Made by a program: the position numbers and the translations under genes
Assembly: GCA_001179505.1 (NCBI GenBank)
Contig: CDMY01000400.1
Coordinates: forward strand, 1 to 64,000
Direction of reading: 5' to 3'
DNA length: 64,000 nt
Source: Vitrella brassicaformis CCMP3155
Taxonomy: Eukaryota; Protista; Chromerida
In this document: positions 1 to 64,000 of the stretch, in pieces
Layout of the letters: every line of letters starts with the position of its first letter
Position numbering within the stretch: position 1 is the first letter of the stretch
Notes under the pieces: generated by a model
Database searches by the model: none
What the model saw: the letters and a program-made list of their open reading frames with translations, nothing else
What the model was told of the DNA's origin: nothing

Positions 1-483
1 ACTGGGGTGTGCTGATGGGGCGGGGATTGATCCCTCCTCCCCTTGAGCCTGTTTGACTCTGCGTGCTGATGGGACTGTATTTGTATGAGTATTACGAACA
101 CACAGACGAGTGTTACGGTTAATGACAGTTTCCCCCCCATTTTCATATTTATCTTTATTATCGTTTCCAATAAATTCATTAATAGTTCGCATATTGTCAT
201 TGCCCAGTTTATCGTACAGTGTCATCCTATATATATATGTATTCCATTCATTTAAAAGAACCAAAATAAATAATGAGTATTGAAGAAAGTCAATGTTCTA
301 TCTAATTAACTACTCGTCTCCATTCATCCCCTGCTCATCCTGTCCATCCAAAACCCTTAACCCCTGACAAGGAATGCACTTCGAACCCTTATAGCGAGCT
401 TTTGAGCGAGCTATCAGGGTTCCAAGTGCATTCCTTGTATACACAACAATGGCTTGTGTGTGTCTGTGTGTATGTTGCGCAGC

Positions 484-937
484 ATGCCTGTGTTGAAGGG
501 CGCCACTGGGGCTGCTGATGAGCGTCGCGTGCAATTGTGCCTCGTGTCATGTGTCTGGATAGCTGCCATGGATACGATGACTGACCGGCAGCCGGAGGCC
601 CCGTCGACAGTGCCATCGGCAACCCTTGAGATGATGCAGAATGCGATGGTCGACATGCGCCGCTCGATGGACAGCGAGAGGGCCACACTCAACAAACGAA
701 TCAGCGAATTGGAGCGCCGATGTGAGCAGGTAGACAAATGCGCGCCAGCCCGCCAGGCAGCAGCCACGGATACGCGGTCAGACATGCACGGGTGTGTGTG
801 TTTATCTGTGTGAGTAGGCGGAGGCGAAGTCTGCTGCGGATCAGGCCGCCCATAGCCGCGTGCTTCACACCGTTATGTACGAGGGCGGCCTGTATCACGG
901 CACACTCCGCCGGGTTGCTGCGGTCACTGGATGGTGA
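484..937 (+). CDS. Possible small spliced coiled-coil protein of unknown function
   Basis: ATG at 484 and GT-AG introns join MPVLKG...|AMDTMTDRQPEAP...ERATLNKRISELERRCEQ|AEAKSAADQ...TGW*. Heptad-like segment; no recognisable domain. Confidence 0.3.
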
Positions 938-1416
938 AAAGAAGCGACACGATCCAGTGGCCGCATCAGACTCGGCAAGATGGTACGCGATGAGGTCGAG
1001 CACTGGTTATCACACGCCCCATCGCTGAGGCCTCCATACATGTACATACAGACATATGTCATGCCCTAATATATATGCGGATGTATGACATATGACATAT
1101 GGAGCACTGACCGGAGGCCGATGGAGGGCCGAGTGCGAATCGAGTAGGCAGATCGAATGAGACGTCCAATTGATCGAACTCGCACGCATTCGTTCATTCA
1201 ATCATCTCATGCCGTTCATGCGATGTCCCTTCACTTAGACGGACGCGACGAGCACCACACAGTCCACACGCGACCAACCAGCCCTTACACCGAAAGTCAC
1301 TTCGACTACACTCATTGATCACATCCACGTATGTCAGTCACACGCAAGCGACACCTTGATCTGAATAGAGAGATAGGCCGGAAAAGTCGTACCTTTCCCG
1401 CACACAATCGATCGAA

Positions 1417-2274
1417 TCACACATAGTGGCCTCTCATGCACCCAAACACGGTCATTCCACCGAAGACCCACATGTAAGGAAACACTGAAGTGCCGAACAC
1501 GATCCAGAACTTCTTCTGCCCGACACTGTAGTACTGGCCGATGCTCAACACCGCCATGCAGATGAGCGGCGCCGCCCCACATATCATCGCCTCAGTGGAC
1601 ACCGTCTGGCCGGCCGTCGCGATGTACTCCCTCCCTCCCAGTGCCGACCTCAACATCAGCGCAACCGCGATAAGCCACGCCGCCAGCAGGCGCCCCAAAG
1701 CAGGATAAGGGCGAGAAAGGACAATGTCCGGGTAGCGATACAAGTAGAGGATGCTGCTCATCTCAGTTATGATGATGGCGTGGCCTAGCATATAGCCGTT
1801 GACAGAGACGGGGGAAGAGGGAAAGCCCCGCCAGCCCAGCAGGCTGACCGCGGCAGACATCCGCTTGTGGAAGGACCACCAACAGGCCACGAAGAGACCA
1901 GCGGCGCTGACAGACAGCAGCACCCATGTGACGATAGAGGGTGGAATCACAACAAGCAGCACGGGCAGCAGAAACCACAGCTGATGCGACGAGATCAGAG
2001 CCCAGAAGTCGGGGCTGGTGAACTGCGCAGACACAGACAGCACAGCACGTGCTTGTTTGTCAGGACTCAGTTGTTGCCACACTACCCCTTTGAGCTTCGG
2101 TCGGCGCACTCCGTAGTCATCCCCCGTTGCAGCGATGAGCACGTACGGCCCAACACCTGCGTTCCCAGGCGGCCCCGTTTGGTCAGCCGGCTGAGCCATC
2201 TGGACAGCGGCTCCGGGATCTGGCTGCTTGACGTCAACGATCCAATCCCGCGGTTGTTCCGAGCGAGGAGCCAT
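1417..2274 (-). CDS. Intronless multi-pass membrane protein of unknown function (paralog of 52015-52851)
   Basis: ~285-aa ORF with several hydrophobic segments. The stretch FTSPDFWALISSHQLWFLLPVLL...IPPS...RMSAA aligns with FCRIDFYVSLLLHHVWFLVPFLF...IPRS...RLSAA in the 52 kb gene. Confidence 0.75.
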   Translation of the reverse strand: MAPRSEQPRDWIVDVKQPDPGAAVQMAQPADQTGPPGNAGVGPYVLIAATGDDYGVRRPKLKGVVWQQLSPDKQARAVLSVSAQFTSPDFWALISSHQLWFLLPVLLVVIPPSIVTWVLLSVSAAGLFVACWWSFHKRMSAAVSLLGWRGFPSSPVSVNGYMLGHAIIITEMSSILYLYRYPDIVLSRPYPALGRLLAAWLIAVALMLRSALGGREYIATAGQTVSTEAMICGAAPLICMAVLSIGQYYSVGQKKFWIVFGTSVFPYMWVFGGMTVFGCMRGHYV

Positions 2275-2378
2275 CAATCATAGACGCGCTGCGTTCGCTG
2301 ATGGCGGCAACCGGTTGCTCTGTTGAAGATCTGATGCGCCAGGCTCTCCCTTCTTGGGGAGCTGCGAGCTGGAAAGCG

Positions 2379-2387
2379 CGTTACACG
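2379..2387 (+). promoter_or_regulatory. Candidate promoter motif CGTTACACG (also at 6014-6022 and 31094-31102, minus strand)
   Basis: The same 9-mer lies in sense orientation about 85-275 nt upstream of three secreted Cys-rich genes. Confidence 0.35.
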
Positions 2388-2661
2388 GAGGGGTCAGTGT
2401 GAATGGCACAGGAAAGGAGGGAGAAGAACACAATCCCTTCCGGTTTCACGCATTTCCTAAACATTCGCCTTTACTGTTTTACGGACACGCCTGCCCGAAG
2501 GGCAGGCAAGCAGCCCACTCCCTTCAAAAGCACTCTTCATCCGCACATCTTCCCTTCCTGCCTTCTCATCCTCTACTTCGACTTGACGGCTTCGTCTGTC
2601 ATCTCCTGCCTGTTTCGCTGCACCCAAGAGCGTCAGCCACTGTCGATTGGCCGTCATCATC

Positions 2662-3205
2662 ATGGCTGTCTTCTCGCGTCTGACGCTGCTGGTGCTCGCC
2701 TCTGTGCTGGTGGGGAGCATGGCCAAGGAGTGCGTGACGGACTCCGACTGCCCGTCTGGCGAGGTCTGCTGGGTGGCTGATGATGATACCAGGTCGTGCA
2801 AGACGGAGGGGATAGATCTCCCAGGTAGGAGTTGGCAACTCACCGCCGGCTGACCGGACAGACAATTACTGGCCGTCAGTCAGTCATCCCCATTCCTCCC
2901 TTATTTTCTGTGTGGTGTATCAGGGTGGTTAATTGCCATCATAGTGCTGGTAATTGTTCTTCCGATTTGTGGCGTTGTTGCGTTGATTATTGCGTGTTGC
3001 ACATGTTGCGCGGCGCGGAAGCCCGCGCCAAGAGTGGTGATGATACAGTCAAGGCCAATGTGAGACACCAAAACGAATAAACAGGGCGCACTGCAGCACG
3101 CATCCATCAACGTGTGTCGCCATCGACTGTGTCGTTCGCTGGTGTGTGTCTGTTGTTTTCAGGTACGTGCCCTCTCAGCCAGCTCCAATTCCCGCCTGTG
3201 TGTAG
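2662..3205 (+). CDS. Small single-pass membrane protein: signal peptide, 4-Cys ectodomain, TM, CCTCC, Pro-rich tail (Shisa-like architecture)
   Basis: Exons 2662-2824, 2924-3059 and 3163-3205 with GT-AG introns and consistent phases. Translation: MAVFSRLTLLVLASVLVGSMAKECVTDSDCPSGEVCWVADDDTRSC...GWLIAIIVLVIVLPICGVVALIIACCTCCAARKPAPRVVMIQSRPMYVPSQPAPIPACV*. Confidence 0.75.
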
Positions 3206-4870
3206 GCCCGGCTACCACTGCAAGCGCGGCAAATGTAAGTGAGGCAGCTTACGCAGGCAGACAGACAGGCACACATACGTGCCCATCTTCAATTCACGCG
3301 CCTCCATCGATGTCATGTATGCCACCCTCAAACTTCTCCAGACTGCACCCGACTGCCTGCCTGCCTGCCTGCTTGCCTGTCCAGCTGTAATTTGTGCTGT
3401 CCGTCACTGGTTTTTCATCACGTGTGTCGATAGATAGGTATTGATGAGTGTACGTGTGTCTGTTGAGACTGCCTGCTGTGTGTGTGCGTGTATGTGTGAT
3501 GCGTCTGCATTGGATAAATAGTCGACTGGCGTGTTGCTTGCCCTTTGCCTGTCAGTGCACTGTGTACGTTGTGTTGTGTGTGACTCTTCCAGCGGAGAGG
3601 GACGTAAACAGTGAGTCTCTCTTCAGTGAATCGTCGACATTGACGCGAACACATTAATGAATGTGGCGGTGTACGAGTGTGGGGGTGTCGGTTGGTCGCC
3701 CTGGCCGTTGAATAGAATGACGTCGATGAACGGTAGTGTGACGGCCAACCGACAAGCGAGAACGTCTATCTGTCTGTCTCTCTGCCTCTCCACATCGAAG
3801 TGTTACTGGTCTGGCGCCAGACTGCTGGTGCCCCTATGTGTGGATTGGTGTGTTTGTTTAACACCCTGCGCGTGCGTATGTCGTCGGCGAACAGGGCCTG
3901 CCTACTTCGTAAGTACTTTTTCTGTCTGACCTGTCTGCCTGCCTTGGCTTGATCTAGTGAATGACACTGTGTATTCATTTCGGGAGATACACGAATAGTC
4001 GGTCGGTTGGTTGTTGTCAAAAGGGTCTTGGGTCTTAGTACAATACTATCAATTTGTGTCCGGAAGAGAAATTCACTATGTATACATCGTTGACACTGAC
4101 ATGTAGTGTGTACTCGCCCTCCCCGTCTGAGTGAATGGAATGACAGACATCAAATGAACGAAATTCGGTCGATAATCAATTGGATGTCTCATTCCGCCCA
4201 CTTCCGTCACCCATGTCGTACCGCGTCACGTCACAGTACCCACACAGTGCCGGGCAGTCAATGAATGAGAGTGAGTAATTTCTGTGTGTGTGAGTACGTA
4301 CGTACGTACGCGCGCTTGTTTGCACGTGACTTTGCACTTGACACAAATTAATGGCGTCGTATCGTTGTCCGGTCCTTGCTTGATATCGACAAATGAAAAT
4401 GTGCACATGAGTGCCGCAGCGGCAGTCGCCTGACTAGCTAGTCAGTCACCTCTCTTTAAGTAGCGAATCAGTCGGTCAGGCCACACCACCCACACACAGC
4501 CACACAAACACTCAGCCCATTCGCAGACACTATTCACATAGAGGAGCGAACACACCACACACCAGGCAGGCTCCCACCCACCACGGCTAGATGCCACACG
4601 CGCCATGAAACTATTCACCAATCACGAGACTAACCCAACATGCAAGAAACGGTCACACACACGAAATGAGGGCATCAGTGAAGACAGACAGACAGACAGA
4701 CTCACAGTGACAGAGAGAGACGCTACTAGCGTCTTTGTGTGGATGGTTCTCTCTTTGTACACAGACAGCCACAGGAACACACGAACACTCACATGAACTT
4801 TCCAACAGCACAACAGTCAGTCACTCACACACCGATGGGGGACAGAGCAGTGCCCCAGGGGTCAATGTGT

Positions 4871-5809
4871 CTACTCACGATGTAGGCCGCAGTGGCCACC
4901 GCTGCAGCCACGGGAGACGCAGCAGACGGGCTTGGAGTTGATCCACTGCAGGTCTCCCCTGTTGCAGTGGTACATGACGGGAGCGTGGTCGCACCTGATG
5001 CACGTCTCCTCCGCTGGCCCGACACCCAACACCGGCGGCAGCTCGGCGCCGCGCTTGAACTCAAAGCCATCCGGACACGAGTGACTGATCGACACACACA
5101 CACACACACGTGGGGACGGTGGATGGACAGGTGAGCCGTGCTGCGTTGCTTACAGTCTCTCTGCGTAGTGCTTGAGGACGCACTTGGCGTCACATATTTT
5201 GAAGCCGAGAGGGCATGTGAAGTCCACCGGGTGGCTGTGGAACATCTTGCACTGCTGGGTGTCCTCGTCCATTGTGCCGTCAGGGCAATAGGGCTTGACC
5301 GGGCAATACACGATCCTCCCAGAGTACTCGCACTTGCTGAAGCACCTGCTGCCGTCCTCCGTCAGCCGATAGCCCGGGGGGCAGGAATTCGCGGGAGGGA
5401 CCGTCACCGTCACCAGGCATGTCTCGCTAAGAAGAGTCGCGTCCTGGTACTCGGCTCTGCAGTATTTAATGAGGTCAGCGTACTGGTTCTTGGCGCACAT
5501 ATCGCCCTCCACCGCGTAACCCTGACACACGCACACAGACAGACAGGCAGAGAGACCGATGAGCCACAACGTCAACTCTTCTCTCTCTCTGTGTGTGTGT
5601 GTGTATACCTGATCAGCGCAGTAGTAGTGTGGCACGTGGCGAAACGGCTTGAGGCACTTGTTCGCCGCCTGGTCATACATAAAGCCGGGGGGGCAGTGAG
5701 GGTGAGCCTCCTCGCGAATCCGACACTGGTTCGCAGCTGCGAGGGGCACACAAGCCGCCAGAAGAGCCAGACAACACGCGACCGCACCACACTTCATCAT
5801 CATCACCAT
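4871..5809 (-). CDS. Secreted Cys-rich CPxG(Y/F)-repeat protein, oocyst-wall-protein (COWP/OWP)-like, copy 1
   Basis: Three exons. Signal peptide (MVMMMKCGAVACCLALLAACVPLAAA), then repeated CPPGF, CPPGY, CPDG, CPLGF and CPDGF modules; ends HRE*. Same exon structure as the copies at 24-26 kb. Confidence 0.8.
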
Positions 5810-6198
5810 CTGGTCGTTAGAGGACAGAAACAAGGGGACAGAAAGATCTGAGCTGCGTGTACGAAGGGAAAGATCTACGTAAGGCAAAGATCTGCGGTTT
5901 GTAGGAAGAATGCCGATGCTGACAGAGGAATGCTGCCCTCTCTCCCTCCTCTCTCCCTCTCTTTCATCCCTCCCTCCCCCCCCTCCCTCCCATCTCCCTC
6001 GCCCTAAAGCTCGCGTGTAACGCTCTGTGGCAAACCCTAGACCCTAGACCCTTTTGATTGTTGGTGCATCGGAATGTATACACACAGTGTCATTCACTAG
6101 ATCAAGCCAAGGCAGGCAGACAGGTTAGACAGAAAAAATACGCATGAAGTAGGCAGGTTGAGTGGAGAAAACAGCCCACTCAAACCTCCCCCAAACAA

Positions 6199-9100
6199 AT
6201 GGCGGCTTTCAAGGCCTCTCTTGCCCTCATCTTGACTGCATTCAACACTGCTCAAGGCCAGAATCACCACGACAAGCATGCCTTCCACTCGCCAGAGCTC
6301 TACGACTACATCGTGGTCGGAGGAGGGGCTGCCGGAATGCCTAGACACGCAGCGGATGAGCACACTGTATGTCTGCGTGTGTGTATGTATGGTATGCATG
6401 CAGCTTTCACACTCGCTGAGGACGGCGATACTGATGTGCTCGTGCTCGAACGGGGCGGAAGAAGAGAAGAAAATTGGGAGGCAACAATAATCGGGGGCTG
6501 GGGTAAGGAGGCTTCTGTTGGATGTCCTGTAGCTCACCTTGGTGATCGACAGGGATTGGCCTTCTGTACCACGATATCACTGAAGAAGTGTAGGTCGAAA
6601 GGGAGGATCAAGGCAGGAGGAGGGTCAATCTTCGCTTGTTTTCTTCAGCATCACAATGGAAGGCGTCGTGTCTCACCTTGGCAGAGTCATGAGCGGCGGC
6701 ACTGCTCTGGTGACCAGAAAAGAACAAAACCATGGCTGCACCATCTCCAAATATGTGGTCATCAGTCAGCAGGCATCTATATCGAAGAGGAACCAAAATA
6801 TTTTGACGCCCTAAGAAGCGAAGGGGCGGACTTTGATCAAAGACTGGTTGATGACGTAAGCGAGACACACTGAAGTGAGACGTCTGCATTCCTTTCGACA
6901 GAAGTGCATTGCACTTGTGCTGCGTATGCTCCTTTAGGCGTATGAATGGGTGAGAGAACAAGTGGCGACGCCAATGGACTTCGCTGAGCCGTTCGTAATC
7001 AACTAAGGCAGCCATATCAATTCCACATGTACACTTGTGTCTCAGGTATGGCAGCGCATGGGCAAAATCCAACGAAGAGGTGGGCTATTCCCCTCTGGTT
7101 GGCACGAGGTGAATAGCCCACCTCTCATTGTTCCTGAATGATGACGGCGTCATGGCGCCAACAAGAGAGCGGCTGGCATCTGATGTCTTGGCTCAGGGGA
7201 TGCTTTCCAAACGCAAGGACGTCCCGCGTGGCTTGGAGATCAAGACGCGCGCCACAGTCATCCGAGTGGAGTTCGACACCAATCGCAAGGGCAAGCCGCG
7301 CGCCACGTGCGTGCAATTCGTCAAGTCTCCCAAAGAAGCGAAGAGCATCGACTCGAGAGTCAGCAACCTCTTGCTCGTGCTCGAGGACAAGAACGACGAA
7401 ACAGAGGAGAAAGCAGAACACGGGCAAGAGGTGATGCGAGCGTGCATCCGTCCTGGCGGTGAGAATTTTTTGAGTGCCGGTGCCGTTAATACGCCGGTCG
7501 TGCTGATGAAGTCGGGCGTTGGGCCGAGGGATGCCGTTGAGAACGCGACGAAAGCCATCCCTCGGGCGCTGAGGGGGGAGAACGACGGGATGGTGCTTGA
7601 GATACCTGGGCTGGGTAAGAACCTTCATGACAGAAACTGGGTAGCAACACACAACGAGGGAACAATCGGTCTCTGTCCTTGTTATACGATTTAGACGCCT
7701 CTGGCGACCTTCTTTGACGCACCGCTACCAGAATCCGATGGCCTCAAAGTCACAATGGCGCAGGTTGCAGGCGCGAAGCGTGTGGGCGAAGGCTGCTCGG
7801 GCAGCTCTGGGAAAAGGCTCGATTACAAGTGAGTATATCAAGGCTGCTGAAAGCGGGAACATATCAATGCGCAATGCCTGTGAATGAATGCAGCATCTTC
7901 GATTCGAGCCCTGATTGCGGATGGGTGACCAGTCAGGAGTTTACCGGCGGGAGAAGTGTGGAAGGGTTGCTCAGCTCAACGCGACTCATCCTGCCCCCAA
8001 AAATGAGATCGTCGCCGTACGAAAATGACGACAATCACGATAGATTCTAGAATAGACACCCGCACTGTCTTTGTATGTTTCTGCTCCTTGGTGTAGTGAA
8101 GCCGACTTTCTCATGCGACTCCTACACGAGTGCTCGAGTAGACCTTATGAAGCCCTGTATGTCTGCCGCTGATTCCCTCCATCACCTGCGTCAAGTACAC
8201 ATATGCTCACGCCAATGCCTTTTTTCAATCGTGTCTCCATTAGGAAGCTGATCGCAATGATTGCTTTCCCTTCTCTGCCCAAGGGCCGAGGCTATGTCAC
8301 AATCAACGAAAAGGGTCAGGACAATTCGCCTGTGTTGCGTCTCGAAAGCTTACTTGCCTATCTGCAGGTGAGCCGATAGTGTCGGGCGGTTATTACAATG
8401 ACCCCGGCGGAGAGGACCTGCATGTTGCTGTGGAGGGTTTAAAGAAGATGATCCGGGTGAATACTAAAGAGAGAAACATACAGAAAGCGATGTCATGCTG
8501 ATCAGGCACACTCATCCACCTCTTGTTTAGTCAATTTGTCGATAGATGGTTGGAACCGGCAACTTCGACGGCATTCTAGAGAAAAACGGACCGCTAGCTT
8601 GTCCATTCCTAATATTTAATTCCTTCCTCAGCCTGCTCCTCATTGGCGCGCGAAACGTTCCTGGGGCCAATTCGGATGAACTCCTGGTATGCATTGCGTA
8701 TCAGACGAGCGGATGCAAGCAAGGAGTCTCATATACGACATCTGTCCGTTTTCACTTAAAAGGACTTGGCAGCCGTAATAAGATCAGTTCAGCCTGATTA
8801 CCCCGCCCATGCGCCGTCCATGTGGGAGTTTCTGGGCGACGCCTCAGCGGACAAGCGGCGTGCCTTGGAAGAGGCGCCTCTGCAGGATCTGGTAAAGCAG
8901 CAGCTGGATTTGGTGCGGCAGCTACGATCGGACGGACTCGATGAGTGGCGAGGTGTGCAGTTGGAGCTGGGCAGGTTCCTCACTGGGGGCTTGAAATCCA
9001 TCGCGGACCTGCTCTCGGCACCGGTGGGGAGGCAGCTGATATAAGATAATAGCGAATTGTTCATTGACCCGTGATGAACGATGATGTATGCAGGGTGATG

Positions 9101-9697
9101 ACTAAGTAGAGGGCGACGTTGGCTGTGGGGTCTGGCAACCGTGCACTGAGGAATATCTGGAGGAGGTACAGTTGCGGAGGGCTTTTCGATACGCCATGTT
9201 CCCACCGCTTCCGATCGGTACGCGATCAAGCGAGACACAACATAACGCAGATCTCTCTTGTTCGTTCTGCACGTGTGTGTTTCAACTTGTGTATGCGTGC
9301 TAGACATGAGTCGCAGTCTCGAGACATATGTCAAGGCACATAGCAGCAGTATCTGGCATTTCACGGGGTGAGTAAGACATCTACCTGCCTGTCTGCATGT
9401 GTGTATGCCCCTTCTCTCTCTGTTATCCACCGTGCCTGTCAGTTCGGCACCTATGGGCACTGTTGTTGACAACGATTTCCGAGTCCGTGGCATTGACAAC
9501 CTCGCAATATGCGACGCATCCGTCCTGCCGCAGGTCTCCACTCTTGAGACGGATAGGATGATGGTTGGATGAGAACTTACCGTTATATTTTGCAGGTCAC
9601 CCGCGGTAATCCCCAGGCATCAATCATGATGCTGGGGCGATATACTGGGATGCTGCGGAAGCAAGAGCGTAAAAGGAAACAACACTTTGGCCTTTGA
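6199..9697 (+). CDS. Secreted GMC-family FAD oxidoreductase (possibly pseudogenised)
   Basis: Signal peptide; YDYIVVGGGAAG Rossmann motif; VLVLERG; LGRVMSGG; SAGAVNTPVVLMKSGVG (GMC signature); GKNLHD; SIWHF (catalytic His); VVDNDFRVRGIDNLAICDASVLP; RGNPQASIMMLG. Has an in-frame TGA at 7110-7112 and a non-canonical 57-nt insert at 6335-6391. Confidence 0.85.
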
Positions 9698-11825
9698 GAG
9701 AGGGAGATACATGATGGCGGTTTTTGTTCTAGTACTGCAGTCATGACCTGCTATATTATGCTAGAGAGCTGTTCATTCATCGTTTTGAGCTGATTAAGCT
9801 AGGAGCTTGGATTTTGTGTGTGTGCATTGCTTTGAGGGAATCGCCTTCGTCTTATTGTGAATTGAACAGAAGGGTCTTGCCATTCGTAATCAAGGCCAGT
9901 CAGAGACATGATGGCTTTGGTGGATTGACAATGAAGTGGCTTCTGTCTCGCGGCATTTTGCATGTATCACACAAACTGATTCTTTTCAATTTGAATTCCC
10001 GTGCCGGCGGCGGAACAGATGTGCTGAGTGGCTCTTCTCGAAATAACGCGCTCTTCCTGATCCTGCATGCAGCCAGCCAGCGGTGCAGATGATTCATAAG
10101 CTGACTATCCTTGACTGAGAGCATGGTAGATGGCTGAGGGGGGATCGGTCGGACCAATCCAGAATGCCGCCCGCCCAGCTGCCTCACATGCCTCAGGTCA
10201 ACATCATGGCAGACGCCGATTTCACACTCGATGTTGATCTGTCGCGCATGCTTTGGTGCCAGGGATGGGACAGGACAGACGACAAACCGTACAAGGCATA
10301 TTTGTGCATGTGTGTACATGTCTGATTGTGTTCATCTGTTTGTCCACGGAAACACTCGTGTCTCTGATTGTGTTTGCATCTTGATACGTCAAGTCGAGAG
10401 GAAGTCAAGTGACATACAGATATGAACCGAAATCAAGACGACCGAGACGAGACGTTTGTTACATGCCATTCAGCAAGACTCGCATGTTGGCCAAGAGCCA
10501 CATTCGGATCCTTCGTCCATCACACACACAGATATACATACACGCGACAGAACAGCAAGGGCAGGCAGTCGGACAGGTCACAGCAGGCAAGGGCAGCACC
10601 GCTTCGAGTCCCTCCCTCCCTGCCGTGTCTCTGACTGTCCCGCTCTGTCCTTCCCTGCCAACCATAATTAGGATGAGATACATGTACGCACTTACGCACA
10701 CGAGCACATTACACGTACCACCACTATTGATTGATTCACGCAGGTCAGCCACCGCACAAACAGGTCATGGCTCGAAGGACGGGTAACCCCCCACTCACTC
10801 ATGCGAATGAACAGTGGACAGGCAGGAGCGACGGTACTCAAAAGAACACACACACACACACAAACACAAACACACACAAACATGGATCTACTTCAACAAA
10901 CGACAAACAGACCAACCATATCAACATGGCCACCCGAGCAAGCAGTGAAGGCTATCCGAAGTAACAAGCACATTGCAGCAGATGAGATCAGTGAGCCACG
11001 AGACGCACGTATGGTCGATCAATCAATCAGTCAGCGACTTCCGTCACGGCTCGGAAGTGGCGGTGTCTGGCATTGTGCTGTTGAATCCTCGACCACCGGC
11101 CAAAACTGCAGACACGCCACATACAACCGCATGGAGCCATCGCACTTTTGCGTCCCTTTGTGTTGTGTCCCATACCTCCATGCCGGGCCCATGTGCCCCC
11201 AATCGAGGGCGTCTTCTTTGCACAATGTTGACGACGCAGTCGGTGTGCCCCATAGTGTCCCTCATGGCGAAATTTCATGGCGAATCTCGCCATAATTCGC
11301 AAACTGCCACCATTCGTAACACCTCCCCCTCAACTGCCACACACACCCAACGGCGCACACATGCATGAGTCAATCCCAACCTCCTTCCCTCCCTCTGCAC
11401 ACTTACATTTGAACGGCTTCCTCGGGTGGATAGAGGCCCTTGCGTCACCATCACGCTGCTAGCAGGTTGAACTTGTAGGCAGATCCTCGGGACCGCCAGA
11501 ATCGTCCTCAAGTCGCCAGATTCGTGACGACTGAAACACGTACACGGACACCAACAGGCAAGTCAAGAAGTGGCAGGTGTGTGGCTGCGGGACGGCAAGG
11601 CTGCCATGCAAGGCTCACCCCAGTGCGGTCTCCTGTAAGATCACCGCTGCTACATTCTGAGTATACCACCGTAATCCAGTGTGTGTTGTCACATACTCTG
11701 AAGTCAGCGCCAGTCTCTTGGAAGTCACCGAGGTGCCAGGACGACAAGTCCTGCGTGGTGGCGGGAAAAGAGGAGGGTCAAGAGAACAAGCGAAAACTTA
11801 ACGAACGGGAGGGACGCAGCAACCT

Positions 11826-11841
11826 AAACCCTACAGGGTTT
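11826..11841. promoter_or_regulatory. Palindromic telo-box-like element AAACCCTacAGGGTTT upstream of SLC26
   Basis: Exact AAACCCT/AGGGTTT inverted pair about 180 nt before the ATG; related AAACCCT motifs at 351, 6032 and 63779. Confidence 0.35.
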
Positions 11842-12017
11842 GAAACCTCTAGGATCGCATCATAGCTCGCTTTTGCGAGGTTTGCGGCCGCTTCCTTTCC
11901 ACCCTCTGCTCTCCCCAGCGGTCAGAGATCCACAGCTAGGTGGACAACAACCTTCATCAGAATCCCCCAGTGGACGAGCACAGCGTGTGGCGACCTCCCC
12001 CATCTCTCTCAAGCGTG

Positions 12018-15000
12018 ATGGCGTCGAATTACGAAAACGCCACAACGTTCTCGTCTGACGTGAGTGCGGGCGTAGCTTGCTCGATGGTGTCCACCCTCCC
12101 CAGCGGGAGCCAGCCGATGATCCTCACTAGTGGACAGGCGGGGGATAGGCACGACAACAAGAAGCTGGATGACAAGGGCGTGAATGCCAACTCCGAGAAG
12201 CAGACCATTACGCTGCGGACGGAGGGCTTCCTCCAGACACTCGAGGAGAAGCCGACCCCCACCAAGCCGCACCAATTTGTCGCAGACTGCGCGAAGGAAT
12301 CGGTGAGGAGCAGGGGACGTGCGGGGCGGACGGGGGGTGGCCCGTCGGTGATGTGTGTGTGTGTGTGCTCTCAGATCAAGGAGGCGACTGTGAAGCGGTT
12401 CCTTCCTATAGTAGGGTTTGTGACCAAATATAAGACGAGCTTCCTCAGCGATGACATCACGGCAGGTGGGATTCACAGATCAGGCGAACACACAGGATCA
12501 CAACAGAAAGGAAGACATTGCTTTCGTGTGTGCCTGGTTGATGAATGTGACACAGGTATTGCTGAGGGCATCATGGCCATCCCTATGGGCATGTCGTACT
12601 CGCTGCTGGCCAACTTGCCGCCGGTGTACGGCCTCTACAACCAGCTGTTTCTCCCCCTCATCTACATGCTCTTCGGCACATTCCACCACGCGTCCATCGG
12701 GACCTCAGCCATCGAAGCCATCTTATGCGCTGAGGCCGTCGCAAATGTCATTGGGTGAGTCGATTGACGCCACACAACCGACCCATCAGCACAGAAACAG
12801 AACCAACACCTCTGTTTGTGTGTTCGTGTCATCCATCATCAGTTGGGACGCCCCGCTTACGGAGCGGGTGCCTGTGACGATCAGTTTGGCGGTGTGTGTG
12901 GGTGCGACTCACATGGTGCTGCGGCTGATGCGTGTGGGTGTGGTGGTGGACTTTATCGCTGACCCCGTCCTGGCGGGATTTTCCACCGGTAAGGGGGTCA
13001 GTCACGACGATCGATTAGCATGTCACGCGTGTGGGTGTGCGTTTTGCGTGCAGGCGCAGCGTTTCTGATCGCGACGTCTCAGCTGAAGGATCTGTTTGGG
13101 TTTCCGGTGCCGCGGACGGACTTTGAGGCCGAGCAGTGGTGGCACATCCTCACCAACCTCCCGCAGACCAACTGGACCGCATTCACCATGTGTAAGCCAC
13201 CTCCCCCTCAACCTGTCTCCCCGCCCCAAGCACCACAACACGGCACACACCCCATCCATGCACATCGATGGCTCACTGTCACTGTGAGTTGTCCGCTTTG
13301 TGTGTGGTTCAGGTGTGAGTGGGCTGATCATTCTCTTTCTCGTCAAGTGGGTCAACGCCCGCTACTTCAAGAAGTTCCCCTTGCCCGGGCAGCTGATTGT
13401 CATGGTACTCTTCACCTTGCTCACCTGGCTCTTCCAGCTCAACGAGGCCCCGTTCAACCTCAGGATCCTACGCGAGATACCCCAGGGCTTCCCCGTCCCC
13501 GATGTGCCGCACTTCCAGGGCCACTTTGTGCAGCTGTTTCGGCAGGCCATCCCATTGGCTGTCATGGTTTACGTCATACACATTTCCGTCGCCAAGACAG
13601 TCGGCAAGAAACACGGGTACGCGCACGAGAAGCCAGGGCAGCATTGTGTGGAAGAGATCGCAGATTCTTGTGTTGTATGGTGTGTCATTGTTCGTGTCTG
13701 CAGGTACCGCATTGATGCTGAGCAGGAGCTGGTGGCGTACGGCATGACCAATCTAGTAGGGTCCATGTTTCAGTGCTTCCCGGCGGGCAACGCCGTGTCT
13801 CGCGTGGGAGTAGTCTCGTCCGTGGGCGCCAAGACCATCCTGCACACCTTGCCCAACGTCGCTGTGGTGGCTCTCACGCTCTCTCTCATCACGCCGCTGC
13901 TCTTCTACCTGCCCTATGCTGCACTCGCATCCGTCGTCTTCTTTGGCACCTACGGTGAGCAGCGAATTCAGCCAAGACGCGGGTGGCCAGCACAGTCCAT
14001 CAATTTGCGTCTCTCTCCTGTCAGGCATGATCAATTTCCAGGAGGGACGTCGTCTGTGGAAGTTCAAGAACCCCGACTTCTACCTCTGGGCCACGTGCCT
14101 CCTCGTCACCGCCACACTCGGCGCGATGGAGGGCATCATCGTCGCCGTCGTCCTCTCTCTCATCTGGCTCCTCGGCAAGAGCGCCAGGCCAAACGCTACT
14201 GTACTCGGACGCCTTCCTGGCACTTCCAGCTACCATGAGGTGCGCGAGCAAAGACAGCAACGCACGGTGCTTGTTGTTCTCCCATCAAATACAGCGACAC
14301 ACGTTGGTTGTTGTTGTTCTCTCATCAGATTCACCGGTTCCCCACTGCGCGTGAGATCCCCGGTGTAAAGATCTTCCGCTTCGACGCCGACCTCAACTTT
14401 TCTAATGCGGAGTTCTTCGAGAGCAAGGTGCTGAGCGTGATCAAGCCCTCGGGCAGCAAACCGGACCGCGTCGACGAGGAGGAAGGTGGCGACGGGGAGG
14501 TGCCCACGCAAACGGTCATTGTGGACTGCAGCGGCATCAACTCCCTGGACGTCACGTCCATTGGCATGCTTGAGCGACTGGCTCAATGGTTCCAGGAGCA
14601 GAAGCTCGACTTACTCTTCGCTAACTGGAAGGGACCGATGAGAGACTTCCTGGGTACGTTGACGAGCCGAATGCACATGCATTGTCCATGATGTCCTCCA
14701 TGATGATTGTGTGCGTGTCGTTCGTTGCTCAGACCGTGCCGAGTTCTTCAAGGTGGTGCCGGCCGACCACTGCTTCCTCTCACTGCATGACGCCGTCATC
14801 TACTCAGCCGTGCGCCACACCGCCCACAAGCACGCCAAGATCGAGATTGACAGCTCCGCAGAGGCCCATCTACACATCCTCTCGCCCCACCCCTCGCCCC
14901 GCGCCTCGGCCCGCCGCCTCTCGAGCGTCGACTCCAAGAGCGACGCCGCACTCGATGAGCCCGACAGTGAAATGGTTGTCGAGGGCCCGACAGACGCCGA

Positions 15001-15244
15001 GAAGACAAGCGAGGCGTCGAGGCCGGACTCGCCCCATCCGCTCAACGTCGTCGGTCGGCAGATGGATGCCGACCGGCAGTCTTCGGGCGCTGTGGGTGCG
15101 CTGTTGTGGGGTGTGCACATGGACGACGACGAGGAGGCGGGCGTGCTGTGGGACGGCCATATGGAATGGGCACAGAACGTCAGGGAGGTTAACCAGGCGG
15201 GGACCGAGAAGACCTGGGGTATCGTCAGCATGACGCACCCGTGA
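12018..15244 (+). CDS. SLC26/SulP anion (sulfate/bicarbonate) transporter with STAS domain
   Basis: Multi-exon. DDITAG|IAEGIMAIPMGMSYSLLANLPPVYGLY (SLC26 signature), PVLAGFSTG, QELVAYGMTNLVGSMFQCFPAGNAVSR, and STAS IFRFDADLNFSNAEFF...VIVDCSGINSLDVTSIGML. Confidence 0.95.
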
Positions 15245-16522
15245 GACAATGAGGCCCATATGGGTGGGTGGTGCGGTGGTTGTGTTGCATGTCGCATGGT
15301 ATCGCATTTATTCTCACTTGTCTCTCTGCACGTGCCGTCCACTGACATGTGTTTTCTCCACCTAGCCCGCTTGTAGGCGCTGGTACTGCTCACCTATCTA
15401 CCACTCGAATGGCACCTCGTTCACGTGTCGTTCGATTAGTGCCGTAGGTCCGTTTGTATGGAGAAGTTGGGGGGCTTTTTCTCTCTGGTCGCCTTTTGTT
15501 TGTCTTCTCGTTCGTTGTGTGATGTGTGCTTGTGTGTGTGCCTGCAATTGTGTGTATAGTGAGCTGGCTTGCCTGCCGTGCTGTATGTGCGTGTGATGCG
15601 TCCGTCTGCACTAGATGCTCGACTGGCGTCCGTCTGGTGTGGTGGGTGGGTCCTGTCCTCTGCCTGTCAGTGTATTTATTGTCTTATGTGAGTGAGTGAC
15701 CATTGTGCGACTGACTCAATCGTGTGGATAACACCGTGGGGCCGGCCGGTCCATTCGTGGGTTGCGTGTGCGTGCTCGTGTTGCCTGGACTCAGTCTGAG
15801 AGAAGCACAGATGCCACTCCAACAAACAGACCTTCAATCATTCTGTTCAAACTTAGAGACGTGAAGAATGGCGTACATGACATGTCTCGCGCTATCTTCC
15901 CGTCAGCGACGACTGGGCGTGTGCAGCACCCAATGACAGGCACCCAATAGTCAGTCACACGTCTGTCTGTCTGTCTGTCTGTCTGTCTTCGTGGCTGTCA
16001 GGGTACACACATTGTCATTTACTCAACACACATAGACACAGCGAGGCAGACAGGCAGGTAGGCAGCTCCAGGTTGGAAAGAAAAAATAACAAGTGTCGGG
16101 CCTTCCCACACACAAACGCACATACACAGTCATGCACACAGGGACCTATGCAGTAGGGCAGGATACCGACACACACATTTGACGATCAGGTCTAAGATCC
16201 CTCCTGTCGAGTTGCCGGCTGACCACAGCTCTTCATTCGTTCAGCCATCATCTATTCACAGCAAATTGAGCGGTTCTGTGGGATTCCCGCGGTGCGGCTT
16301 AGGCAAATCCCTCCGTAAAACCCCGCCGCGAGGGAGGGAGGGAGGGAGGGAGGGAGGGAGAAATGGTTTGAAATGGTTGTCCCCTCTCCATCTATCCCTC
16401 CCTCCATCCATCTATATCTCTTCTCCCGTCCTCCAAAATCATCCCCTGCTTTGACTCTGAGCGACTCCTGCCTCGACTCTCTTCATCTATCAACAGCCGC
16501 CTACTTGCAATTGCCCGCGTCC

Positions 16523-17951
16523 ATGGCTCTCTTCTCGCGCCTAACGCTCTTAGCCCTCGCCGCTCTCCTGGTGGCGGCGTGGATGCCCTCTGCCACCATG
16601 GCCAGCACAGCTGCTGCTCCCACTGCACGTCCTCTTGATGAAGCTGAAAATGGCCTGACGACTCTGGACGAGCTCGAGGTGCCTGACGAGGACGAAGAGG
16701 AAACGTTCGATGCCGACGAATACGAGGATGATGAGAACGAGGATGAGGACGAGACTGACGACGACGAGCTCGATGAGGACGAAGATGAGGATGAGGATGG
16801 GCCTCTGACGTCGGGCAACCTGACGTCTGGCAACCTGCGTGCCCTGCGTAAGCAACCGACCACATGCAATGCACCTATCCACGGCTGCCGGATGGCCATC
16901 ACCCCTGCCCTTCCCTTTGTGTTGTGTGGCGTGGTGTGCAGGCGCCCGTCCCAGTTACTGCTCATACTGTGGCCCTGGCTACCACTGCGGGGGCGGAGGA
17001 TGTAAGGAATGAGACAGACAGAGATGCACACCGGTCGCACTCGTCACTGTGTGTGTGCTTTCAGGCATTCCCGACTGCCCAAGGTGCCCACCTGGCTACC
17101 GCTGCTGGCGCGGCCGATGTAGGGAATGAGACAGACAGAGATACACACCGGGCGCTCGTCAACGTATGTGTGCTTTCAGGCATTCCCGACTGCCCAGTGT
17201 GCCCACCTGGCTGCCGCTGCATTCGCGGCCAATGTAAGGAATGAGACAGACAGAGATACACCGGGCGCTCGTCAACGTATGTGTGCTTTCAGGCGTTCCC
17301 ATCTGCCCAGTGTGCCCACCTGGCTACCGCTGCATTCGCGGCCAATGTAAGGAAGGAGACAGACAGAGATACACCCCGGTTGCTCGTCAACGTATGTGTG
17401 CTTTCAGGCATTCGAATCTGCCCAGTGTGCCCACCTGGCTACCGTTGCTGGCGCGGCCAATGTAAGGAATGAGACAGACAGAGATACACCCCGGTTGCTC
17501 GTCAACGTATGTGTGCTTTCAGGCATTCGAATCTGCCCAGTGTGCCCACCTGGCTACCGTTGCTGGCGCGGCCAATGTAAGGAATGAGACAGACAGAGAT
17601 ACACACCGGGCGCTCGTCAATGTATGTGTGCTTTCAGGCATTCGGGTCTGCCACTGCCCGCATGGCTGGGGCTGCAGACGCGGCAGTTGTAAGTGACGAG
17701 ACAGACAGCGGTGTCGTAGCCACGGGGTAGTCAGTCAGACGACGAGTCGACGTGTTGCTGCGTGTTGCTTTCAGGCTATCCCCCTACCTGCCCCCCTGGC
17801 CACGACTTCTTCAACGGCGGTTGTAAGTGATGAGACCACACAGAAAGACAGCCAGACAGACAGACACTACACAAAAACGACGTGACACGTCAACACATGT
17901 GCCCACCGCAAATCCCTGTGATGCTTGTGTCTTTCAGGCCAGAGACGCTGA
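16523..17951 (+). CDS. Secreted prepro-peptide with acidic pro-region and tandem 4-Cys modules encoded by micro-exons
   Basis: Ten exons: 16523-16847, 16942-17001, 17065-17118, 17180-17233, 17293-17346, 17408-17461, 17523-17576, 17638-17688, 17775-17822, 17938-17951; all introns phase 1 GT-AG. Product: MALFSRLTLL signal peptide, D/E tract, NLRALR, ARPSYCSYCGPGYHCGGGG, five modules of the CIPDCPVCPPGYRCWRGQ type, CIRVCHCPHGWGCRRGS, CYPPTCPPGHDFFNGG, CQRR*. Confidence 0.85.
17002..17690 (+). repeat. Tandem ~115-bp exon+intron repeat (about 6 units)
   Basis: Exon starts at 17065, 17180, 17293, 17408, 17523 and 17638 (spacing 115, 113, 115, 115, 115). Introns are nearly identical (gtaaggaatgagacagacagagatacac...gtatgtgtgctttcag). 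Confidence 0.95.
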
Positions 17952-18049
17952 CTGCACTCGTCTGCCGCCGTGATGCGTGCGCCGCTATTCTTTGATTAAG
18001 TCTACGGATGTGTGACCCACTGTTCTTTTATTAAGTCCATAAATGGATA

Positions 18050-18830
18050 CATGTGCGCGCGTGTTGCGTGTTGCGTGTGCATGTGTGTGTAAAAAGAGAG
18101 CTGGCCTGCCTCTGTACGTGTTGTGCGTCTGCACTGCATAGTCTGTTGGCGTCTGGAGCGGTGTGTGCTGTCAATTGCCTGTCAGTGTACTGGGTTATGT
18201 GTTGACTTTGCCATGGAAATAGACACGCGGGTGGGGGAGGGGGGAAGGGAACAGGGGCTGGGGAACACCGGGTTCATATCATGGGTGTGGTGTGCTTGTG
18301 TGCTGTCTGGACTGAGAGAGGGGTGGATGTTGCCTGATGTGGGTGTGGGTGTGGATGCGGTGGGCATGGCATCCTGGCCATCACATGCATACCCACACAT
18401 TCGTCACATACGGTCATTTGTCTGTCACTCACGTGTGTGTTGGTAGTGCCCTGTGTGTATGTCTGTCTGTCTGTCTGTCTGCAAAGTTCGCAGTGCACCT
18501 GTGCCCTTTGTTGTACATTCGTAGTGGATTTGTTGCGTGTGGGAGGGCCGTAGTGAGTTTCTCTTCATCGCATGACTGACACGCTGGGGGGACACCTGGG
18601 GGACACGAAGGAACGGACACTTACCATGAATCGTCACCACAAACACCTGACGGCCTCGATTGCCACGTGAATCTGTGAACCGACAAAAGCTCAACAAAGT
18701 GTCCCTCACCCCATCTCTCCCGTCCCAGCCCCTGCCCTCCCCTGCACAAAGAAAGAGCGAGCGAAACACACATCGGCCAAGGGAACGCACAGGTGCCTGA
18801 TTCCATGGTGTGAGACAGTGGTGGAGCACC
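18050..18830 (+). repeat. Non-coding 3' flank duplicated in inverted orientation at ~29620-30390
   Basis: Long shared blocks, e.g. ctcttcatcgcatgactgacacgctgggg, accatgaatcgtcaccacaaa and tgattccatggtgtgagacagtggtggag, occur as reverse complements at 29.6-30.4 kb. Confidence 0.9.
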
Positions 18831-19811
18831 TGTGCTCTCCTCAGAGCACTGGAAGCATTTGCAGTGAAACAGCGAGTCAATAACCATGATCAGACAAGCA
18901 GGCGGCTGCCCGGCCTTCCTCTCCCTCTCCTCTCGAGCTCTTTTTAGCCTTGCATTGCATCACTCATTCGCCATTGAATCACTCATTCGCCTCGCCCAAG
19001 CCTTGCTCTCCTCATCCTCGCCGCCGGCCGGGTTGCCTTTTTTTTTTCTCTTTTTTCCGGCCCAAGCTCAACCGTGTGAAACACGGGTCGGATAAATGGG
19101 AAACGGATAAATGGAAAAAATGCTCAAATGGGAGCCGTGTCCCACTTATCCGACCCTCACAGTTCCGACCCTCACAGTAAGCCCGATCGATCACACTGCA
19201 GGGCCCCCTTTTTAATACAGTGGGTTCATACATCTTTTTAATTGATGTCCCACAGTAATAATGACACCAGTCTCGACGGTGGAAATGCCAACGAGGGATG
19301 AACGAGTGTTTGACAGCACCGAATGACAAAGGCATTCGTTCAATCAGTAACGCAGCTGTCTGTCTTCCTGTCAGTCTGTCAGGCTACACACGCTCTCATT
19401 TACTCAAGACACATAGACACAGCGAGGCAAGCAGGGAGGTCAGAAAGAAAGATCACAGATAGGTGACAGGCAGGCTCGACTCGCCGACACACATACGCGC
19501 GCACACAGAGAGAGCCGACATACGGCGCCCGATGTCGGGCAGACAGACAGACAAGCACCAGCGGATGAGTCGAAACAATCATGATCACTCACTCACTTGA
19601 ACAAATAAACAAGCAAACAAACAAACAAACAAACACACTGACACACACACGGATAGAGAGACACAGAGACAGAGCAAGGGCGCAGATACACACTCCCGTC
19701 ACACACGGCGGACACACACACCACAACAAATTGAGCGGATCGGTTGGATTCCCGCTTATGTATACTATGTCTGTACATAACTGTCCTGCCGAAAAACGCT
19801 AACTGCTTCAC

Positions 19812-20076
19812 GGCCAGCGCGCCGGACGGCCTGGTTTTTGGCGAGGAGACGAATCATTCACTTCCTGACATTTAAAGCGTAGGGATTTTTGAGAGAATGT
19901 CTCGGTGTCGCTGTAGGGCTTGACGCATCCTGCGTATGCATATATGAGCCGGCTGCACATTTCGTCAAGCCCTACAGCGACACCGAGACATTCTCTCAAA
20001 AATCCCTACGCTTTAAATGTCAGGAAGTGAATGATTCGTCTCCTCGCCAAAAACCAGGCCGTCCGGCGCGCTGGCC
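19812..20076. mobile_element. Foldback/MITE-like element: perfect 114-bp inverted repeat with a 37-nt spacer
   Basis: 19812-19925 is the exact reverse complement of 19963-20076 (GGCCAGCGCG...CTTGACG / CGTCAAG...CGCGCTGGCC). GGCC termini; no obvious target-site duplication; non-coding. Confidence 0.75.
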
Positions 20077-20922
20077 CCCCAGTAGAGCATGGTCACGTAT
20101 AACTACTCCTCTGTCCCTCACCCCAATGTAGCCCTCGGGCACATCGTCTGCATCGGTGGACTGACGGCATCCGAGGATGTCGTCAGTGCTCAACGGCCAA
20201 CAACCGCCCGACGATGACCTGCCCAACGACAGGTCCCTGCCGACAGCCATTCTCGCATTATAACGAGGCACAAGCCCCCCAGAACACGGAGCCATCGGTC
20301 CCCCCAAATCTGAGACGCCACTAGGACATCCTGGCTCTTTCGATCGATCTCTATCTTGGTCGCATTCTCGTAGTGGCCCGCCAGGGAGAAGAACCACACG
20401 TCACTGTCGTACCCGTGCCACCTCGGCATCATGCCGGTGCCATCGAAGGCGGGCAGCCTGATGCTCTCACTGATGAAGGCGCCGAACACGTACTGGGCGT
20501 TGCGGATGACAATCACCACGTTGGGCTTGTTCTCAACACAAGTCAGCATATCGCCATATCGAGTACCGTCCCAAGGGGACCTGCATAACACACACACAGA
20601 GGACAGACAGTCGCTGCGGATGCTCTCGTGCGCACGCACAAGTATGCCTGCATGTGTGAGTAAGCGAACCTGTAGAGCATTGTGAGTGTTGTGTCATTGC
20701 CCAGCAGATGCAGACGACGGACCTGCACACAAAGCAAAGCAACAGACAGACAGACAGACAGGCTGATGATACGTGTGTGTGCGTGTGGTACAGACATACA
20801 TGCTACCACACCGGTGTTGTGTCTGTGGGCGACGTGAAGGCATCGCAGAGAGACAGCCAGCATCATGCCACGCAGAGTGTGACGGTGAAGGCCAGCAGCA
20901 TCATGCCACGCAGAGCCACCAT
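20077..20922 (-). pseudogene. TLDc-domain pseudogene
   Basis: LLGNDTTLTMLYR|SPWDGTRYGDML...YVFGAFIS...DVWFFSLAGHY, then a frameshift to ...EGYIGVR...ALLGG, cut off by the hairpin before the F-x-A-D-E-x-E end. A 20-nt direct repeat (20858-20877 / 20896-20915) gives a premature TGA at 20863-20865 in exon 1. Confidence 0.8.
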
Positions 20923-21218
20923 TGTGCGCACGTGGAGGGAACGAGGACACTGACAGAGATCTGGCCGCGACACCGGAAGACTATAAAAGGCACGCGGACG
21001 AGGGAAGGATAAGATTTGCGGACCGATGCTGCGTCCTCACTCCGGTCCCTAACCCACGGCGAGAAACCTATCGAGTCTATCCCTCTAGTAAGATCTCGTC
21101 CTCGTCTCACCTTATCGGCTGGCAAGCGGCCTCTGACTGACCCCAACAAACATCGCTCTCTGTCCTCCTCTTCACCTCTCTGTCCAGTCCTCTTCCCTCA
21201 TCTCTTCCCCTTCCCCGG

Positions 21219-22062
21219 ATGGCGACTGTTCTCATGATGATGATTCTCTGTGTGGTGTCGACCATGGTCGGCACAGAGGCAAGACCCGCACAACAGGTAT
21301 GTCACACACACACACACCGTGACCTATCCACCCACTCATCTAATGCTCTGGTGTCAATGGCTACCTTTGTTCTGTTCAGGTCCGTTTGCGCGGCCTGCAG
21401 GTGTCCCCTCCTGGCAACACGTCGCTGTCTGCGTCAGAATATGAGGCGCTGCTCGCTTCGATGGGGGGCGACACCACTACACAAGTCACCTCACTCTACC
21501 GGTAGACACACACGTCATGCCAACAGGCTGGGATCATCTGACAGGTAATAAGCACATTCCATCTGTGTGTGCGTGCTGAAGGACGTCTGTGGACGGCACC
21601 ACCTATGGCGACCTGCTGGACAATGTGGGCGACGCGAAGCCTCTCGTGGTGGTGGTCAGGAAGGACAAGTATGTCTTCGGCGTCTACGTCAGTGCCGGCA
21701 TCCAGCTGCCCGACGACCCGACCAGCGAGCATTGGTACGGCAGTGATGTGTGGTGGTTCTCACTGGCCGGCCACTTCCCCCAACCGACCAAAATAGACAT
21801 ACCACCATGGGAGCAGTGGATGCGGGTGGCGGGGAGGAAGGCGAATGCAGTGGAGGCGAATATGTACATCGGTAGGTATCTGGTGTTAGGTGAGCAGCGA
21901 GGCTGGCCAGCCGCCGGCATCCGCAGCTGTGAACAGTACACCGACAGCGACTATCTGCCTGAGGGCTACACGGGAGTGAGGGGTGAGTTTGCCGATGCTC
22001 TGATGGGCGGGTCTCGTAACTTTATGGCCGATGAAATAGAGGTGCTGCGTGTGGTGCAGTAG
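21219..22062 (+). CDS. Secreted TLDc-domain protein
   Basis: Exon 1 (21219-21296) encodes a signal peptide; exon 2 starts at 21380 (VRLRGLQVSPPGNTSLSASEYEALL...LYR); exon 3 (21582-22062) reads TSVDGTTYGDLLDNVGDAKPLVVVVRKDKYVFGVY...WWFSLAGHF...GGSRNFMADEIEVL. Confidence 0.9.
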
Positions 22063-23604
22063 TCAAGGGACGCAGGAAGGGAGGAGGGAGATGTGCGTTG
22101 CCCTCTATGGTGCTGTGTACTGACATAAATAGGTGCCATCCATTTGTCTGTGCCTCCTCTCTGCGCCCTCGTCTGTCTGTCTGTCTGCCTCCACGCCTGA
22201 GTGCAGCTGATCTGCCAGCACACTGCTGGTGCCCCTGTGTGTGTGTATTGGTGTGTTTGTTTGTTGAAGTGAGTGTGTGTGCGGTGGCTGGACTGACTGT
22301 AATGACTACGTGGCTGTGGCTGCGTGCGTGTTTGCCGTCCCTGCCCTGATGTGTTTCTGCGAATGTGTGTGTGCACGAATGACAGCTTCCATGCTCTCAA
22401 CCAACCTATGCATGTACATGCATGACAGAGTCCCTCCGGGGTTGCAGACACGAGTCTCGTGAGACACAATAACCAATCAACCATCTCAGATATATAGCCC
22501 TTTGCTGTACATACGTGTCGGCAGGTCCAGTGGTTTGATCCGTGTCTCCACAGCGTACTGTATTATTCTCTGCTTGCTTGTCTGCTCTGCCGCCCTTCTT
22601 GTCTCTGACGTGTCATGCATGTCCAGCCCACATCAGAGCTGTTGTGACCGACCGATGGACAATGGACACTCACGGCTGACTGACACAGATGCGATGTGCG
22701 GATGTTTAGCTGATGTGATCAAAAACACCTCTAACATGAAGCTGTAGGCTGCCCTAGGCGGTGTAGTTGTGTTCCCGCGTGTCTCTGTCATTTCACGATG
22801 TGTGACGTGACAGTGTCTGTCTGTCTCTGTGTCTGGGTTGCCGGTGTATTGCAATCCTCTCCACACGTTCGTTCATCGAATGATTCTAGACACCACACCA
22901 CACCACACCATGCCACACGACACCATGTGTCACACAGTGGCGGATGGATCACACAGTAAGTAACTAACTGGTTGATGCAATCAATGTCGTGTCGCGTGAT
23001 TTGAGTCTGACTTGCTCGCCGACACAGTTTGTTCATTCATCGCCGTTGCAACATCTCATCTGTCAGTCAATGCATCAATCCTCCTCAAAGAAAATGTCCC
23101 TCCCCCTCCCTCCCCATGAACTATATATGATACACACCGCACCCACTCATCAAGTCTTTTCACCAAAGAAAGAAAAGGCATGATTTAATTTGCGGATGGC
23201 TGAATGCAATGCATTTAGCCGCCCGATCGCCCGACCGACCGACCACTCAGTCAGTCAGTCGCCTCCTTTTGGCGCGGCGCACTTTTCTGCTCAGCTCATT
23301 GGGCGGAGGGGGCGCATCACTCACAGCCACACACATCAAATCACGCGCACTGAGCTCTCACAACACGTCACACGAAGACATACAGACCGACCAACACCAC
23401 ACACACACACACACACGTTCGTCGTACCAACTATTGGATGGCCAAGATCAGGCTAACACGCAATGCCAAACCCCACTCGACAACCGCCGAGGGAGCGCAT
23501 CAGTGCAAAGCGCAAGAAGTCACTTGCCACAAACAAATCACAGACAAAGTACAGACACTACTGGCAGTCCTCATGAACCACCCGTCGCCAACCCCCCCCC
23601 CCCC

Positions 23605-23904
23605 NNNNNNNNNNNNNNNNNNNNNNNNNNNNNNNNNNNNNNNNNNNNNNNNNNNNNNNNNNNNNNNNNNNNNNNNNNNNNNNNNNNNNNNNNNNNNNNN
23701 NNNNNNNNNNNNNNNNNNNNNNNNNNNNNNNNNNNNNNNNNNNNNNNNNNNNNNNNNNNNNNNNNNNNNNNNNNNNNNNNNNNNNNNNNNNNNNNNNNNN
23801 NNNNNNNNNNNNNNNNNNNNNNNNNNNNNNNNNNNNNNNNNNNNNNNNNNNNNNNNNNNNNNNNNNNNNNNNNNNNNNNNNNNNNNNNNNNNNNNNNNNN
23901 NNNN
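23605..23904. other. Assembly gap (300 N); others at 24871-25170, 33545-33844, 35241-35540, 49711-50010, 55280-55579 and 63449-63748
   Basis: Fixed-length N runs, several flanked by poly-C or poly-G tracts. Confidence 1.
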
Positions 23905-23999
23905 CCCGGGCCCCACCAGAACAGTCACACACACACACACACACACACAAACTCAGACCTACATTCAGCGACAGAGCAGCGACAAACATGTCGGTGTGT

Positions 24000-24870
24000 C
24001 TACTCCCGGCGCAGGTGGCCACTGCAGCGGCCGTGGCAGTGGATGCAGCAGACGGGCTTGTTGGCGATCCACTGGAGGGTGCCCCTGGCGCAGCGGTGCT
24101 GGACGGGCGCGTGGTCGCACCTGATGCAGGTCTCCTCGTGTGGCTCGACACCCAACGGCGGCGGCAGCTCGTCGCCACGCTTGAACTCAAAGCCATCCGG
24201 ACACGAATGCCTGATCAACAGACACACACACACACACACACACACCCATGGGGACGGTGACGGGTGGACGAGCCCTTTCCCGTGTTGCGGTGCTTACAGT
24301 CTCGGTGCGAAGTGCTTGGCGACGCACTTGTCGCCGCTCGGTTGGTAGCCAAAGGGGCACCTGAAGTCAGCCGGGTGCGTATGGGTGATGACGGACACGT
24401 GGCGGTGCGCATCGAGAACGCCACGGGGGCAGTAGGGGTCGCGAGGGGCATACTGGATCCTGCCGGTGAAGGGGCACTTGGTGTGGCACTTGCTGCCGTC
24501 GGCTGTCAGCTGGTAGCCGAAGCGGCACCTGTACTCGGGAGGGCAGGTCTCCTCTGTGATGCAGGTGGTCCCCGACAGAGTGGCGTGGGGGTCCCTGCAG
24601 AAGGGAGTGCGGTTGGCGTACTGATACAGAACACACTGATTGCCCTCAACCACATAGCCCTGACGCACACACACATACACGCAGCCGATGCCTCATGACG
24701 TCCTACTGAGTGTGAGTGTTTGTGTACCTGTTTGGCGCAATAGTAGTGTGGCTCGTGGCGGAACGGCTTGGCGCACTTGTCGTCGAGATGCACGAAGCCG
24801 TGTGGGCACTCGGGGAGGGGGTCCTCTCGGATGGGACAGAAACCATTCTTGGCCGCTGCGAGGGGCACAC
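24000..24870 (-). CDS. OWP-like Cys-repeat protein, copy 2 (5' end lost in N gap)
   Basis: Near-identical to copy 3 with scattered differences (KHFAPRL vs KHFAERL, KCHT vs KCYT, DPYCP vs DPSCP); ends HLRRE*. Confidence 0.75.
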
Positions 24871-25266
24871 NNNNNNNNNNNNNNNNNNNNNNNNNNNNNN
24901 NNNNNNNNNNNNNNNNNNNNNNNNNNNNNNNNNNNNNNNNNNNNNNNNNNNNNNNNNNNNNNNNNNNNNNNNNNNNNNNNNNNNNNNNNNNNNNNNNNNN
25001 NNNNNNNNNNNNNNNNNNNNNNNNNNNNNNNNNNNNNNNNNNNNNNNNNNNNNNNNNNNNNNNNNNNNNNNNNNNNNNNNNNNNNNNNNNNNNNNNNNNN
25101 NNNNNNNNNNNNNNNNNNNNNNNNNNNNNNNNNNNNNNNNNNNNNNNNNNNNNNNNNNNNNNNNNNNNNNCCCCTCCCGGGCCCCACCAGAACAGTCACA
25201 CACACACACACACACACACTCAGACCTACATTCAGCGACAGAGCAGCGACAAACATGTCGCTGTGT

Positions 25267-26188
25267 CTACTCCCGGCGCAGGTGGCCACCGCAGCGGCCG
25301 TGGCAGTGGATGCAGCAGACGGGCTTGTTGGCGATCCACTGGAGGGTGCCCCTGGCGCAGCGGTGCTGGACGGGAGCGTGGTCGCACCTGATGCAGGTCT
25401 CCTCGTGTGGTCCGACACCCAACGGCGGCGGCAGCTCGTCGCCACGCTTGAACTCAAACCCATCCGGACACGAATGCCTGATCAACAGACACACACACAG
25501 AGACACACCCATGGGGACGGTGACGGGTGGACGAGCCCTTTCCCGTGTTGCGGTGCTTACAGTCTCTCTGCGAAGTGCTTGGCGACGCACTTGTCGCCGC
25601 TCGGGTGGTAGCCAAAGGGGCACCTGAAGTCAGCCGGGTGCGTACGGGTGATGACGCACACGTGGCGGTGCGCATCGAGAACGCCACGGGGGCAGGAGGG
25701 GTCGCGAGGGGCATACTGGATCCTGCCGGTGAAGGGGCACTTGGTGTAGCACTTGCTGCCGTCGGCTGTCAGCTGGTAGCCGAAGCGGCACCTGTACTCG
25801 GGAGGGCAGGTCTCCTCTGTGATGCACGTGGTCCCCGACAGAGTGGCGTGGGGGTCCCTGCAGAAGGGAGTGCGGTTGGCGTACTGATACAGAACACACT
25901 GATTGCCCTCAACCACATAGCCCTGACGCACACACACATACACGCAGCCGATGCCTCATGACGTCCTACTGAGTGTGAGTGTTTGTGTACCTGTTTGGCG
26001 CAATAGTAGTGTGGCTCGTGGCGGAATGGCTTGGCGCATTTGTCGTCGAGATGCACGAAGCCGTGTGGGCACTCGGGGAGGGGGTCCTCTCGGATGGGAC
26101 AGAAACCATTCTTGGCCGCTGCGAGGGGCACACAACAGGCCGCCAGGAGAGCCAGCACACACACCGCCACACCGCACTGGGAAATCAT
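25267..26188 (-). CDS. OWP-like Cys-repeat protein, copy 3
   Basis: Three exons: MISQCGVAVCVLALLAACCVPLAAAKNGFCPIRE...CPHGF...|GYVVEGNQC...CPFGY...KHFAERL|HSCPDGFEF...HLRRE*. Homologous to 4871-5809. Confidence 0.8.
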
Positions 26189-26551
26189 CTTTGTTCTTGT
26201 CGTTGCAGACAGGAGACCACTGAGGCAGGGATAAGAGAAGGTGGCACGGGAGAGAGGCAGGCGGACGCACAGAGAGATCTGAGTTCGGATGAATTATGAC
26301 GATGGCTGGAAGGATAGATAGAACGGACAGGGAGAGAGAGGCAAAACGGCGGGAGGGGGGAGAGGAGAAAAATCCCTCCCTCCATCCCTCCCTCCTACCC
26401 TACCCTTAGCCAAGGTATCGTCCCAGATCTTCACTTCCCACCTTCCAGCCTTCCTACTTCCCGCTTCCCTCGGCCTCTCTCTTGGCATCATCACCTTCAT
26501 CCTTCCTCGACGACTTGATCATCGCTCTCTATCGCCCTGTTATCGTCGGCA

Positions 26552-28457
26552 ATGGCTCAGCTTGCGGGAATCGTGTGGACTCTGCTGGTCGCCCTGTCCC
26601 TGGTGGCCAGTCAGCCCTCTGCAAACAAGACGCCCGTGGTTTCCTACAGCACATTCAGCCTGGTGAGTGATGGTGCCGCCAACGACCAGCCGAGTGTCCG
26701 TGCGCTCAGCAGTCCGCCACCGCGTCCAGCTGGTGCAGCTGGCATCCACCGCATAATCGTCAAGCTCAAGCACCCACACACCGAGGGCCTTGCCCGCGCC
26801 GAGACCATCTCGAGGGCACTGCAGGCCTCCCTGTCAGCCGAGACCACCGTGCACACGGCTGAGACGACGGTCCACCACCTCAACAGCTTGTCCATGGACG
26901 TGGTGGATCTGCCGCTAGGTGTCGATGCAGCGGCCACATGCGAGGCTGCCCTCCTGGCGTCGGATGAGATCGACATCTGCGAGCCGGATGCCGTTGTTGC
27001 GACGGCCTCTGGCCGCAGGCTGCGTGCCCGGGCAGCACAGGAGCCCAACCGCTTCGTGCCCGACGACCCAATCTTCAAGGAGCAGTGGGGGATGGCCAGC
27101 ATCGATATGCCCGAGGCGTGGGCCTTCCTGTCTGAGCAGCAGCAGGAGACGGCCAGTGGGGCCGACTCAGTGGGCAAAGGTACGGTGGTCGGGGTGATTG
27201 ACACCGGTGTCGACTACACCCATCCGGACCTCAAGGACGCCATGTGGGTCAATCAAGGCGAGATCGCTGGCAACGGCATCGATGACGACGGTAGGGATGC
27301 AGGGAGGGAGGGGGGGAGGGAGGGAGGAAGGGACATCCACACACACGATCTGCATGCATTCCTGGGTCTGTATGTGTCTGTGTGCAGGTAACGGCTTTGT
27401 TGATGACATTCACGGCTGGGCCTGGTGCGACGGATCCGAGAACCCGCACATTGGCGACGGCGATCCTATGGATGAGGGTGGCCATGGAACTCACTGTGCA
27501 GGTACCAGAACTCGCCCTCTCTCTTCGCATCATCACCTTGATCCTTCACCGACGACGTGATCACTGTGCAGGTACCATCGCAGCGACTGCCAACAACCAG
27601 GAGGGCATCGCAGGCGTCGCATTTGGCAGAACCAAGATCATAGCACTCAAATTCCTCTGCGGCGAGGTAAGTCGAATAACCATAGGGTCGCGGGGCGCTC
27701 AAATCACATGTCTGTGTGCCCCTACATCAGGATGGTCGGGGTTCCCTTGCTGACGCGGTCCACGCAATCAACTATGCCGTTGCCATGGGGGCCACGCTAA
27801 CAAGCAACAGCTGGGGCTACCTTGGGTCTACTGCATACAGGGCGCTCGAGGAGGCCATCAGGGAGGCAGAGGAGGCCGACATGCTGTTCATCGCCGCGGC
27901 TGGCAACGACGACAACGACAATGACGGCCCCAGGAAAGGCTACCCGGCATCATCTGAGCTGGACAGCATCATCAGCGTCGGCGCGGCGACTAGAAATGGA
28001 GAGAAGGCGCCCTTCAGCAACTACGGCCTCGAGAGCGTTGACGTCTTTGCGCCGGGGACGAGAATCTTCTCGACGATGCCCGGTGGCAAGTATGCGGCAA
28101 TGGGGGGCACCAGCATGGCAACGCCATTTGTCGCTGGTACGCAAGCACTGAGGACTGCTGTGTGATACCCATTAGACGATCCAATCGACTGTTGGTTTCT
28201 TTGTGACTTCAGGTTTGGCTGCCCTTCTGTGGTCGACGGATCCGGCGCAGAGCTATTGCGACATCAAGCATCGCATTCTGTCGACTTCCGAGAAGATGGA
28301 CTCGCTCGAGGGCCTGTGCGTCACGGGGGGCCAGATCAACGCACTGAAGGCCGTCACGTGTGCCGATTGCAAATGGACCCCCACGGAGGAGCCGACGGCG
28401 GCTCCGACGGAAGTTCCCACGCAGGAGCCTACGACGGAGGAGCCGAGTACCCCGTAA
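26552..28457 (+). CDS. Secreted subtilisin-like serine protease (S8) with propeptide and Thr/Glu/Pro-rich tail
   Basis: Signal peptide; pro-domain ending GRRLRARAAQ; catalytic triad motifs VVGVIDTGVDYTHPDL, GHGTHCAG|TIAA and GTSMATPFVAG; oxyanion AAAGND; tail PTEEPTAAPTEVPTQEPTTEEP. Confidence 0.95.
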
Positions 28458-29619
28458 GGGCCCCCACGGCTGGTTCGCTGACGAGAAGCTGCACTGACGG
28501 CCGGGGGGAAGACTGCCTGCCTGCCTGCCTGCCTGCTGTCTGTAGCGGCGGATATGTATGTGTGTGAATGTCTGCGGCATGTTGGTGTACTGGCTGCACT
28601 GTCTGTGCTGTGGTGTGGTGTGCTGTGCTCTAGCTTAGTAAGTGAGAGTCGTGTGTAGGTAGTTCTTCGTTCGTTCGTTCATTCGCTGGTCGGCCGGCAG
28701 CGCCGCGCCACTCACTGCCACTCAATGTCTCGCGCAGCCTAGTCGGCTGCATCTGCCCTTCGTTGTGTGTGAATGAAACAGCTCTCTCTCTCTGTGTCTC
28801 TCTCTCTGAATAGCTCTCTTTGTGAATACACTCGTACGTTAGTGCTGTGTTCATGTTCGTGCTTTGCCAAGCCGTCGGTGCACCGAGTTCTGACGCGATC
28901 CGACGTGAGCTGAGCGGCTTGTTGTCTGTGCATATATGTGCATGTGTGCTGCGATCTGATCATTGGCTGTATAAATTTGTCGATAGCAACTGACTGCACT
29001 GCACTGCACGCTGATCTGTGCATGTGTACACATTACACATGGGAGGGCGGGGTGGGGGATGGGACGGATAAGAGACCGACGAGAGACACATGCGCACCAC
29101 ATATACATACGTCAAGTGAATGATATCATATGATCTATCCAAATGAAAACGAAATTCGGCACTGAGGCGGCTTGACAGCATTAACACACAAACTTGGCCG
29201 GACATGCGCGCAGACGGCCCGTGCTGTCGTTCCATCCATCCATCGCCTGTTCCATGAAAGGACAGTGAGCGACGCACACAGTACAATATGCGCGTCAGAC
29301 AGGCAGACGGGCGAGTGAGTCAACATCAGCCAGAGGGTGGATCGGATCCATCGCCTCTTCTCTATCCCGTGAGGCGTCATCGCCAGCGCCCCTCGCTGCA
29401 CACGGGACAATAGAGAGACACGTGATAGCGAATCATCCCGAGGCGACGGGTTTATTGTCACAATCCGCCAAACCAAACAGACGTCTCTCTCCCTCCATGC
29501 CTTTCCCTCCTCCTCAGCCCATGTAGCTCTTTGCTGCAGGTCCAGCCGCAACTTTTGTCTGCAGTGGATCTCTGACCTCTGGGGCACCTCTCCACCCCTC
29601 CAGCAGGCACGCGACATCG

Positions 29620-30390
29620 CTCCACCACTGTCTCACACCATGGAATCAGACCTGTGCGCTCCCTTGGTTGATGTGTGTGTCGCTCGCTCTTTCTTTGTGC
29701 AGAGGAGGGCAGGGGCAGCTGGGCCGGGAAGGGTGGGGTGGGATACTTGGTTGATCTTTTGTCGGTTCACACATTCACGTGACAACAACTTGAGGTGGAC
29801 GATGAGCGAGGCCGTTACGTATTTGTGGTGACGATTCATGGTGAAGTGTCCGTTCCTTTGTGTCCCCCAGGTGTCCCCCCAGCGTGTCAGTCATGCGATG
29901 AAGAGAAACTCACTAGGCCGTCCCCTCCCACACGGAGCAGAAATCCACTACAAATGTACAACAAAGGGCACAGGTGCACTGCGAACTTTGCAGACAGACA
30001 GACAGGGCACTACCGACACACACATGTGCGTGACAGACAAATGACCGTTTGTGACGAATGTGTGGGTATGCATGTGGTGGCCATAATGATATCATGCCCA
30101 CCGCATCCACACCCACACCCACATCAGGCAACATCCACCCTCTCTCAGTCCAGAAAGCACACAAGCACACCACACCCATGATACCAACCCGGTGTTCCCC
30201 AGCCCCTGTCCCCTTCCCCACTTCCCCCACTCGTGTGTCTATTTACATGCTGAAGTCACACACATAACACAGTACACTGACAGGCAAAAGGCACACACAA
30301 CACCACACAACAAAAACTATGCAGTGCAGACGCATAACGCAAACAGCAAGACAGGCCAAGTGCTCTTCACACTTACGCAAACATGCACAC
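29620..30390 (-). repeat. Inverted copy of the 18050-18830 flank
   Basis: Reverse-complement matches to 18.05-18.83 kb; lies 3' of the paralogous peptide gene at 30515-31008. Confidence 0.9.
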
Positions 30391-30514
30391 ACAACACGCA
30401 ACAGGCATGCATTCATCTACAGACTTAATGAAAGAACAGTGACGACACATCGGAGGCAGACGAGTGCACAGACGGTGTGGGTCGGATCGAATCAGCTGAT
30501 TGGACCGAGACCTC

Positions 30515-31008
30515 TCAGTACCTCCGGAAGCCTGCACACATGTCCCGGACAGAGAGCTGCCCTGTGTCCTATGTGCTTCTGTCTCATCCCTTACATTTGT
30601 GGCGCCAGCAGCGATAGCCGGACCGGCAATGGCGGTCTTGACGACAATCATGAGGTCCTGCACAGCAAAAACCACAGAAGGGAGGGGTACGTGATGATGC
30701 TCACTCACTGTCGGGCCAGTCGTGGGTGCGTTGTGGTCGTGCTCACCCAGTGCACGCAGGTTGCCCGACGTCGCAGGCCCGTCCTTCTTCCCTTCATCCC
30801 TCTCATAGGTCTCAGGCTCATCGACCAGCAAGTCCTCTTGTTCATCCACAATCGTCAGGCCAATGTCAGATCCATCAACAGCAGCAGGAGGGGCAGCAGT
30901 AGTGGAAGCGGGAGCAGCAGCTGTGCTGGCCACCGTGGCTGAGGGCATCCACACCGCCACAAGCAGAGAGGCGAAGACAACCAGTGTCAGGCGCGAGAAG
31001 AGAGCCAT
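30515..31008 (-). CDS. Secreted prepro-peptide, single-module paralog of 16523-17951
   Basis: Exons 31008-30747, 30657-30595 and 30531-30515 (phase-1 introns): MALFSRLTLVVFASLLVAVWMPSAT...acidic...ATSGNLRAL-GPHDCRQDRHCRSGYRCWRHKCFRRY*. Confidence 0.85.
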
Positions 31009-31587
31009 GGACGCTGACGCCCAATCGAGAGCGGTTGAAAGAGAGAGAAGGGGGAACTGATTGATCCATCCCTCCTCCGCGCTCTAACTCTTCCGTGTAA
31101 CGAACGTGCATGCTTAACGGCAGCTCTTTCGTCCTCCTTCCCTCTCCCCACCTCCGGCTGAGCCTCGTGCACTGCTCGCAGCATCATCGTATAGAGAGAT
31201 CGGCGGCTTTGTCCTGTTGGTTCCACTCATCAAGGCAAACACGGAGGACAAGAAATCGAAACCTGTCCGCGGCCCCTGATCAAGAAGGAGGGCATATGTA
31301 ATCGACCGTCCCAGCGCATGGACACACGGACAATCTTACCCTTAACCACCACCACCCAGAAGGAGGGAGCCGTGTTATCGCTTGAAAGTGGTAGAGGAGT
31401 CAGGTTAAAAGGAACATTTAACCGTGTCTCGGCCCCACCCAATCACGGAAAAACAAGCGTATACACGTCTGTGTAGACAACGCACGCGTCTGTACAACGA
31501 AACGAAGATGCAGCAGCCAGCTGTATAGACGCCATGCCATGAGCGACCGACAAACACAAAACACACTCTCTCCGCCCACTTATTCTC

Positions 31588-32673
31588 TCAGGTACACTCC
31601 CCCCGCCACTGAACTGATTAGTCAGATGCGTATTCGTATCAGTCGGTGTCTCTTCTGTATCGTGGTGGTGTATGCTATGGGCGCCGTCTTGCTCACAGCT
31701 CGCCCTCCTTGGTCGACCCGCGGTGCTTGGCGACCGTCGAGTCGACTGATCACACCCACCCACCCACACACACATGCATATATATCCATGCGTCTGTACA
31801 TGTGTGTGGTGCGGTGTGCTGGTGTACGTGTGTACCTTGGATGCTGGCCGTGGCCCAAGGCCCGCGCTTTGGGAACTTGAGAGTATTCTCGGGCTGCATG
31901 TATCATCAAATGCACTTGCATACGCGCGTGAGTGTGTTTGTATGTACCCAGCAGTCGAGTTCTCCTTGAAAGATACCGCAGATGCAATCCTCAACATCGC
32001 CGCCGTGCTGTGTTGGCACACACACATGCATACACGATGCATCCATCTCAAAGAGAATTCCATCGCATACGCGCTGGAATTTGCCGCAGTGGGTGCCAAG
32101 GGTGTCCTGAGAACACTTTATCACGTCCGAGAACCCCCCCGGAAGCGGTGTAAAGCACCTGCCGCCCTGCGTATCTGCACTCGCCCGCAGGCATGAATGC
32201 ATTCAGAAGAGACGCATCTCTGTTCCTTTCGTCTGTGCGGTCATCCATCCATCCATCCATCCATCCACGTATACCTATCTGGGCGAAGGAGCCGTCCTCG
32301 TCAGTATTCTTGCTGTGCTTGGTGGCCGTGGAATCGACTGCACAGTGCAGAGACCCCACACATCATGCGCACATGCAGAAATCCATGACTCGCGTGTGCA
32401 CACCGTCACATGTGTATGGATCAGTCAGCGCTCCCTCACTCTCTTTGGTGCCGTCTTCTTCGGCGAATGCAGGTTCCGGAGGCACACAGTCGCCGGCAGG
32501 ACCCTCCGCCCAGCCGAGAGGACACTATAATCAACACAACAAGACCCCCATACGCGTGAATGCATTCGTCGGCCATCGAAACGTACCCGCATCTTGACGT
32601 CATGGGTTTTCGTGCCATCAGCGAGGCTCGCCAGGAACCCAGTGGCCAGCAGCACCACCACCAAACGCAACAT
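31588..32673 (-). CDS. Secreted Cys-containing protein of unknown function (about 8 exons)
   Basis: MLRLVVVLLATGFLASLADG signal peptide; exons CPLGWAEGPAGDCVPP, IDSTATKHSKNTDEDG, GRCFTPL...CSQD...HCGKFQR, HGGDVEDCICGIFQGELDCW, PENTLKFPKRGPW, VDSTVAKHRGSTKEGEL and QWRGECT* join in phase through GT-AG introns. Confidence 0.65.
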
Positions 32674-32796
32674 GGAGGAACCGAAAGCTGAAACCTTGGT
32701 AGACTGCGTTTACAAAAAGGGGTCGATCATCTATGGATCTCCGTCGGTTTCCGTCTTGATGTAGCCAAGTAGAGGTGTTGTCGTGCGTTGGAGAGG

Positions 32797-35700
32797 ATGG
32801 CGAGGAGGCAGCTCGAGCGCACATACAGGTCTTTCGGGGTGGCATGATGAATGCATCCGCCCGCGTGATGTGATGAATCTGTGGATCTGTTTGTGTGCAG
32901 GGAGGGCATGGCGCCCGAACAGCATATCGATGCTATGCGGGTGCGGACACACAGGCGCACGCACGCAGGAATGACGCACTTTCTTTACGGCGTGTGTGTG
33001 TGTGTGTGCAGGTGAAGCGTAAGGTTGGAGAGCCCCTTGAGAAGCTCAAGGAATTCTCTGAAATCATCAAGATGCTCAACGAGGGGTCTACGGGACTCGC
33101 AGAACGCGTAAGCATGTGCGTGTGCGTGTGTGCGTGTCTTTGGTGGAGATCTACCTGTGTCCAATTGTGCAGATCTATTCCGAGAATGATCATTGTGTCG
33201 AGGAACTGATACAGAACGTCCGGTGAGCTTGAAACCCACACACACGTGTACGCGCATGCGCACGACCGTCGTGTGTGCGGGTGGTGTGACGTATGAGTGG
33301 GCAGCGATGCGCAGCTGAGTCTTTCCGACGGCGAGCTCGGGGACCTGGACATCAGGCTGCTCAAAAGCGACCCGTTCAACGCCATGAATGGTAGACAAAT
33401 ACACGGAGGACGGCCATCTCCCATTTGTGTGTGTGTGTGTGTGTGTGTATGCAGTGAAGTTGATCGCCTCTGAGCAGAAGTGCGCATTCCCCCCAGACAA
33501 GAGTCTGAAGCAGGACAACGGCTGCCTCATCCTCGTAAGTAGCCNNNNNNNNNNNNNNNNNNNNNNNNNNNNNNNNNNNNNNNNNNNNNNNNNNNNNNNN
33601 NNNNNNNNNNNNNNNNNNNNNNNNNNNNNNNNNNNNNNNNNNNNNNNNNNNNNNNNNNNNNNNNNNNNNNNNNNNNNNNNNNNNNNNNNNNNNNNNNNNN
33701 NNNNNNNNNNNNNNNNNNNNNNNNNNNNNNNNNNNNNNNNNNNNNNNNNNNNNNNNNNNNNNNNNNNNNNNNNNNNNNNNNNNNNNNNNNNNNNNNNNNN
33801 NNNNNNNNNNNNNNNNNNNNNNNNNNNNNNNNNNNNNNNNNNNNCATACATTCGTCATGGCTTCAACTCATGGATGGATGGATGGATGGATGGATGCAGT
33901 GCTACAACGAGCGTGGTTTCCGCTGGCAAGATGTCGAGTCCATCTGCTTCATCGGCGAGTCCACCAAAAGGGTACCTACGTACCTCCACGCACGACACAC
34001 ATGACGCGGGCCACGAATGTGTACACGATGGGTATATATGGGTGGTGTGTGGATTGTCCATCGATGTGTGTAGGAGGGGAGCGGCAAGTTCGTTGGCGAG
34101 AAGGGCCAGGGCTTCAAGGCCGTCTTCAACATCGCCAAGTGAGCTGACCGGCCATTCGATTCATGTGTGCGTGGATCCATCCATCCATCCATCCATCCAT
34201 CTGTGTGTGTCTGTGTCCGTGTGTCCGTTGTCAGCTTCGCGTACGTGCTGTCGGACCAGCCTTCGTCGCAGTACTTCTTTCGGCTGCGCGAGCACAAACA
34301 CCCCCTGTGTGGCGTCAAGTACGTATGGCACCACAAACACCATACTCGCCCATGTGTGTGTACACATCCAAGCTGTGTGGGTATGGGCGAAGGTATATCG
34401 TCCCTGATTACCTGCCGCGCGCATCGCTGCCCGAGGAGGTCACGACCATCATGAAGGGGAGGTATGTGCCGATAGCAATCAATGTGTCCATGCACTCACA
34501 AATGAATTTGTGTCGCGTGTGGTGTTGCACATGCATACATTCGTCATGGCTTCAACTCATGGATGGATGGATGGATGGATGGATGCAGTGCTACAACGAG
34601 CGTGGTTTCCGCTGGCAAGATGTCGAGTCCATCTGCTTCATCGGCGAGTCCACCAAAAGGGTACCTACGTACCTCCACGCACGACACACATGACGCGGGC
34701 CACGAATGTGTACACGATGGGTATATATGGGTGGTGTGTGGATTGTCCATCGATGTGTGTAGGAGGGGAGCGGCAAGTTCGTTGGCGAGAAGGGCCAGGG
34801 CTTCAAGGCCGTCTTCAACATCGCCAAGTGAGCTGACCGGCCATTCGATTCATGTGTGCGTGGATCCATCCATCCATCCATCCATCCATCTGTGTGTGTC
34901 TGTGTCCGTGTGTCCGTTGTCAGCTTCGCGTACGTGCTGTCGGACCAGCCTTCGTCGCAGTACTTCTTTCGGCTGCGCGAGCACAAACACCCCCTGTGTG
35001 GCGTCAAGTACGTATGGCACCACAAACACCATACTCGCCCATGTGTGTGTACACATCCAAGCTGTGTGGGTATGGGCGAAGGTATATCGTCCCTGATTAC
35101 CTGCCGCGCGCATCGCTGCCCGAGGAGGTCACGACCATCATGAAGGGGAGGTATGTGCCGATAGCAATCAATGTGTCCATGCACTCACAAATGAATTTGT
35201 GTCGCGTGTGGTGTTGGTGTGTGTGTGTGCGTGGGGGGGGNNNNNNNNNNNNNNNNNNNNNNNNNNNNNNNNNNNNNNNNNNNNNNNNNNNNNNNNNNNN
35301 NNNNNNNNNNNNNNNNNNNNNNNNNNNNNNNNNNNNNNNNNNNNNNNNNNNNNNNNNNNNNNNNNNNNNNNNNNNNNNNNNNNNNNNNNNNNNNNNNNNN
35401 NNNNNNNNNNNNNNNNNNNNNNNNNNNNNNNNNNNNNNNNNNNNNNNNNNNNNNNNNNNNNNNNNNNNNNNNNNNNNNNNNNNNNNNNNNNNNNNNNNNN
35501 NNNNNNNNNNNNNNNNNNNNNNNNNNNNNNNNNNNNNNNNGGGGGGGGGGGGGGGGCATACCTGCACACAGGACGTGTTTGTGTCTGTCGATGAAGAAGG
35601 ACGACCGCATCGACGCGTACGACATCATACACAAGAAGATCGCCGAGGTGAGTGAGTGTGCCGCGCTGCTCCTCCACTCATCCACAGACACGACCATCTG

Positions 35701-38700
35701 TCTGACCATCTTTGTGTATGGCGTGTGGTGTCTTGTGTTGTGATGTGCAGAAGTTGCAGCCCGAGTGTTTCCTCTTCCTCGACAAACCTGACAAGATAAA
35801 AATCACTGGTACCCATCCACACGCGCACACACGCACATAGAGAGAGGGTCAGGGAGAGGGAGAGATACCCACACACGCAGCCATGTAATTGCCCACCCAT
35901 GTGTGTGTGTGTGCAGCTGAGCACAAAACCAAGCGCCGTGTGGAGAAGGTCCTCATGCGCACCGTCACGCAGCACGGCGAGAACTACCAGGTCATCCAAC
36001 TATCCGTCGCAGAAGGTCCGGCCGTCCACACGAATGCACACATCGACGAACGACGGAAGCATCATGTGTTTGTCTCAATGATAACAGGGGGGTCGACGCA
36101 CTCGCGGCGGTACCTGTTGGTGGAACAGGAGAAACAAGTGCCACAGGAAATCAGAGACGTATGCACCCCACCCCACCCCACCCCACCCCCCACACACGAT
36201 CTACAGCAATCGACTGTGTACCCACACCCACGTCTCTGCATGCATGCAGGCGACCGAGACGCGCAAGTCGGCGGAGCGCCGCGCCGTGTGGGTGGCCTTC
36301 AACCTCGACGACAACGATAAACAAAACGGTCGGTTTGTCAACACATTTGCACACGTGTGTGTGCGTGTGGGGGTGCGTGGGTGCGCAGTTGCGGGCTTCC
36401 TGCCCATCGCCAGGCTGCCGTCCCTCTTCACCTACCTGCCCACGGGTATCCCAAACCCTCCCACCAACCCCCAGCAACCTTCCCACAGCACGTCGATACA
36501 CACGTGTGTGTCGATGCAATGCAGCTCAGGAGAGGACGGGCCTGCCTGCGTTGGTCAACGCCGACTGGCGGCTGGCGAGCAACAGGGAGACGCTAGAGTC
36601 GGGATCAGGCGCATGGAACGCGTACGTGGGGACCTATGCTGGGAGAGAGGGAGGGAGGGACGGAGGTGTGTGGGTGGGTGGGCAGGTGGCTGCGTGACGA
36701 GCTGGTCATTCCCACATACGTCGAGGTACGTCTGTGAGTACCTACCTGCGTCTGATGCACACATACGGACGCTCGTGTGTCTGCTCACATAGGCGTTGGG
36801 TGTGGTGTCATCTTTGGCGGCGTTCGCCCACCTGCTGCCGAGGTTCATCCCGCAGCAGGAGGGCTCCCAGCCCAGCAAACACTTTGCAAAAGTGGCCGAA
36901 AACATCATCACACAAGTCACAGACGGGTGGGTATACCGTTCTACGTCTGCAGACATGCCCTCATACGCATGGGTACAGATCGGCTGGATGTCTGTGTGTG
37001 TACGTATGTGTGTGCCAACAGGTCTGACGGCCCTCTCAAGTTGCTGTGGTGCGGCGATTGGGACCAAGACCAGTCCTTGCGCGTATCTGGTATGTCGTGC
37101 CAGCCAGCCAGCCACCCACCCACACAGAGAGGGAGGAAGACAGAGAGGGAGAGAGGGAAACAGAACAGACCAACAGCACGTAACACAACTACGCATCCAT
37201 GTCAGGCGACAAATCGTTCATTCCCGACGTCAAGAAGACCAAGAGGGCCACCGGCGAAGAGGACATCGTGACGGAGTTCAGACAGATGGAGAAGAAACTG
37301 CTACCCAGTAGCCAAATTCCACGCACCCACACACAGGCGAGTATGTGTCTGTGTGCTTGCATTCGTCAGACGATGGCGATTGCGTCTCTTTCGAGCGTGC
37401 GAACGGCATTGTGTGGGAGAAGTACGCTGACTCGTGCGACGACTGGTACACATGCATGTCTGCACCCATCCGGCCATCCATCCATCCATTCATGTGTGTG
37501 TGAGTGTGTGTGGGTGTGTGCAGGATTGACCGTCTGGGTGAGATCGGAGTTGAGGTGCCGGTCAGTGCTAAGAAGTTCGTCGAGTGGCTCCACACAGACA
37601 CCGCCAAGGAGGTAGGGAGATAGTCACACACACACACACACACACACAGAAATGGATCTCTCTCTCTCTCCCTCGCTCTCTCTGCGTTGTAGGGTTTTCT
37701 GCAAGCAGAAGAGGACGTGTGGGTGCAGATCTATGAGTTCTTCTCACTGCAGGTACCCACACGCCACACACATGCATTGAATGGGCCGACCTCATCACTC
37801 TGTCTGCTGTGTGTGTGCATCAATCGATCGACACCTGACAACACAGGCGTTCAAGAGCCGCAACGCCGACTTCAGGAACAACATCGTGCCCATCTTCCCT
37901 CTCAGAACAGTACAATACCATCGCGACACACCCACACACACGTAATTGTGCGCGTACACATATACAGCTTGACGGCGAGATCAAGACCAAGAGTCAGGGC
38001 GTGCTGTTCAAGGACGGCGTGGCACTCAAACCGCCCGTTGACGTAACCATACACCCACATACCACACACGCTCCACATGGCGTCACGTTGCTTTCTCTCT
38101 CTCTCGCTGTGTGTGTAGGGTGTCGGCTGCAGCGTGTTGGCGAAGGAGTGTCTGCCCACCAAGGAGAAATCTGAAGTGGTATGCACGTGTCTGTGTGTCT
38201 TGTCTGTAGGTAACCCCATGACTGTCTCGTGTGCTGCGTGCCTGTGCACACGTGTGTGGTTTCTGCAGGCGCACAGCTTCACGACCGAAGTGCTGGGCGT
38301 CACCGCATTGTACGCAATACGCGCACGCGCACAAGACATACAAGAGAGCACCAACACACATACACGCGCGTGTGTGGATGTGGTTCACTCAGTGACATCC
38401 GGATGTATCTCCTGGATCTGCGCAGCAAGATCGACCAGGCGCACACCGACCCACTCGCACCAGCACGACGCAAGAAGGCCACGTAACTACACACACACAA
38501 CACACACACAGAGAGAGAGAGAAAGAGAGAGTCCACACACGTGTGCATGGGTGGCCTCGCTGTGTGAAAACGCAGTGACGAGCAGAAGTTGGAGCTCACA
38601 CCCGAACAGCGCGCCAAGGTACGTGTAAGTTTCTGTGTGTGAGTGTGTGGATTCATGCTGTGAATGTGTGCGACGTGCGGAATGCGTGCAGCTGTTCTGG

Positions 38701-41517
38701 TGGCTGGACGATCTGCACAGCAAGATGATGATACAAAACAAACCGGCACTCGGCTCACTCACTGACATCGCGTACGCATCCCCAGCCACCCACTCACACC
38801 TCTCTCTCCCTCTCTCTCTCTCTCTCTGTGTGTCTGTGTGTGTGTGTGCAGGTCGGTCATCCCGGATACGTTGCGTGTCGACGGCAACGGCAACTTCGTC
38901 CCAAAAGCTGTGTGAGCATCCCAGTGCGCATCGCACACCTGTGAGAGTCATGTGTGGATGGATGCATTCATTGCGCAGAGTTGACGGCGAGTTGCGTCCC
39001 GAGGGCGTCATCTTCATGCCAAATCTAGAGGGTACTTTCACCCCCCCACCCACCCGACACACACACAGAGAGAAAGGGAAATGCGTGTGTGTGTGCGTGT
39101 GTGTATTCAGGCAAGTGGCCTCTCCTCTACGGCAAGGATGTCGACGAAACCATGAAGGCCATGGTACATTCACGCATCGCATCGCATTCACCCACACCCG
39201 CCGATGCACACTTTCGTCTGTTCTGTGCGTGTGTGATGATGGTGTGCACTGCAGGCTGCTGCAAGTGGTGGTGGCGGTGGTGGTGGCAAGAAGAAGGGCG
39301 GCGCCTCCTCGAGTGAGAAAGCCGCGTTGGCGTCCCCGATGCTCTGCCTTCACGACGCATTCATCGCCTGCAGGTGGGTGGGTGGGCTTTGTGGATCGGC
39401 TCAGCTCACCCGCATCCACACACACGTGTGCATTTGTGCGTGTGTGTGGGTTGGTGCAGGCCAGATGGCATGACCGTCCATGAGGCCAAGTACTCCGTCC
39501 ATCCATCCATCCATCCGCCCACCACGTCTGTTTGTTCCCCATCCATGCATGCATGCAGGCGTCGTCTGGCCAAGGCGTTTGAGAGCTGTGTGGTGGACCT
39601 GGTCCACTGGGGCACAGGGGCGGGGCAGGCCGCGGCCGTCAGCAAGACCATCGCCGACATCAGTGACCCAAACATGGCCATGGACAAACTTGCCGACCTG
39701 TGAGCGCGCGAATGAGCGCACCAGGAACACTCAATACACACGTGTGTGTGTGTGTGTGTGTGGATCGTTCTGTGCGTGTTGTTTTAGTGCACGTGTGCCG
39801 TTGGCTGAGAGGGCGACTACTGAGGAGGAGAAGATTCGCTACCTCAGAAGCACCGGGGTGTTCGCCGCATGTATGTCCGAAAACATACACACACCACAAC
39901 ACACAATATACAGACATGGGGGCAATTGGGGAGAGATGTGTGTGTGTGTGCGCGCAGGGGAGCATGTGACTGTGAAAACCTCGGTCATCCTGGAGAAGCC
40001 CCTGCTACTCGTACGCAGCCGCCACACCCACACACACCCAAGTGCACACACACGGAAATGCATGTGTGTATGTGTGTGGCTGATACAGACGCCCCGCGCA
40101 CCCCAGTTCCTCGTCGGCAAGTTCCTGGGCAAGGTAGACACCCCAGGGGAGAGAGAGGGCTTCTTGCTGTGTCTTGTGGTGCTGCATGTATGTGAGAGTG
40201 TGTGTGTGTGTGTGTGTACCCCACGCAGCTGGACCGCACCCCCGACAAAGAGAAGAATGACAAAACAAAAGCCACCCTACTGCTCAAGTAAAGCCTCCCC
40301 TCGTCCCCCCTCTCCCTCCCTCACTGCCTGTGTGTATGTGTGCATATTTGTGTGTGAATGAATGCAGTCATCTGTGTGCGTTCTACGGCCCTCTGTCATT
40401 GTCGCGTCTGTCTGTGGCCAACGAGTCCAAGAAGAAGACCGACGCCACCCGGGTGGAGGTCGGCGGACTCATGCTAGGGGAGATTGGGTAGGTATGCGAT
40501 GCGTCTGTTTGTGTGTTAACAGCTCTCTCTCTCTCTCTCTGTGGGCGCGTGTGTCTGTGTGTAGGTTCTTCGCCATCTTTGCGCACTGGCTGCCGGCCAT
40601 CATGCTCGACATCAAAGAGAGCCAACAACAGCAGCAGAAGGCCACGGCAACCGCCCAGCAGCAGCACAACAAGGGCAGGATGGAGGGCGGCAGAGGGGCA
40701 GGGCAGCAGCAGCAGCAGATGGGGGGCCGGCTGAAACGCCCACAACCACCAGCACCACCAGTGGCGGAGAAACCAGCTGCGGCAGCTGCTGCTACTGAAA
40801 AAATCGAAAAGGCCATCTGGTGAGCATTCACGCGCGTGTGCCCGCGTGTGTGTATTGATGCATATGTGTGTGATGTGTGTGTGTGTGTGCTTGTGCATTT
40901 GTGTGTGCGTGTGTGTGCGTGTGTGTGTGTGTGTGTGTGATCAGGGCGCCTCCCGCAGTGGTGTTCGACCGCTCGCTCATCCCTCCCCACCTCACAACCG
41001 ACACCCACGTCACACACATACCCCTCCTCGACGTTGCCGACAATGTAGGCGCGCGCACACACATAGGCGCAGACGGCCTCGTTGTATGCACGAGCGCATT
41101 TCTGTGTGTGGTCAGGAGCTGCAAGGTGACGGTTGTGGGTTCAGCGACGCTGTGGGTCTGACGGCCGGAATTCCCAACGTCACTGTGGAGCATCTCGTGC
41201 ACAAGTACGTGTCTGTGTGTCTTCATGAACTCATGGATGGATGGATGGACGGATGTATTTGGTTCTGTGTGTGGTCCGTCCGTGTGCAGGTTGATAGGTC
41301 TGTCACGGCTGTCGGCACTCCATCTCCCCGAGGATTTGCCGCACCAGATCGTAGCTGCCGTGGTAAGCACACACGCAGCTCCTCCTTCCTCACAAATGGA
41401 CAAACCCATCTGACGTGTGTGTGCAGGCCATGTTGACGTACCGGATGATAGCGCACAAAGCCAAGAAGGACACCGACGGCGTACGCAGAAGCGCACACAC
41501 AGACCTGGGATCTATGG

Positions 41518-41550
<33 letters not shown>

Positions 41551-44500
41551 TTGATATGACATGCAGCCGAGGCTGCGCGAGGCGTTTGAGAAGGACGAGC
41601 TGCTGATCGTCGGCAAAACGTGGAAACGGCGATCGGTGAGAAACCGTATCCCTCCCACCCACACGCGCAGAGACAGAGATGCGTGTGTGATGTATCTGTG
41701 GTTGGCAGCAAGTGATCTTTGACACGGGCGGTGAGCAGCAACAGCGTCGCGGCGGTCCGCAGCAGCACCAGTACGGGCGGTACATGGTCCTCAAGCCACA
41801 CGGCTACGAGGGGGACGACATCAGGTCGCTCATACAGATGCTCGACGTACGCGTCAACACACACACAGGCAGAGAGAGACCATGTGTATGTGTGCGGGAG
41901 TGGCTGTTTGTGTGCATCCTCTCTGTCTCTGTGCACAGATCCCTCTGGAGCCGCCCCTGTCGGTCCACTGTGACTACTACATCGACCTCCAGAACAGGCT
42001 GCTGCAGCGGGGCGCTGGCGCCGCTGGGGGTGCGGTGCCTTCTGCAGGCCACCAGGCCATGCAGGGCACCTTGCATGCCATGAAGGCGTCACTCAGGCAC
42101 ATTGCCGACGAGTTGACCAGATCTGGTACGACAGTCGGACCACCACATGAACAGGGCCGTCCATCTGTCTGTCTGTCTGTCTGCGTGTGGGCATGTGTGT
42201 TTGTGTCAGGCAATCGTGCTGAGTTGCCTGAGTCGTTTATGAGGGAAGCCATGGTGGTCACCGATAGTGGCAAGGTACACATACATAGACACACGCACGG
42301 AGGCAGGACCATTTTACCTGTGCGTGTGTGGGCGGGGGTTTGATGGCTGCAGTTGGCGGCGTGCAGCAGTGCGGTGGTGGTTGACAGCGACTTCTGGCGA
42401 CGGCCTGTGGACGTAACCATACACCACACACATGCCCTTATCTGCATGGTGTGTATGTGTCTTTGTGTGGGTTTGCTGCAGCCGTTGAGCGACCAGCTCT
42501 CGTTGGCCTTCACCGGCTACATGATGCAGGGGCAGCTCAGCGACGGCTTCATGCACCTGTACAAGTAAGCAGCCATACACGACTTGACGCACTCGTGTGC
42601 ACATGATACCTCCAATGCACTTGTGGTTGGTGTGTGTGCAGGAGTTTGGGCGTGCGTCAGCTGTCGCACTATCTGACGTGCTTCCCTGACGGACGGGGCG
42701 AAGAAACGGTACTGCACCACACACACACACACACACACAGAGGCTGTTGTGGTTGTGTGCAGACGGTCCCAGTGCCCCAGCTGCTGAGCGATGCGGTCAA
42801 GAGGGCGTTTGTGCAACTCCTGTGCGAAGACAAGAGCGAACAGGCCGTCATGTAAACACACAATGCACACACACACACATACACAGAGAGAGAGAGAGAG
42901 AGACCCCTGTGGACGCGTGTGTGTGTGTGTGTGTGAAGGTCGTGTTTGTCGTCTCCCCGGACCAACACGGACATGCCCCTGGGAGCATTCCTCTGTGCCA
43001 AGGAGGTCGGTCATCTCACACATATACACAGGCACATACATACGCACATTCATGCGTACCTCTGTGTGCGTTCGTTACAGGCCTATTGCAGCGGCGTGCG
43101 TGCCTCCTGGCGCATCATGGACTGGCAGACAGACACTGCTGACCGAGACACAGACAAGGTCAGTCAGTCGCGCCACCTGTCTTTCCTCACCCACACCCAC
43201 AGCCACACCCACACCCACGTGTGTGGTGCGTGCAGGCCCCGCTGCCCATGTTGTCGACCGACGATCTGCCCGTCCAGGGCGCATTCCGACTTAGAACACG
43301 GCCTTTTCGGTATTGCGGCACGGAGGGGCACACGGACGGCATGAGTGAGTGTGGTGTGTGCAGGCTGCTGTTGTGTGAGGAGTACCTCGCCAGAAGCGGC
43401 AAGAGGTGCGCTGTGCTGTGTGTGTTGGTGTGTGCGTGTATGTCGGCATTAATCTCCCTCTCTCTCTCTCTCTCTCCGTGTGTGCATGGCAGCCCGTCGA
43501 CAGACATGCGTGGCGACATGCAGCTGTTCGATCACCTGGTGCACCAGCTCGCCGCTGAGTTCAGACTCTCGAAGGACGCCAAAGTGAGCACAGGCAGCAC
43601 CAACACACACACACACGCGTGGATGGCCTCATCTGTCTGTGGTGTCTGTATGGTCGTCAGAGCAAGCTGAGGAGCCTGCTGAGCGAGCCCAAGCTGGTCA
43701 CACTCGACGAAGTCTCAACTGCAGTCGACAGCAAAATCAGTACGATACCCACACCCACACCCACCACCTGTCTGTGTATGGGTATGCAGATCAGGTGTTG
43801 CGCGACCCTGAGAAGTGGGTTGAGGACAGCATGGGCCCGGAGGAGCAGCCCGACCACTACCAGCAAGAGCAGCAGCACCTGGGGCTCTTCGGAAGGGACA
43901 TCATCAGACAGGTATACACACACGCCGAATCTCTCTCTCTCTCTCTCTGTGTCTACCTCTCTCACCCTCTCTCTCTCTCCCTGTGTGTGTGTGTGTGTGT
44001 GTGAGTAGGGTTTTGACGAGTCGGCTCGTGCGGACGACATGCTGACCACAGACGCCCTTCACACCAATGAGGGCAGGTGCGCATACCCACGCACACGCAC
44101 ACATACGTGTGGGTGCGCGTGTGTCTGCATGTCTGTCTGCGCGTGTGCTCACCCAGGCACAGAGGGGTCTTCTACAACTCGGGCCGTAGACTTGGGCAGT
44201 CGGCCAGCCTGGGACGGGTACACACACACACACACAGAGGCAATGATGGCAAAAAAAAAACACGAACATCCAGACCTGAGTGTGTGTGCTCAGACCCGCA
44301 TCTTGTCGGGCAATTTGCCTGAGATCTCTGGGGTGCGGCCGTTGTCGCGGACTCAGCTCATGACCAGGGAGAGGGAGAAGCTCAACAAAAAGGGCCCCAA
44401 GGGGCAGGTACACAGGCAGCGACACGTGCGCACACATGGGTCCACTCTGTACGGTGTGGCAGGTGCTGATGAAGCGCCCGAAGTTCTCGGAGAAGGTCAA

Positions 44501-45472
44501 GCGCCAGAGCCCACTTGAGGTATGCATCCGCCCCGCCCCCCCCAACACACACAGCAACATCATCTGTGTGTGTGTGTGTGTGTGTTGTCACCTGTGTGCT
44601 TAGTTCGAAGTGTCGTGGACGGACTGCCCCGGGGCCGACAAGTACATGCTGCAGGTGAGTGAGCGTGACGCACGCACAACACACAGATGGATGGATGGAT
44701 GGACGGATGTCGTCGTGCGCCTCATTCGCACATACATGGGTAGATCTTTGACCGGTCGTCTGCACTAGACCCCACGAAGACACCTGGTGGGGTGGGTGGG
44801 TAACCACACACACAGCACTGTGTGTGTTTGTACACACACACTCTCTCTCTCTCTCTCTCTGTGCGTGTGTGTGGGCTCTGTGTGCAGAGGAGAGGGCCGA
44901 GTACGCCGAGAACCCCATTGACGCCTTCGTGCTCGACAAGGTACACATCCCCACCCCCACAGCACACACATGCACATGCACATGCACACACCGACCGACT
45001 CACCGATGGATCAGGACACGCGCAAGAAGCTCATCACCAAGGGCGAGACCCGCAAGTGCGTGCGTACACACACCACGCACACACACAGACACACACACAG
45101 ACACACAGACGTAGATGGAGTGTGCACGCAGGTTGGAGCACCTGCACCTCTACGAGCTGTTCGTCACCGCACTCTACAAGAAATCCGACGACGAGACAGA
45201 CAAAGACAAGGAGCAGCAGCAGCAGCAGCAGGACGACACGCACGAAGACGGTAGGCACACACCCGTCCATCCATCCATCCATCCAATCACACAGGGGGAG
45301 AGATAGATAGATGTGTGTGTGCGTGCATATGTCAGACAAGTACATTAAGGTCAAGTGCGACAGGGCTGTGAGCTACTCGACCAACCTCTCCACACCAAAG
45401 TGGAAAATGCAGGCCGTCAAACGGCTCATCGACGGAATCGACGTAAACCAGACGTTCTATTCCCCACCTCTC

Positions 45473-45505
<33 letters not shown>

Positions 45506-45857
45506 GTGTTTGGATGGGTGTGTGCGTCGACAGGCGGACGAGTGGGTGGCGTCTCGTCGGGAGGGCATGCAGCCCTTCACGGCCACCATCAAGCTGGCAT
45601 GGGACCGAGTCGAGGGCGCCGAGGGGTTACTGACAACACACACACACACACACAGAGAGAGACAGAGGCGCAAGTGTGCCTGTGTGTGTGTCTGTATGCG
45701 TGTAGTTATGACGTGTACGTCATCCTGTCGTCCCCGTCGTTCCCATTCGGCCGGTCTCCGAAGCGTTTCGAGCTCAAACACGACAAGACCTCCATCACAC
45801 TCGACGAACTCAGGTACACACAGGCGGCTGCTTTCGCTTCCTTTGCTTCGGCGCGGA

Positions 45858-45893
<36 letters not shown>

Positions 45894-48800
45894 TGTGTGT
45901 GTAGGCATGAGGAGGCGCGTCTGGCGTGTCATGTGAAGGTGCGCGAGTACGTGTGTGCGGATGGATGCGATGCATCCATCTGTGTGAAATTTGTGTGTAT
46001 GTGGTGTGTGCAGATCCGTGCGTTCCACAAGAAGCAGGAGTCTTCTGTGTCTTCCATCACGTCATCCGACTGGTGCCTCTCTAGAGTGCACCCACCCACA
46101 CCGATCCATCCCTCTCTGTTTGTGTGTCCCACCCAACCGTCCGTCCGTCGATTCATCAGGTCTGCGCTGATCACTCTGCTGCCCTTTGGCGGCGTCCACA
46201 TGACCACAGTCGACACACTCGAGGAGAGCGACACGCCGCACGACGACGCTGCTGCCGAGGAAATCGAAAAGGTATGTGTACGTTCGTGGACACCTCCATG
46301 AGTGTGTGTGTGGCGGGTGTCCACAGGTGTGGAAGGACGTCAAGAGAACGAGCAAGAAGGTACTTACTGTGGGTGTGCATGTGTGGGTGCGGGTGTGGGT
46401 GTGGGTGCTGATGTGCATGTGTGTATCTGTGTGCAGGGTGGCAGGAAGCGCCGCAACAACAATGACATGGACGAAGACGACGAAAGCACACAATGGGTAT
46501 GTTTTTCTTTGTATGTCATGTGTACACACGCGAGAGGGATACACCTGTGGCCATCGTGCGTCCGTCTGTGCACATGTATGTCCACATCCACCCACAGGCC
46601 AAGGGCGAGCTGCCGATAGAGTTGGCGAAAGGTATACAAATCAATGCAACCAATGCACTTGGCACATCGGCGCTACTGATGTTTGTTTCGTATACGTGCG
46701 TGCAGACTGCGAGTACATCCATCTGGCCGAGAAACGTATCCCCACACCCTCCACCCACACACACGCGCACACGCATCCATGTCTCTGTCTGTGCGTGCAG
46801 CCGACGAGCCGATGGAGCACTCAGCCACAGTGGAGCCGGCACGTGCCCCTACACACACACACACACCGCACCACACACCACACACCCGCACACGTGCATT
46901 TGTGTGCAGGGTTGTCTATCTCCCGGCGTCCACGTGGCCTTCCACCCACACGCATACGAAGACACCGGCGGCATGCTTGCACGTGTCAAACAAGTCTGTA
47001 GGCCACTGTGCACATACACAGAGAGAAAGAAAGAAAGATATACATGGTCGTCTTCGTCTGTGTGTGTGTGTGTGTGTGTATGTGTGCAGGTGGCCGATGA
47101 CGCTACCGCCTTGACGATAGACCGCCTGTACATTTTCCCACGGATGTGCGCCTTCATGCGCACCCACATAGCTGGCAACACACGCGAGGTGACCCATCAC
47201 CCAATCACCCACACAAACAAACGCACAGATGGATGGATGGATGGATGGACGGACGGATGTGTATGCGCGTGTGTGTCTAGGTGTTGTGTCGGAGCATTGC
47301 CGACCGCTCGGTGCTCATTTCCCATGTGTCGCGTGTCGTCAACGTGCAAGAAACCGACCCATGGGGCATCCCTGACACACAAGACGTACGCACGCACACA
47401 CGCTCTTGAACCGATCAACGTGTGTGTGGATGGGTGCACCAGGCGATGGACACCGATGAGGCTGCGGCCGACGAGTACTTCTGCCGATACAAGATTGACC
47501 GCCTCGCCACTCAAACCATGCACAACGGTACCTTACACCAAGACCCATACACGCACACACACACACACACACAAAATGTTCCGTTGCTCATGTGGGCATC
47601 TGTGGACGCGTGTGCAGGTCTGGTGACGTACAGCGTGTCGGTGTCGCCGCTAATCGAGTCGCCGAAGCGGCCGCTGTTCGACTACAACCTCTTCGCACAG
47701 CAGATGGACAAACGGTCGGTAACACCATGCACATGGCCCGGCCATACACCCACACAGAGTGTGTGTGTTGTCTGTGTGGATGTGCATGCGTCAGGTGTCG
47801 CTGGACGGTGGGCGATCTCTTCGCCGGTGGCGGCGCTGCCGCACTGGGCCTCTGGCAGGCCGGCATCCGCACCTCATGGGCCATCGAAAAGGTACGCAAC
47901 CACCCACAAACCCCTCTCTCTCTCCACACACAAAGGAGGGTGTGTGCAGGATTCGGTGGCTCATGCGTTGTTCAAAGCCAACATGAACGAGCGATACGCA
48001 CACACAGGAGGAGATGCGGACCTCTCGCCGGCCCCGCCTGCGTGTGATGTGCACGATCTCGACGTGTACGAGGTGCTCAGGGGCATTATCCATGGCAAAG
48101 GTAACACTTGAATGCACACGCGAAGAGAGAGGGAGGGGTGTGTGTATGCCCTATGTGTGTGTGTGGTGTGTGGATGGATGTGAGCAGCTGGGTGCCCCCT
48201 GCCGTATGCGACTCGCGTGTTGGTGGCCACGAGCACATCGCTCAACATGGGCAACGACGGTACACACACACACACACACACACAACGGACATGGACAGAG
48301 AGAGAGAGACATTGATGCAAGTGAATGTGTGTATGTGTGTGGGTGTGTCTGTGTGCAGCATCGCGTCTGCGCGCGCGTCAGAGTGACGTGGTGCATGCCA
48401 CCCTCGCCGCGGCCAAGATCCTCCAGCCGGAATATGTGGTGCTTGGTACGTTTGTCTGCTGTATACGTGACACATCCATCCATCCATCCATGCATCCATG
48501 CATCCATGCGTCTCTTCCCGTGTGAGTGCAGAGTCCCCCCTGTGTGTGCTGTCGTCTTCCGCCGACACGGCCACACTCATGGCCTTCTACAGCCTCGCCA
48601 GCGGCTTCCTGGACGCAGGATACGCATATAATATCCAGGTGCCCACACCGTGTTTGCACACGTCGGTTTGTCCATCCATGGGTGTGCATTTGTGTGTGCA
48701 TTCAGGCTGTCCGTGCGTGTGACTATGGGGTGCCCAACACCCGCACCCACCTCATGTGTGTCGCCAGACGAGCCGACGTGACTATGACATCAACGCAAGA

Positions 48801-51427
48801 GCTGTTTCCGAAGCCGATTGACGCACGTACGCACACACACACACACGGCAAGGACGTATCAACACACAGATGTGATGGGTGTTGTGTTGGTCTGTGTGCG
48901 GGTGGGTGGGATGGCCAGGTGTGTGTGTGCGTGAGGCCATCGGGGATCTGCCGTCGATCAGCGGGCCGCTGGCGTGTCACGAAAACGGGGGCTACAGGAC
49001 CTACGCGCGGAAAGGCAAGCGCTCTCGAGACGCCAATTCATGGACTGATGAGTCTGTTTGTACGGGTGTGTGTGTGTGTGAACAGGCACGCTGTGTGTCT
49101 ACCAGAAGGACATGCGCGACATCGTCAACAACCGACCACTCAGGAACCATGTAGGCGTGCATGGATTGTGTCCGCACCCACCCACACCCCCACACACACA
49201 CGCATGGGACAGACGCACCTCGTTGACGTGTCATGCAGGTGTTCGTGTCATCGGATGAGCACCATCACCCGTCGCAATCGTCGCAATCGTCGCCGTCGGC
49301 GTGCGAGTGGCAGCAGATCTACACCCACACAAACGTCATCACGATGCACCCCGACCCAAAGCAGAAGAGGCCTCTCACCGTGTAAGCACCCATCCATCCA
49401 CCCATCACACAGAGAGAGAGAGAGAGAGAGAGGTGGTCCCCCCCGCATGTGTGTTGTGTTGTGTGTGTGGCAGCCGTGAGTACGGTCGTCTTTGGTCGTT
49501 CCCCGACTCGTTCTTCTTCTCTGCCGGCATCACACAGCACCAGATCAACATCAGTATGCGCACTCACAAAGTGTGGTGTGCGCCGGTTATATACTCTGTG
49601 TGTGTGTGTGTGTGTGTTCAGTTGTGGCATCCACGCCTCCCCTGGTGCTCAAGCACATCGCCATGGCTCTCACTGACGGCGACGTGTATGTGCCCCCCCC
49701 CCCCCCCCCCNNNNNNNNNNNNNNNNNNNNNNNNNNNNNNNNNNNNNNNNNNNNNNNNNNNNNNNNNNNNNNNNNNNNNNNNNNNNNNNNNNNNNNNNNN
49801 NNNNNNNNNNNNNNNNNNNNNNNNNNNNNNNNNNNNNNNNNNNNNNNNNNNNNNNNNNNNNNNNNNNNNNNNNNNNNNNNNNNNNNNNNNNNNNNNNNNN
49901 NNNNNNNNNNNNNNNNNNNNNNNNNNNNNNNNNNNNNNNNNNNNNNNNNNNNNNNNNNNNNNNNNNNNNNNNNNNNNNNNNNNNNNNNNNNNNNNNNNNN
50001 NNNNNNNNNNCCCCCCCCCCCCCCCCACACACACACACACAATGATGCAGAGATGTGTGTGCATGGGTATGGGGCGTCTATCTACGTCGGTGTGTGTGTG
50101 TGCAGGCCTCCCGCGGTAGACGATGCCCACCCCGCCCCACCCGCACCAGCTGCGGCTGTCTGTGTTTGTGTAGCTGACGGCAAGGACGACAAGAAGAGGG
50201 GCGGTGGCAGGAAGAGACCATTGGAGGAAGGTATGTGTCCGCACATCCACAATCCGAATCATTGTATGCCCCTGTTTGTGTGTGTGTGTGTGTGTGTCCG
50301 CCTGTCTGGGCGCACTCAGCCGATGAGAAGAAGGACCATAGGGAGGGGGGTGGCGGCGGCAGTGGCGGTAGCAAGAAGGCAGCGTCGGATAAGAATGAAG
50401 GTCGGTACCCCATACACCGTACACACGCCAAACGGTTCACTCAATGCATATAGGACGGCAATATGGGTGCGTGCAGATGACGTTGATGTTGATGTTGTTG
50501 ATGACGACGAGCCCAAGCGGCCAATCAGGGCCAGGAAGAACAACAAGCGCAAGCTGCCCGACAGCGACATAGAGGAGGAGGACGGTACGCACACACGCAT
50601 CAGAGAGAGAAGAGACACATGTGTTTTCATTCCTGCAGATGAGCACGAGAAGAAGGAGGCGGAGAAGGACAGCGAGAAGAAGAAGGACAAGGACAAGGAG
50701 ACACCCGTGGCCGCCGCTGCTGCAGCAGCTGCTGCTGCACCCGTCCCTGCTGCTGCTGGTGCTGCTTCTGCTGCTGCATCGGGGTGAGTACCACATTGGT
50801 GTCCAAATGCAGCACCATCTGTGTGCACGTCATGGATGGATGGATGAGTGCAGGTCAGCTGCCGATGGCGATGACGGCGTCCATGATGAGGACGGGTTGA
50901 GGATGTACGTGGACATCGTCCCGGACGGCCAACGCCACGGCGGCCATCAAGACCAAGCAAAGGAGGAAGAGGCAGCTGACAGCACACAGGACAAGAAGGA
51001 CAACAAGGGCAAAGACACACAGAAGGTACCCACCCACCCCCACAGAGACACGTGCCCCATCCGTACTTGTTCGTGCCTTTTTGTGTGCCGCATTCACACA
51101 TAGGCCGACAGCAAGAAGGTCTCTCCCAAGCCGAAAGCCAAGTCGGCCCCGAAGGCCAAGCCGCAGGCTGAGGCCAAGAAGAAGACCTCGGGCACCAAAC
51201 CGGACGCCAAGCGGCAGAAAAAGGAGAAGGAGGAGAGAGAGGGAGACCACAAACGGGGTGAGTGCTGCGCCCCACATGAGATGCGTGTATTGACGGCGGA
51301 CACATGTTTGCCTTTGCGTGTGGTGTGTGTTGGGCGGGTGGATGCGCTGTGCATGTGTTGTGTTGTGTTGTGTGTGTGATCAGGCCAGGTGCAGAGCAGC
51401 ATCACGCAGTTCTTCGGCAAGAAGTAG
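32797..51427 (+). CDS. Giant multidomain protein: Sacsin/NO-VEIN-type GHKL ATPase, long middle region, 2x FN3, BAH, degenerate C5 DNA-methyltransferase fold, charged tail, PIP box
   Basis: About 100 short exons joined in phase by a manual walk (GT-AG plus two GC-AG introns; gaps at 33545, 35241 and 49711 unresolved). GHKL: EELIQNVRDA, YNERGF..ICFIGESTK, VGEKGQGFKAVF, LQPECFLFL, GLPALVNADWRLASNRE..WN. FN3: FEVSWTDCPGADKYMLQ..YELFVTAL and TIKLAWDRVEGAEGYDVYV..VKIRAF..SDWS. MTase: DLFAGGG, PEYVVLESP, DYGVPNTR, VREAIGDLP, LTVREYGRLWSFPDSF. Ends QSSITQFFGKK*. Confidence 0.8.
33845..35217 (+). repeat. Apparently identical 689-bp tandem duplication of four GHKL exons (probably an assembly artefact)
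   Basis: The unit starting at 33845 recurs at 34534 (offset 689). Both outer ends abut N gaps. Splicing both copies would join phase 2 to phase 0 and shift the frame. Confidence 0.85.
51392..51415 (+). other. Canonical PCNA-interacting (PIP) box QSSITQFF at the C-terminus of the giant protein
   Basis: Last exon (51384-51427) encodes GQVQSSITQFFGKK*, which matches Q-x-x-[ILM]-x-x-F-F. Confidence 0.8.
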
Positions 51428-52014
51428 ACAGATGGCTGGCGGCGGACACGGACAGACAAGTAGATAGTTGTTGGCGTTTTCCATCCCACCCACTCCATTC
51501 CACCTCATGGCTGCGCTGCCCGTCGATGTGCATATGTGAATGCAGGCAGACGTTTGTGTGTGTAGGTATCCAGCATTCCTTTTGTGCATAATTCGTTCGT
51601 ATGTGAGAGATTCGGTCACTCACTCAGCACACAGACGTGTACGTGGATGTATGCGTCGAGCTCACGACTATGACTAAAACTGCATAGGGTGACGATGTGC
51701 GCTCCTTTTTGCGCGTCAACAGCGTGTGTGATTGATTGATTGCTTGATTGATTCCGAGCATGCATGACACGTGTGAATGAGACATGGCAGGTCACGGCAC
51801 AGCCCGTGATAAAGCGACCTATTAGGATGTGTGTCCCTCCCTCTCCCTCCCTCCCTCCCTCCCTCCTAGCTCTGTCTACACAGCAGCCAGCCATCCACAC
51901 AGGCACACGATTAGACACACACAGACACACGCACGCAGTAACTAAGTCACCCTCACATAAACCAACAAGGACAGCCCCCCCAGTATCAGCAGCAGCAAGT
52001 AGGTGAACATCACC

Positions 52015-52851
52015 TCAGACCACAGTCCTGAAGGCAGCCAGCAGCTTCTTGCCCTCATCCCTGCCCACACTACTGCTACTCCAACGGGCCAGCAGTATAC
52101 TGCTGGTCAGCTGCGACTCGGTGATGAACACCGTGTTCGCCACCAGGGGGATAAGACAGAGAAGCCCGAGCCAAGTCGCTAAGTCCCAGACCAGTGGAAG
52201 AGTCCACACCAAATAGTGAGCCCAAGCGATGACAGATACAGCACAGATCAAGTGGGTCAACACGGCGCGGCGTTTGGCGTCGTCCAAGAGAGGTGAGACC
52301 ACCCCAAAGGCAGCAGAAAGCCGTGTGAGGAACGCCACAGAGGCTGGGAAGAAGAAGGCCCAGGTCAGGCAGGCCCAGGCCCAGACGGACCGAGGGATGA
52401 GGCCAGCGAGGAAGAGGAAAGGGACCAGGAACCACACGTGATGCAGCAACAGCGACACGTAGAAATCGATCCTACAGAACTGCATAAACGAAAGCAAAGA
52501 CACAGAGAGGAAGGAGTCCGATTGGCACCCACCACCCCGGCTGTGCTTTCTTCACCCGATCTCACCCTCTCGATCTTGGGTTGCGCCTCGCGTGCTAGCG
52601 TGGCTCGTGTGGCCCTGCGCAGTGGTCCTGCCGCAACCTCGCGAGGTCCTCGTTCCGCCGTAGGCTGAGAAGCCGGACGCCATGGTGGAAGCACCAGGTA
52701 AGGCATCGAACGGCCAAGAGGAAACGGAAACAGGAGAGATCTCGCCCAGCTCGAGGTCCAATCCCACGGGCTTCACGGTCGCATCCTCAGAGAGATCACC
52801 AGGTAGATCTTCTATGGGAATCGAAGGATTGCCAAGCACGCGAACAGCCAT
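52015..52851 (-). CDS. Multi-pass membrane protein of unknown function (paralog of 1417-2274)
   Basis: Likely three exons: MAVRVLGNPS...TVKP|PTAERG...QPKIER|FCRIDFYVSLLLHHVWFLVPFLFLAGLIPRSVWAW...AAFRTVV*. Hydrophobic final exon; upstream exon boundaries are less certain. Confidence 0.65.
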
Positions 52852-52993
52852 GATCGTCCAGACCTCCTTGCCCGGAAAGGGAAGGAGAGGAAGGAGAAAG
52901 GTGCTGAGCTCGTCAGCAGCCTTAGGACTTTCCGTGAAACCGTGCTCAGGCGCTAAGCTCGCAGTGAAATTGGAAGCTTGAGCCGAGACACCA

Positions 52994-53793
52994 ATGGTAA
53001 GAACACACCCCCCACTCCAGAGCAGCAGGCAGCCAGCTGCAGGAAGAAACACGAAAACAGGCGGCACAGATCAGATCTGACAAACGAGGCAGTTGCAGGC
53101 AGGAGGAGTCCCGCCGAGGCAGTCTGCCAGTGTCGCTTCCCTCACACGCTTCACGACACACCACGCACACACACACCACTCACGCACGGGTGTTTGATGG
53201 TCACCTGCCCTCCCCCTCTCACTCCATCCGCTGTGCTCTCTCTGTGCGTGTGTGGTTCAGGTTGGCAAGACCAAGGCGCACGAGTTGCGCAACTCGAGCG
53301 AGAAGGAGCTTTTGAAGAAGCTCGAGGAGTACCAGAATGAGCTCGCCTCTCTCAGGGTCGCCAAGGTCACTGGAGGTGCCGCTTCGAAACTCGCCAAGAT
53401 CAAGGTACACAACACACGCACACCCAGTCAGTACGGAAGGAAGGAGGCGTGTATGCGTCTATGCGTGTGTGTGTGGTGCAGATCGTGCGCAAGTCGATTG
53501 CGCGGATCCTGACGGTGTACAATCAGAAGCGGAAGGAGGAGGCGCGCAAGGAGTGGGACAAGAAGAAGTACAAGCCCATCGACATCAGGCAGAAGAAGAC
53601 GCGCGCCAAGAGACGGAAAATCCCTGCCGGATTCGCTAAACCAACCGTCAAGTGAGTGGTCGACACAACACAGCCATGGTTGTGCCCGCCTCATGTGCTC
53701 TTGGTGTGTTGCATTTCGTGTGCGTGTGTGTCCTGCAGGGAGACCAAGAAGCAGATGAACATCAAGACTCGCCGCTATGCTGTCAAGGCATGA
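52994..53793 (+). CDS. RPL35: 60S ribosomal protein L35 (uL29)
   Basis: ATG-only first exon, then [48 protein letters not shown]|[15 protein letters not shown]...[16 protein letters not shown]...|[17 protein letters not shown]. Confidence 0.97.
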
Positions 53794-56124
53794 GCCGTCT
53801 CTGAGTGGTGCTTGCAGAGAATGCATGTGGGCGGCTCTCATGTGCGGACGGTTTGGCGACCTCTTGTTGGGTGGCGATGTGACGACACTTGCGTGGTCGG
53901 TGTGATGTGATGTGAAGGGCTGACATCTCCTGCATGCGCACGCACGCACTCCCAGACACCGAAAAGCGATTTCACGGTGCCAATCAGTCATGGGAGTCCA
54001 TCACACATACATGCACACGCACGTTCACATTCATGCACAACAAACTCATGACATGCAAGGCAGCTACAGTCATCACGCAGCACACACATGTGTCTGCGAC
54101 CCCTTCGTTCGTTCGCCAACCACCGCCCGCCCACTCATCTGTACACACACGGGCACTCTCTCGCTCAAGGTAGTGCATGTGAAACGCACCACGGTCGACT
54201 GAAAACGGTAGATTCGCCGTCTCGACACCGAGGCCAAGTGGTTGAAAGGCAGAGTCCCCTGCCCATCAAACACTCGGCCTCCGGCTCGACACGCAAAACC
54301 CACCAGCCATCAGCCACCCATCAGAACGACAGTCCATCAGAAGGAGAGGGAGGAAAAAGCGTTCGCAGGACCATACCTCAGCCCGTCAGCACCCAGCCAG
54401 CCGTATGCACAAATGACTCTCTCGCTCTCTCGCTCTCTTCTGTCGCCACCCAACCCAATGAAAGACGGCAGGAAACACTCGACTCACTCGGTGTATCGTG
54501 CCCTCATGAATGCGGCTGCTCCCCGTGTCTCATGCTCTCACCGCACACGACCTCAGCCACGCCAGCGCGCATTGGCTCGACCAAGGACATGTACTACCAA
54601 GATCTGAGTCACAGGCAGCAGTCGCACCGAGCCTCCATGGGACAAACAAGACGAGATGATCATGCAGTTGCATCAGCAGCAGCGGTAGTGAAAGGGAGAG
54701 GGGAGATAGCCAGTTGCAGGCAGGCAGGCAGGCCCTCCCTGGTGAGGTGAAACATAACCAACATCGGAACAATTTCACCATTCATGCGCGTGCAAAAATG
54801 CGCCCTTCATGTGATGTCAAAACTGACCCACCCAGCCATTCCCCTCTCCCATACGACGATACCCACACGCACACTCTCCCACTCATATAACTCATGGATT
54901 GGTGCGTTGAGAGAGGCGGGCCTGCTGTCTGTCTGCCTGCCTGTCTGGTCGTGTCTGTCTGGAAGTGCATCAGGTTTCAGGTAACGGGTGGTAGTGGTAG
55001 GAGTGTGTTGATCGGGTAGCAAAAACACGTCCGCCGGATGCTTGAGGTGAGCTTATCACAGTCGCCGCGCCAACCCACGCCACGCAGTCTCTATCTCTCT
55101 CTCCCATCCCCTGCACCTGGCCTTCTGTACATTATACGCTTGTATACACACACAGACAGACACTCAGTCAGACAGACAGACAGACTGACCAACACGCGAC
55201 ACAACGCAGACCCAGACGCACACAGCAGACAGGCCGATGGAGCGAACGAAGGAAGGAGCCATCACACCTTCAAAAATCCNNNNNNNNNNNNNNNNNNNNN
55301 NNNNNNNNNNNNNNNNNNNNNNNNNNNNNNNNNNNNNNNNNNNNNNNNNNNNNNNNNNNNNNNNNNNNNNNNNNNNNNNNNNNNNNNNNNNNNNNNNNNN
55401 NNNNNNNNNNNNNNNNNNNNNNNNNNNNNNNNNNNNNNNNNNNNNNNNNNNNNNNNNNNNNNNNNNNNNNNNNNNNNNNNNNNNNNNNNNNNNNNNNNNN
55501 NNNNNNNNNNNNNNNNNNNNNNNNNNNNNNNNNNNNNNNNNNNNNNNNNNNNNNNNNNNNNNNNNNNNNNNNNNNNNNNAACACACAAGACACACATGAA
55601 TTGCATCCCAATCGTCAAAAACTCATGTAGCACGCATCCGTGACATCCATCCATCCAGCAGCTACTCATGGCACAAGTGAACGAAATCAGAGAGAGGAGG
55701 GAAGCCGAATTCCTGTCTGAACGTTCGTGCGTGTGTCTCCCTTCCTGCCCATTCCCCGCAACTGCATAAAGGCCGTTTGTGTGCCTGTCTGATCGGCCGC
55801 TTGACGACCGACCGATGGTGAATGAAAATGGCCGTCATGATGGTGGTGAAAACACATCACACACACACGGACACACGAAGAACCTCTCTCACACTCACTC
55901 TCTCACGTACGCAGGTCGGTCACTTTGTGAGCGGGGCCCTTCTCCCCCTCTCTGTCTCTCACTGCACTACACACATGCAACAAAATGCACGCACCGCTCA
56001 CACGCACGTCGTGACACGATAGAGACAAAGAAAATGCATTACATACGACAACGGTGTGTACGGTATGGAATAAAGAAAACTCTCCCATGCAGGCAGCCGT
56101 GTATGAGCGAGTGTAGTCGGTTAG

Positions 56125-57958
56125 CTAGTTAGTGTCCGGGCGGGAAGGGGTTGGGGTCGTTCCTCTGCATGCCCGCAAACGTGTGGTTGACCTCACGGTG
56201 GTGGGACTCGTCAGCTGCAACGGCACCCAAAACACCCCCCAAAACAGCCATCCATCCAATCTGTCTGTCTGTCTGTCTGCGCGTCCCCGCCTGTCTGCCT
56301 GTGTGCGGTTTTACCTCTGATGGCGAGCCAGACGTCGCGGAGCATGGCCTTCTTGCCCAGCTGCCAGTACGCGCGCGCCACGGGTGGTGCGGGCATGTGT
56401 GTGAAGAGGGGCAGCTTCCCCTTGTCCATCTCTTCTATCAGGTGCGTGTACGTCTTGACGGCCTCCTCCTCAAGATATCCCACAAACCTGACACACCAAC
56501 GCCACACACACACGTGCGTGGGGGGGTATGGGTAGATGAGATGAGTGAGAAGGTGTCTGAGTCTAGTCTCCATCTCTCTGAGGCATCCCTCCGTACCTGT
56601 GTGCGAATCTGGGTGAGAGGAGGTATGAGCATGTGAAGAATGCGAGGAAGACGCCCTGTGCGAAGAGCACGGTGGACCGGAAGATGGGGCCGGGCTTGCG
56701 CAGCACCAACGCCGTCATCAGATGCATCCGCTCGTTCTCGGCCTCTGAAGAAGCAGACAGATACCGTACACAGTGGTGGATGGTGTGAGAGAGTGGCTGT
56801 GTGGTTGTCTCACAAACCTTCGAGCAGTGTGTGGATCCATCCGTAGTCCCTCTCCATGCGGCGGAGGGAGTTGAGGTGACGCACCATCGCACCCACCATG
56901 CCTGGCACATACACACACCAACGACGCAGATGAGTGTTCCATGCTCTGTGTGTGCGTGTGTGCGTGTCGAGGACTCACCAGGAACGCCTGCGACGGTCTC
57001 GAGGAAGACGACCCGGTTGAGCCATCCCTTCTCGTCAACCAAACCAAACTTGTAACCTGCAAACACGCACATCAAACGAATGCAGGTCGAGGGTATTCTG
57101 GTTGGTGTGTGGGTCACTCTCTCTCTCACCCGATGCGGTGTCGAAGACGAATCTGAGTGCCGACACGGACGCAAAGGCCATCCGGTCGGTAATGTTCAGT
57201 GGCTTGTAATGGGTTATCCTGACAACGCAACACAACACAGCACACAAACCGCACAATCAACACGCGGCCTTACGTGCGTAGCCAGGTGTGTGTTGAGCTC
57301 ACGAGACAGTGTTTGCGGAGTTTTCGTCCCAGATGGGGTGTGGCAGCGAGTAGGACGCCTTCTGCTGTCTCTGCTCCTCAACCACCTCACCGGTCAACGG
57401 ATGCGCCTGCAGGGGGACGCCAAGAAACACAGATGCACATCCACAGGTCGCTCTCCACGTGTGCGTTCTGTGGTGAGAGCTATGTGCTTACCAGAGCGTC
57501 CTTCCTGAAGTGCGGCGTGTCCGCCGCACCCTCTGCGATGCGCTCTGCAGCACGCTCAGCAGCTGCCAACGACACAAGACACACAACAGACAGACACACA
57601 CACGTACAGCCAACCTTCTGACTTGCTTCTCTCGAGACCTCCCTCCCCCCTCTCTCCGTGTCGCCCTTGGTGTGTGCCTGCCTGAGGTACCAGGTGAGCT
57701 GCGGTGGAGCTGGTGCTCGTGTCCCTCGCTGTCCTTGAGCATCTCGCCCCTCCCGCTGTGCTCCCCGCCCAGCACACCAGTGCTGGCCGTCCTCACCCTA
57801 CCCACCACCAGAGGGCTCGCCCGCACAGCCTGGGAGCCCGTCTGACGCACCAGGGACGACGCAGCCATGCTCTGAAGACGCACGAGGGCCGCTGCCGACA
57901 TGTGAGTGCCCATCTGCCCGCCGAGCGAGAGGGCGACGCGAGACGAAGTTGCCAGCAT
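56125..57958 (-). CDS. AOX: Mitochondrial alternative oxidase
   Basis: Transit-peptide-like N-terminus; di-iron motifs [19 protein letters not shown]|[22 protein letters not shown] and IR|[11 protein letters not shown]. Confidence 0.95.
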
Positions 57959-58332
57959 CACAATAGGTGAGAGGATGAGGTGTTAACGATTTGTTTTCTC
58001 CAATCACGGGGACACCGTCAAGTGCGCGAAGGTTTCGCGGAGAAGCTCGCGTCCCGCTTCCCCTTCCTTTGCGTTTTACCGGTGCTTCGCGTCAGTGTAA
58101 GGTGCGTCGTGAGAGAAGCTGGGAAGTCCTCTTTGTTCCCTCTTTCCTCCGTTGAGAGAGCCCGACTGATTGAAGGTCGGTATGACAGAGAGGGAAGGGA
58201 ATGGGATTGGGAGGATAGGCAGGGAGGAAGAGCACTGGCACATGAAACCAAATTAGCGGTTGATCATTCCCTGTTGTGCTGGATTCCGCCTGATCTCGTC
58301 CTGCGTGTGTGCTGTGTGTTGTGGCCCAGAGC

Positions 58333-60901
58333 ATGTCGGCCCCTCCCGCCCCTCCCGCAGCCGCCGCCGTCAAGGATGTGTACGAGTACATCCCGGAACC
58401 AAAGCCAGCCCCTGGCACAACCGGTCAGTCACTCAGTCAGTCGAGCCATGCATTCGTTGTGTGTCCGAGTGGGCATGCATCCCTCTCTGTGTCTGTGTGT
58501 CTGCATGCAGGCGTGCCGAATGTGCCGTCGTCAGGGCTGGGCTACACTCTGCGTGGCGCGGGAGCTCGCGAGAAGGACAGGGACAAGGAGGAACTCGACG
58601 TCGGTACGCCAACCGAAACCGCGCGCGATTGTCCATTATGGGCGCGTCATTCATGCACCATTCAGCGTCGTTGAAGCCCGAAAAGGCGTACGAGACGTTT
58701 AAGGGCAAGAAGTATGAGGTCACCATTCCCCAGGCGGGAGCCATGGGCACATTCCTGAGACAGCAGCCAAGGTGTGCGTACACCCACACACCAGATATAG
58801 CCACATGAATGCACGTGTGTGTGTATGTGTTGTAGGAGTGAGTATGAGAGTGTGGGCGGGCTGGGTGGTGCGCTCAAGGACTTCGAAACGCCGCTGCAGA
58901 GGACACAGAGACTGCAGGCTGAGGTATGCCCGACCCCCACCCACATGCAGCTCCATGCCTTTCCCACGTTCATCCCCCTTGTGTGTGTGCAGGTGTCCGA
59001 GTTGCTCGAGTACGTCACGAACGAGATCAACCTCGGCCGCGGCAACGAGCTGAGGGCGCTCTTCGAGGGAGCGGGGGACCCTGCCGCCATCAAGGTACAT
59101 AGATCGCCCCACCACACAATCGGTGTATGCACTCTGTTTGACTGTGTATTGGCTCAGGAGGAGTTGAAGACTCTGGAGGGGCAGCTGTCGACCCTGCTCA
59201 ACGACGAAAAAGTCAGTCAGCCGAGACGAAAAAAAGAGAACACACACAAACCGAAAAACGCGACAATATGTGCTTGAGCCGGTCCGTGTATGTGTGTATC
59301 TGTGTATGCGCGTGCGTGACCAGGTGAAGGCTGAGCTGATCGGCAGCAGTGACCCCAGCTACAAACTGCCTGCCGTGAGGCAACACACGCACAACCACAA
59401 CCACAACCACTTCACATACGTGTGTGTATGTGTGTGTGTGTGTGTGTAGGGTGAGGCCGACCTGTTCAACAGCGTCATGCAGCAGCTCAGCGCACTCAAG
59501 ACCACTTCTGCCGCCACAGCCGACAAAGACAAAGAGAAGAAGAAGGACGGTGAGGGACAATGCACTGACACACACACGGGTGCTCTCATGCACGTCACGG
59601 CTGTGTGTCTGTGTGTGTAGGTGAGAGCCGGATGGTGTATGAGGTGTACTACGACCCCAACGAGCGGCCGCTGGTTGAAACAAGCAAACTGATCGGGTGG
59701 GTCGAATAAGAGGGAGTATCTCGCAGATGCACGGATGGCCGGCCATGCGTCCATCTGTGTGTGGGGTGGTGGTGCATGTGCATCCATCTGTGTGACACTC
59801 ACGATCAGGTTGGAGAGTCGTTTGTCCGAGTTGGAGAAGCAGATCGGGGTGGAGGCACAGTCGCAACTGCCCTTCCCAGACGTACAGGTAGGTACGCATA
59901 GATCCATCCCATACCCACCAGCCTGTTCGTGTGAAGTGTGTGCGCGCGGGCGTGTGTGCGTGTGTGCGTGTGTGTGTATCAGAGCGGCATCTACGACCTG
60001 AATGAGCGGCTGAGTCTGCTCGACGCCAACAAACTCGACGCCATCGGCAGACGCACACAGGTACGCAGAGGCGGACGCCACACACACACACACACATTGC
60101 TTTCATGTATGCGTCGTGTGTGTGCAGGCGCTGATGAGTGAGCTTGAGATGGTGTTGCGGAAGAAGGCCGAGATCACCAGCGCCGCGCTGACGGACGACG
60201 ACCAAAAGGTACTTGCTGCCATGGCGGCACACCTGCCTGCATCTGATATGATATGTATGTCGGCGTGTTGGTGCCTGTCTCGGTGTGTGTGTGCAGGTGC
60301 AGGAGCTGTTCCTCATGAGCCAGCGGTGGAAGATTGCCACGTGAGCCAATGCATCCTGTCTGTGTGATTGCGCGCGCGCCCTCTGTACGTGTTGATTGCG
60401 GGGGTGCGTGTGTGTGTGTGTGTGTAGTGCTGGTCTGCCGTATATCGTAGTCCGGCTGAAGTCGCTCAAGGCCCTGCACCAACACTCGGGATCATTCGCC
60501 ACACGCATTTCAGGTGAGTCGGGTCGGTCGCCGCACATGCGTACGAACAGCCGACCTGTGTGCATGTGTGTGTGTGCATGTGTGTGTGTGGTTGTGTGTG
60601 TAGTGTTGGAGTCGAACCAGACTGAGCTGCAGAAGCAGCTGGACGCCACGTCGGCCGCACTCACCACTGTCAGCAAATCCCTCCAGGTACACACACACAC
60701 ACACACACACACGCACGCACAGAGAGAGAGAGAGAGAGGGAGGGACAGAGGGAGAGCGGGAGAGAGAGCGACTAGACACACACGGGAGACATCCCCCCCC
60801 TCGTGTGTGTGTGTGTGTGTTGCTAGGATTCGCTCAAGACCTTCACCGAGAACATCGACAAAATGCACACCAGGATCGCAGAGCTGCAGAAGAAGAAGTG
60901 A
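58333..60901 (+). CDS. DCTN2: Dynactin subunit 2 (p50/dynamitin)
   Basis: DVYE near the N-terminus, ETPLQRTQRLQAE, LESRLSELEKQIG, LSLLDANKLDAI, LPYIVVRLKSLKALH, TFTENIDKMHTRI. Coiled-coil exons join in phase. Confidence 0.88.
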
Positions 60902-61357
60902 ACGAATGACGCCCCCACCCTGCCACTCACCCCCTTCCCCCCCAATCTCTCTCTCTCCAGATGATCCAACAGGGCGTCTGACTTGTTGCTGCGTCAGGGA
61001 GAGAGCCGGATGGAGCGGTTGGTTGGTTGCTCGTTGCTGGTTGGCTGGATAGTGAGTAAGGGGAAACCTGCGTGGTTGGATGAGACGGCCGTGAGGTCGA
61101 TGTGTGCACGTCCACGTCCGTGCGTATGTATGTTGATTACATGTACACATGTGACACTGGTCTGTTTGTCCTTTGTATGGCAGGGGTATAGACAGCCCTG
61201 CCTGCGGCTTGGTCAGTTGCACTCACTCCCATTCGTATGTGTACTGTACACCACAGATCACCCACCACCCTGCCTACCGACCATGACAATCACGGCCGGT
61301 CCTCCGAAAAATACGTGCACGCGCGAGAGGATTGTGCCCCAGCGCCGCTTGTATCGA

Positions 61358-61681
61358 TCAGCTGCACTTCATGATGCCCGACACGACGAAGTCCCACTTA
61401 TTAATGTGAGTGATGTCCCGCCTCACGTAGCACTTGCCACTCCTCAGCATATAAGAATACGCCACGCACCCGCTGGTCCTCTCACACCGTTCGCAGCACG
61501 CGTCCTCGTCCCTCTCGGTTGTACCGGAGCGGTCCTCCAGTAGGTCCTCGTCCTCGTCGCTCCAGAACATTTTCCTGCCCTTGCTGCGGACGTGTCGGTT
61601 CGTACACTGCGCCCGGCCTCCCACGAGAGCACACAACAGCAGCAGGGCAATAACAGTCAGAACACCTTTGTAGATCTGCAT
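61358..61681 (-). CDS. Small secreted PAN/Apple-domain protein
   Basis: Intronless. MQIYKGVLTVIALLLLCALVGG signal peptide, then C...DEDACCERCERTSGCVAYSYMLRSGKCYVR (CCxxCxxxxxCxAxxY...C PAN pattern). Confidence 0.75.
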   Translation of the reverse strand: MQIYKGVLTVIALLLLCALVGGRAQCTNRHVRSKGRKMFWSDEDEDLLEDRSGTTERDEDACCERCERTSGCVAYSYMLRSGKCYVRRDITHINKWDFVVSGIMKCS

Positions 61682-62629
61682 CGCAAGCGAACGATAGGAT
61701 CCCGTTACCGCTCGTTTTTTGAGGCGAAGTTCGATCTTGGCCGCGGCCGCATGAAACCCCACGGCTCACCTATAGAGATAGGGGATTCCAAATGAACACA
61801 CATGCAAGATGTGCACACAGACGGTGCTTGTCGAAAGTGCGTGAGAGGCGTAGAGACAGGCGGAAATCGGCTGTTTGACATTCGTTGGGCGACCTTGAAA
61901 TGCTAGAGGGATCGATACATGGTTCGATGGATTCTTCACTTCGATGCTTGAGTGTTCTCGCGATGTCTCTGTTTACCCGTCCCATCCCATGTTTACCCCT
62001 GTCTGTAGCTGCCCCTCCCGCCCTCCCACATCAAAGACATGCAAGTATACACACATCCAGTCAGCCAATCACATATATCAGATCAGCTGAGAGCTCGGTG
62101 AACGAACCACTCGAACATCTAAATAAATGACTGACTGACTGACGCACACGAGCGGGTGCTGAGTGCAGCACCCCCCACACACCCCCTGGCTCCCACACAC
62201 ACGAAGATGAAGATGACATGACTGACGACACATGAAGATGACGACACATTAAAAAGGGATATGAAACAAACACTATGTGGCCTATGTACATCCGTCACCA
62301 GGACGGGGTGGGACATTCTATTCGACCAGACCAGACCAGGACAGACAGACCGACCGACTGACTGGCTGAGAGGCAGAGAAACAGCCCAGCATGAAGCTAC
62401 TTGAACAAAAGAAAGAACGCACAGCGCACAGCATTTCAGTATGAGGGATCTCGTTGGTCGTGTGGCTCGTTTATCTCCTCAGTCGCCGCTCGGCACGTCA
62501 GTCAACGCACCAGCTGCCGCACCAGACGGAAAAACAGTCACACACACACACGCACACGCGTTCCCACATGCACGTCACTCATCCTCGCCCTGCCTAGCCC
62601 AGCACACCCACCTGTCAGCAGGAGTCCGT

Positions 62630-63260
62630 TCACCAGCGCGGTCGATAGATACATCGGCAGGGGGGGGCCATGGGACGGCGAGCGCAGCGACGGCGCCAGC
62701 GTCTGCAACGGTCGGTCCAAGGATGGTCCCAGCACCTGTTCTTCATTCTGCGGCAGCGCCTTCGCCCTCCCCCTCCCCGCAGCATTCGCAAGGGGTGCTC
62801 GTCAGAATCCTCTTCGTCATCGTCGTCGTGGTCATCATCATCACCCACCTGGATTCATACACACAAACACCCGCCGACAGGCACGTGGCTGGTCTGTGCG
62901 CGCTCCATGTGTGTGTGTGCGTCTGCGTGAGCTGCATATGTGTGTGTGTGGGTCTGTGTCAGGGCTCCTGCCCACCTCATCTTCATCTTCATCTTCAGCT
63001 TGCAGCATTCCATCTGTGTCGAGATTGTTGTCGGGGATGGCCATGTCATCCTGCACCCACGTGACACCCAAGGGAACGACAGGAGGACAGACGCATGACA
63101 TCCATAGTGACAAAGAGCAGCACAGGTGGCCATGCATCCTTACCGTCAACGGATCAGTGACCGCCGTGGACTCCTGAGCCACCTTGCTCAGCAGGGGTGT
63201 TGGGGCGCCGACAGCACCGGCCAACAGGAGGGCGCCAACGAGGCACAGAAGCAGCTTCAT
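62630..63260 (-). CDS. Secreted prepro-peptide: acidic pro-region, LRMLR, Arg/Trp/Cys-rich cationic peptide
   Basis: Exons 63260-63144, 63050-62976 and 62848-62630: MKLLLCLVGALLLAGAVGA...DDDDHDDDDEEDSDEHPLRMLRGGGGRRRCRRMKNRCWDHPWTDRCRRWRRRCARRPMAPPCRCIYRPRW*. A possible extra exon (62513-62498) would add CWCVD*. Confidence 0.8.
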
Positions 63261-64000
63261 GGTGAGCGAGAGAACAGGCAAGAAAACAACAAGGGGAAGC
63301 AAGCCGAGAAGGAATGAAGAATATCTTGAGGTGAGATCTGTTAAGGAGGGATCTGATATTCTTCCCTCTCTCTCCTCTCCTCTCCCTCTCTCCCCTCCCT
63401 CCCTCTTCTCTCCCCTCCCTCCTCTCCCTCCCTCCCTCCCTCCCTCCCNNNNNNNNNNNNNNNNNNNNNNNNNNNNNNNNNNNNNNNNNNNNNNNNNNNN
63501 NNNNNNNNNNNNNNNNNNNNNNNNNNNNNNNNNNNNNNNNNNNNNNNNNNNNNNNNNNNNNNNNNNNNNNNNNNNNNNNNNNNNNNNNNNNNNNNNNNNN
63601 NNNNNNNNNNNNNNNNNNNNNNNNNNNNNNNNNNNNNNNNNNNNNNNNNNNNNNNNNNNNNNNNNNNNNNNNNNNNNNNNNNNNNNNNNNNNNNNNNNNN
63701 NNNNNNNNNNNNNNNNNNNNNNNNNNNNNNNNNNNNNNNNNNNNNNNNCAGGGTGTAGGGTAAGCAACCCTGAGCCCCAAACCCTAACCTCTAAGTTGTG
63801 TTCACCTATGAACCATTCCTCTGTTGGACTCCACGTAAGTCATGAGCTGACGCGTTACAAGCGAATCACACCCTGCGAGGAGTTATACATAGATCCGTCG
63901 TCGGGATCCTGGCCGATGAAACCCTTGACCCCACAAAACCCTGCAGTTTCCTCCTCCCCCCCTACATGCATCGTTTTGCCAGCCGGCTGGTCCCTCCTGC

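Follow-up and report, generated by a model that had tools for sequence, protein, structure and literature searches.

Extracellular proteins built of cysteine-rich modules, e.g. those with EGF-like modules, classically grow by the duplication and shuffling of phase 1-1 exons. Precursors of the defensin, cathelicidin and conotoxin type combine a conserved prepro region with a hypervariable mature part and show charge neutralisation. The micro-exon genes (MEGs) of schistosomes carry symmetric exons of 3-81 bp behind a signal-peptide exon (bioRxiv 10.1101/2023.06.21.545858), and accelerated evolution has been reported for them (PMC4350168). A further class, the SCREPs, comprises secreted proteins in which a small disulfide-rich domain is repeated in tandem (PMC6262176).

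The locus described here, which we call the array gene, lies in a 64,000-nt stretch of Vitrella brassicaformis DNA (the window, i.e. the whole stretch that was analysed). We consider it probable that this locus is an expressed and apparently unannotated gene for a secreted prepro-protein, which grew by duplication of a small unit, inherited the stop codons in its introns along with that unit, and has a charge-masked cationic product. The structure of the gene, its splicing, its duplication history and its membership of a family are demonstrated by the analysis. A scan of positions 16000-18600 for T|GTRRG donors and YAG|GC acceptors gave a ten-exon model on the plus strand (exons E1-E10), whose joined coding sequence of 768 nt stays in frame and translates to 255 aa. 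The features of the gene, and of its surroundings in the window, are as follows:

16423-16522, plus strand: 5' UTR, of at least this extent; RNA-like contigs align from 16423
16523-16847, plus strand: exon 1 (325 nt), with a putative signal peptide of ~27 aa, an acidic pro-piece and the conserved SGNLRAL end (from the translation and paralog homology)
16848-16941, plus strand: intron 1 (94 nt, phase 1); GT..AG joint 16847->16942 in runs X10, X12 and X9
16942-17001, plus strand: exon 2 (60 nt), the first Cys module, more diverged (model and RNA contigs)
17065-17118, plus strand: exon 3 (54 nt); joints 17001->17065 and 17118->17180 in RNA contigs
17180-17233, plus strand: exon 4 (54 nt); joints 17118->17180 and 17233->17293 in RNA contigs
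17293-17346, plus strand: exon 5 (54 nt); joints 17233->17293 and 17346->17408 in RNA contigs
17347-17407, plus strand: intron 5 (61 nt), the copy without an in-frame TGA; its retention shifts the frame, with a stop at the next donor
17408-17461, plus strand: exon 6 (54 nt); joint 17346->17408 in RNA contigs
17523-17576, plus strand: exon 7 (54 nt); joint 17576->17638 in RNA contigs
17638-17688, plus strand: exon 8 (51 nt), a diverged module; joints 17576->17638 and 17688->17775
17775-17822, plus strand: exon 9 (48 nt), a diverged module with two Cys; joints 17688->17775 and 17822->17938
17938-17951, plus strand: coding part of exon 10, C-Q-R-R-stop (TGA) (model and RNA contigs)
17952-18299, plus strand: 3' UTR; RNA contigs run from 17938 to 18234-18299
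16974-17643, plus strand: tandem array of 5.8 copies of a 115-bp unit (Tandem Repeats Finder, score 1021, 91% match)
26552-28165: subtilisin gene, which adjoins the paralog at 30515-31008
30515-31008, minus strand: single-module paralog (exon 1 at 31008-30747, module exon at 30657-30595, last exon at 30531-30515)

All nine introns are in phase 1 and measure 59-115 nt, while the eight internal exons (48-60 nt) are all multiples of three and all phase 1-1. Each of the eight ends in a T ahead of the donor GT, and this T forms a Cys codon with the GC that opens the following exon. An earlier reading of the locus, made from the letters alone (the sequence-only reading), had arrived at the same layout, and its coordinates, counts and phases hold; it had taken the split codon to be Cys throughout, and here it needs correction at the 5' side of E2, where the completed codon (C|GC) is one for Arg. 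E6 and E7 are identical in sequence. A second in-frame ATG lies upstream at 16373, within an ORF at 16373-17005 and in or near the transcribed 5' region, and could serve as the start, which would place 50 more residues ahead of the signal peptide; the ATG at 16523, whose position is common to all paralogs, is favoured by this conservation as the probable start codon. About 63 further letters of the RNA-like contigs fall in a masked simple repeat (16321-16422) on the 5' side of 16423, and at the other end of the gene the 3' UTR is homologous to the 3' flank of the paralog in the window, in inverted orientation.

Transcription was examined through a search of sequencing runs, in which RNA-like runs contain about half of the sampled words, as is typical of spliced RNA, and the others ~94%. 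Contigs of four runs, three of them RNA-like and from two studies (X10, X12 and X9) and one DNA-like (X2), were aligned to positions 16100-18500. All nine predicted GT..AG joints are present among the contigs of the RNA-like runs; those of X2, which serves as the DNA control, are colinear with the genome, introns included, and contain zero joints. One RNA contig of 730 nt leads from the 5' UTR through E1-E2-E3-E4-E5 and into E6, and further RNA contigs lead from E7/E8 through E9 and E10 into ~350 nt of 3' UTR. A comparison of the unit DNA with the whole assembly found no intron-less copy of the gene. Because the jumps fall exactly on GT..AG, the DNA run is free of joints and the assembly holds no intron-less copy, the joined forms are RNA, and the locus is transcribed, with splicing that follows the model.

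The repeated unit of the array consists of one 54-nt module exon and one 59-63-nt intron (E3-E7 with their introns), and the introns after E2 to E7, all of 59-63 nt, are nearly identical. Between the youngest pair of units (17347-17461 and 17462-17576) there is a single base difference in 115. Adjacent module exons, with their introns, are thus homologous copies in the same phase, and all of these exons are included in the RNA contigs, as expected of tandem exon duplication. In the DNA-like run the depth is 106 over the E5 unit and 181 over the E6/E7 unit, against 33-42 in the flanks (3-5x the flanks), which is more than would follow from the single copy of the E5 unit and the two of the E6/E7 unit in the assembly; the assembly may have too few units here, or their number may vary. 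The array gene and the paralog in the window are the two arms of a segmental duplication in inverted orientation (16517-18794 and 31014-29650, 86-98% identical in blocks), and because of this the simplest history is one in which a one-module ancestor expanded in the array gene. Such an ancestor, resembling the paralog at 30515-31008, would have given rise to the array by repeated tandem duplication of the 115-bp unit of exon plus intron, probably through unequal crossing-over, and the symmetric phase 1-1 exons would have kept each step of growth in frame.

This architecture appears to be peculiar to the locus. When the DNA of the 115-bp unit was compared with the whole assembly, no other locus matched. 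A pattern describing the architecture (acceptor, 40-58 nt, T|GTRRG, 40-70 nt, acceptor) gave five matches in the 72.7-Mb assembly, all in the array gene, with 0-1 in the control, and the 17-mer at the donor, allowing up to two mismatches, rose above its control genome-wide only at the array gene and the paralog (the other hits numbered 12, against 15 in the control). The sequence-only reading had proposed to look for its donor signature across the genome; what emerges is no genome-wide device, the excess being confined to the gene itself and, for the 17-mer, the paralog. Of two scans of metagenomes, that with exon 1 as protein found nothing, and that with a 17-base word from the module found 110 single chance matches and no array.

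The modules encoded by the array have four Cys in ~18 residues (C-x3-C-x2-C-PPGYRC-x-RG-x), with one module per phase-1 micro-exon; most of them end in R-G-R or R-G-Q, and that of E4 has an odd fifth Cys. Over all pairs of the five core units, exons differ at 68/540 positions (12.6%) and introns at 36/610 (5.9%). The corresponding codon differences are 34 non-synonymous vs 6 synonymous, and four codons have two- or three-base changes (CCC/CGA, GAC/ATC, AGG/GTG and TGG/ATT), in agreement with the early observation that module variation is concentrated at a few positions. A comparison of non-synonymous with synonymous-plus-intron sites gave p = 0.018 (Fisher), and one of variable sites in exons and introns alone p = 0.09, this signal of selection resting on ~13 variable exon sites and ~7 variable intron sites. 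The pattern suggests diversifying change in the module exons, with the qualification that the sites are few and that splice signals constrain much of a 61-nt intron. Part of the conservation of the introns may indeed be splicing constraint, given how short they are. RNA folding of six introns yielded z-scores of -0.6 to +1.3, i.e. no structure that would explain the conservation and no support for self-pairing. Once duplicated, the modules would have varied chiefly in four or five surface residues, by multi-base codon replacements that alter the amino acid, with the short introns staying nearly unchanged meanwhile. The duplication is young, its introns still 94% identical and its exons already diverged by amino-acid-changing substitutions, and the locus is a clean case, verified in RNA, of a protein that has lengthened as a very small exon-plus-intron unit was duplicated in tandem, useful for understanding how repeat proteins and micro-exons arise.

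With exon 1 as a protein query, about nine paralogs were found in the assembly (E-values 2e-20 to 3e-4). They have in common a nearly invariant signal peptide and an acidic pro-piece of variable length, and in every copy exon 1 closes with the motif SG[NGS]LR[AG]L. Their mature parts are all cationic and otherwise unrelated between subgroups: the paralog in the window has one Cys module of 21 residues, P0001 has two of 27-29 residues, L002 and L006 have Cys-free GRW-repeat and His-rich tails, and L003, L007 and L008 are mixed Cys and His-rich forms. Between the paralog in the window and the array gene, module exon and donor align at 78%. Where paralogs have Cys modules, every module is encoded by a separate exon, which ends in ..AAT|GT and has its Cys completed by GC; because these T|GT module-exon ends recur in the Cys-module paralogs, the split-Cys phase-1 junction is taken to be ancestral to the family. 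Two paralog proteins, P0001 and P0002, are recorded with V. brassicaformis as their source organism, and word searches of the public protein set with the N-terminus (candidate lengths 88-367 aa) returned these two only and never the product of the array gene, which seems to be absent from that set, with the proviso that a model with another first exon or length would be missed. All the relatives found, by the exon-1 search of the assembly and by the word searches of public proteins, are Vitrella paralogs. Vitrella is a coral-associated alveolate alga, sister to the apicomplexan parasites, and this family of predicted secreted, charge-balanced cationic proteins provides candidate defence or surface-interaction factors.

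The product of the array gene comprises a 27-residue hydrophobic leader, an 81-residue pro-piece with a net charge of -35, and a 147-residue mature part with a charge of +18 and 31 Cys, the signal peptide and cleavage site having been called by eye and from conservation. Seven to eight modules of four Cys follow the signal peptide, and the SGNLRAL motif lies exactly at the end of exon 1, at the boundary between the pro and mature parts. The R-x-L core of the motif resembles the cleavage sites of apicomplexan export motifs, a resemblance only. In five paralogs the pro and mature charges are -35/+18, -26/+19, -25/+22, -15/+13 and -9/+6. Since the two charges track each other and the boundary motif is conserved, the architecture fits a secreted precursor with an anionic mask that is kept until cleavage. 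In this reading the acidic pro-piece would neutralise the positive charge of the mature part up to the point at which the chain is cut behind the conserved motif; once released, the product would work extracellularly as a multivalent, disulfide-rich cationic protein. That it is secreted, processed and active outside the cell is predicted from the amino-acid sequence. The sequence-only reading had put forward a disulfide-rich repeat protein that is secreted and has its modules on symmetric phase-1 micro-exons, one on each; this part of it is supported, secretion as a prediction, and the gene is transcribed and spliced.

The main functional rival to this charge-masked product leaves the gene history as it is and assigns the protein an extracellular role in structure or adhesion, for example in the wall of the cell or sporangium, or in metal binding. 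It would account well for the 31 Cys in 147 residues and for a rod-like, periodic array rich in Pro and Gly, and the subtilisin gene at 26552-28165 could also speak for it. We think such a role unlikely, given that the charge of the pro-piece tracks that of the mature part even across mature parts unrelated in sequence (Cys modules on the one hand, Cys-free GRW/His-rich repeats on the other), a behaviour that fits charge-masked cationic peptides better than wall proteins, and given that the modules change fast and with a bias to amino-acid replacement.

A second alternative concerns the introns. On read-through, seven of the eight module-exon donors present an in-frame TGA within four codons: C-K-E-stop at the donors after 17001, 17233, 17461 and 17576, C-R-E-stop after 17118, and C-K-stop after 17688 and 17822. 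The donor after 17346 alone is without a stop (it reads GAA GGA), and the donor of the minus-strand paralog at 30595 reads TGT AAG GGA TGA. All of this is as the sequence-only reading had described it. That reading had gone on to regard the stops as built-in length switches, the symmetric exons and donor stops together forming a selected device whose regulated skipping and retention would deliver peptides of varying module number. Every internal exon can indeed be skipped in frame, with the Cys rebuilt at the junction; retention at seven of the eight donors would end the protein 2-3 residues past the completed Cys; and, with introns of 59-115 nt, retention is a plausible mode of alternative splicing. 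We nevertheless consider such a device improbable, on grounds both of how the stops arose and of what the RNA contigs contain.

As to origin, the introns after E2-E9 and the paralog intron all open with a homologous GTAAG..GAGACAGACAG stretch and therefore descend from one. Because the unit of exon plus intron is a tandem repeat with homologous introns, the stops are not independent and go back to about two origins, a TGA at codon 4 (common to the paralog) and a TGA at codon 3 (at the E8 and E9 donors), with both types present at the E9 donor. They are, in other words, copies within a young tandem repeat, and the sole base difference between the youngest units is a T-to-G change that removes the stop of intron 5, i.e. 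the only change since the last duplication has destroyed a stop. In five paralogs, reading on past the homologous T|GT donors, eight in all, meets its first in-frame stop at codon 8, 17, 45, 4, 26, 33, 23 and 3, so that the stop is early at two of eight donors and not at the other six, and the near-identical paralogs L007 and L008 read CGA and TGA, respectively, at the same donor position. A stop at codon 3 or 4 follows any GTRRG in the window in 45/577 cases (7.8%, about 8% per donor), and at that background one or two stop events among the ~16 donors of the family are unremarkable. That a retained intron completes the Cys follows of itself, as any exon ending in T gives TGT with the GT of the donor. 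The sole intron with a length divisible by three (63 nt) has a stop. Among the introns of Yarrowia, more than 90% have an in-frame stop and stop-less introns of 3n length are counter-selected, a pattern interpreted as promoting the decay of transcripts that keep an intron (PMC2911113). For most introns, and as a rule in eukaryotes, retention brings in a premature stop, which marks the transcript for decay (PMC2911113); in the array gene, moreover, exon junctions would remain downstream after every retention but the last.

As to the RNA, the isoform evidence is that of assembled contigs, which carry no isoform proportions. In the three RNA-like runs there is no contig with a retained intron, bearing in mind that contigs at k=31 lose rare variants, and at a listing threshold of 1% no non-consecutive joint is distinguishable in the same runs, whose contigs likewise drop rare forms. 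The only RNA pieces over an intron cover a simple GACA-rich stretch (17846-17866) and continue into unrelated sequence. One odd joint, 17461->17638, was listed in X9 only; its short side of 23 letters is identical in E6 and E7, giving the same sequence as 17576->17638, and because E6 and E7 are identical it is an ambiguity of placement and not a distinguishable skip. For the same reason the joint from E6 to E7 is absent from the listing, and transcripts that include both exons differ from those that skip one in depth only. The depth of the shared E6/E7 unitig is 1.5-2.1x that of its flanks in the RNA-like runs (44.4 vs 29; 81.6 vs 46-48; 15.7 vs 7-9), roughly the two copies expected; as it is not a clean twofold, it would allow for some one-copy transcripts. 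The sequence-only reading had set two outcomes against its own model, a silent locus and a single fully spliced form: the locus is transcribed, and only fully spliced joints occur among the contigs of the three RNA runs, contigs from which rare forms drop out, so the proposed repertoire by skipping and retention is not borne out.

The stops are most simply explained as having been copied along with the unit, a by-product of recent duplication, and their action as length switches is without support. The TGA near the start of each intron was copied with its unit, and retention would give the usual premature stop, the retained transcripts being most likely destined for decay or a minor by-product and not a programmed product. 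The finding does not establish a new splicing-based mechanism of diversification. The broader proposition that module number varies, with retention giving shorter, Cys-terminated forms and skipping, possibly together with change in the DNA copy number of the 115-bp unit, giving more, strikes us as having little chance of being right; if true, a single gene would supply a free-living relative of the Apicomplexa with a modest set of disulfide-rich cationic products. Least probable is a polyprotein precursor cut between modules into many 18-residue, two-disulfide peptides, for although its identical or near-identical serial modules, most with R-G-R or R-G-Q ends, recall multi-copy peptide precursors, the modules are separated neither by spacers nor by dibasic or other conserved cleavage motifs, a Cys that belongs to the pattern occupies the boundary, and E4 has its odd fifth Cys.

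How, then, does a charge-masked precursor grown by unit duplication compare with the systems described elsewhere? Schistosome MEGs resemble the array gene in having a conventional signal-peptide first exon followed by short, symmetric exons in multiples of three, and in their secreted, fast-evolving product, and the eight exons of 48-60 nt fall within the 3-81 bp that characterise MEG exons. The introns, by contrast, are of 0.1-5 kb in MEGs and 59-115 nt here; MEG exons are mostly ~15 bp and are not tandem copies of each other, whereas those of the array gene, at 48-60 nt, are recent tandem duplicates; and MEGs are documented to yield isoforms by leaving out central exons, whereas only the full form was seen for the array gene, in contigs that may miss rare forms. 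MEGs are also restricted to schistosomes and have no sequence relationship to the array gene.

Among protein domains the nearest likeness passes through the family. P0001, a paralog that shares its prepro exon and its T|GC exon junctions with the array gene, passes the Pfam model Dickkopf_N (PF04706) with 33.4 bits against a cutoff of 25; its best match among solved structures is DKK4 (E 0.05), and single paralog modules match the first half of the profile (C-x2-D-x-D-C-x2-G-x-Y-C). Single modules of the array gene, taken as contiguous stretches of 21-25 aa, gave no meaningful family match in Pfam and none to Dickkopf_N; compared module by module, those of the array gene are shorter and have an extra Cys (C-P-x-C). 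The array gene belongs to a lineage-specific Vitrella family that includes a Dickkopf_N-like member, and a Wnt-related role in the alga is not implied by that likeness.

The architecture of the array gene is that of a SCREP, in the sense of a descriptive class and not a homology family; SCREPs are known mostly from two-domain venom toxins (PMC6262176), whereas the array gene has eight modules and is found in an alga. In the layout of its precursor the Vitrella family comes closer to the defensin type: a signal and an anionic pro-piece are conserved, the cationic mature parts are variable and unrelated to each other, and the two charges scale. The likeness is one of logic, as sequence homology is absent and, at 147 residues, the mature part of the array gene greatly exceeds the usual length of such a peptide; by this analogy its product may follow the logic of defensin-type defence peptides.

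In the way the gene has grown, finally, it is most like proteins with modules of the EGF-like type, which are also secreted, also carry one disulfide module per symmetric phase-1 exon and also arise by tandem exon duplication. It differs from them in that its modules are unusually small (18 residues, 4 Cys), that the intron is copied with the exon, in a 115-bp unit whose copies are still 91-99% identical, and that the split codon is always that of the boundary Cys. A description in terms of tandemly duplicated phase 1-1 exons, in a cysteine-rich repeat protein that is secreted, suits the array gene better than the name MEG.

Two paralogs elsewhere in the assembly, L002 and L006, carry the same signal peptide and acidic pro-piece exon as the ten-exon secreted Cys-repeat gene, at the following positions:

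G000:C286:125614-128901, paralog L002
G000:C626:35085-38375, paralog L006

Their predicted mature parts consist of GRW repeats and His runs without Cys, are 61-64 aa long and have a net charge of +19 to +22. In both paralogs the stop codon lies directly 5' of a donor-like relic, TGTAAGTGAGAC. The Cys-repeat gene itself has a 3' flank that belongs to the inverted duplication (18233-18794 vs 29650-30227), and pieces of this flank are found again in the 3' regions of L002, L006 and a further paralog, L004, a recurrence which suggests that the family has a common 3' UTR element.

At the other end of the Cys-repeat gene, exon 1 contains a 15-bp tandem duplication (2.2 copies, 16805-16837), which in this gene only doubles the TSGNL segment of the motif conserved at the pro/mature boundary. 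The probable 5' UTR contains two upstream ATGs (16363-16375). Of these, the ATG at 16373 shares its reading frame with the start codon at 16523, no stop codon separates the two, and initiation at 16373 would place an additional 50 residues ahead of the signal peptide.

Contigs of the DNA-like sequencing run X2 (17265-17489) reached a depth of 106 over the unit of module exon E5 and 181 over the unit of E6 and E7, as against 33-42 for the single-copy contigs on either side. Given that the assembly holds only one copy of the E5-unit sequence and two of the E6/E7-unit sequence, the 115-bp tandem array may be under-assembled or variable in copy number.

Two neighbouring features were also recorded, the first upstream of the Cys-repeat gene and the second between it and the subtilisin region:

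11940-15300, plus strand, sulfate permease (SulP) gene of several exons (four ORF pieces match Pfam Sulfate_transp)
19812-20076, perfect inverted repeat of 114 nt (arms 100% complementary, 37 nt apart)

Follow-up and report, generated by a model that had tools for sequence, protein, structure and literature searches.

The window, a stretch of 64,000 nucleotides, is nuclear DNA of Vitrella brassicaformis CCMP3155, a unicellular alveolate alga of coral reefs whose genes here have short GT-AG introns. Vitrella is a free-living chromerid; the closest relatives of chromerids are the apicomplexan parasites, and the malaria and Toxoplasma parasites are among its relatives. The window holds two genes of a secreted prepropeptide family (genes 1 and 2), a paralog with the same signal peptide, an unrelated gene 3, and genes for a secreted TLDc-domain protein and a subtilisin-type protease:

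2662..3062, plus strand: paralog with the family signal peptide, lacking the acidic tract and LRxL; an acidic C-x5-C-x5-C module, then a transmembrane helix
16523..17951, plus strand: gene 1, family prepropeptide gene, read from the sequence, its exon chain found by rule
16523-16847, plus strand: gene 1 exon 1, with signal peptide, propiece and SGNLRAL
16826..16846, plus strand: gene 1 motif S-G-N-L-R-A-L, stopping 1 nt short of the exon 1 donor
16942-17001, 17065-17118, 17180-17233, 17293-17346, plus strand: gene 1 cargo exons 1-4 of 8
17408-17461, 17523-17576, 17638-17688, 17775-17822, plus strand: gene 1 cargo exons 5-8 of 8
17938-17951, plus strand: gene 1 last exon, CQRR-stop
18018..18827, plus strand: 3' flanking DNA of gene 1; its homolog (83%) is the gene 2 3' flank at 30441-29619
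21219..22062, plus strand: secreted TLDc-domain gene; exon 1 (21219-21296) encodes the signal peptide and RPAQQ
from 21380, plus strand: TLDc gene exon 2, opening VRLRGLQ, with LRGL at 21386-21397
26552..28456, plus strand: gene for a secreted subtilisin-type protease (S8A) that has a prodomain at its N-terminus; RRLRAR at 27014-27031
30515..31008, minus strand: gene 2, family prepropeptide gene; hand model identical to public protein P0002 at every residue
31008-30747, minus strand: gene 2 exon 1, with signal peptide, propiece of charge -9 and SGNLRAL
30768-30748, minus strand: gene 2 motif SGNLRAL
30657-30595, 30531-30515, minus strand: gene 2 exons 2 and 3
62630..63260, minus strand: gene 3, unrelated to the family; exons 1-2 agree with public model P0006
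63260-63144, 63050-62976, minus strand: gene 3 exons 1 and 2, encoding the signal peptide and the first part of the acidic tract
62848-62630, minus strand: gene 3 putative exon 3, with acidic run, PLRMLR at 62794-62777 and Arg-rich tail
23605-23904, 24871-25170, 33545-33844, 35241-35540, 49711-50010, 55280-55579, 63449-63748: runs of N

None of the N runs falls inside genes 1 to 3, the TLDc gene or the subtilase gene, and the last of them ends 189 bp upstream of the gene 3 ATG.

The original prediction read genes 1, 2 and 3 as prepropeptides sharing a signal peptide, an acidic tract, an LRxL motif and a basic Cys-rich C-terminus. Genes 1 and 2 bear this out: in each, exon 1 encodes a signal peptide and then an acidic tract and closes with SGNLRAL, and the exons after it are basic and Cys-rich. 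The predicted cargo of gene 2 is a 26-residue peptide that contains 4 Cys and has a charge of +6. In gene 1 an 81-residue propiece with a charge of -35 precedes eight tandem 18-residue 4-Cys modules on 54-nt micro-exons, which replace the single Cys-rich C-terminal peptide envisaged earlier; the DNA forms a tandem repeat with a period of 115 (5.8 copies, 91% matches), and the introns are all phase 1, each splitting a Cys codon as T/GC. Because the 3' flanks of the two genes are homologous, we conclude that they arose by segmental duplication, and they are confirmed as true paralogs.

The prepropeptide family and its junction

Searches of the Vitrella genome recovered 10 copies that bear the pro-region, and an 11th lies on a Vitrella-like metagenome contig, the only place outside Vitrella where an exhaustive profile search found family members. 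The family is thus larger and more diverse than the earlier three-gene reading, with at least 11 dispersed prepropeptide genes, all of which encode one shared signal peptide, then an acidic stretch that varies in length, then S-G-x-L-R-x-L without exception. Two of our hand models are identical to public proteins, and the public proteins P0003 and P0005 match the exons of another two copies.

Beyond the signal peptide, no column of the alignment is invariant except one Asp and the S, G, L, R and L of the motif, which lies 34-81 residues downstream of the predicted signal cleavage site and gives the junctions RALR, RALG, RALQ, RGLQ and RGLK. A second element of the propiece, G-L-T-T-V-D-E/D, is nearly invariant and is found 20-50 residues upstream of the motif. 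Family introns are phase 1 throughout, and in six copies the prepro region and the cargo are encoded on separate exons. LRxL occurs in the background at 6.2e-4 per residue, so that lone occurrences are not significant, unlike the invariant motif in 11 paralogs, which is. Within one subfamily dN/dS is about 0.1-0.4 in prepro and cargo alike, and selection within a subfamily is purifying.

Propiece, cargo and maturation

Beyond this shared front half the cargo domains are mutually unrelated, and they are cationic in all copies but one. Most are Cys-rich, with two to three copies encoding Cys-free Arg/Trp/Gly/His peptides; besides the 26-residue peptide and the micro-exon modules described above, we find Lys/Trp modules resembling Dickkopf_N, Cys domains with knottin spacing, and Cys-free (RWGRG)n/His peptides. 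In nine of the 10 copies a propiece with a charge of -8 to -35 is paired with cargo of +6 to +23. The two charges are correlated across the 10 copies (Spearman rho 0.85), with only 5-6 independent subfamilies behind the correlation, and across the 6 subfamily means, a small sample, rho is 0.94 (p = 0.005). The exception, L003/P0003, has both propiece and motif, but what follows the motif has a net charge of -15 and a transmembrane helix at its end; a propiece can therefore also precede cargo that is neither soluble nor cationic. Conversely, paralogs with the family signal peptide and acidic, membrane-anchored cargo have neither acidic tract nor motif, and the family thereby has its own natural control in the one at 2662..3062. 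The acidic propiece is probably disordered, as its pLDDT is below 50 in an AlphaFold model.

On balance we favor the reading that these genes form a Vitrella-specific family of secreted prepropeptides, in which a reusable export-and-processing exon 1 is combined with interchangeable cargo exons to release cationic peptides. The signal peptide would be removed in the ER, after which the anionic propiece would shield, and perhaps chaperone, the cationic cargo. A secretory-pathway endoprotease recognising the Arg and Leu of R-x-L would then cleave at the junction, either after the Leu, in the manner of PEXEL and TEXEL, or one residue further, at R-x-L-x, as at site-1-protease sites. The freed peptides would act outside the cell, most likely against microbes or grazers, and the His/Asp-rich stretches could bind metal instead. 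Cleavage at the junction, any antimicrobial or toxic action and the type of processing enzyme are all inferred for this family.

A different role for the conserved elements, which we consider rather unlikely, is that GLTTVDE and SGxLRxL serve as a signal for sorting or receptor docking that sends the proteins to the cell surface or a regulated secretory organelle, the motif itself staying uncut or the cut falling elsewhere. The presence of a second nearly invariant element upstream of the motif would fit such a signal, as would the membrane anchor of the motif-bearing P0003, and propeptides of apicomplexan microneme and rhoptry proteins do have a role in sorting. However, the motif sits exactly where the charge flips from negative to positive, in six copies no more than 7 nt separate it from the exon 1 boundary, as fits a cleavable junction, and a pure address tag would not need a propiece whose charge scales with that of the cargo.

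The products themselves could also be structural or metal-binding parts of a thick laminated cell or sporangium wall, rather than antimicrobial or toxic, their cationic Cys-, Gly-, Trp- and His-rich domains serving to cross-link, or to bind metals or polyanionic wall polymers. In favor of this, the family has long His/Asp runs (HHDDHHDDH, up to 9 His), 14-31 Cys per protein and members with transmembrane anchors. Against it, the 26-residue +6 4-Cys peptide and the Cys-free (RWGRG)n peptide have typical antimicrobial compositions and would make poor building blocks, and the combination of a constant prepro region with extremely diverse cargo is typical of toxin and host-defence families; we therefore give a wall function a limited chance of being the right explanation.

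LRxL outside the family

It was originally proposed that LRxL is a maturation signal common to unrelated secreted proteins of this locus, namely the products of gene 3, the TLDc gene and the subtilase gene, with the neighbouring S8 protease as a candidate processor. We regard a general Vitrella secretome maturation code of this kind, perhaps read by the neighbouring S8 enzyme, as distinctly unlikely. Its only unrelated example is gene 3, in which the signal peptide and the start of the acidic tract stand, given the agreement of exons 1-2 with P0006, and for which the original model places PLRMLR exactly between the acidic run and a 48-residue Arg-rich tail with 6 Cys; at the background frequency, LRxL would come to lie this near a boundary of that kind (+/-3 residues) by chance with a probability of about 0.004. 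Exon 3 is only putative, however, because P0006 uses another acceptor, near 62706, and another frame, and contains neither PLRMLR nor the Cys-rich tail. A codon-usage score does not separate the two models, and we found no paralog of gene 3 in which conservation of PLRMLR could be assessed. In the TLDc protein, RPAQQ, an intron and VRLRGLQ do follow the signal peptide as described, placing LRGLQ about 10 residues past it, but this LRGL is a single occurrence at chance level, and no paralog of the N-terminus was found with which its conservation could be assessed. The RRLRAR of the subtilase prodomain is present, as LRAR and not LRxL.

When the whole genome was scanned for acidic runs with L-R-x-L after them, the pattern returned 34 hits against 173 in the reversed control, with no new gene combining a signal peptide with cationic cargo and no further families, and the predicted enrichment thus failed to appear. 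The neighbouring S8 protease is a generic subtilisin, closest to the bacterial-type enzymes deseasin MCP-01 and BPN', not to kexin or S1P, and the genome has 22 other S8 matches. Four of its six closest subtilisin paralogs are on contigs that also bear family members, which could be taken to link protease and peptides; this linkage is explained by block duplication, since the block 26373-30293, which includes the subtilase, recurs at 71953-75796 of the same contig with 90-95% identity. Our model has no need of the adjacent subtilisin, which we do not favor as the processing enzyme, and the claim that unrelated genes use one junction is weak. What survives of the undescribed peptide system first proposed is accordingly a dispersed family of secreted prepropeptides with anionic propiece, conserved LRxL junction and cationic cargo, and what falls away is the signal common to unrelated proteins.

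That the motif does nothing by itself, and is kept only by shared ancestry or by overlap with the exon 1 splice donor, is very improbable: every motif-bearing copy is a paralog and the donor lies 1-7 nt past the motif in six copies, but S, G, L, R and L stay invariant in a propiece that otherwise differs in both length and sequence between copies, all their codon changes are synonymous (TCT/TCG, GGC/GGT, CTG/CTT/CTC/TTG, CGT/CGG/CGC), and five copies carry the motif inside exon 1, 66-69 nt away from any splice site, so that splice-site context does not explain its conservation.

Comparison with known precursors and proteases

Parts of the family cargo resemble Dickkopf_N (PF04706), DUF7107 and knottin-type mini-domains. 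The repeated spacing is C-x5-C-x5-C. P0001 scores 33.4 bits against the Dickkopf_N cut-off of 25 bits and P0005 falls below it at 23.2 bits, both matches consisting largely of Cys spacing, while the Pfam profiles gave no Dickkopf_N hit for P0002 or P0003. Unlike Dkk proteins, the family has no second (colipase-fold) domain, and members other than the Dickkopf_N-like ones have no Pfam match. The L007 subfamily opens with a spacing close to that of inhibitor cystine knots, C-x8-C-x5-CC-x3-C-x4-C, present in L007, L008, L009 and L026, in which the first loop is one residue over the knottin range of C-x(3-7)-C-x(3-8)-CC-x(2-6)-C-x(1-17)-C. A fold search with a low-confidence AlphaFold model (mean pLDDT 57) listed mostly knottins, Dkk and tachystatin at non-significant E-values (all above 0.4, none better than 0.48), and ESM Atlas look-alikes with scores of 0.75-0.84, precursors of spider toxins and LEAP-2, are leads only.

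The junction bears comparison with several R-x-L systems. We exclude membership of the oomycete RxLR-dEER effector class, as the acidic tract of the family is upstream of the motif whereas the dEER tract is downstream of RxLR, and the fourth position is R only in genes 1 (RALR) and 3 (RMLR) and G, Q or K elsewhere. Plant S1P/SBT6.1 cleaves peptide precursors at the canonical sites R-x-L-x and R-x-x-L, maturing small secreted peptides (RALF23, GOLVEN/CLEL) in the Golgi (PMC4983112). All the family junctions, and RMLR of gene 3, fit the R-x-L-x of S1P/SKI-1, with the invariant S-G and the Leu before the Arg as extras relative to the S1P consensus.

PEXEL is RxLxE/Q/D, the site of plasmepsin V, and TEXEL is RRLxx, the site of ASP5. 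RxL is the core that both share, cut by clade D aspartyl proteases (PMC8540915). Each of the 11 family copies has an R-x-L core, RAL or RGL, downstream of the signal peptide, in a lineage closely related to the parasites, and a cut after the Leu would release the cargo; the Vitrella genome has 17 exon-level Pfam Asp matches. Unlike PEXEL, the family has A, P, H, R or S at P2' and not E/Q/D, unlike TEXEL it has A or G and not R at P2, there is no export into a host cell, and the motif lies well past the signal cleavage site. A bolder proposal, and to us a long shot, is that Vitrella arms home-grown cationic defence peptides by an RxL cut in the ER or Golgi, with an enzyme ancestral to the PEXEL/TEXEL protease pathway; if true, the effector-export signal of the parasites would descend from an older peptide-maturation system, and a prepro exon with exchangeable cargo exons would be a new way for protists to diversify host-defence peptides.

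The closest parallel in layout is with precursors of the alpha-defensin, conotoxin and frog dermaseptin type, in which, as here, a signal peptide and an anionic propiece precede cationic, mostly Cys-rich cargo, the prepro region is conserved, the cargo cannot be aligned between subfamilies, and propiece charge tracks cargo charge. Nine of the 10 Vitrella copies have this layout, a likeness in the way of working and not homology, as the exhaustive search found no sequence relationship and the junction is S-G-x-L-R-x-L, not a dibasic/KR convertase site. In contrast to these precursors, the Vitrella cargo within a subfamily is under purifying, not diversifying, selection, which points to diversity arising by exchange of cargo exons. 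At least 11 genes restricted to this alga thus place very different positively charged peptides behind a conserved export signal in the layout of a defensin or toxin precursor.

The dispersed prepropeptide family

We find that genes 1 and 2 of the window belong to a dispersed family of prepropeptide genes, which encode a signal peptide, an acidic propiece and the motif S-G-x-L-R-x-L, followed by variable cargo. The original prediction had placed the two in such a family on the strength of an acidic pro-region and LRxL, and the family proves to be real and better founded than was claimed, with ten genomic loci and one metagenome copy. The genes considered here are:

16523-17951 (+): gene 1, family member
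31008-30515 (-): gene 2, family member
63260-62630 (-): gene 3, not a family member
21219-22062 (+): TLDc gene
26552-28456 (+): neighbouring S8 protease (subtilase)

Two queries, the first exons of gene 1 and of a diverged copy, retrieved the ten propiece-bearing loci from the assembly (72.7 Mb, 1064 contigs). Three lie on C400, the contig of the window (16523, 31008 and 76714), and the others on C286, C626, C496, C331 (two), C469 and C929. The eleventh copy, L038, is an intact member of the RWG type on an ENA metagenome contig (ERZ893784, k147_4753463, 5508 bp) whose DNA is 87.5% identical to the C626 locus over 2 kb; this contig is either an unassembled paralog or from a related strain or species. 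All search, family and fold queries were single exons or the public proteins P0001–P0006, and exons were joined only in scripts, for residue counts and comparison with the public models. Two hand models are identical to public proteins, among them that of gene 2 (P0002), and P0003 and P0005 are also consistent with the hand exons.

The window has a G+C content of about 55% and short GT-AG introns (60–130 nt), and its seven N runs leave the three peptide genes, the TLDc gene and the subtilase uninterrupted. Near-identical tandem copies adjoin assembly gaps at 23905-24870 versus 25176-26133 (97%) and at 33845-34527 versus 34534-35216 (100%), and these are probably assembly artefacts and not true duplications.

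When the prepro regions of the ten copies are aligned, the signal peptide proves well conserved, and the acidic tract ranges in length from 34 to 81 residues. Beyond the signal peptide no column is invariant except one Asp and the S, G, L, R and L of S-G-x-L-R-x-L, while a second propiece element, G-L-T-T-V-D-E/D, is almost invariant. The motif codons vary synonymously between copies with the amino acids unchanged, and the five L003/L007-branch copies have the motif 66–69 nt inside exon 1. Its conservation is thus explained neither by common descent alone nor by the splice donor. Among 1.84 billion cluster representatives, an exhaustive profile search matched five proteins, all from Vitrella or the Vitrella-like contig, and a word-based search with the cargo part of P0005 returned only the protein itself, so that in current data the family is confined to the Vitrella lineage.

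Cargo architecture and its evolution

In gene 1, the signal peptide and an 81-residue propiece are encoded by exon 1, which reaches the motif as ...TSGNLRAL and ends 1 nt further, in phase 1. Eight cargo exons follow (the first of 60 nt, the other seven of 48–54 nt), each starting with GC to complete a Cys codon T|GC, with an 18-residue module, C-x3-C-x2-C-PPGYR-C-x4, as the core unit and a final micro-exon reading CQRR-stop. The resulting cargo comprises eight 4-Cys modules in 147 residues, with 31 Cys and a charge of +18. Exon plus intron form a 115-bp repeat of 5.8 copies (Tandem Repeats Finder), and a DNA search of the genome with the array found no second copy. Most introns of the array (17002-17937) start with GTAAGGAATGA, and seven of the eight, all except the first, keep the frame as Cys-Lys(-Glu)-stop, so that retention would yield shorter peptides with the fourth Cys completed at the end; this could be a route to peptides of one to eight modules from one gene. 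Gene 2 shares this kind of exon 1, with SGNLRAL, and has only one cargo exon before a final exon reading CFRRY-stop; its post-motif peptide is a single module of 26 residues with four Cys and a charge of +6. The neighbours of P0002 in the ESM Atlas are spider-toxin and LEAP-2 precursors, with scores of 0.75–0.84 that we treat as leads only.

The post-motif cargo is wholly different between subfamilies. P0001 carries two Lys/Trp-rich C-x5-C-x5-C modules, which match Pfam Dickkopf_N at 33.4 bits against a cut-off of 25; run over the genome exon by exon, this profile gave no match above the cut-off. L007, L008, L009 and L026 (the locus of P0005) have a C-x8-C-x5-CC-x3-C-x4-C domain straight after LRGLQ, then two further Cys modules and a run of His/Asp. 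The cargo peptide of L002, L006 and the metagenome copy is free of Cys: it reads GRRRGGRRGHSGH...(RWGRG)n...His run, has 64–67 residues and carries a charge of +21 to +23. All Cys-bearing copies share phase-1 T|GC introns and a tiny final exon, C-x-R-R/x-stop, and in the Cys-free copies the stop stands just ahead of a relic of the T|GC splice site.

The charges of the two parts are opposite in nine of the ten copies (propiece -8 to -35, cargo +6 to +23) and scale together, with a Spearman rho of 0.94 for the means of six subfamilies and 0.85 for the ten copies taken singly. The exception is L003 (P0003), whose post-motif part, net -15, contains a transmembrane helix as well as a long His/Asp stalk. 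The family signal peptide and 5′ leader recur in at least four paralogs (window 2662-3240 (+), C286:89399, C286:91234 and C585:829), which serve as natural controls: they lack both the acidic tract and LRxL, and encode an acidic Cys module, C-x5-C-x5-C, with a transmembrane helix on the next exon. This branch retains, about 140 nt past the transmembrane exon, a frameshifted remnant of a GPGYHCKRGKC cargo module, and an internal duplication has apparently disrupted the C585 copy. For P0005 the AlphaFold model gives pLDDT values below 50 in the propiece and of up to 70–83 in the Cys modules; its mean pLDDT is 57, and a Foldseek search of this model against the PDB gave nothing below E = 0.48. 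We take the acidic tract to be unlike a transit peptide, and plastid targeting was rejected on that ground.

In the L007 subfamily dN/dS is about 0.1–0.4 in prepro and cargo alike, as for constrained coding genes, and positive selection is ruled out there by values below 1. Cargo diversity arose as cargo exons were exchanged or replaced, and rapid point substitution was not its source. The block 26373-30293, holding the subtilisin gene and the 3′ flank of gene 2, recurs at C400 71953-75796 with 90–95% identity, whereas exon 1 of the adjoining peptide gene reaches only 72% identity and its cargo exons are unalignable. This mosaic indicates that family members have undergone recombination or conversion with one another. 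Four paralogous Cys-rich secreted genes (window 4593-5818, 23970-24870 and 25237-26178; C400:70480-71717), with 68–79% identity and a weak cEGF match, lie upstream of the subtilisin copies as part of the duplicated cassette.

Gene 3 and LRxL outside the family

The original prediction had joined gene 3 to genes 1 and 2 in a family of three. Genes 1 and 2 are paralogs, but gene 3 is unrelated to the family in sequence and intron phase, and the exon bearing PLRMLR and the Cys-rich tail is absent from its public model, P0006. Exons 1 and 2, with the signal peptide and the start of the acidic tract, are common to both models. Exon 3 of the hand model (62848-62630) adds further acidic residues, PLRMLR and a 48-residue Arg-rich tail with six Cys; P0006 has in its place an exon with another acceptor inside exon 3 and in another frame. 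Codon-usage log-odds trained on the window exons give about 1–2 bits for either frame and do not separate the models. The acidic tract runs on smoothly over the exon junction of the hand model, which counts mildly in its favour, and we judge this model somewhat more likely than not to be right. No paralogs of exon 3 were found, and the ESM Atlas gave no usable match to it. An N run at 63449-63748 lies 189 bp upstream of the ATG, which opens a typical signal peptide, and may hide an extra upstream exon. Downstream of gene 3, at 61681-61500 (-), a small gene encodes a signal peptide, a basic and then an acidic (SDEDEDLLEDRSGTTERDED) stretch and a Cys-rich part, and LRxL is absent from it.

It had further been proposed that LRxL is a maturation signal common to unrelated families, and this is not supported. 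In the open segments of the window, LRxL has a background frequency of 6.2e-4 per residue. Its position at the charge switch of gene 3 has a chance probability of about 0.004, a figure that rests on the candidate exon absent from P0006. TLDc proteins are usually intracellular and a secreted one is unusual; the one encoded here has a clear signal peptide. The VRLRGLQ noted in it does place LRGLQ about 10 residues after the signal peptide, but as a single event, picked post hoc, with a chance of about 1%, and a paralog on C400 covers only the 3′ end and not the LRGL end. The subtilase does read RRLRAR as described, but this is not LRxL. A genome-wide DNA scan for CTN CGN NNN CTN at most 30 nt after five acidic codons gave 34 matches against 173 in a reversed control and no new family: bar three family members, none of the 34 combines a signal peptide upstream with a cationic Cys-rich segment downstream. 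This pattern is narrow, missing seven of the ten genomic family copies as well as gene 3, and is weak evidence of absence.

Processing, function and likeness to known precursors

The neighbouring S8 protease, which has a signal peptide and an N-terminal prodomain, had been put forward as a candidate processor. It resembles bacterial-type subtilisins (deseasin MCP-01, 6.7e-29, and subtilisin BPN') most closely, rather than kexin/furin or site-1 protease. Of its six closest paralogs, four are on contigs carrying family members, a linkage explained by the block duplication, and its candidacy is left unsupported. Pepsin-type proteases have 17 exon-level matches in the genome.

The best reading of the family, one that we infer throughout and to which we give slightly better than an even chance, is that its products are secreted antimicrobial or toxin-like peptides that would be freed by cleavage at the junction. 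We found no report of such peptides in Vitrella and, to our knowledge, gene-encoded cationic defence or toxin peptides are undescribed in alveolate algae, with which our literature searches agree. If its peptides are active, the family would place behind a single export cassette a small natural collection of widely differing cationic scaffolds, among them knottin-like domains, Cys-free RW-rich peptides, 4-Cys mini-peptides and tandem micro-exon repeats; this would be of value for the study of alga–bacteria interactions on reefs and as a source of peptide leads. If they are inactive, the family would still show clearly how genes restricted to one lineage can evolve by modules at the level of exons. 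In Apicomplexa, RxL-type cleavage drives effector export, and the invariant SGxLRxL junction is a concrete candidate processing site in their sister lineage.

The core of the apicomplexan PEXEL/TEXEL motifs is R-x-L (PMC8540915); the family junctions have this core and lack the PEXEL P2' residue and the RRL of TEXEL. Plant S1P/SBT6.1 cuts peptide precursors at R-x-L-x (PMC4983112), and the junctions RALR, RALG, RALQ, RGLQ and RGLK fit this site. In their conserved prepro region, anionic propiece and cationic, mostly disulfide-rich cargo, the family precursors are like those of defensins, conotoxins and frog peptides, but they are not homologous to any of these, nor to the spider-toxin and LEAP-2 precursors.

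What the first reader, a model, noticed from the sequence alone, without database searches (positions are those of the whole stretch)
32797..51427. One giant gene fusing a Sacsin/NOV-type GHKL ATPase to 2xFN3, BAH, a DNMT1-like fold and a PIP box
Seen: walking the exons from ATG 32797 to TAG 51427 gives one phase-consistent frame of about 100 exons outside the three N gaps, with no internal stop or intergenic break between the ATPase (33.2-36.7 kb), FN3 pair (44.5-46.2 kb), BAH (46.9-47.5 kb) and MTase fold (47.8-49.7 kb). Established: GHKL ATPases (MORC, Sacsin, NO VEIN) are nucleic-acid or chromatin clamps and co-occur with restriction-modification systems in prokaryotes; BAH plus C5-MTase plus PIP is the DNMT1 layout. 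Inference: a replication-coupled, ATP-driven chromatin or DNA-modification reader/remodeller. I know of no described protein with this architecture; ATPase-DNMT fusions such as DNMT5 use SNF2, not GHKL.
Basis: partly seen in the sequence, partly recalled or inferred. Interest (0 to 1): 0.9.

Follow-up and report, generated by a model that had tools for sequence, protein, structure and literature searches.

The report
GHKL ATPase fused to dead DNMT
This is one real, expressed gene of about 103 exons in the alga Vitrella brassicaformis; it joins a Tiamat/NO VEIN/sacsin-type ATPase to a DNA cytosine-methyltransferase domain that has lost its catalytic residues and ends in a PCNA-binding motif, a combination already in the public annotation but not discussed in any paper I could find.

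Summary
The exon walk holds. My own splice model gives one open frame from ATG 32797 to TAG 51427: 103 exons and 2867 aa if the duplicated island is counted once. All three N gaps fall inside introns, and the phases match across each.

Spliced RNA contigs reproduce the exon borders. One 9118-nt contig has the length expected of the whole mRNA.

The window is Vitrella brassicaformis CDMY01000400.1:1-64000. The public annotation already holds a single 2949-aa model ending at 51427. Its only Pfam hits on record are SACS and DNA_methylase.

My piecewise profile searches hit only Tiamat TmtA / sacsin ATP-binding models and C5-methyltransferase models, in collinear order.

The two FN3 domains and the BAH domain got no profile support. 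They rest on pattern reading only.

The methyltransferase keeps motifs I, VIII and IX but reads TSL for PCQ and ESP for ENV. A Vitrella paralog, CEM15752, keeps both motifs, so this copy is probably a pseudo-enzyme.

QSSITQFF, three residues before the stop, is the protein's only PIP-box match.

The layout is not DNMT1. This scan had already met the paralog on other DNA. I rate it a new variant of a known kind; its function is untested.

The parts
32797..51427 (+). Whole coding region: 103 exons, 2867 aa in the single-copy model (2971 aa if both copies of the duplicated island are kept; the public model has 2949 aa)
   Evidence: My splice model has no stop. RNA contigs agree. The public model ends at 51427.
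33173..33390 (+). Exons carrying the Bergerat N-box; the spliced peptide reads EELIQNVRDA
   Evidence: Spliced translation. The public product hits Pfam SACS PF25794.
33545..33844 (.). Assembly gap 1, inside an intron (donor 33535, acceptor 33899; phase 0 on both sides)
   Evidence: the exons on either side join in frame into a continuous sacsin-type motif.
33845..35240 (.). Island between gaps 1 and 2. It is a perfect 683-nt tandem duplicate (33845-34527 = 34534-35216) and probably an assembly artefact
   Evidence: The length of the RNA contig fits the single-copy model.
33900..34138 (+). ATP-binding exons: the NE..F exon and the G-box exon (GEKGQGFKAVF)
   Evidence: PADLOC TmtA PDLC03966 profile positions 88-110 and 114-130 (E 5e-4). 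NCBIfam NF047352, sacsin ATP-binding, positions 58-74, E 0.0098.
35241..35540 (.). Assembly gap 2, inside an intron (donor 35151, acceptor 35571; phase 2 on both sides)
35572..36926 (+). Continuation of the ATPase domain. Exon 36525-36621 matches TmtA profile positions 331-360
   Evidence: It is collinear with the hits.
37022..44519 (+). Middle region of about 1300 aa with no family hit. It sits where Tiamat/NOV proteins carry DUF3684, which is my inference only
   Evidence: No hits. The splicing is fully validated by RNA between 39254 and 43912.
44604..46072 (+). Two FN3-like modules (about 44604-45250 and 45534-46072), proposed from pattern reading only
   Evidence: Spliced sequence shows W...GA..Y.V ... 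Y.L.V.A patterns. The two modules align weakly: score 35, reached by 22 of 500 shuffles. There is no fn3 profile hit.
46910..47527 (+). BAH-like region of four exons, proposed from pattern reading only
   Evidence: Refined exons. No BAH hit in Pfam, the PDB, the Atlas or the public record.
47795..49685 (+). C5 DNA methyltransferase-like domain. Motif I is at 47795-47891, degenerate motif IV at 48188-48259, motif VI at 48359-48638, motif VIII at 48706-48826, motif IX at 49474-49553 and motif X at 49622-49685
   Evidence: Pfam PF00145 profile 2-32 and 137-182. PADLOC MTase_II PDLC03234 profile 7-41, 151-190 and 286-338. The motif VIII exon hits only M.HhaI residues 153-187 in the PDB. The public product hits PF00145.
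49711..50010 (.). Assembly gap 3, inside an intron (donor 49686, acceptor 50105; phase 2 on both sides)
50106..51257 (+). Low-complexity tail rich in Lys, Glu and Asp, with basic NLS-like clusters
   Evidence: Exon coding scores of 20-64. Translation.
51392..51415 (+). PIP box QSSITQFF, followed by GKK and the stop codon TAG at 51425-51427
   Evidence: It is the only match to Qxx[ILM]xx[FY][FY] in the protein. None of 2000 shuffles places a match in the last 15 residues. The consensus and the DNMT1 PIP QTTITSHF come from PMC7225939.

Best explanation
**What is shown.** The locus is one nuclear gene of Vitrella brassicaformis, encoding a protein of about 2870-2950 aa.
- The N-terminus is a Tiamat/NO VEIN/sacsin-type GHKL (Bergerat-fold) ATPase with intact N-box and G-box.
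- A long middle region without family hits follows.
- Where Tiamat and NO VEIN carry a PD-(D/E)xK nuclease, this protein has a different module: two FN3-like and one BAH-like stretch (both unproven), then a C5 DNA methyltransferase fold.
- The methyltransferase fold keeps the AdoMet-binding motif I and the DNA-facing motifs VIII and IX.
- It has lost the catalytic Cys (PCQ reads TSL) and ENV (reads ESP).
- A basic and acidic disordered tail ends in a canonical PIP box.

**What is inferred.** The protein does not methylate DNA.
- It more likely works as an ATP-gated dimeric clamp or reader on DNA or chromatin.
- PCNA would bring it to replication forks.
- It plausibly acts with, or regulates, its catalytically intact paralog CEM15752, as DNMT3L does for DNMT3A.

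**My confidence by part.** Gene structure and the two fold assignments about 0.9. Catalytic death about 0.8. A functional PIP about 0.5. The partner-of-paralog mechanism about 0.25.
For: **One gene.**
- A single stop-free path of 103 exons; the phases match across all three gaps.
- Spliced RNA contigs from two studies reproduce the exon borders.
- The 9118-nt contig has 2487 nt 5' of position 39254, against 2409 nt of CDS in my model.
- It has 2534 nt in the middle, the same as the model's 2538 nt after correcting for the differences seen.
- It has 4097 nt 3' of position 43912, against 3657 nt in the model.
- That is a full-length mRNA with about 78 nt of 5'UTR and 440 nt of 3'UTR.
- The public model is one product of 2949 aa with SACS and DNA_methylase hits.

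**Family assignment.**
- PADLOC hits across 75 scanned pieces are only TmtA and cytosine methyltransferases, and they are collinear.
- Supporting hits: NF047352, PF00145 and M.HhaI.

**Loss of catalysis.**
- The spliced sequence reads VLVATSTSLNMGN and LQPEYVVLESP.
- The paralog reads FLTASSPCQGFSTIN and LQPEHVMFENV at the same places.

**PIP box.** Unique in the protein and C-terminal. It resembles the DNMT1 PIP.

**Context.** Tiamat-like proteins swap their nuclease for other effectors, and their genes sit beside DNA methyltransferase genes.
Against: - No biochemical data exist.
- BAH and FN3 have no statistical support.
- The 5' and 3' parts of the RNA contig were not seen directly; only its length and the middle 6 kb were.
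- The gaps hide sequence, and the duplicated island leaves the exact N-terminal sequence uncertain.
- PIP-like motifs are short. PCNA binding and nuclear localisation are untested.
- Whether Vitrella has 5mC at all was not established here.
- A search of 1.8 billion representative proteins with a BAH-MTase piece returned nothing, not even the public model, and I cannot explain that.
Confidence: 0.6

Rival explanations
1. The methyltransferase domain is still active. It would use a non-canonical nucleophile or act on another substrate such as RNA or another base, so the protein would be an ATP-coupled writer like DNMT5.
For: Motif I (FAGGG), the acidic residue of motif II, and motifs VIII and IX are kept. 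The domain lies in a long intact ORF that is expressed.
Against: Both catalytic motifs are changed at once: PCQ reads TSL and ENV reads ESP. The paralog keeps both. No Cys lies in the motif IV loop. From my own knowledge, Cys-to-Ser mutants of bacterial C5 methyltransferases are inactive.
Confidence: 0.1
2. It is a decaying duplicate: an expressed paralog of CEM15752 on its way to becoming a pseudogene, with no function of its own.
For: The catalytic motifs are lost. The BAH-like and FN3-like parts are too divergent for profiles. No relatives turned up in one large search.
Against: An 8.6-kb frame across 103 exons with no stop or frameshift would be hard to keep without selection. The RNA contigs are correctly spliced and deep. 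The ATPase motifs are intact. The PIP box is canonical and terminal.
Confidence: 0.12
3. It keeps the ancestral immune role of Tiamat-type ATPases. The methyltransferase-like domain would sense foreign or unmethylated DNA from viruses or transposons, rather than serve replication-coupled chromatin maintenance.
For: Tiamat is an antiphage ATPase-DNase whose relatives swap effector domains and whose genes sit beside DNA methyltransferase genes. Vitrella carries several NOV/sacsin-type genes according to earlier notes (unchecked).
Against: There is no nuclease or other killing effector on the protein. A PIP box and NLS-like tail point to the replication fork instead. Nothing here tests infection.
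Confidence: 0.15
4. It is really two genes, or a mis-scaffolded chimera, joined only by gene prediction across gaps.
For: Three N gaps and a duplicated island lie inside the locus.
Against: The gap-free block 35541-49710 already holds both a TmtA-matching exon (36525-36621) and the whole methyltransferase domain in one frame. A spliced RNA contig covers 39254-43912 without a break and extends 2.5 kb and 4.1 kb beyond. The phases match across every gap.
Confidence: 0.03

Closest known systems
Tiamat (TmtA) / NO VEIN / SACSIN family of GHKL (Hsp90-like) ATPases
   Same: The N-terminal Bergerat fold carries the family's own motifs (ELIQN..DA, NE..F, G.KGQGF, LP.LVNA.W). Matches to TmtA, NF047352 and Pfam SACS support this. 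A long region follows the ATPase, as in the family.
   Different: No PD-(D/E)xK (DUF3883) nuclease and no DUF3684 hit were found. The C-terminal effector is a C5-methyltransferase fold, which is not among the eukaryotic Tiamat-like types I-XI listed in the 2026 preprint.
Vitrella paralog CEM15752
   Same: The methyltransferase domain sits at nearly the same residue position (2269-2619 there, about 2233-2590 here). Strings around motifs IV and VI are shared (PLP..TR.L.A.S, LQPE.V). An earlier agent reports the same ATPase-methyltransferase build for a 2826-aa public model, which I take to be this paralog.
   Different: The paralog keeps SPCQGFS and ENV. This gene has TSL and ESP, and it has a longer tail ending in a PIP box. 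I could not fetch the paralog, so its N-terminus and tail were not checked here.
DNMT5 (SNF2 ATPase fused to a C5 methyltransferase)
   Same: An ATPase and a C5-methyltransferase fold on one polypeptide.
   Different: The DNMT5 ATPase is SNF2-type and lies C-terminal to an active methyltransferase. Here the ATPase is GHKL-type and N-terminal, and the methyltransferase is degenerate. No SNF2 hit was found.
DNMT1
   Same: A C5-methyltransferase fold preceded by a BAH-like stretch. The PIP box is very like that of DNMT1 (QSSITQFF against QTTITSHF).
   Different: No RFTS or CXXC hit. At most one unproven BAH. The PIP is at the C-terminus. The catalytic Cys is absent. A published tree groups the paralog's domain with diatom DNMT4-type enzymes.
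DNMT3L (catalytically dead DNMT paralog that regulates an active one)
   Same: A methyltransferase fold with lost catalytic motifs that coexists with an intact paralog.
   Different: DNMT3L is small and has no ATPase. Any partnership here is inference only.
MORC ATPases
   Same: GHKL ATPases that dimerise on DNA or chromatin and are functionally tied to DNA methylation and silencing (my own knowledge; for the prokaryotic context).
   Different: They belong to a different GHKL clade. No MORC-type hit appeared, and MORCs are not fused to methyltransferases.

Membership tests
Tiamat/NOV/sacsin-type GHKL ATPase (Pfam SACS PF25794, NCBIfam NF047352, PADLOC TmtA) | Bergerat N-box E..QN..DA | tested here: met
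   The spliced exons read EELIQNVRDA.
Tiamat/NOV/sacsin-type GHKL ATPase (Pfam SACS PF25794, NCBIfam NF047352, PADLOC TmtA) | G-box / ATP-lid motif G..G.GF.S and the preceding N(N/E)..F element | tested here: met
   NF047352 positions 58-74, E 0.0098. TmtA PDLC03966 positions 88-110 and 114-130, E 5e-4.
Tiamat/NOV/sacsin-type GHKL ATPase (Pfam SACS PF25794, NCBIfam NF047352, PADLOC TmtA) | Whole-domain profile match | tested here: met
   The public 2949-aa product carries an unmarked (E at most 1e-5) PF25794 SACS hit. Three collinear TmtA stretches appear.
Tiamat proper (ATPase + DUF3684 + PD-(D/E)xK nuclease) | C-terminal PD-(D/E)xK (DUF3883) nuclease | tested here: not met
   No such hit in 75 pieces and none on record for the public product. 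The protein is therefore 'Tiamat-like', not Tiamat.
Tiamat proper (ATPase + DUF3684 + PD-(D/E)xK nuclease) | DUF3684 middle domain | tested here: inconclusive
   No hit. Short exon pieces have little power, however, and the region is about 1300 aa long, as in the family.
C5 DNA methyltransferase (PF00145) | Motif I F.G.G (AdoMet binding) | tested here: met
   DLFAGGGA. PF00145 positions 2-32. DruM E 3.4e-4 and MTase_II E 1.7e-3.
C5 DNA methyltransferase (PF00145) | Motif IV P-C-Q with the catalytic cysteine | tested here: not met
   The exon 48188-48259 reads VLVATSTSLNMGN. The paralog reads FLTASSPCQGFSTIN.
C5 DNA methyltransferase (PF00145) | Motif VI E-N-V | tested here: not met
   This gene reads LQPEYVVLESP where the paralog reads LQPEHVMFENV. 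Glu is kept; Asn-Val is lost.
C5 DNA methyltransferase (PF00145) | Motifs VIII, IX and X and a whole-domain profile match (the fold) | tested here: met
   PF00145 positions 137-182. PDLC03234 positions 151-190 and 286-338. M.HhaI residues 153-187. The public product hits PF00145.
DNMT1 | RFTS (replication foci) domain and CXXC zinc finger | tested here: not met
   No hit in the pieces and none on record for the public product.
DNMT1 | Tandem BAH domains before the catalytic domain | tested here: inconclusive
   One BAH-like stretch by pattern only. No PF01426 hit, no PDB hit and no Atlas support.
DNMT1 | Catalytic domain in the DNMT1 clade | not tested
   I built no tree. In the published tree the paralog CEM15752 groups with diatom DNMT4-type enzymes.
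DNMT5 | SNF2-family ATPase fused to the methyltransferase | tested here: not met
   No SNF2 or helicase hit. The ATPase is GHKL-type.
PIP-box proteins (PCNA partners) | Q-x-x-[ILM]-x-x-[FY]-[FY] in a disordered, accessible segment | tested here: met
   QSSITQFF at residues 2857-2864 of 2867. It is the only match, and 0 of 2000 shuffles place one in the last 15 residues. Consensus from PMC7225939.
PIP-box proteins (PCNA partners) | Physical binding to PCNA | not testable with these tools
   This needs a pull-down or ITC with the C-terminal peptide and Vitrella PCNA.
Fibronectin type III domain | Profile match or a beta-sandwich fold | tested here: inconclusive
   No PF00041 hit. The two modules align weakly with each other, about p 0.04 by shuffling. 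A structure prediction was not possible without a reference for the spliced sequence.

The most novel reading that the evidence does not exclude
Chromerids may run a maintenance system not described in any eukaryote. Two paralogous proteins derived from Tiamat-type immune ATPases would heterodimerise through their GHKL heads into an ATP-gated clamp. One partner (CEM15752) would supply cytosine methylation. The other (this gene) would be a dead methyltransferase that reads the DNA and tethers the pair to PCNA at replication forks. This would link the otherwise enigmatic NO VEIN/sacsin ATPase family directly to DNA methylation.
Probability: 0.15. Interest if true: 0.85.

Novelty: new variant of a known kind. 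Interest (0 to 1): 0.6.

Why it matters
ATPase-coupled DNA methyltransferases are known only with SNF2 motors (DNMT5). GHKL ATPases such as MORCs are linked to DNA methylation only through separate proteins.

This gene and its paralog put a Tiamat/NO VEIN/sacsin-type GHKL ATPase and a C5-methyltransferase fold on one chain. In bacteria the same two functions sit in neighbouring genes around Tiamat.

That gives a concrete, testable hint about what the poorly understood NOV/sacsin ATPases do on nucleic acids. It also offers a natural active/dead paralog pair, one carrying a PCNA tag, for dissecting how such a machine might be targeted.

It also corrects DNMT surveys of alveolates. They list only the paralog and do not mention its ATPase.

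Tried and rejected
1. Pfam and PDB searches with single exons (20-50 aa) gave nothing or chance hits. Exons here are too short, so I switched to stop-free pieces and to smaller libraries.
2. The search of protein representatives with the piece 47410-48108 returned no protein at all, not even the public model. A HMMER bias-filter loss on a junk-rich query is my guess; it remains unexplained.
3. A profile built from 120 enterobacterial Dcm proteins found nothing in the spliced protein. The family is too narrow, so the result says nothing.
4. Two scans of JGI contigs for cDNA of this gene, using exons 47950-48099 and 50855-51025, found nothing. Vitrella transcriptomes are in that collection, but no cDNA of this gene turned up.
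5. An ESM Atlas search with a BAH piece gave only noise.
6. PDB searches with BAH exons gave no BAH hit.
7. I looked for a single-exon neighbour to reach the public annotation and found none. The AOX neighbour worked instead.
8. A candidate gene boundary at 40.8-41.4 kb (weak coding scores, with a stop just after exon 40565-40819) was rejected. The RNA contig splices 40820 to 40947 and runs on.
9. GT-only splicing mis-modelled the BAH and motif VIII exons by inserting micro-exons. Allowing a GC donor at 46839, or the GT donor at 46830, and keeping exon 48706-48826 whole fixed this.
10. Left out: Pfam, HHpred or AlphaFold on the spliced protein or on the BAH/FN3 region.

Full report
**Source and setting.** The window is intron-dense eukaryotic DNA with about 57% G+C. 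It holds seven runs of exactly 300 N, three of them inside the finding.

A neighbouring alternative-oxidase gene retrieved the protein P0125, named Vitrella brassicaformis CCMP3155. Looking up where that protein is encoded showed that the window equals CDMY01000400.1 (assembly GCA_001179505.1) positions 1-64000 in plus orientation, at 100% identity. Earlier agents' notes had named the same organism.

**Gene structure.** No gene finder was on offer, so I wrote an exon-chaining dynamic programme. It scores codon use against intron trinucleotides, uses donor and acceptor matrices, and forbids in-frame stops, including stops split across a junction. I trained it on the locus itself.

- It converged on short exons and short GT(A)...(TG)nCAG introns.
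- In the gap-free block 35541-49710 it gave one stop-free chain of 88 exons. Every exon but one 4-nt micro-exon (later corrected) had a positive coding score, and no intron exceeded 259 nt.
- The reverse complement of the same block scored 252 against 1378.
- The final single-copy model has 103 exons, a CDS of 8604 nt and 2867 aa, running from ATG 32797 to TAG 51425-51427. Median exon length is 79 nt and median intron length 80 nt.

**The gaps, tested first.** Each gap sits between a good donor and a good acceptor, and the phases agree.

| Gap | Donor | Acceptor | Phase |
|---|---|---|---|
| 1 | 33535 | 33899 | 0 |
| 2 | 35151 | 35571 | 2 |
| 3 | 49686 | 50105 | 2 |

- Across gap 1 the joined peptide reads as one uninterrupted sacsin-type motif.
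- With the 300 Ns removed, the three introns would be 65, 121 and 120 nt, which are normal for this gene.
- The 1396-nt island between gaps 1 and 2 is a perfect 683-nt tandem duplicate. Homopolymer runs (poly-G at gap 2, poly-C at gap 3) sit at the gap edges. I read the duplicate as a scaffolding artefact that repeats four ATPase exons.
- Keeping both copies also stays in frame and gives 2971 aa.

**RNA evidence.** I laid two runs with spliced contigs on 38200-44199.

- All nine listed GT..AG joints coincide with my exon borders.
- The exon sums between anchor pieces match exactly: 35, 240 and 796 nt.
- The one weak spot that could have been a gene boundary (40.8-41.4 kb) is spliced through.
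- One contig of run X7 is 9118 nt long. It has 2487 nt 5' of 39254, 2534 nt between 39254 and 43912, and 4097 nt 3' of 43912.
- My single-copy model predicts 2409, 2534 (2538 in the model as it stands, 2534 after correcting for the exon differences seen) and 3657 nt for the same three parts.
- The contig is therefore the right size for the whole mRNA, with about 78 nt of 5'UTR and 440 nt of 3'UTR. A second study's contig ends within 10 nt of the same 3' point.
- The share of sampled 31-mers held by RNA run X1 over 46000-49700 was 0.31. A fully covered cDNA would give at most 0.34 under my exon model.
- I saw only the middle 6 kb of the contigs directly. The rest is arithmetic.

**Public annotation.** The record lists one gene that ends at window position 51427. 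Its product has 2949 residues, and its only precomputed Pfam hits are PF25794 (SACS) and PF00145 (DNA_methylase), both at the strong level. So the single-gene reading and the two main folds are independently on record. BAH, fn3, RFTS, CXXC, DUF3684 and DUF3883 are not.

- Against PADLOC, every one of the 15 families hit was either the Tiamat ATPase TmtA or a cytosine methyltransferase.
- The TmtA stretches are collinear with the genome: profile positions 88-110 (exon 33900-33971), 114-130 (exon 34074-34138, E 5e-4) and 331-360 (exon 36525-36621).
- NCBIfam's best hit overall was the sacsin ATP-binding model.
- One methyltransferase model matched at positions 7-41, 151-190 and 286-338. These are the motif I, VIII and IX exons.
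- Pfam DNA_methylase matched the first two of those exons.
- The motif VIII exon hit nothing in the PDB except M.HhaI residues 153-187.
- BAH and FN3 drew nothing in Pfam, the PDB or the Atlas.
- The spliced sequences do show FN3-like and BAH-like patterns, and the two FN3-like modules align weakly with each other at about p 0.04. That is a lead, not a test.

**Catalytic state.** Motif I (DLFAGGGA) and the AIE of motif II are present. Motif IV reads VLVATSTSLNMGN and motif VI reads LQPEYVVLESP.

The supplement of Funabiki et al. (PMC10538959) lists one Vitrella DNMT, CEM15752, with its domain at residues 2269-2619. It reads FLTASSPCQGFSTIN and LQPEHVMFENV at the same places.

The shared flanking strings and the near-identical position of the domain (about 2233-2590 here) mark the two as paralogs. 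This copy has lost both catalytic motifs.

An earlier agent of this scan described a gene with the same build on another scaffold as a public 2826-aa ATPase-methyltransferase model; I take this to be CEM15752. I could not fetch it to check.

**PIP box.** QSSITQFF is the only match to the canonical pattern in the protein. It lies at residues 2857-2864 of 2867, and no shuffle out of 2000 placed a match in the last 15 residues. It closely resembles the DNMT1 PIP, QTTITSHF (PMC7225939). The public model uses the same stop codon, and hence the same final frame.

**What it most likely does.**

- Shown: a GHKL ATPase with intact ATP-binding motifs, a methyltransferase fold without its catalytic residues, a charged tail with a terminal PIP box, all on one expressed mRNA.
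- From the literature: Tiamat is an ATPase-DNase predicted to dimerise as a clamp. Its relatives swap the nuclease for other effectors, and its genes sit beside DNA methyltransferase genes (preprint 10.64898/2026.09.30.754977). None of that paper's eukaryotic types carries a methyltransferase.
- Inferred: the protein is an ATP-gated DNA or chromatin clamp or reader brought to forks by PCNA, possibly pairing with the active paralog as DNMT3L pairs with DNMT3A.

Rivals are a still-active enzyme, a decaying duplicate and a retained immune sensor. Two genes is essentially excluded.

**Comparison and novelty.**

- It is a member of the sacsin/NOV/Tiamat ATPase clade, but it is not Tiamat proper because it has no nuclease.
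- It has the C5-methyltransferase fold but fails the catalytic-motif tests.
- It is not DNMT1: no RFTS or CXXC, the PIP is C-terminal, and the paralog groups with DNMT4-type enzymes.
- It is not DNMT5, because it has no SNF2 domain.
- Surveys of DNMTs and of Tiamat homologs do not mention the combination.
- The model is public, and the scan had already met the paralog.

I therefore file it as a new variant of a known kind, with moderate to high interest resting on untested function.

Noticed in passing
window 33845-35240: A perfect 683-nt tandem duplicate (33845-34527 = 34534-35216) is boxed in by two 300-N gaps, and homopolymer runs sit at the gap edges (poly-G at gap 2, poly-C at gap 3). It is probably a scaffolding artefact and likely inflates the public protein by about 100 residues.
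   Followed up: partly
window 30373-31008 (- strand): A 211-aa ORF begins with a signal peptide and ends in a Cys-rich tail. It has no identical protein in the collection, so it seems unannotated. Its nearest relatives are two Vitrella proteins at 53-59% identity, one labelled Dickkopf_N and one WAP. One of them lies at 76.0-76.7 kb on the same scaffold.
   Followed up: partly
window 56129-57958 (- strand): An alternative oxidase gene: public product of 366 aa (P0125, PF01786), with identical transcripts in two JGI transcriptome samples (L005, L006).
   Followed up: yes
window 46839: The best-scoring path uses a GC-AG intron here. A GT donor 9 nt upstream (46830) gives an in-frame alternative. 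RNA over this spot was not examined.
   Followed up: no
window 47410-48108: A phmmer search of 1.8 billion representative proteins with this piece, which holds three true exons in frame, returned zero hits, although a public 2949-aa model of the gene exists. A bias-filter loss on a query full of translated TG-repeat intron is possible.
   Followed up: no
window 41045-41712: The RNA contig holds 284 nt of exon here, where my model has 295 nt, and the next exon starts at about 41708 rather than 41713. The net difference of 6 nt is in frame, so one or two exon borders in my model are slightly off.
   Followed up: partly
window 52015-53794 (L004 14166-15944): The public annotation lists a 201-aa gene without Pfam hits and a ribosomal protein L29 gene just downstream. 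That leaves about 590 nt between the stop codon at 51427 and the next gene, enough for the inferred 440-nt 3'UTR.
   Followed up: no

What the first reader, a model, noticed from the sequence alone, without database searches (positions are those of the whole stretch)
47795..49683. The methyltransferase domain keeps the SAM-binding motif but has lost its catalytic motifs (pseudo-DNMT)
Seen: motif I DLFAGGG (47814-47834) is intact, as are the scaffold motifs VREAIGDLP and LTVREYGRLWSFPDSF. Motif IV reads VLVATSTSLNMGN instead of GGPPCQGFSGMN (exon 48188-48259, no Pro-Cys), motif VI is ESP instead of ENV, motif VIII is YGVPNTRTH instead of YGVPQxRxR, and motif X is VASTPP instead of GNAVPP. Established: the motif IV Cys, motif VI Glu-Asn and motif VIII Arg pair are needed for C5 methyl transfer; DNMT3L is a known non-catalytic example. 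Inference: coordinated loss of catalysis with a retained fold and open frame suggests selection for SAM or DNA binding, or for scaffolding.
Basis: partly seen in the sequence, partly recalled or inferred. Interest (0 to 1): 0.75.

Follow-up and report, generated by a model that had tools for sequence, protein, structure and literature searches.

The report
Catalytically dead DNA-methyltransferase domain, Vitrella giant ATPase
The motif losses are real: this is the C-terminal cytosine-methyltransferase-like domain of a 2,949-residue sacsin-type ATPase protein of the alga Vitrella brassicaformis. It keeps most cofactor-binding motifs but has lost the catalytic cysteine and most other catalytic residues, so it probably no longer methylates DNA; that it still has a function is inferred, not shown.

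Summary
Observation confirmed. The window is Vitrella brassicaformis CCMP3155 scaffold CDMY01000400.1, positions 1-64000; it is not human.

- **Exon model.** Eleven short exons (47795-49685, + strand) encode a C5-DNA-methyltransferase-like domain. All ten introns keep the frame (nine GT-AG, one GC-AG). Every exon shows coding codon usage only in the frame used.
- **Motifs kept.** Motifs I-III (DLFAGGG, WAIE, LDVY) and IX (REYGRLWSFPDSF).
- **Motifs lost.** Motif IV Pro-Cys reads Thr-Ser, ENV reads ESP, QxRxR reads NTRTH, and GN of motif X reads VA.
- **No rescuing exon.** No credible alternative exon supplies a Pro-Cys.

Interpretation partly supported.

- **Family.** This is not a DNMT1/MET1-type protein. 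The public annotation places the domain at the C-terminus of a 2,949-aa product with Pfam SACS (sacsin/GHL ATPase) plus DNA_methylase.
- **Closest relative seen.** A Vitrella paralogue, CEM15752 (called "DNMT4" by Funabiki et al. 2023), keeps SPCQGFS and FENV.
- **C-terminus.** The protein ends in a PIP-box-like QSSITQFFGKK.

Most likely this is a non-catalytic DNA- or SAM-binding module, possibly working with the active paralogue. Selection is not demonstrated: I found no orthologue, no dN/dS and no transcript.

The parts
47795..47891 (+). Exon E1: motif I (DLFAGGG) and motif II (WAIE)
   Evidence: PF00145 E=0.011, profile positions 2-29.
47950..48100 (+). Exon E2: region between motifs II and IV, with a roughly 16-aa insertion and motif III (LDVY)
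   Evidence: By-eye match DVY..L to CEM15752.
48188..48259 (+). Exon E3: degenerate motif IV. GCPLPYATRVLVA is kept; the catalytic loop reads TSTSLNMGN in place of SSPCQGFSTIN
   Evidence: The other frame that contains 'GAPC' has codon LLR -14.5 and lacks PCQ.
48359..48445 (+). Exon E4: motif V region, ending LQPEYVVL
   Evidence: LQPE(H/Y)V is shared with CEM15752.
48532..48638 (+). Exon E5: starts with split codon g|ag = Glu, then SP (ENV -> ESP); motif VII region
48706..48826 (+). Exon E6: motif VIII, YGVPNTRTH
   Evidence: PF00145 E=0.065, profile positions 142-179. Aligns to M.HhaI 153-187.
48919..49014 (+). Exon E7: VREAIGDLPSI, start of the short target-recognition region; GC-AG intron follows
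   Evidence: GT donors further on would give introns under 35 nt.
49086..49150 (+). Exon E8: TLCVYQKDMRDIVNNRPLRNH
49239..49381 (+). Exon E9: target-recognition region with an in-frame low-complexity run (HHHPSQSSQSSPS), ending KRPLT
49474..49553 (+). Exon E10: motif IX, REYGRLWSFPDSF
49622..49685 (+). Exon E11: degenerate motif X (VASTPP in place of GNAVPP) and the last helix; donor GTATGT at 49686
49711..50010 (.). 300-N scaffold gap inside the intron after E11, flanked by poly-C
50107..51257 (+). Charged, Lys-rich C-terminal tail exons. Exact internal boundaries were only partly modelled
51384..51427 (+). Last exon: (G)QVQSSITQFFGKK-stop, a PIP-box-like motif at the extreme C-terminus
   Evidence: The TAG at 51425-51427 coincides with the annotated gene end. 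Chance expectation 1.9e-4.
33000..35800 (+). Approximate N-terminal sacsin/GHL-ATPase region of the same annotated gene. Contains an exact 689-bp duplicate between two gaps
   Evidence: Precomputed PF25794 on the product. Exon-level PF25794 E=0.13 at 33867-33986. Duplicate shown.

Best explanation
The region encodes the C-terminal domain of one very large annotated Vitrella brassicaformis protein of 2,949 aa. Its architecture is an N-terminal sacsin/NOV/Tiamat-type GHL ATPase, a long middle part, a C5-DNA-methyltransferase-fold domain, a Lys-rich tail and a C-terminal PIP-like box.

The methyltransferase fold and the cofactor-side motifs I-III and IX are kept. The chemistry of C5 methyl transfer is not: the nucleophile Cys is Ser, its Pro is Thr, the Gln-x-Phe-Ser of the catalytic loop is gone, ENV is ESP, the second Arg of motif VIII is His, and the Gly-Asn of motif X is Val-Ala.

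It therefore most likely cannot methylate cytosine. I infer that it serves as a non-catalytic DNA- and/or SAM-binding or regulatory module of the ATPase. It may act together with the motif-intact paralogue CEM15752, since GHL ATPases work as dimers; this would resemble DNMT3L with DNMT3A or DRM3 with DRM2. It may be brought to replication forks through PCNA.

Shown: sequence, exon model, motif states, annotated architecture. Inferred: loss of activity, retained function, partnership, PCNA tethering.
For: - Origin: the window is identical to CDMY01000400.1.
- Architecture: the annotated product has 2,949 aa with PF25794 SACS and PF00145 DNA_methylase on record.
- Family match: exon-wise PF00145 hits to E1 and E6 fall in the right order and spacing. 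E6 aligns to the HhaI motif VIII region.
- Gene model: ten frame-preserving introns. Coding codon usage appears in the chosen frame only, for every exon.
- No usable alternative exon supplies Pro-Cys.
- Paralogue: the published alignment of CEM15752 shows about 50% identity (15 of 30) in the 30 residues before the catalytic loop, but 0 of 8 in the loop itself (by eye).
- Uneven loss: family-invariant residues on the cofactor side are kept 5 of 5, those on the catalytic side 2 of 12 (Fisher p=0.003, residue list chosen after the fact).
- C-terminus: the PIP-like box ends exactly at the annotated stop.
- Precedent: Tiamat-like GHL ATPases commonly carry catalytically dead nucleic-acid-binding folds as swapped C-terminal modules (preprint 10.64898/2026.09.30.754977).
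Against: - No orthologue or close relative of exon E6 turned up among 1.84 billion representative proteins, so there is no dN/dS.
- No transcript: exon E2 and the last exon are absent from the JGI collection, which does hold a spliced Vitrella RPL35 cDNA.
- Motif X belongs to the cofactor pocket and is degenerate.
- The target-recognition region carries a microsatellite-like insertion, a sign of relaxed constraint.
- The comparison with CEM15752 is by eye from a published alignment, not computed.
- The joined domain was not scanned or folded.
- The open frame could be maintained only for the sake of the downstream tail.
Confidence: 0.55

Rival explanations
1. The domain is a relic under relaxed selection. 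The gene is functional through its ATPase and its C-terminal tail and PIP-like box. The methyltransferase domain is merely carried along, and only stops and frameshifts are purged because they would cut off the tail.
For: The catalytic loop is fully degenerate. There is a low-complexity insertion in E9. Motif X is lost. The downstream tail with the PIP-like box gives an independent reason to keep the frame. No orthologue was found.
Against: The hydrophobic core strands and motifs I-III and IX remain recognisable. Losses are concentrated on catalytic residues rather than spread evenly. All ten splice sites and coding codon usage are intact in every exon.
Confidence: 0.25
2. The whole gene is silent or a young pseudogene, and the annotation is only an ab initio prediction.
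For: Two probes of the gene (E2 as protein, the last exon as exact DNA) found nothing in a collection that contains a Vitrella transcriptome. A survey of MMETSP transcriptomes reported no DNMT4 outside diatoms (PMC9998398). An exact 689-bp duplicate between gaps lies inside the gene.
Against: About 18 kb of gene with dozens of short exons shows no frame break in the 15 exons checked, and coding codon bias is retained. Long low-abundance mRNAs are often missing from transcriptome assemblies. The duplicate looks like a scaffolding artefact.
Confidence: 0.1
3. The domain is still an enzyme with non-canonical chemistry. It might use another nucleophile, for example the Cys four residues after the motif VI Glu (ESPLC), as RNA m5C methyltransferases use a motif VI Cys. 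Or it might act on another substrate.
For: Motifs I-III, the motif VI Glu and the first motif VIII Arg are kept. A Cys lies at position +4 from the Glu.
Against: No precedent in DNMT-type enzymes that I know of. Motif X and the whole catalytic loop are degenerate. No relatives share this arrangement.
Confidence: 0.07
4. Gene-model artefact: the true mRNA uses another exon or frame that restores Pro-Cys.
For: Frame +1 of E3 reads GAPCRM.
Against: That frame has codon LLR -14.5 against +5.1 for the chosen frame. It can be reached only through weak acceptors inside a GA/GT microsatellite, and it lacks the Gln-x-Phe-Ser context. None of the 90 frame-compatible alternative exons has PCQ. No PC[QN]x[FLM]S or ENV string occurs on the + strand anywhere in the gene.
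Confidence: 0.03

Closest known systems
Vitrella brassicaformis CEM15752 (called DNMT4 by Funabiki et al. 2023, eLife 12:RP86721; methyltransferase domain at residues 2269-2619)
   Same: Same genome. The methyltransferase domain lies at a similar distance from the end of a very long protein. Lineage-specific strings are shared: G(Y/C)PLP(F/Y)xTR(F/V)L(T/V)A, LQPE(H/Y)V, GY(G/A)(F/Y), (I/V)R(D/E)AI(S/G)DLP. Identity is about 30-50% in ungapped blocks, by eye.
   Different: CEM15752 keeps SPCQGFS, FENV and RxR; the window protein has TSTSLNMG, LESP and RTH. CEM15752 is not encoded in this window. Whether it also carries the sacsin-type ATPase was not checked.
DNMT3L (mammals) and DRM3 (Arabidopsis): catalytically inactive DNMT paralogues that assist active ones
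   Same: A methyltransferase fold with lost catalytic residues, an intact reading frame, and an active paralogue in the same genome.
   Different: A different DNMT branch. From my own knowledge, DNMT3L has also lost its cofactor-binding motifs, whereas motifs I-III are kept here. This domain is embedded in a 2,949-aa ATPase fusion. No interaction data exist.
DNMT1 / MET1 / DIM-2
   Same: The same broad DNMT1-like superfamily of domains. The LP-x-x-(hydrophobic strand) lead-in to motif IV and the motif IX FPD(S/T)(F/Y) are similar. DNMT1 also has a PCNA-binding PIP box (QTTITSHF, from memory).
   Different: No RFTS, CXXC or BAH hit. The target-recognition region is about 135 aa, against the much longer one of DNMT1. 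The PIP-like box here is C-terminal. The catalytic motifs are lost.
Tiamat / NO VEIN / sacsin GHL ATPases with swapped C-terminal modules (bioRxiv 10.64898/2026.09.30.754977)
   Same: A sacsin-type ATPase at the N-terminus of a very long protein, with a nucleic-acid-related module at the C-terminus. Several described types carry catalytically dead folds (HNH-like, Schlafen-like).
   Different: No type with a cytosine-methyltransferase module is listed there. I did not test for DUF3684 or the PD-(D/E)xK nuclease.
M.HhaI C81S/C81G mutants
   Same: The nucleophile Cys is replaced while the fold is kept. From my own knowledge, such mutants lose methyl transfer but still bind DNA.
   Different: Those are laboratory single mutants. 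Here many further catalytic-side residues are also changed.

Membership tests
C5 cytosine DNA methyltransferase fold (Pfam PF00145) | Significant match to the family profile | tested here: met
   Precomputed PF00145 on the annotated 2,949-aa product, unmarked (E<=1e-5). Exon by exon the hits are below threshold: E1 E=0.011 and E6 E=0.065, collinear. NCBIfam found nothing.
C5 cytosine DNA methyltransferase fold (Pfam PF00145) | Motif I FxGxG plus motif II acidic residue and motif III Asp (cofactor side) | tested here: met
   DLFAGGG, WAIE and LDVY are present.
Active C5 cytosine DNA methyltransferase | Motif IV Pro-Cys nucleophile | tested here: not met
   Thr-Ser at the aligned position. No credible alternative exon.
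Active C5 cytosine DNA methyltransferase | Motif VI Glu-Asn-Val | tested here: not met
   Glu-Ser-Pro; only the Glu is kept.
Active C5 cytosine DNA methyltransferase | Motif VIII Arg pair | tested here: not met
   NTRTH: the first Arg is kept, the second is His (HhaI alignment).
Active C5 cytosine DNA methyltransferase | Motif X Gly-Asn | tested here: not met
   Val-Ala-Ser-Thr-Pro-Pro.
Active C5 cytosine DNA methyltransferase | Methyl transfer to cytosine C5 | not testable with these tools
   Needs an enzyme assay.
DNMT1 / MET1 / DIM-2 | N-terminal RFTS, CXXC and/or BAH domains | tested here: not met
   No such family among the hits on record for the product. Nothing on upstream exon stretches. 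A BAH-like look of exons 47090-47714 is by eye only.
DNMT1 / MET1 / DIM-2 | Long target-recognition region between motifs VIII and IX | tested here: not met
   About 135 aa here, against the much longer human DNMT1 stretch in the published alignment. Short like the diatom DNMT4 OEU08290.
DNMT4-like clade (CEM15752 plus diatom DNMT4) | Groups with the clade in a phylogeny | not tested
   Only a by-eye comparison with the published alignment.
Non-catalytic DNMT paralogues (DNMT3L / DRM3 kind) | Catalytic residues lost, frame intact, active paralogue in the same genome | tested here: met
   (intact frame). (CEM15752 keeps PC and ENV).
Non-catalytic DNMT paralogues (DNMT3L / DRM3 kind) | Binds and stimulates or regulates the active enzyme | not testable with these tools
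   Needs co-purification and activity assays.
Sacsin / NOV / Tiamat-like GHL ATPases | Sacsin-type ATPase domain | tested here: met
   PF25794 on record for the product. Weak exon-level hit, E=0.13, at 33867-33986.
Sacsin / NOV / Tiamat-like GHL ATPases | DUF3684 middle region and PD-(D/E)xK nuclease | not tested
   Not among the hits on record. Exons are too short for exon-wise detection.
PIP-box PCNA partners | Q-x-x-[ILM]-x-x-[FY]-[FY] | tested here: met
   QSSITQFF in the last 11 residues. Four matches in 128,000 six-frame residues, so 1.9e-4 is expected at a given C-terminus. PCNA binding itself is untested.

The most novel reading that the evidence does not exclude
Chromerid algae may possess a previously undescribed kind of methylation or genome-defence machine. 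It would be a sacsin/NOV/Tiamat-type GHL ATPase whose C-terminal effector is a cytosine-methyltransferase module. It would exist as an active/dead paralogue pair (CEM15752 and this gene) and be tethered to the replication fork by a C-terminal PIP box. That would be a replication-coupled system distinct from DNMT1-UHRF1 and from the SNF2-fused DNMT5.
Probability: 0.2. Interest if true: 0.8.

Novelty: new variant of a known kind. Interest (0 to 1): 0.5.

Why it matters
Catalytically dead methyltransferase paralogues such as DNMT3L and DRM3 are key regulators of DNA methylation in animals and plants. This would be an example outside those lineages, from a different DNMT branch and inside a sacsin-type ATPase fusion.

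Two published DNMT surveys bear on this. One lists only CEM15752 and a DNMT2 for Vitrella. The other reports no DNMT4 outside diatoms in the MMETSP transcriptomes. The preprint on Tiamat-like ATPases lists no methyltransferase fusion.

If the protein is functional, it links a family of ATPases now tied to antiviral defence with cytosine methylation and with PCNA, in the closest photosynthetic relatives of apicomplexan parasites. If it is only a decaying domain, it is an ordinary by-product of gene duplication.

Tried and rejected
- **Exon-wise Pfam.** E3-E5 and E7-E10 gave no hit. NCBIfam gave nothing.
- **Exon-wise PDB.** E1 matched only designed armadillo repeats, which is spurious. E7 and E10 matched nothing.
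- **Big representative search with E6.** Seven hits, all repeat proteins and none a methyltransferase. I think the gene's own annotated product was missed because a paralogue represents its 50% cluster.
- **Word search with the E6 region.** Candidates of 174-555 aa only; nothing found.
- **JGI metagenome/transcriptome collection.** E2 as protein and the last exon as exact DNA both found nothing.
- **Upstream exons against Pfam.** Only chance-level hits; BAH is not supported.
- **Paralogous methyltransferase exons inside the window.** None. The CEM15752 motif strings are absent from all six frames.
- **Rfam and tRNA scans.** Empty.
- **Contig CDMY01000515.1 (L001).** It proved to be a paralogous copy of the peptidase locus, not this one.
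- **Alternative Pro-Cys exon.** Rejected.
- **Left out.** The joined spliced protein was not built, searched or folded.

Full report
**Origin of the window**

The sequence is eukaryotic and intron-dense. It has seven runs of exactly 300 N, and short introns full of (CA)n and (GGAT)n.

A neighbouring ribosomal protein L35 gene identified the source. Its product P0128 is Vitrella brassicaformis CCMP3155 L35. The record that carries it, CDMY01000400.1 (86,598 bp, assembly GCA_001179505.1), is identical to the window over 42994-63793 with the same coordinates. The window is therefore positions 1-64000 of that scaffold. It is a chromerid alga, not human. An earlier lead, a peptidase paralogue on CDMY01000515.1, proved to be a different, duplicated locus.

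**Checking the observation**

I built the exon model from splice signals and frames:

| Exon | Coordinates |
|---|---|
| E1 | 47795-47891 |
| E2 | 47950-48100 |
| E3 | 48188-48259 |
| E4 | 48359-48445 |
| E5 | 48532-48638 |
| E6 | 48706-48826 |
| E7 | 48919-49014 |
| E8 | 49086-49150 |
| E9 | 49239-49381 |
| E10 | 49474-49553 |
| E11 | 49622-49685 |

- The ten introns are 58-99 nt long. Nine are GT-AG and one is GC-AG (AAG|GCAAGC), and the codon phases chain without a break.
- A codon-usage log-likelihood ratio trained on other genes of the window is positive in the chosen frame and negative in both other frames. This holds for all eleven exons and for four upstream exons. The introns score at or below zero.
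- E11 joins the next exon in frame across the 300-N gap, so no exon need be hidden there.

**Alternative exons**

I listed all 90 stop-free, phase-compatible exons that could lie between E2 and E4. The only ones with a Pro-Cys read GAPCRMRLA. These start at weak acceptors inside a microsatellite, use the frame with codon score -14.5, and lack the Gln-x-Phe-Ser context. No PC[QN]x[FLM]S and no ENV occurs on the + strand of the gene.

**Is it a methyltransferase domain?**

Exon by exon, Pfam gives only weak hits to PF00145. E1 scores E=0.011 at profile positions 2-29, and E6 scores E=0.065 at positions 142-179. They fall in the right order and spacing. E6 aligns to M.HhaI residues 153-187.

Independent support comes from the public annotation. 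The gene covering the finding ends at 51427, encodes 2,949 residues, and has precomputed Pfam hits PF25794 (sacsin domain) and PF00145 at E<=1e-5.

The spacing of the motifs also fits HhaI (HhaI residue numbers are from my own knowledge):
- Nucleophile position to motif VI Glu: 37-38 residues, against 38 in HhaI.
- Motif VI Glu to motif VIII: 46 residues, against 42 in HhaI.

**State of the motifs**

Kept:
- Motif I, DLFAGGG.
- The motif II Glu, in WAIE.
- The motif III Asp, in LDVY.
- The motif VI Glu.
- The first Arg of motif VIII.
- Motif IX, REYGRLWSFPDSF.

Lost:
- Pro-Cys-Gln-x-Phe-Ser of motif IV reads Thr-Ser-Leu-Asn-Met-Gly.
- Asn-Val of motif VI reads Ser-Pro.
- The second Arg of motif VIII reads His.
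- Gly-Asn of motif X reads Val-Ala.

Motif X contributes to the cofactor pocket, so "SAM binding retained" is plausible but not secure.

**What family?**

Funabiki et al. (eLife 2023, PMC10538959) list two DNMTs for Vitrella: CEM15752 as "DNMT4" and a DNMT2. They list no DNMT1.

Their alignment shows that CEM15752 shares lineage-specific strings with the window protein. By eye, the two are identical at 15 of the 30 residues that precede the catalytic loop. They are identical at 0 of 8 inside the loop, where CEM15752 has SPCQGFST. Other ungapped blocks give about 30-37% identity.

CEM15752 is not encoded in this window, so it is a paralogue. The diatom DNMT4 OEU08290 has a similarly short target-recognition region. 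DNMT1-type accessory domains are not on record and were not found.

**Is loss concentrated on catalysis?**

I took a small list of family-invariant residues, chosen after seeing the data. Five of five on the cofactor side are kept, against two of twelve on the catalytic side (Fisher p=0.003). With the 15/30 against 0/8 contrast around motif IV, this argues against uniform neutral decay. It is not a substitute for dN/dS.

**Context**

- The gene starts near 33 kb with sacsin/GHL-ATPase exons.
- It ends with a Lys-rich tail and the last exon 51384-51427, which encodes (G)QVQSSITQFFGKK-stop. QSSITQFF fits the PIP-box consensus. The stop coincides with the annotated gene end. The pattern occurs four times in 128,000 six-frame residues, so 1.9e-4 is expected at a given C-terminus.
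- A 2026 preprint on Tiamat, NO VEIN and sacsin describes this ATPase family as swapping C-terminal effector modules, several of them catalytically dead. It lists no methyltransferase fusion.

**Relatives and expression**

- The word search with the E6 region returned nothing in its length range.
- The JGI collection holds a spliced Vitrella L35 cDNA (L003, 99.9-100% identical). It holds neither E2 nor the last exon of this gene.
- A survey of MMETSP transcriptomes found no DNMT4 outside diatoms (PMC9998398).

So there is no orthologue, no dN/dS and no transcript evidence. This is the main weakness of any claim of function.

**Verdict**

Loss of C5-methyltransferase chemistry is well supported (about 0.8). 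A retained non-catalytic role is plausible but unproven (about 0.55). The main rival is a relic domain kept in frame only because the tail and the PIP-like box lie downstream (0.25).

Noticed in passing
window 51384-51427 (+): The annotated gene's last exon encodes QVQSSITQFFGKK-stop. This is a canonical PIP-box pattern at the extreme C-terminus, after a Lys-rich tail (51104-51257), and suggests PCNA binding.
   Followed up: partly
window 33845-34533 and 34534-35222 (+): An exact 689-bp tandem duplicate lies between two 300-N gaps, inside the sacsin/ATPase part of the same gene. It is probably a scaffolding artefact and would inflate the annotated 2,949-aa product.
   Followed up: partly
window 33000-35800 (+): The N-terminal exons of the gene encode a sacsin/NOV/Tiamat-type GHL ATPase (ELIQN-type N box, GxGFK box). 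A fusion of this ATPase with a cytosine-methyltransferase module is not among the published Tiamat-like types.
   Followed up: partly
window 49262-49300 (+), exon E9: An in-frame hexanucleotide-like repeat (TCGCAA/TCGCCG) gives HPSQSSQSSPS inside the target-recognition region. This is a sign of relaxed constraint in that loop.
   Followed up: no
window 21234-22371 and 27154-28908; L001 (CDMY01000515.1:1-11229): A segmental duplicate of the subtilisin-like peptidase gene (91-97% identical) and of a TLD-domain gene (81%, inverted) lies on another scaffold.
   Followed up: partly
window 52951-55279 (+); L003: The ribosomal protein L35 gene has a spliced cDNA in JGI record 3300017148. The cDNA runs 1.5 kb past the stop, up to the scaffold gap, and carries a second called ORF of 220 aa.
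   Followed up: no
window 49690-49710 and 50011-50027, and other gaps: The 300-N gap at 49711-50010 is flanked by poly-C; other gaps seen in ORF translations also abut proline or glycine runs, suggesting assembly breaks at homopolymers.
   Followed up: no
window 56129-57958 (-) and 58333-60901 (+): The annotated neighbours are an alternative oxidase (PF01786) and a dynamitin (PF04912). They are unrelated to the finding.
   Followed up: no
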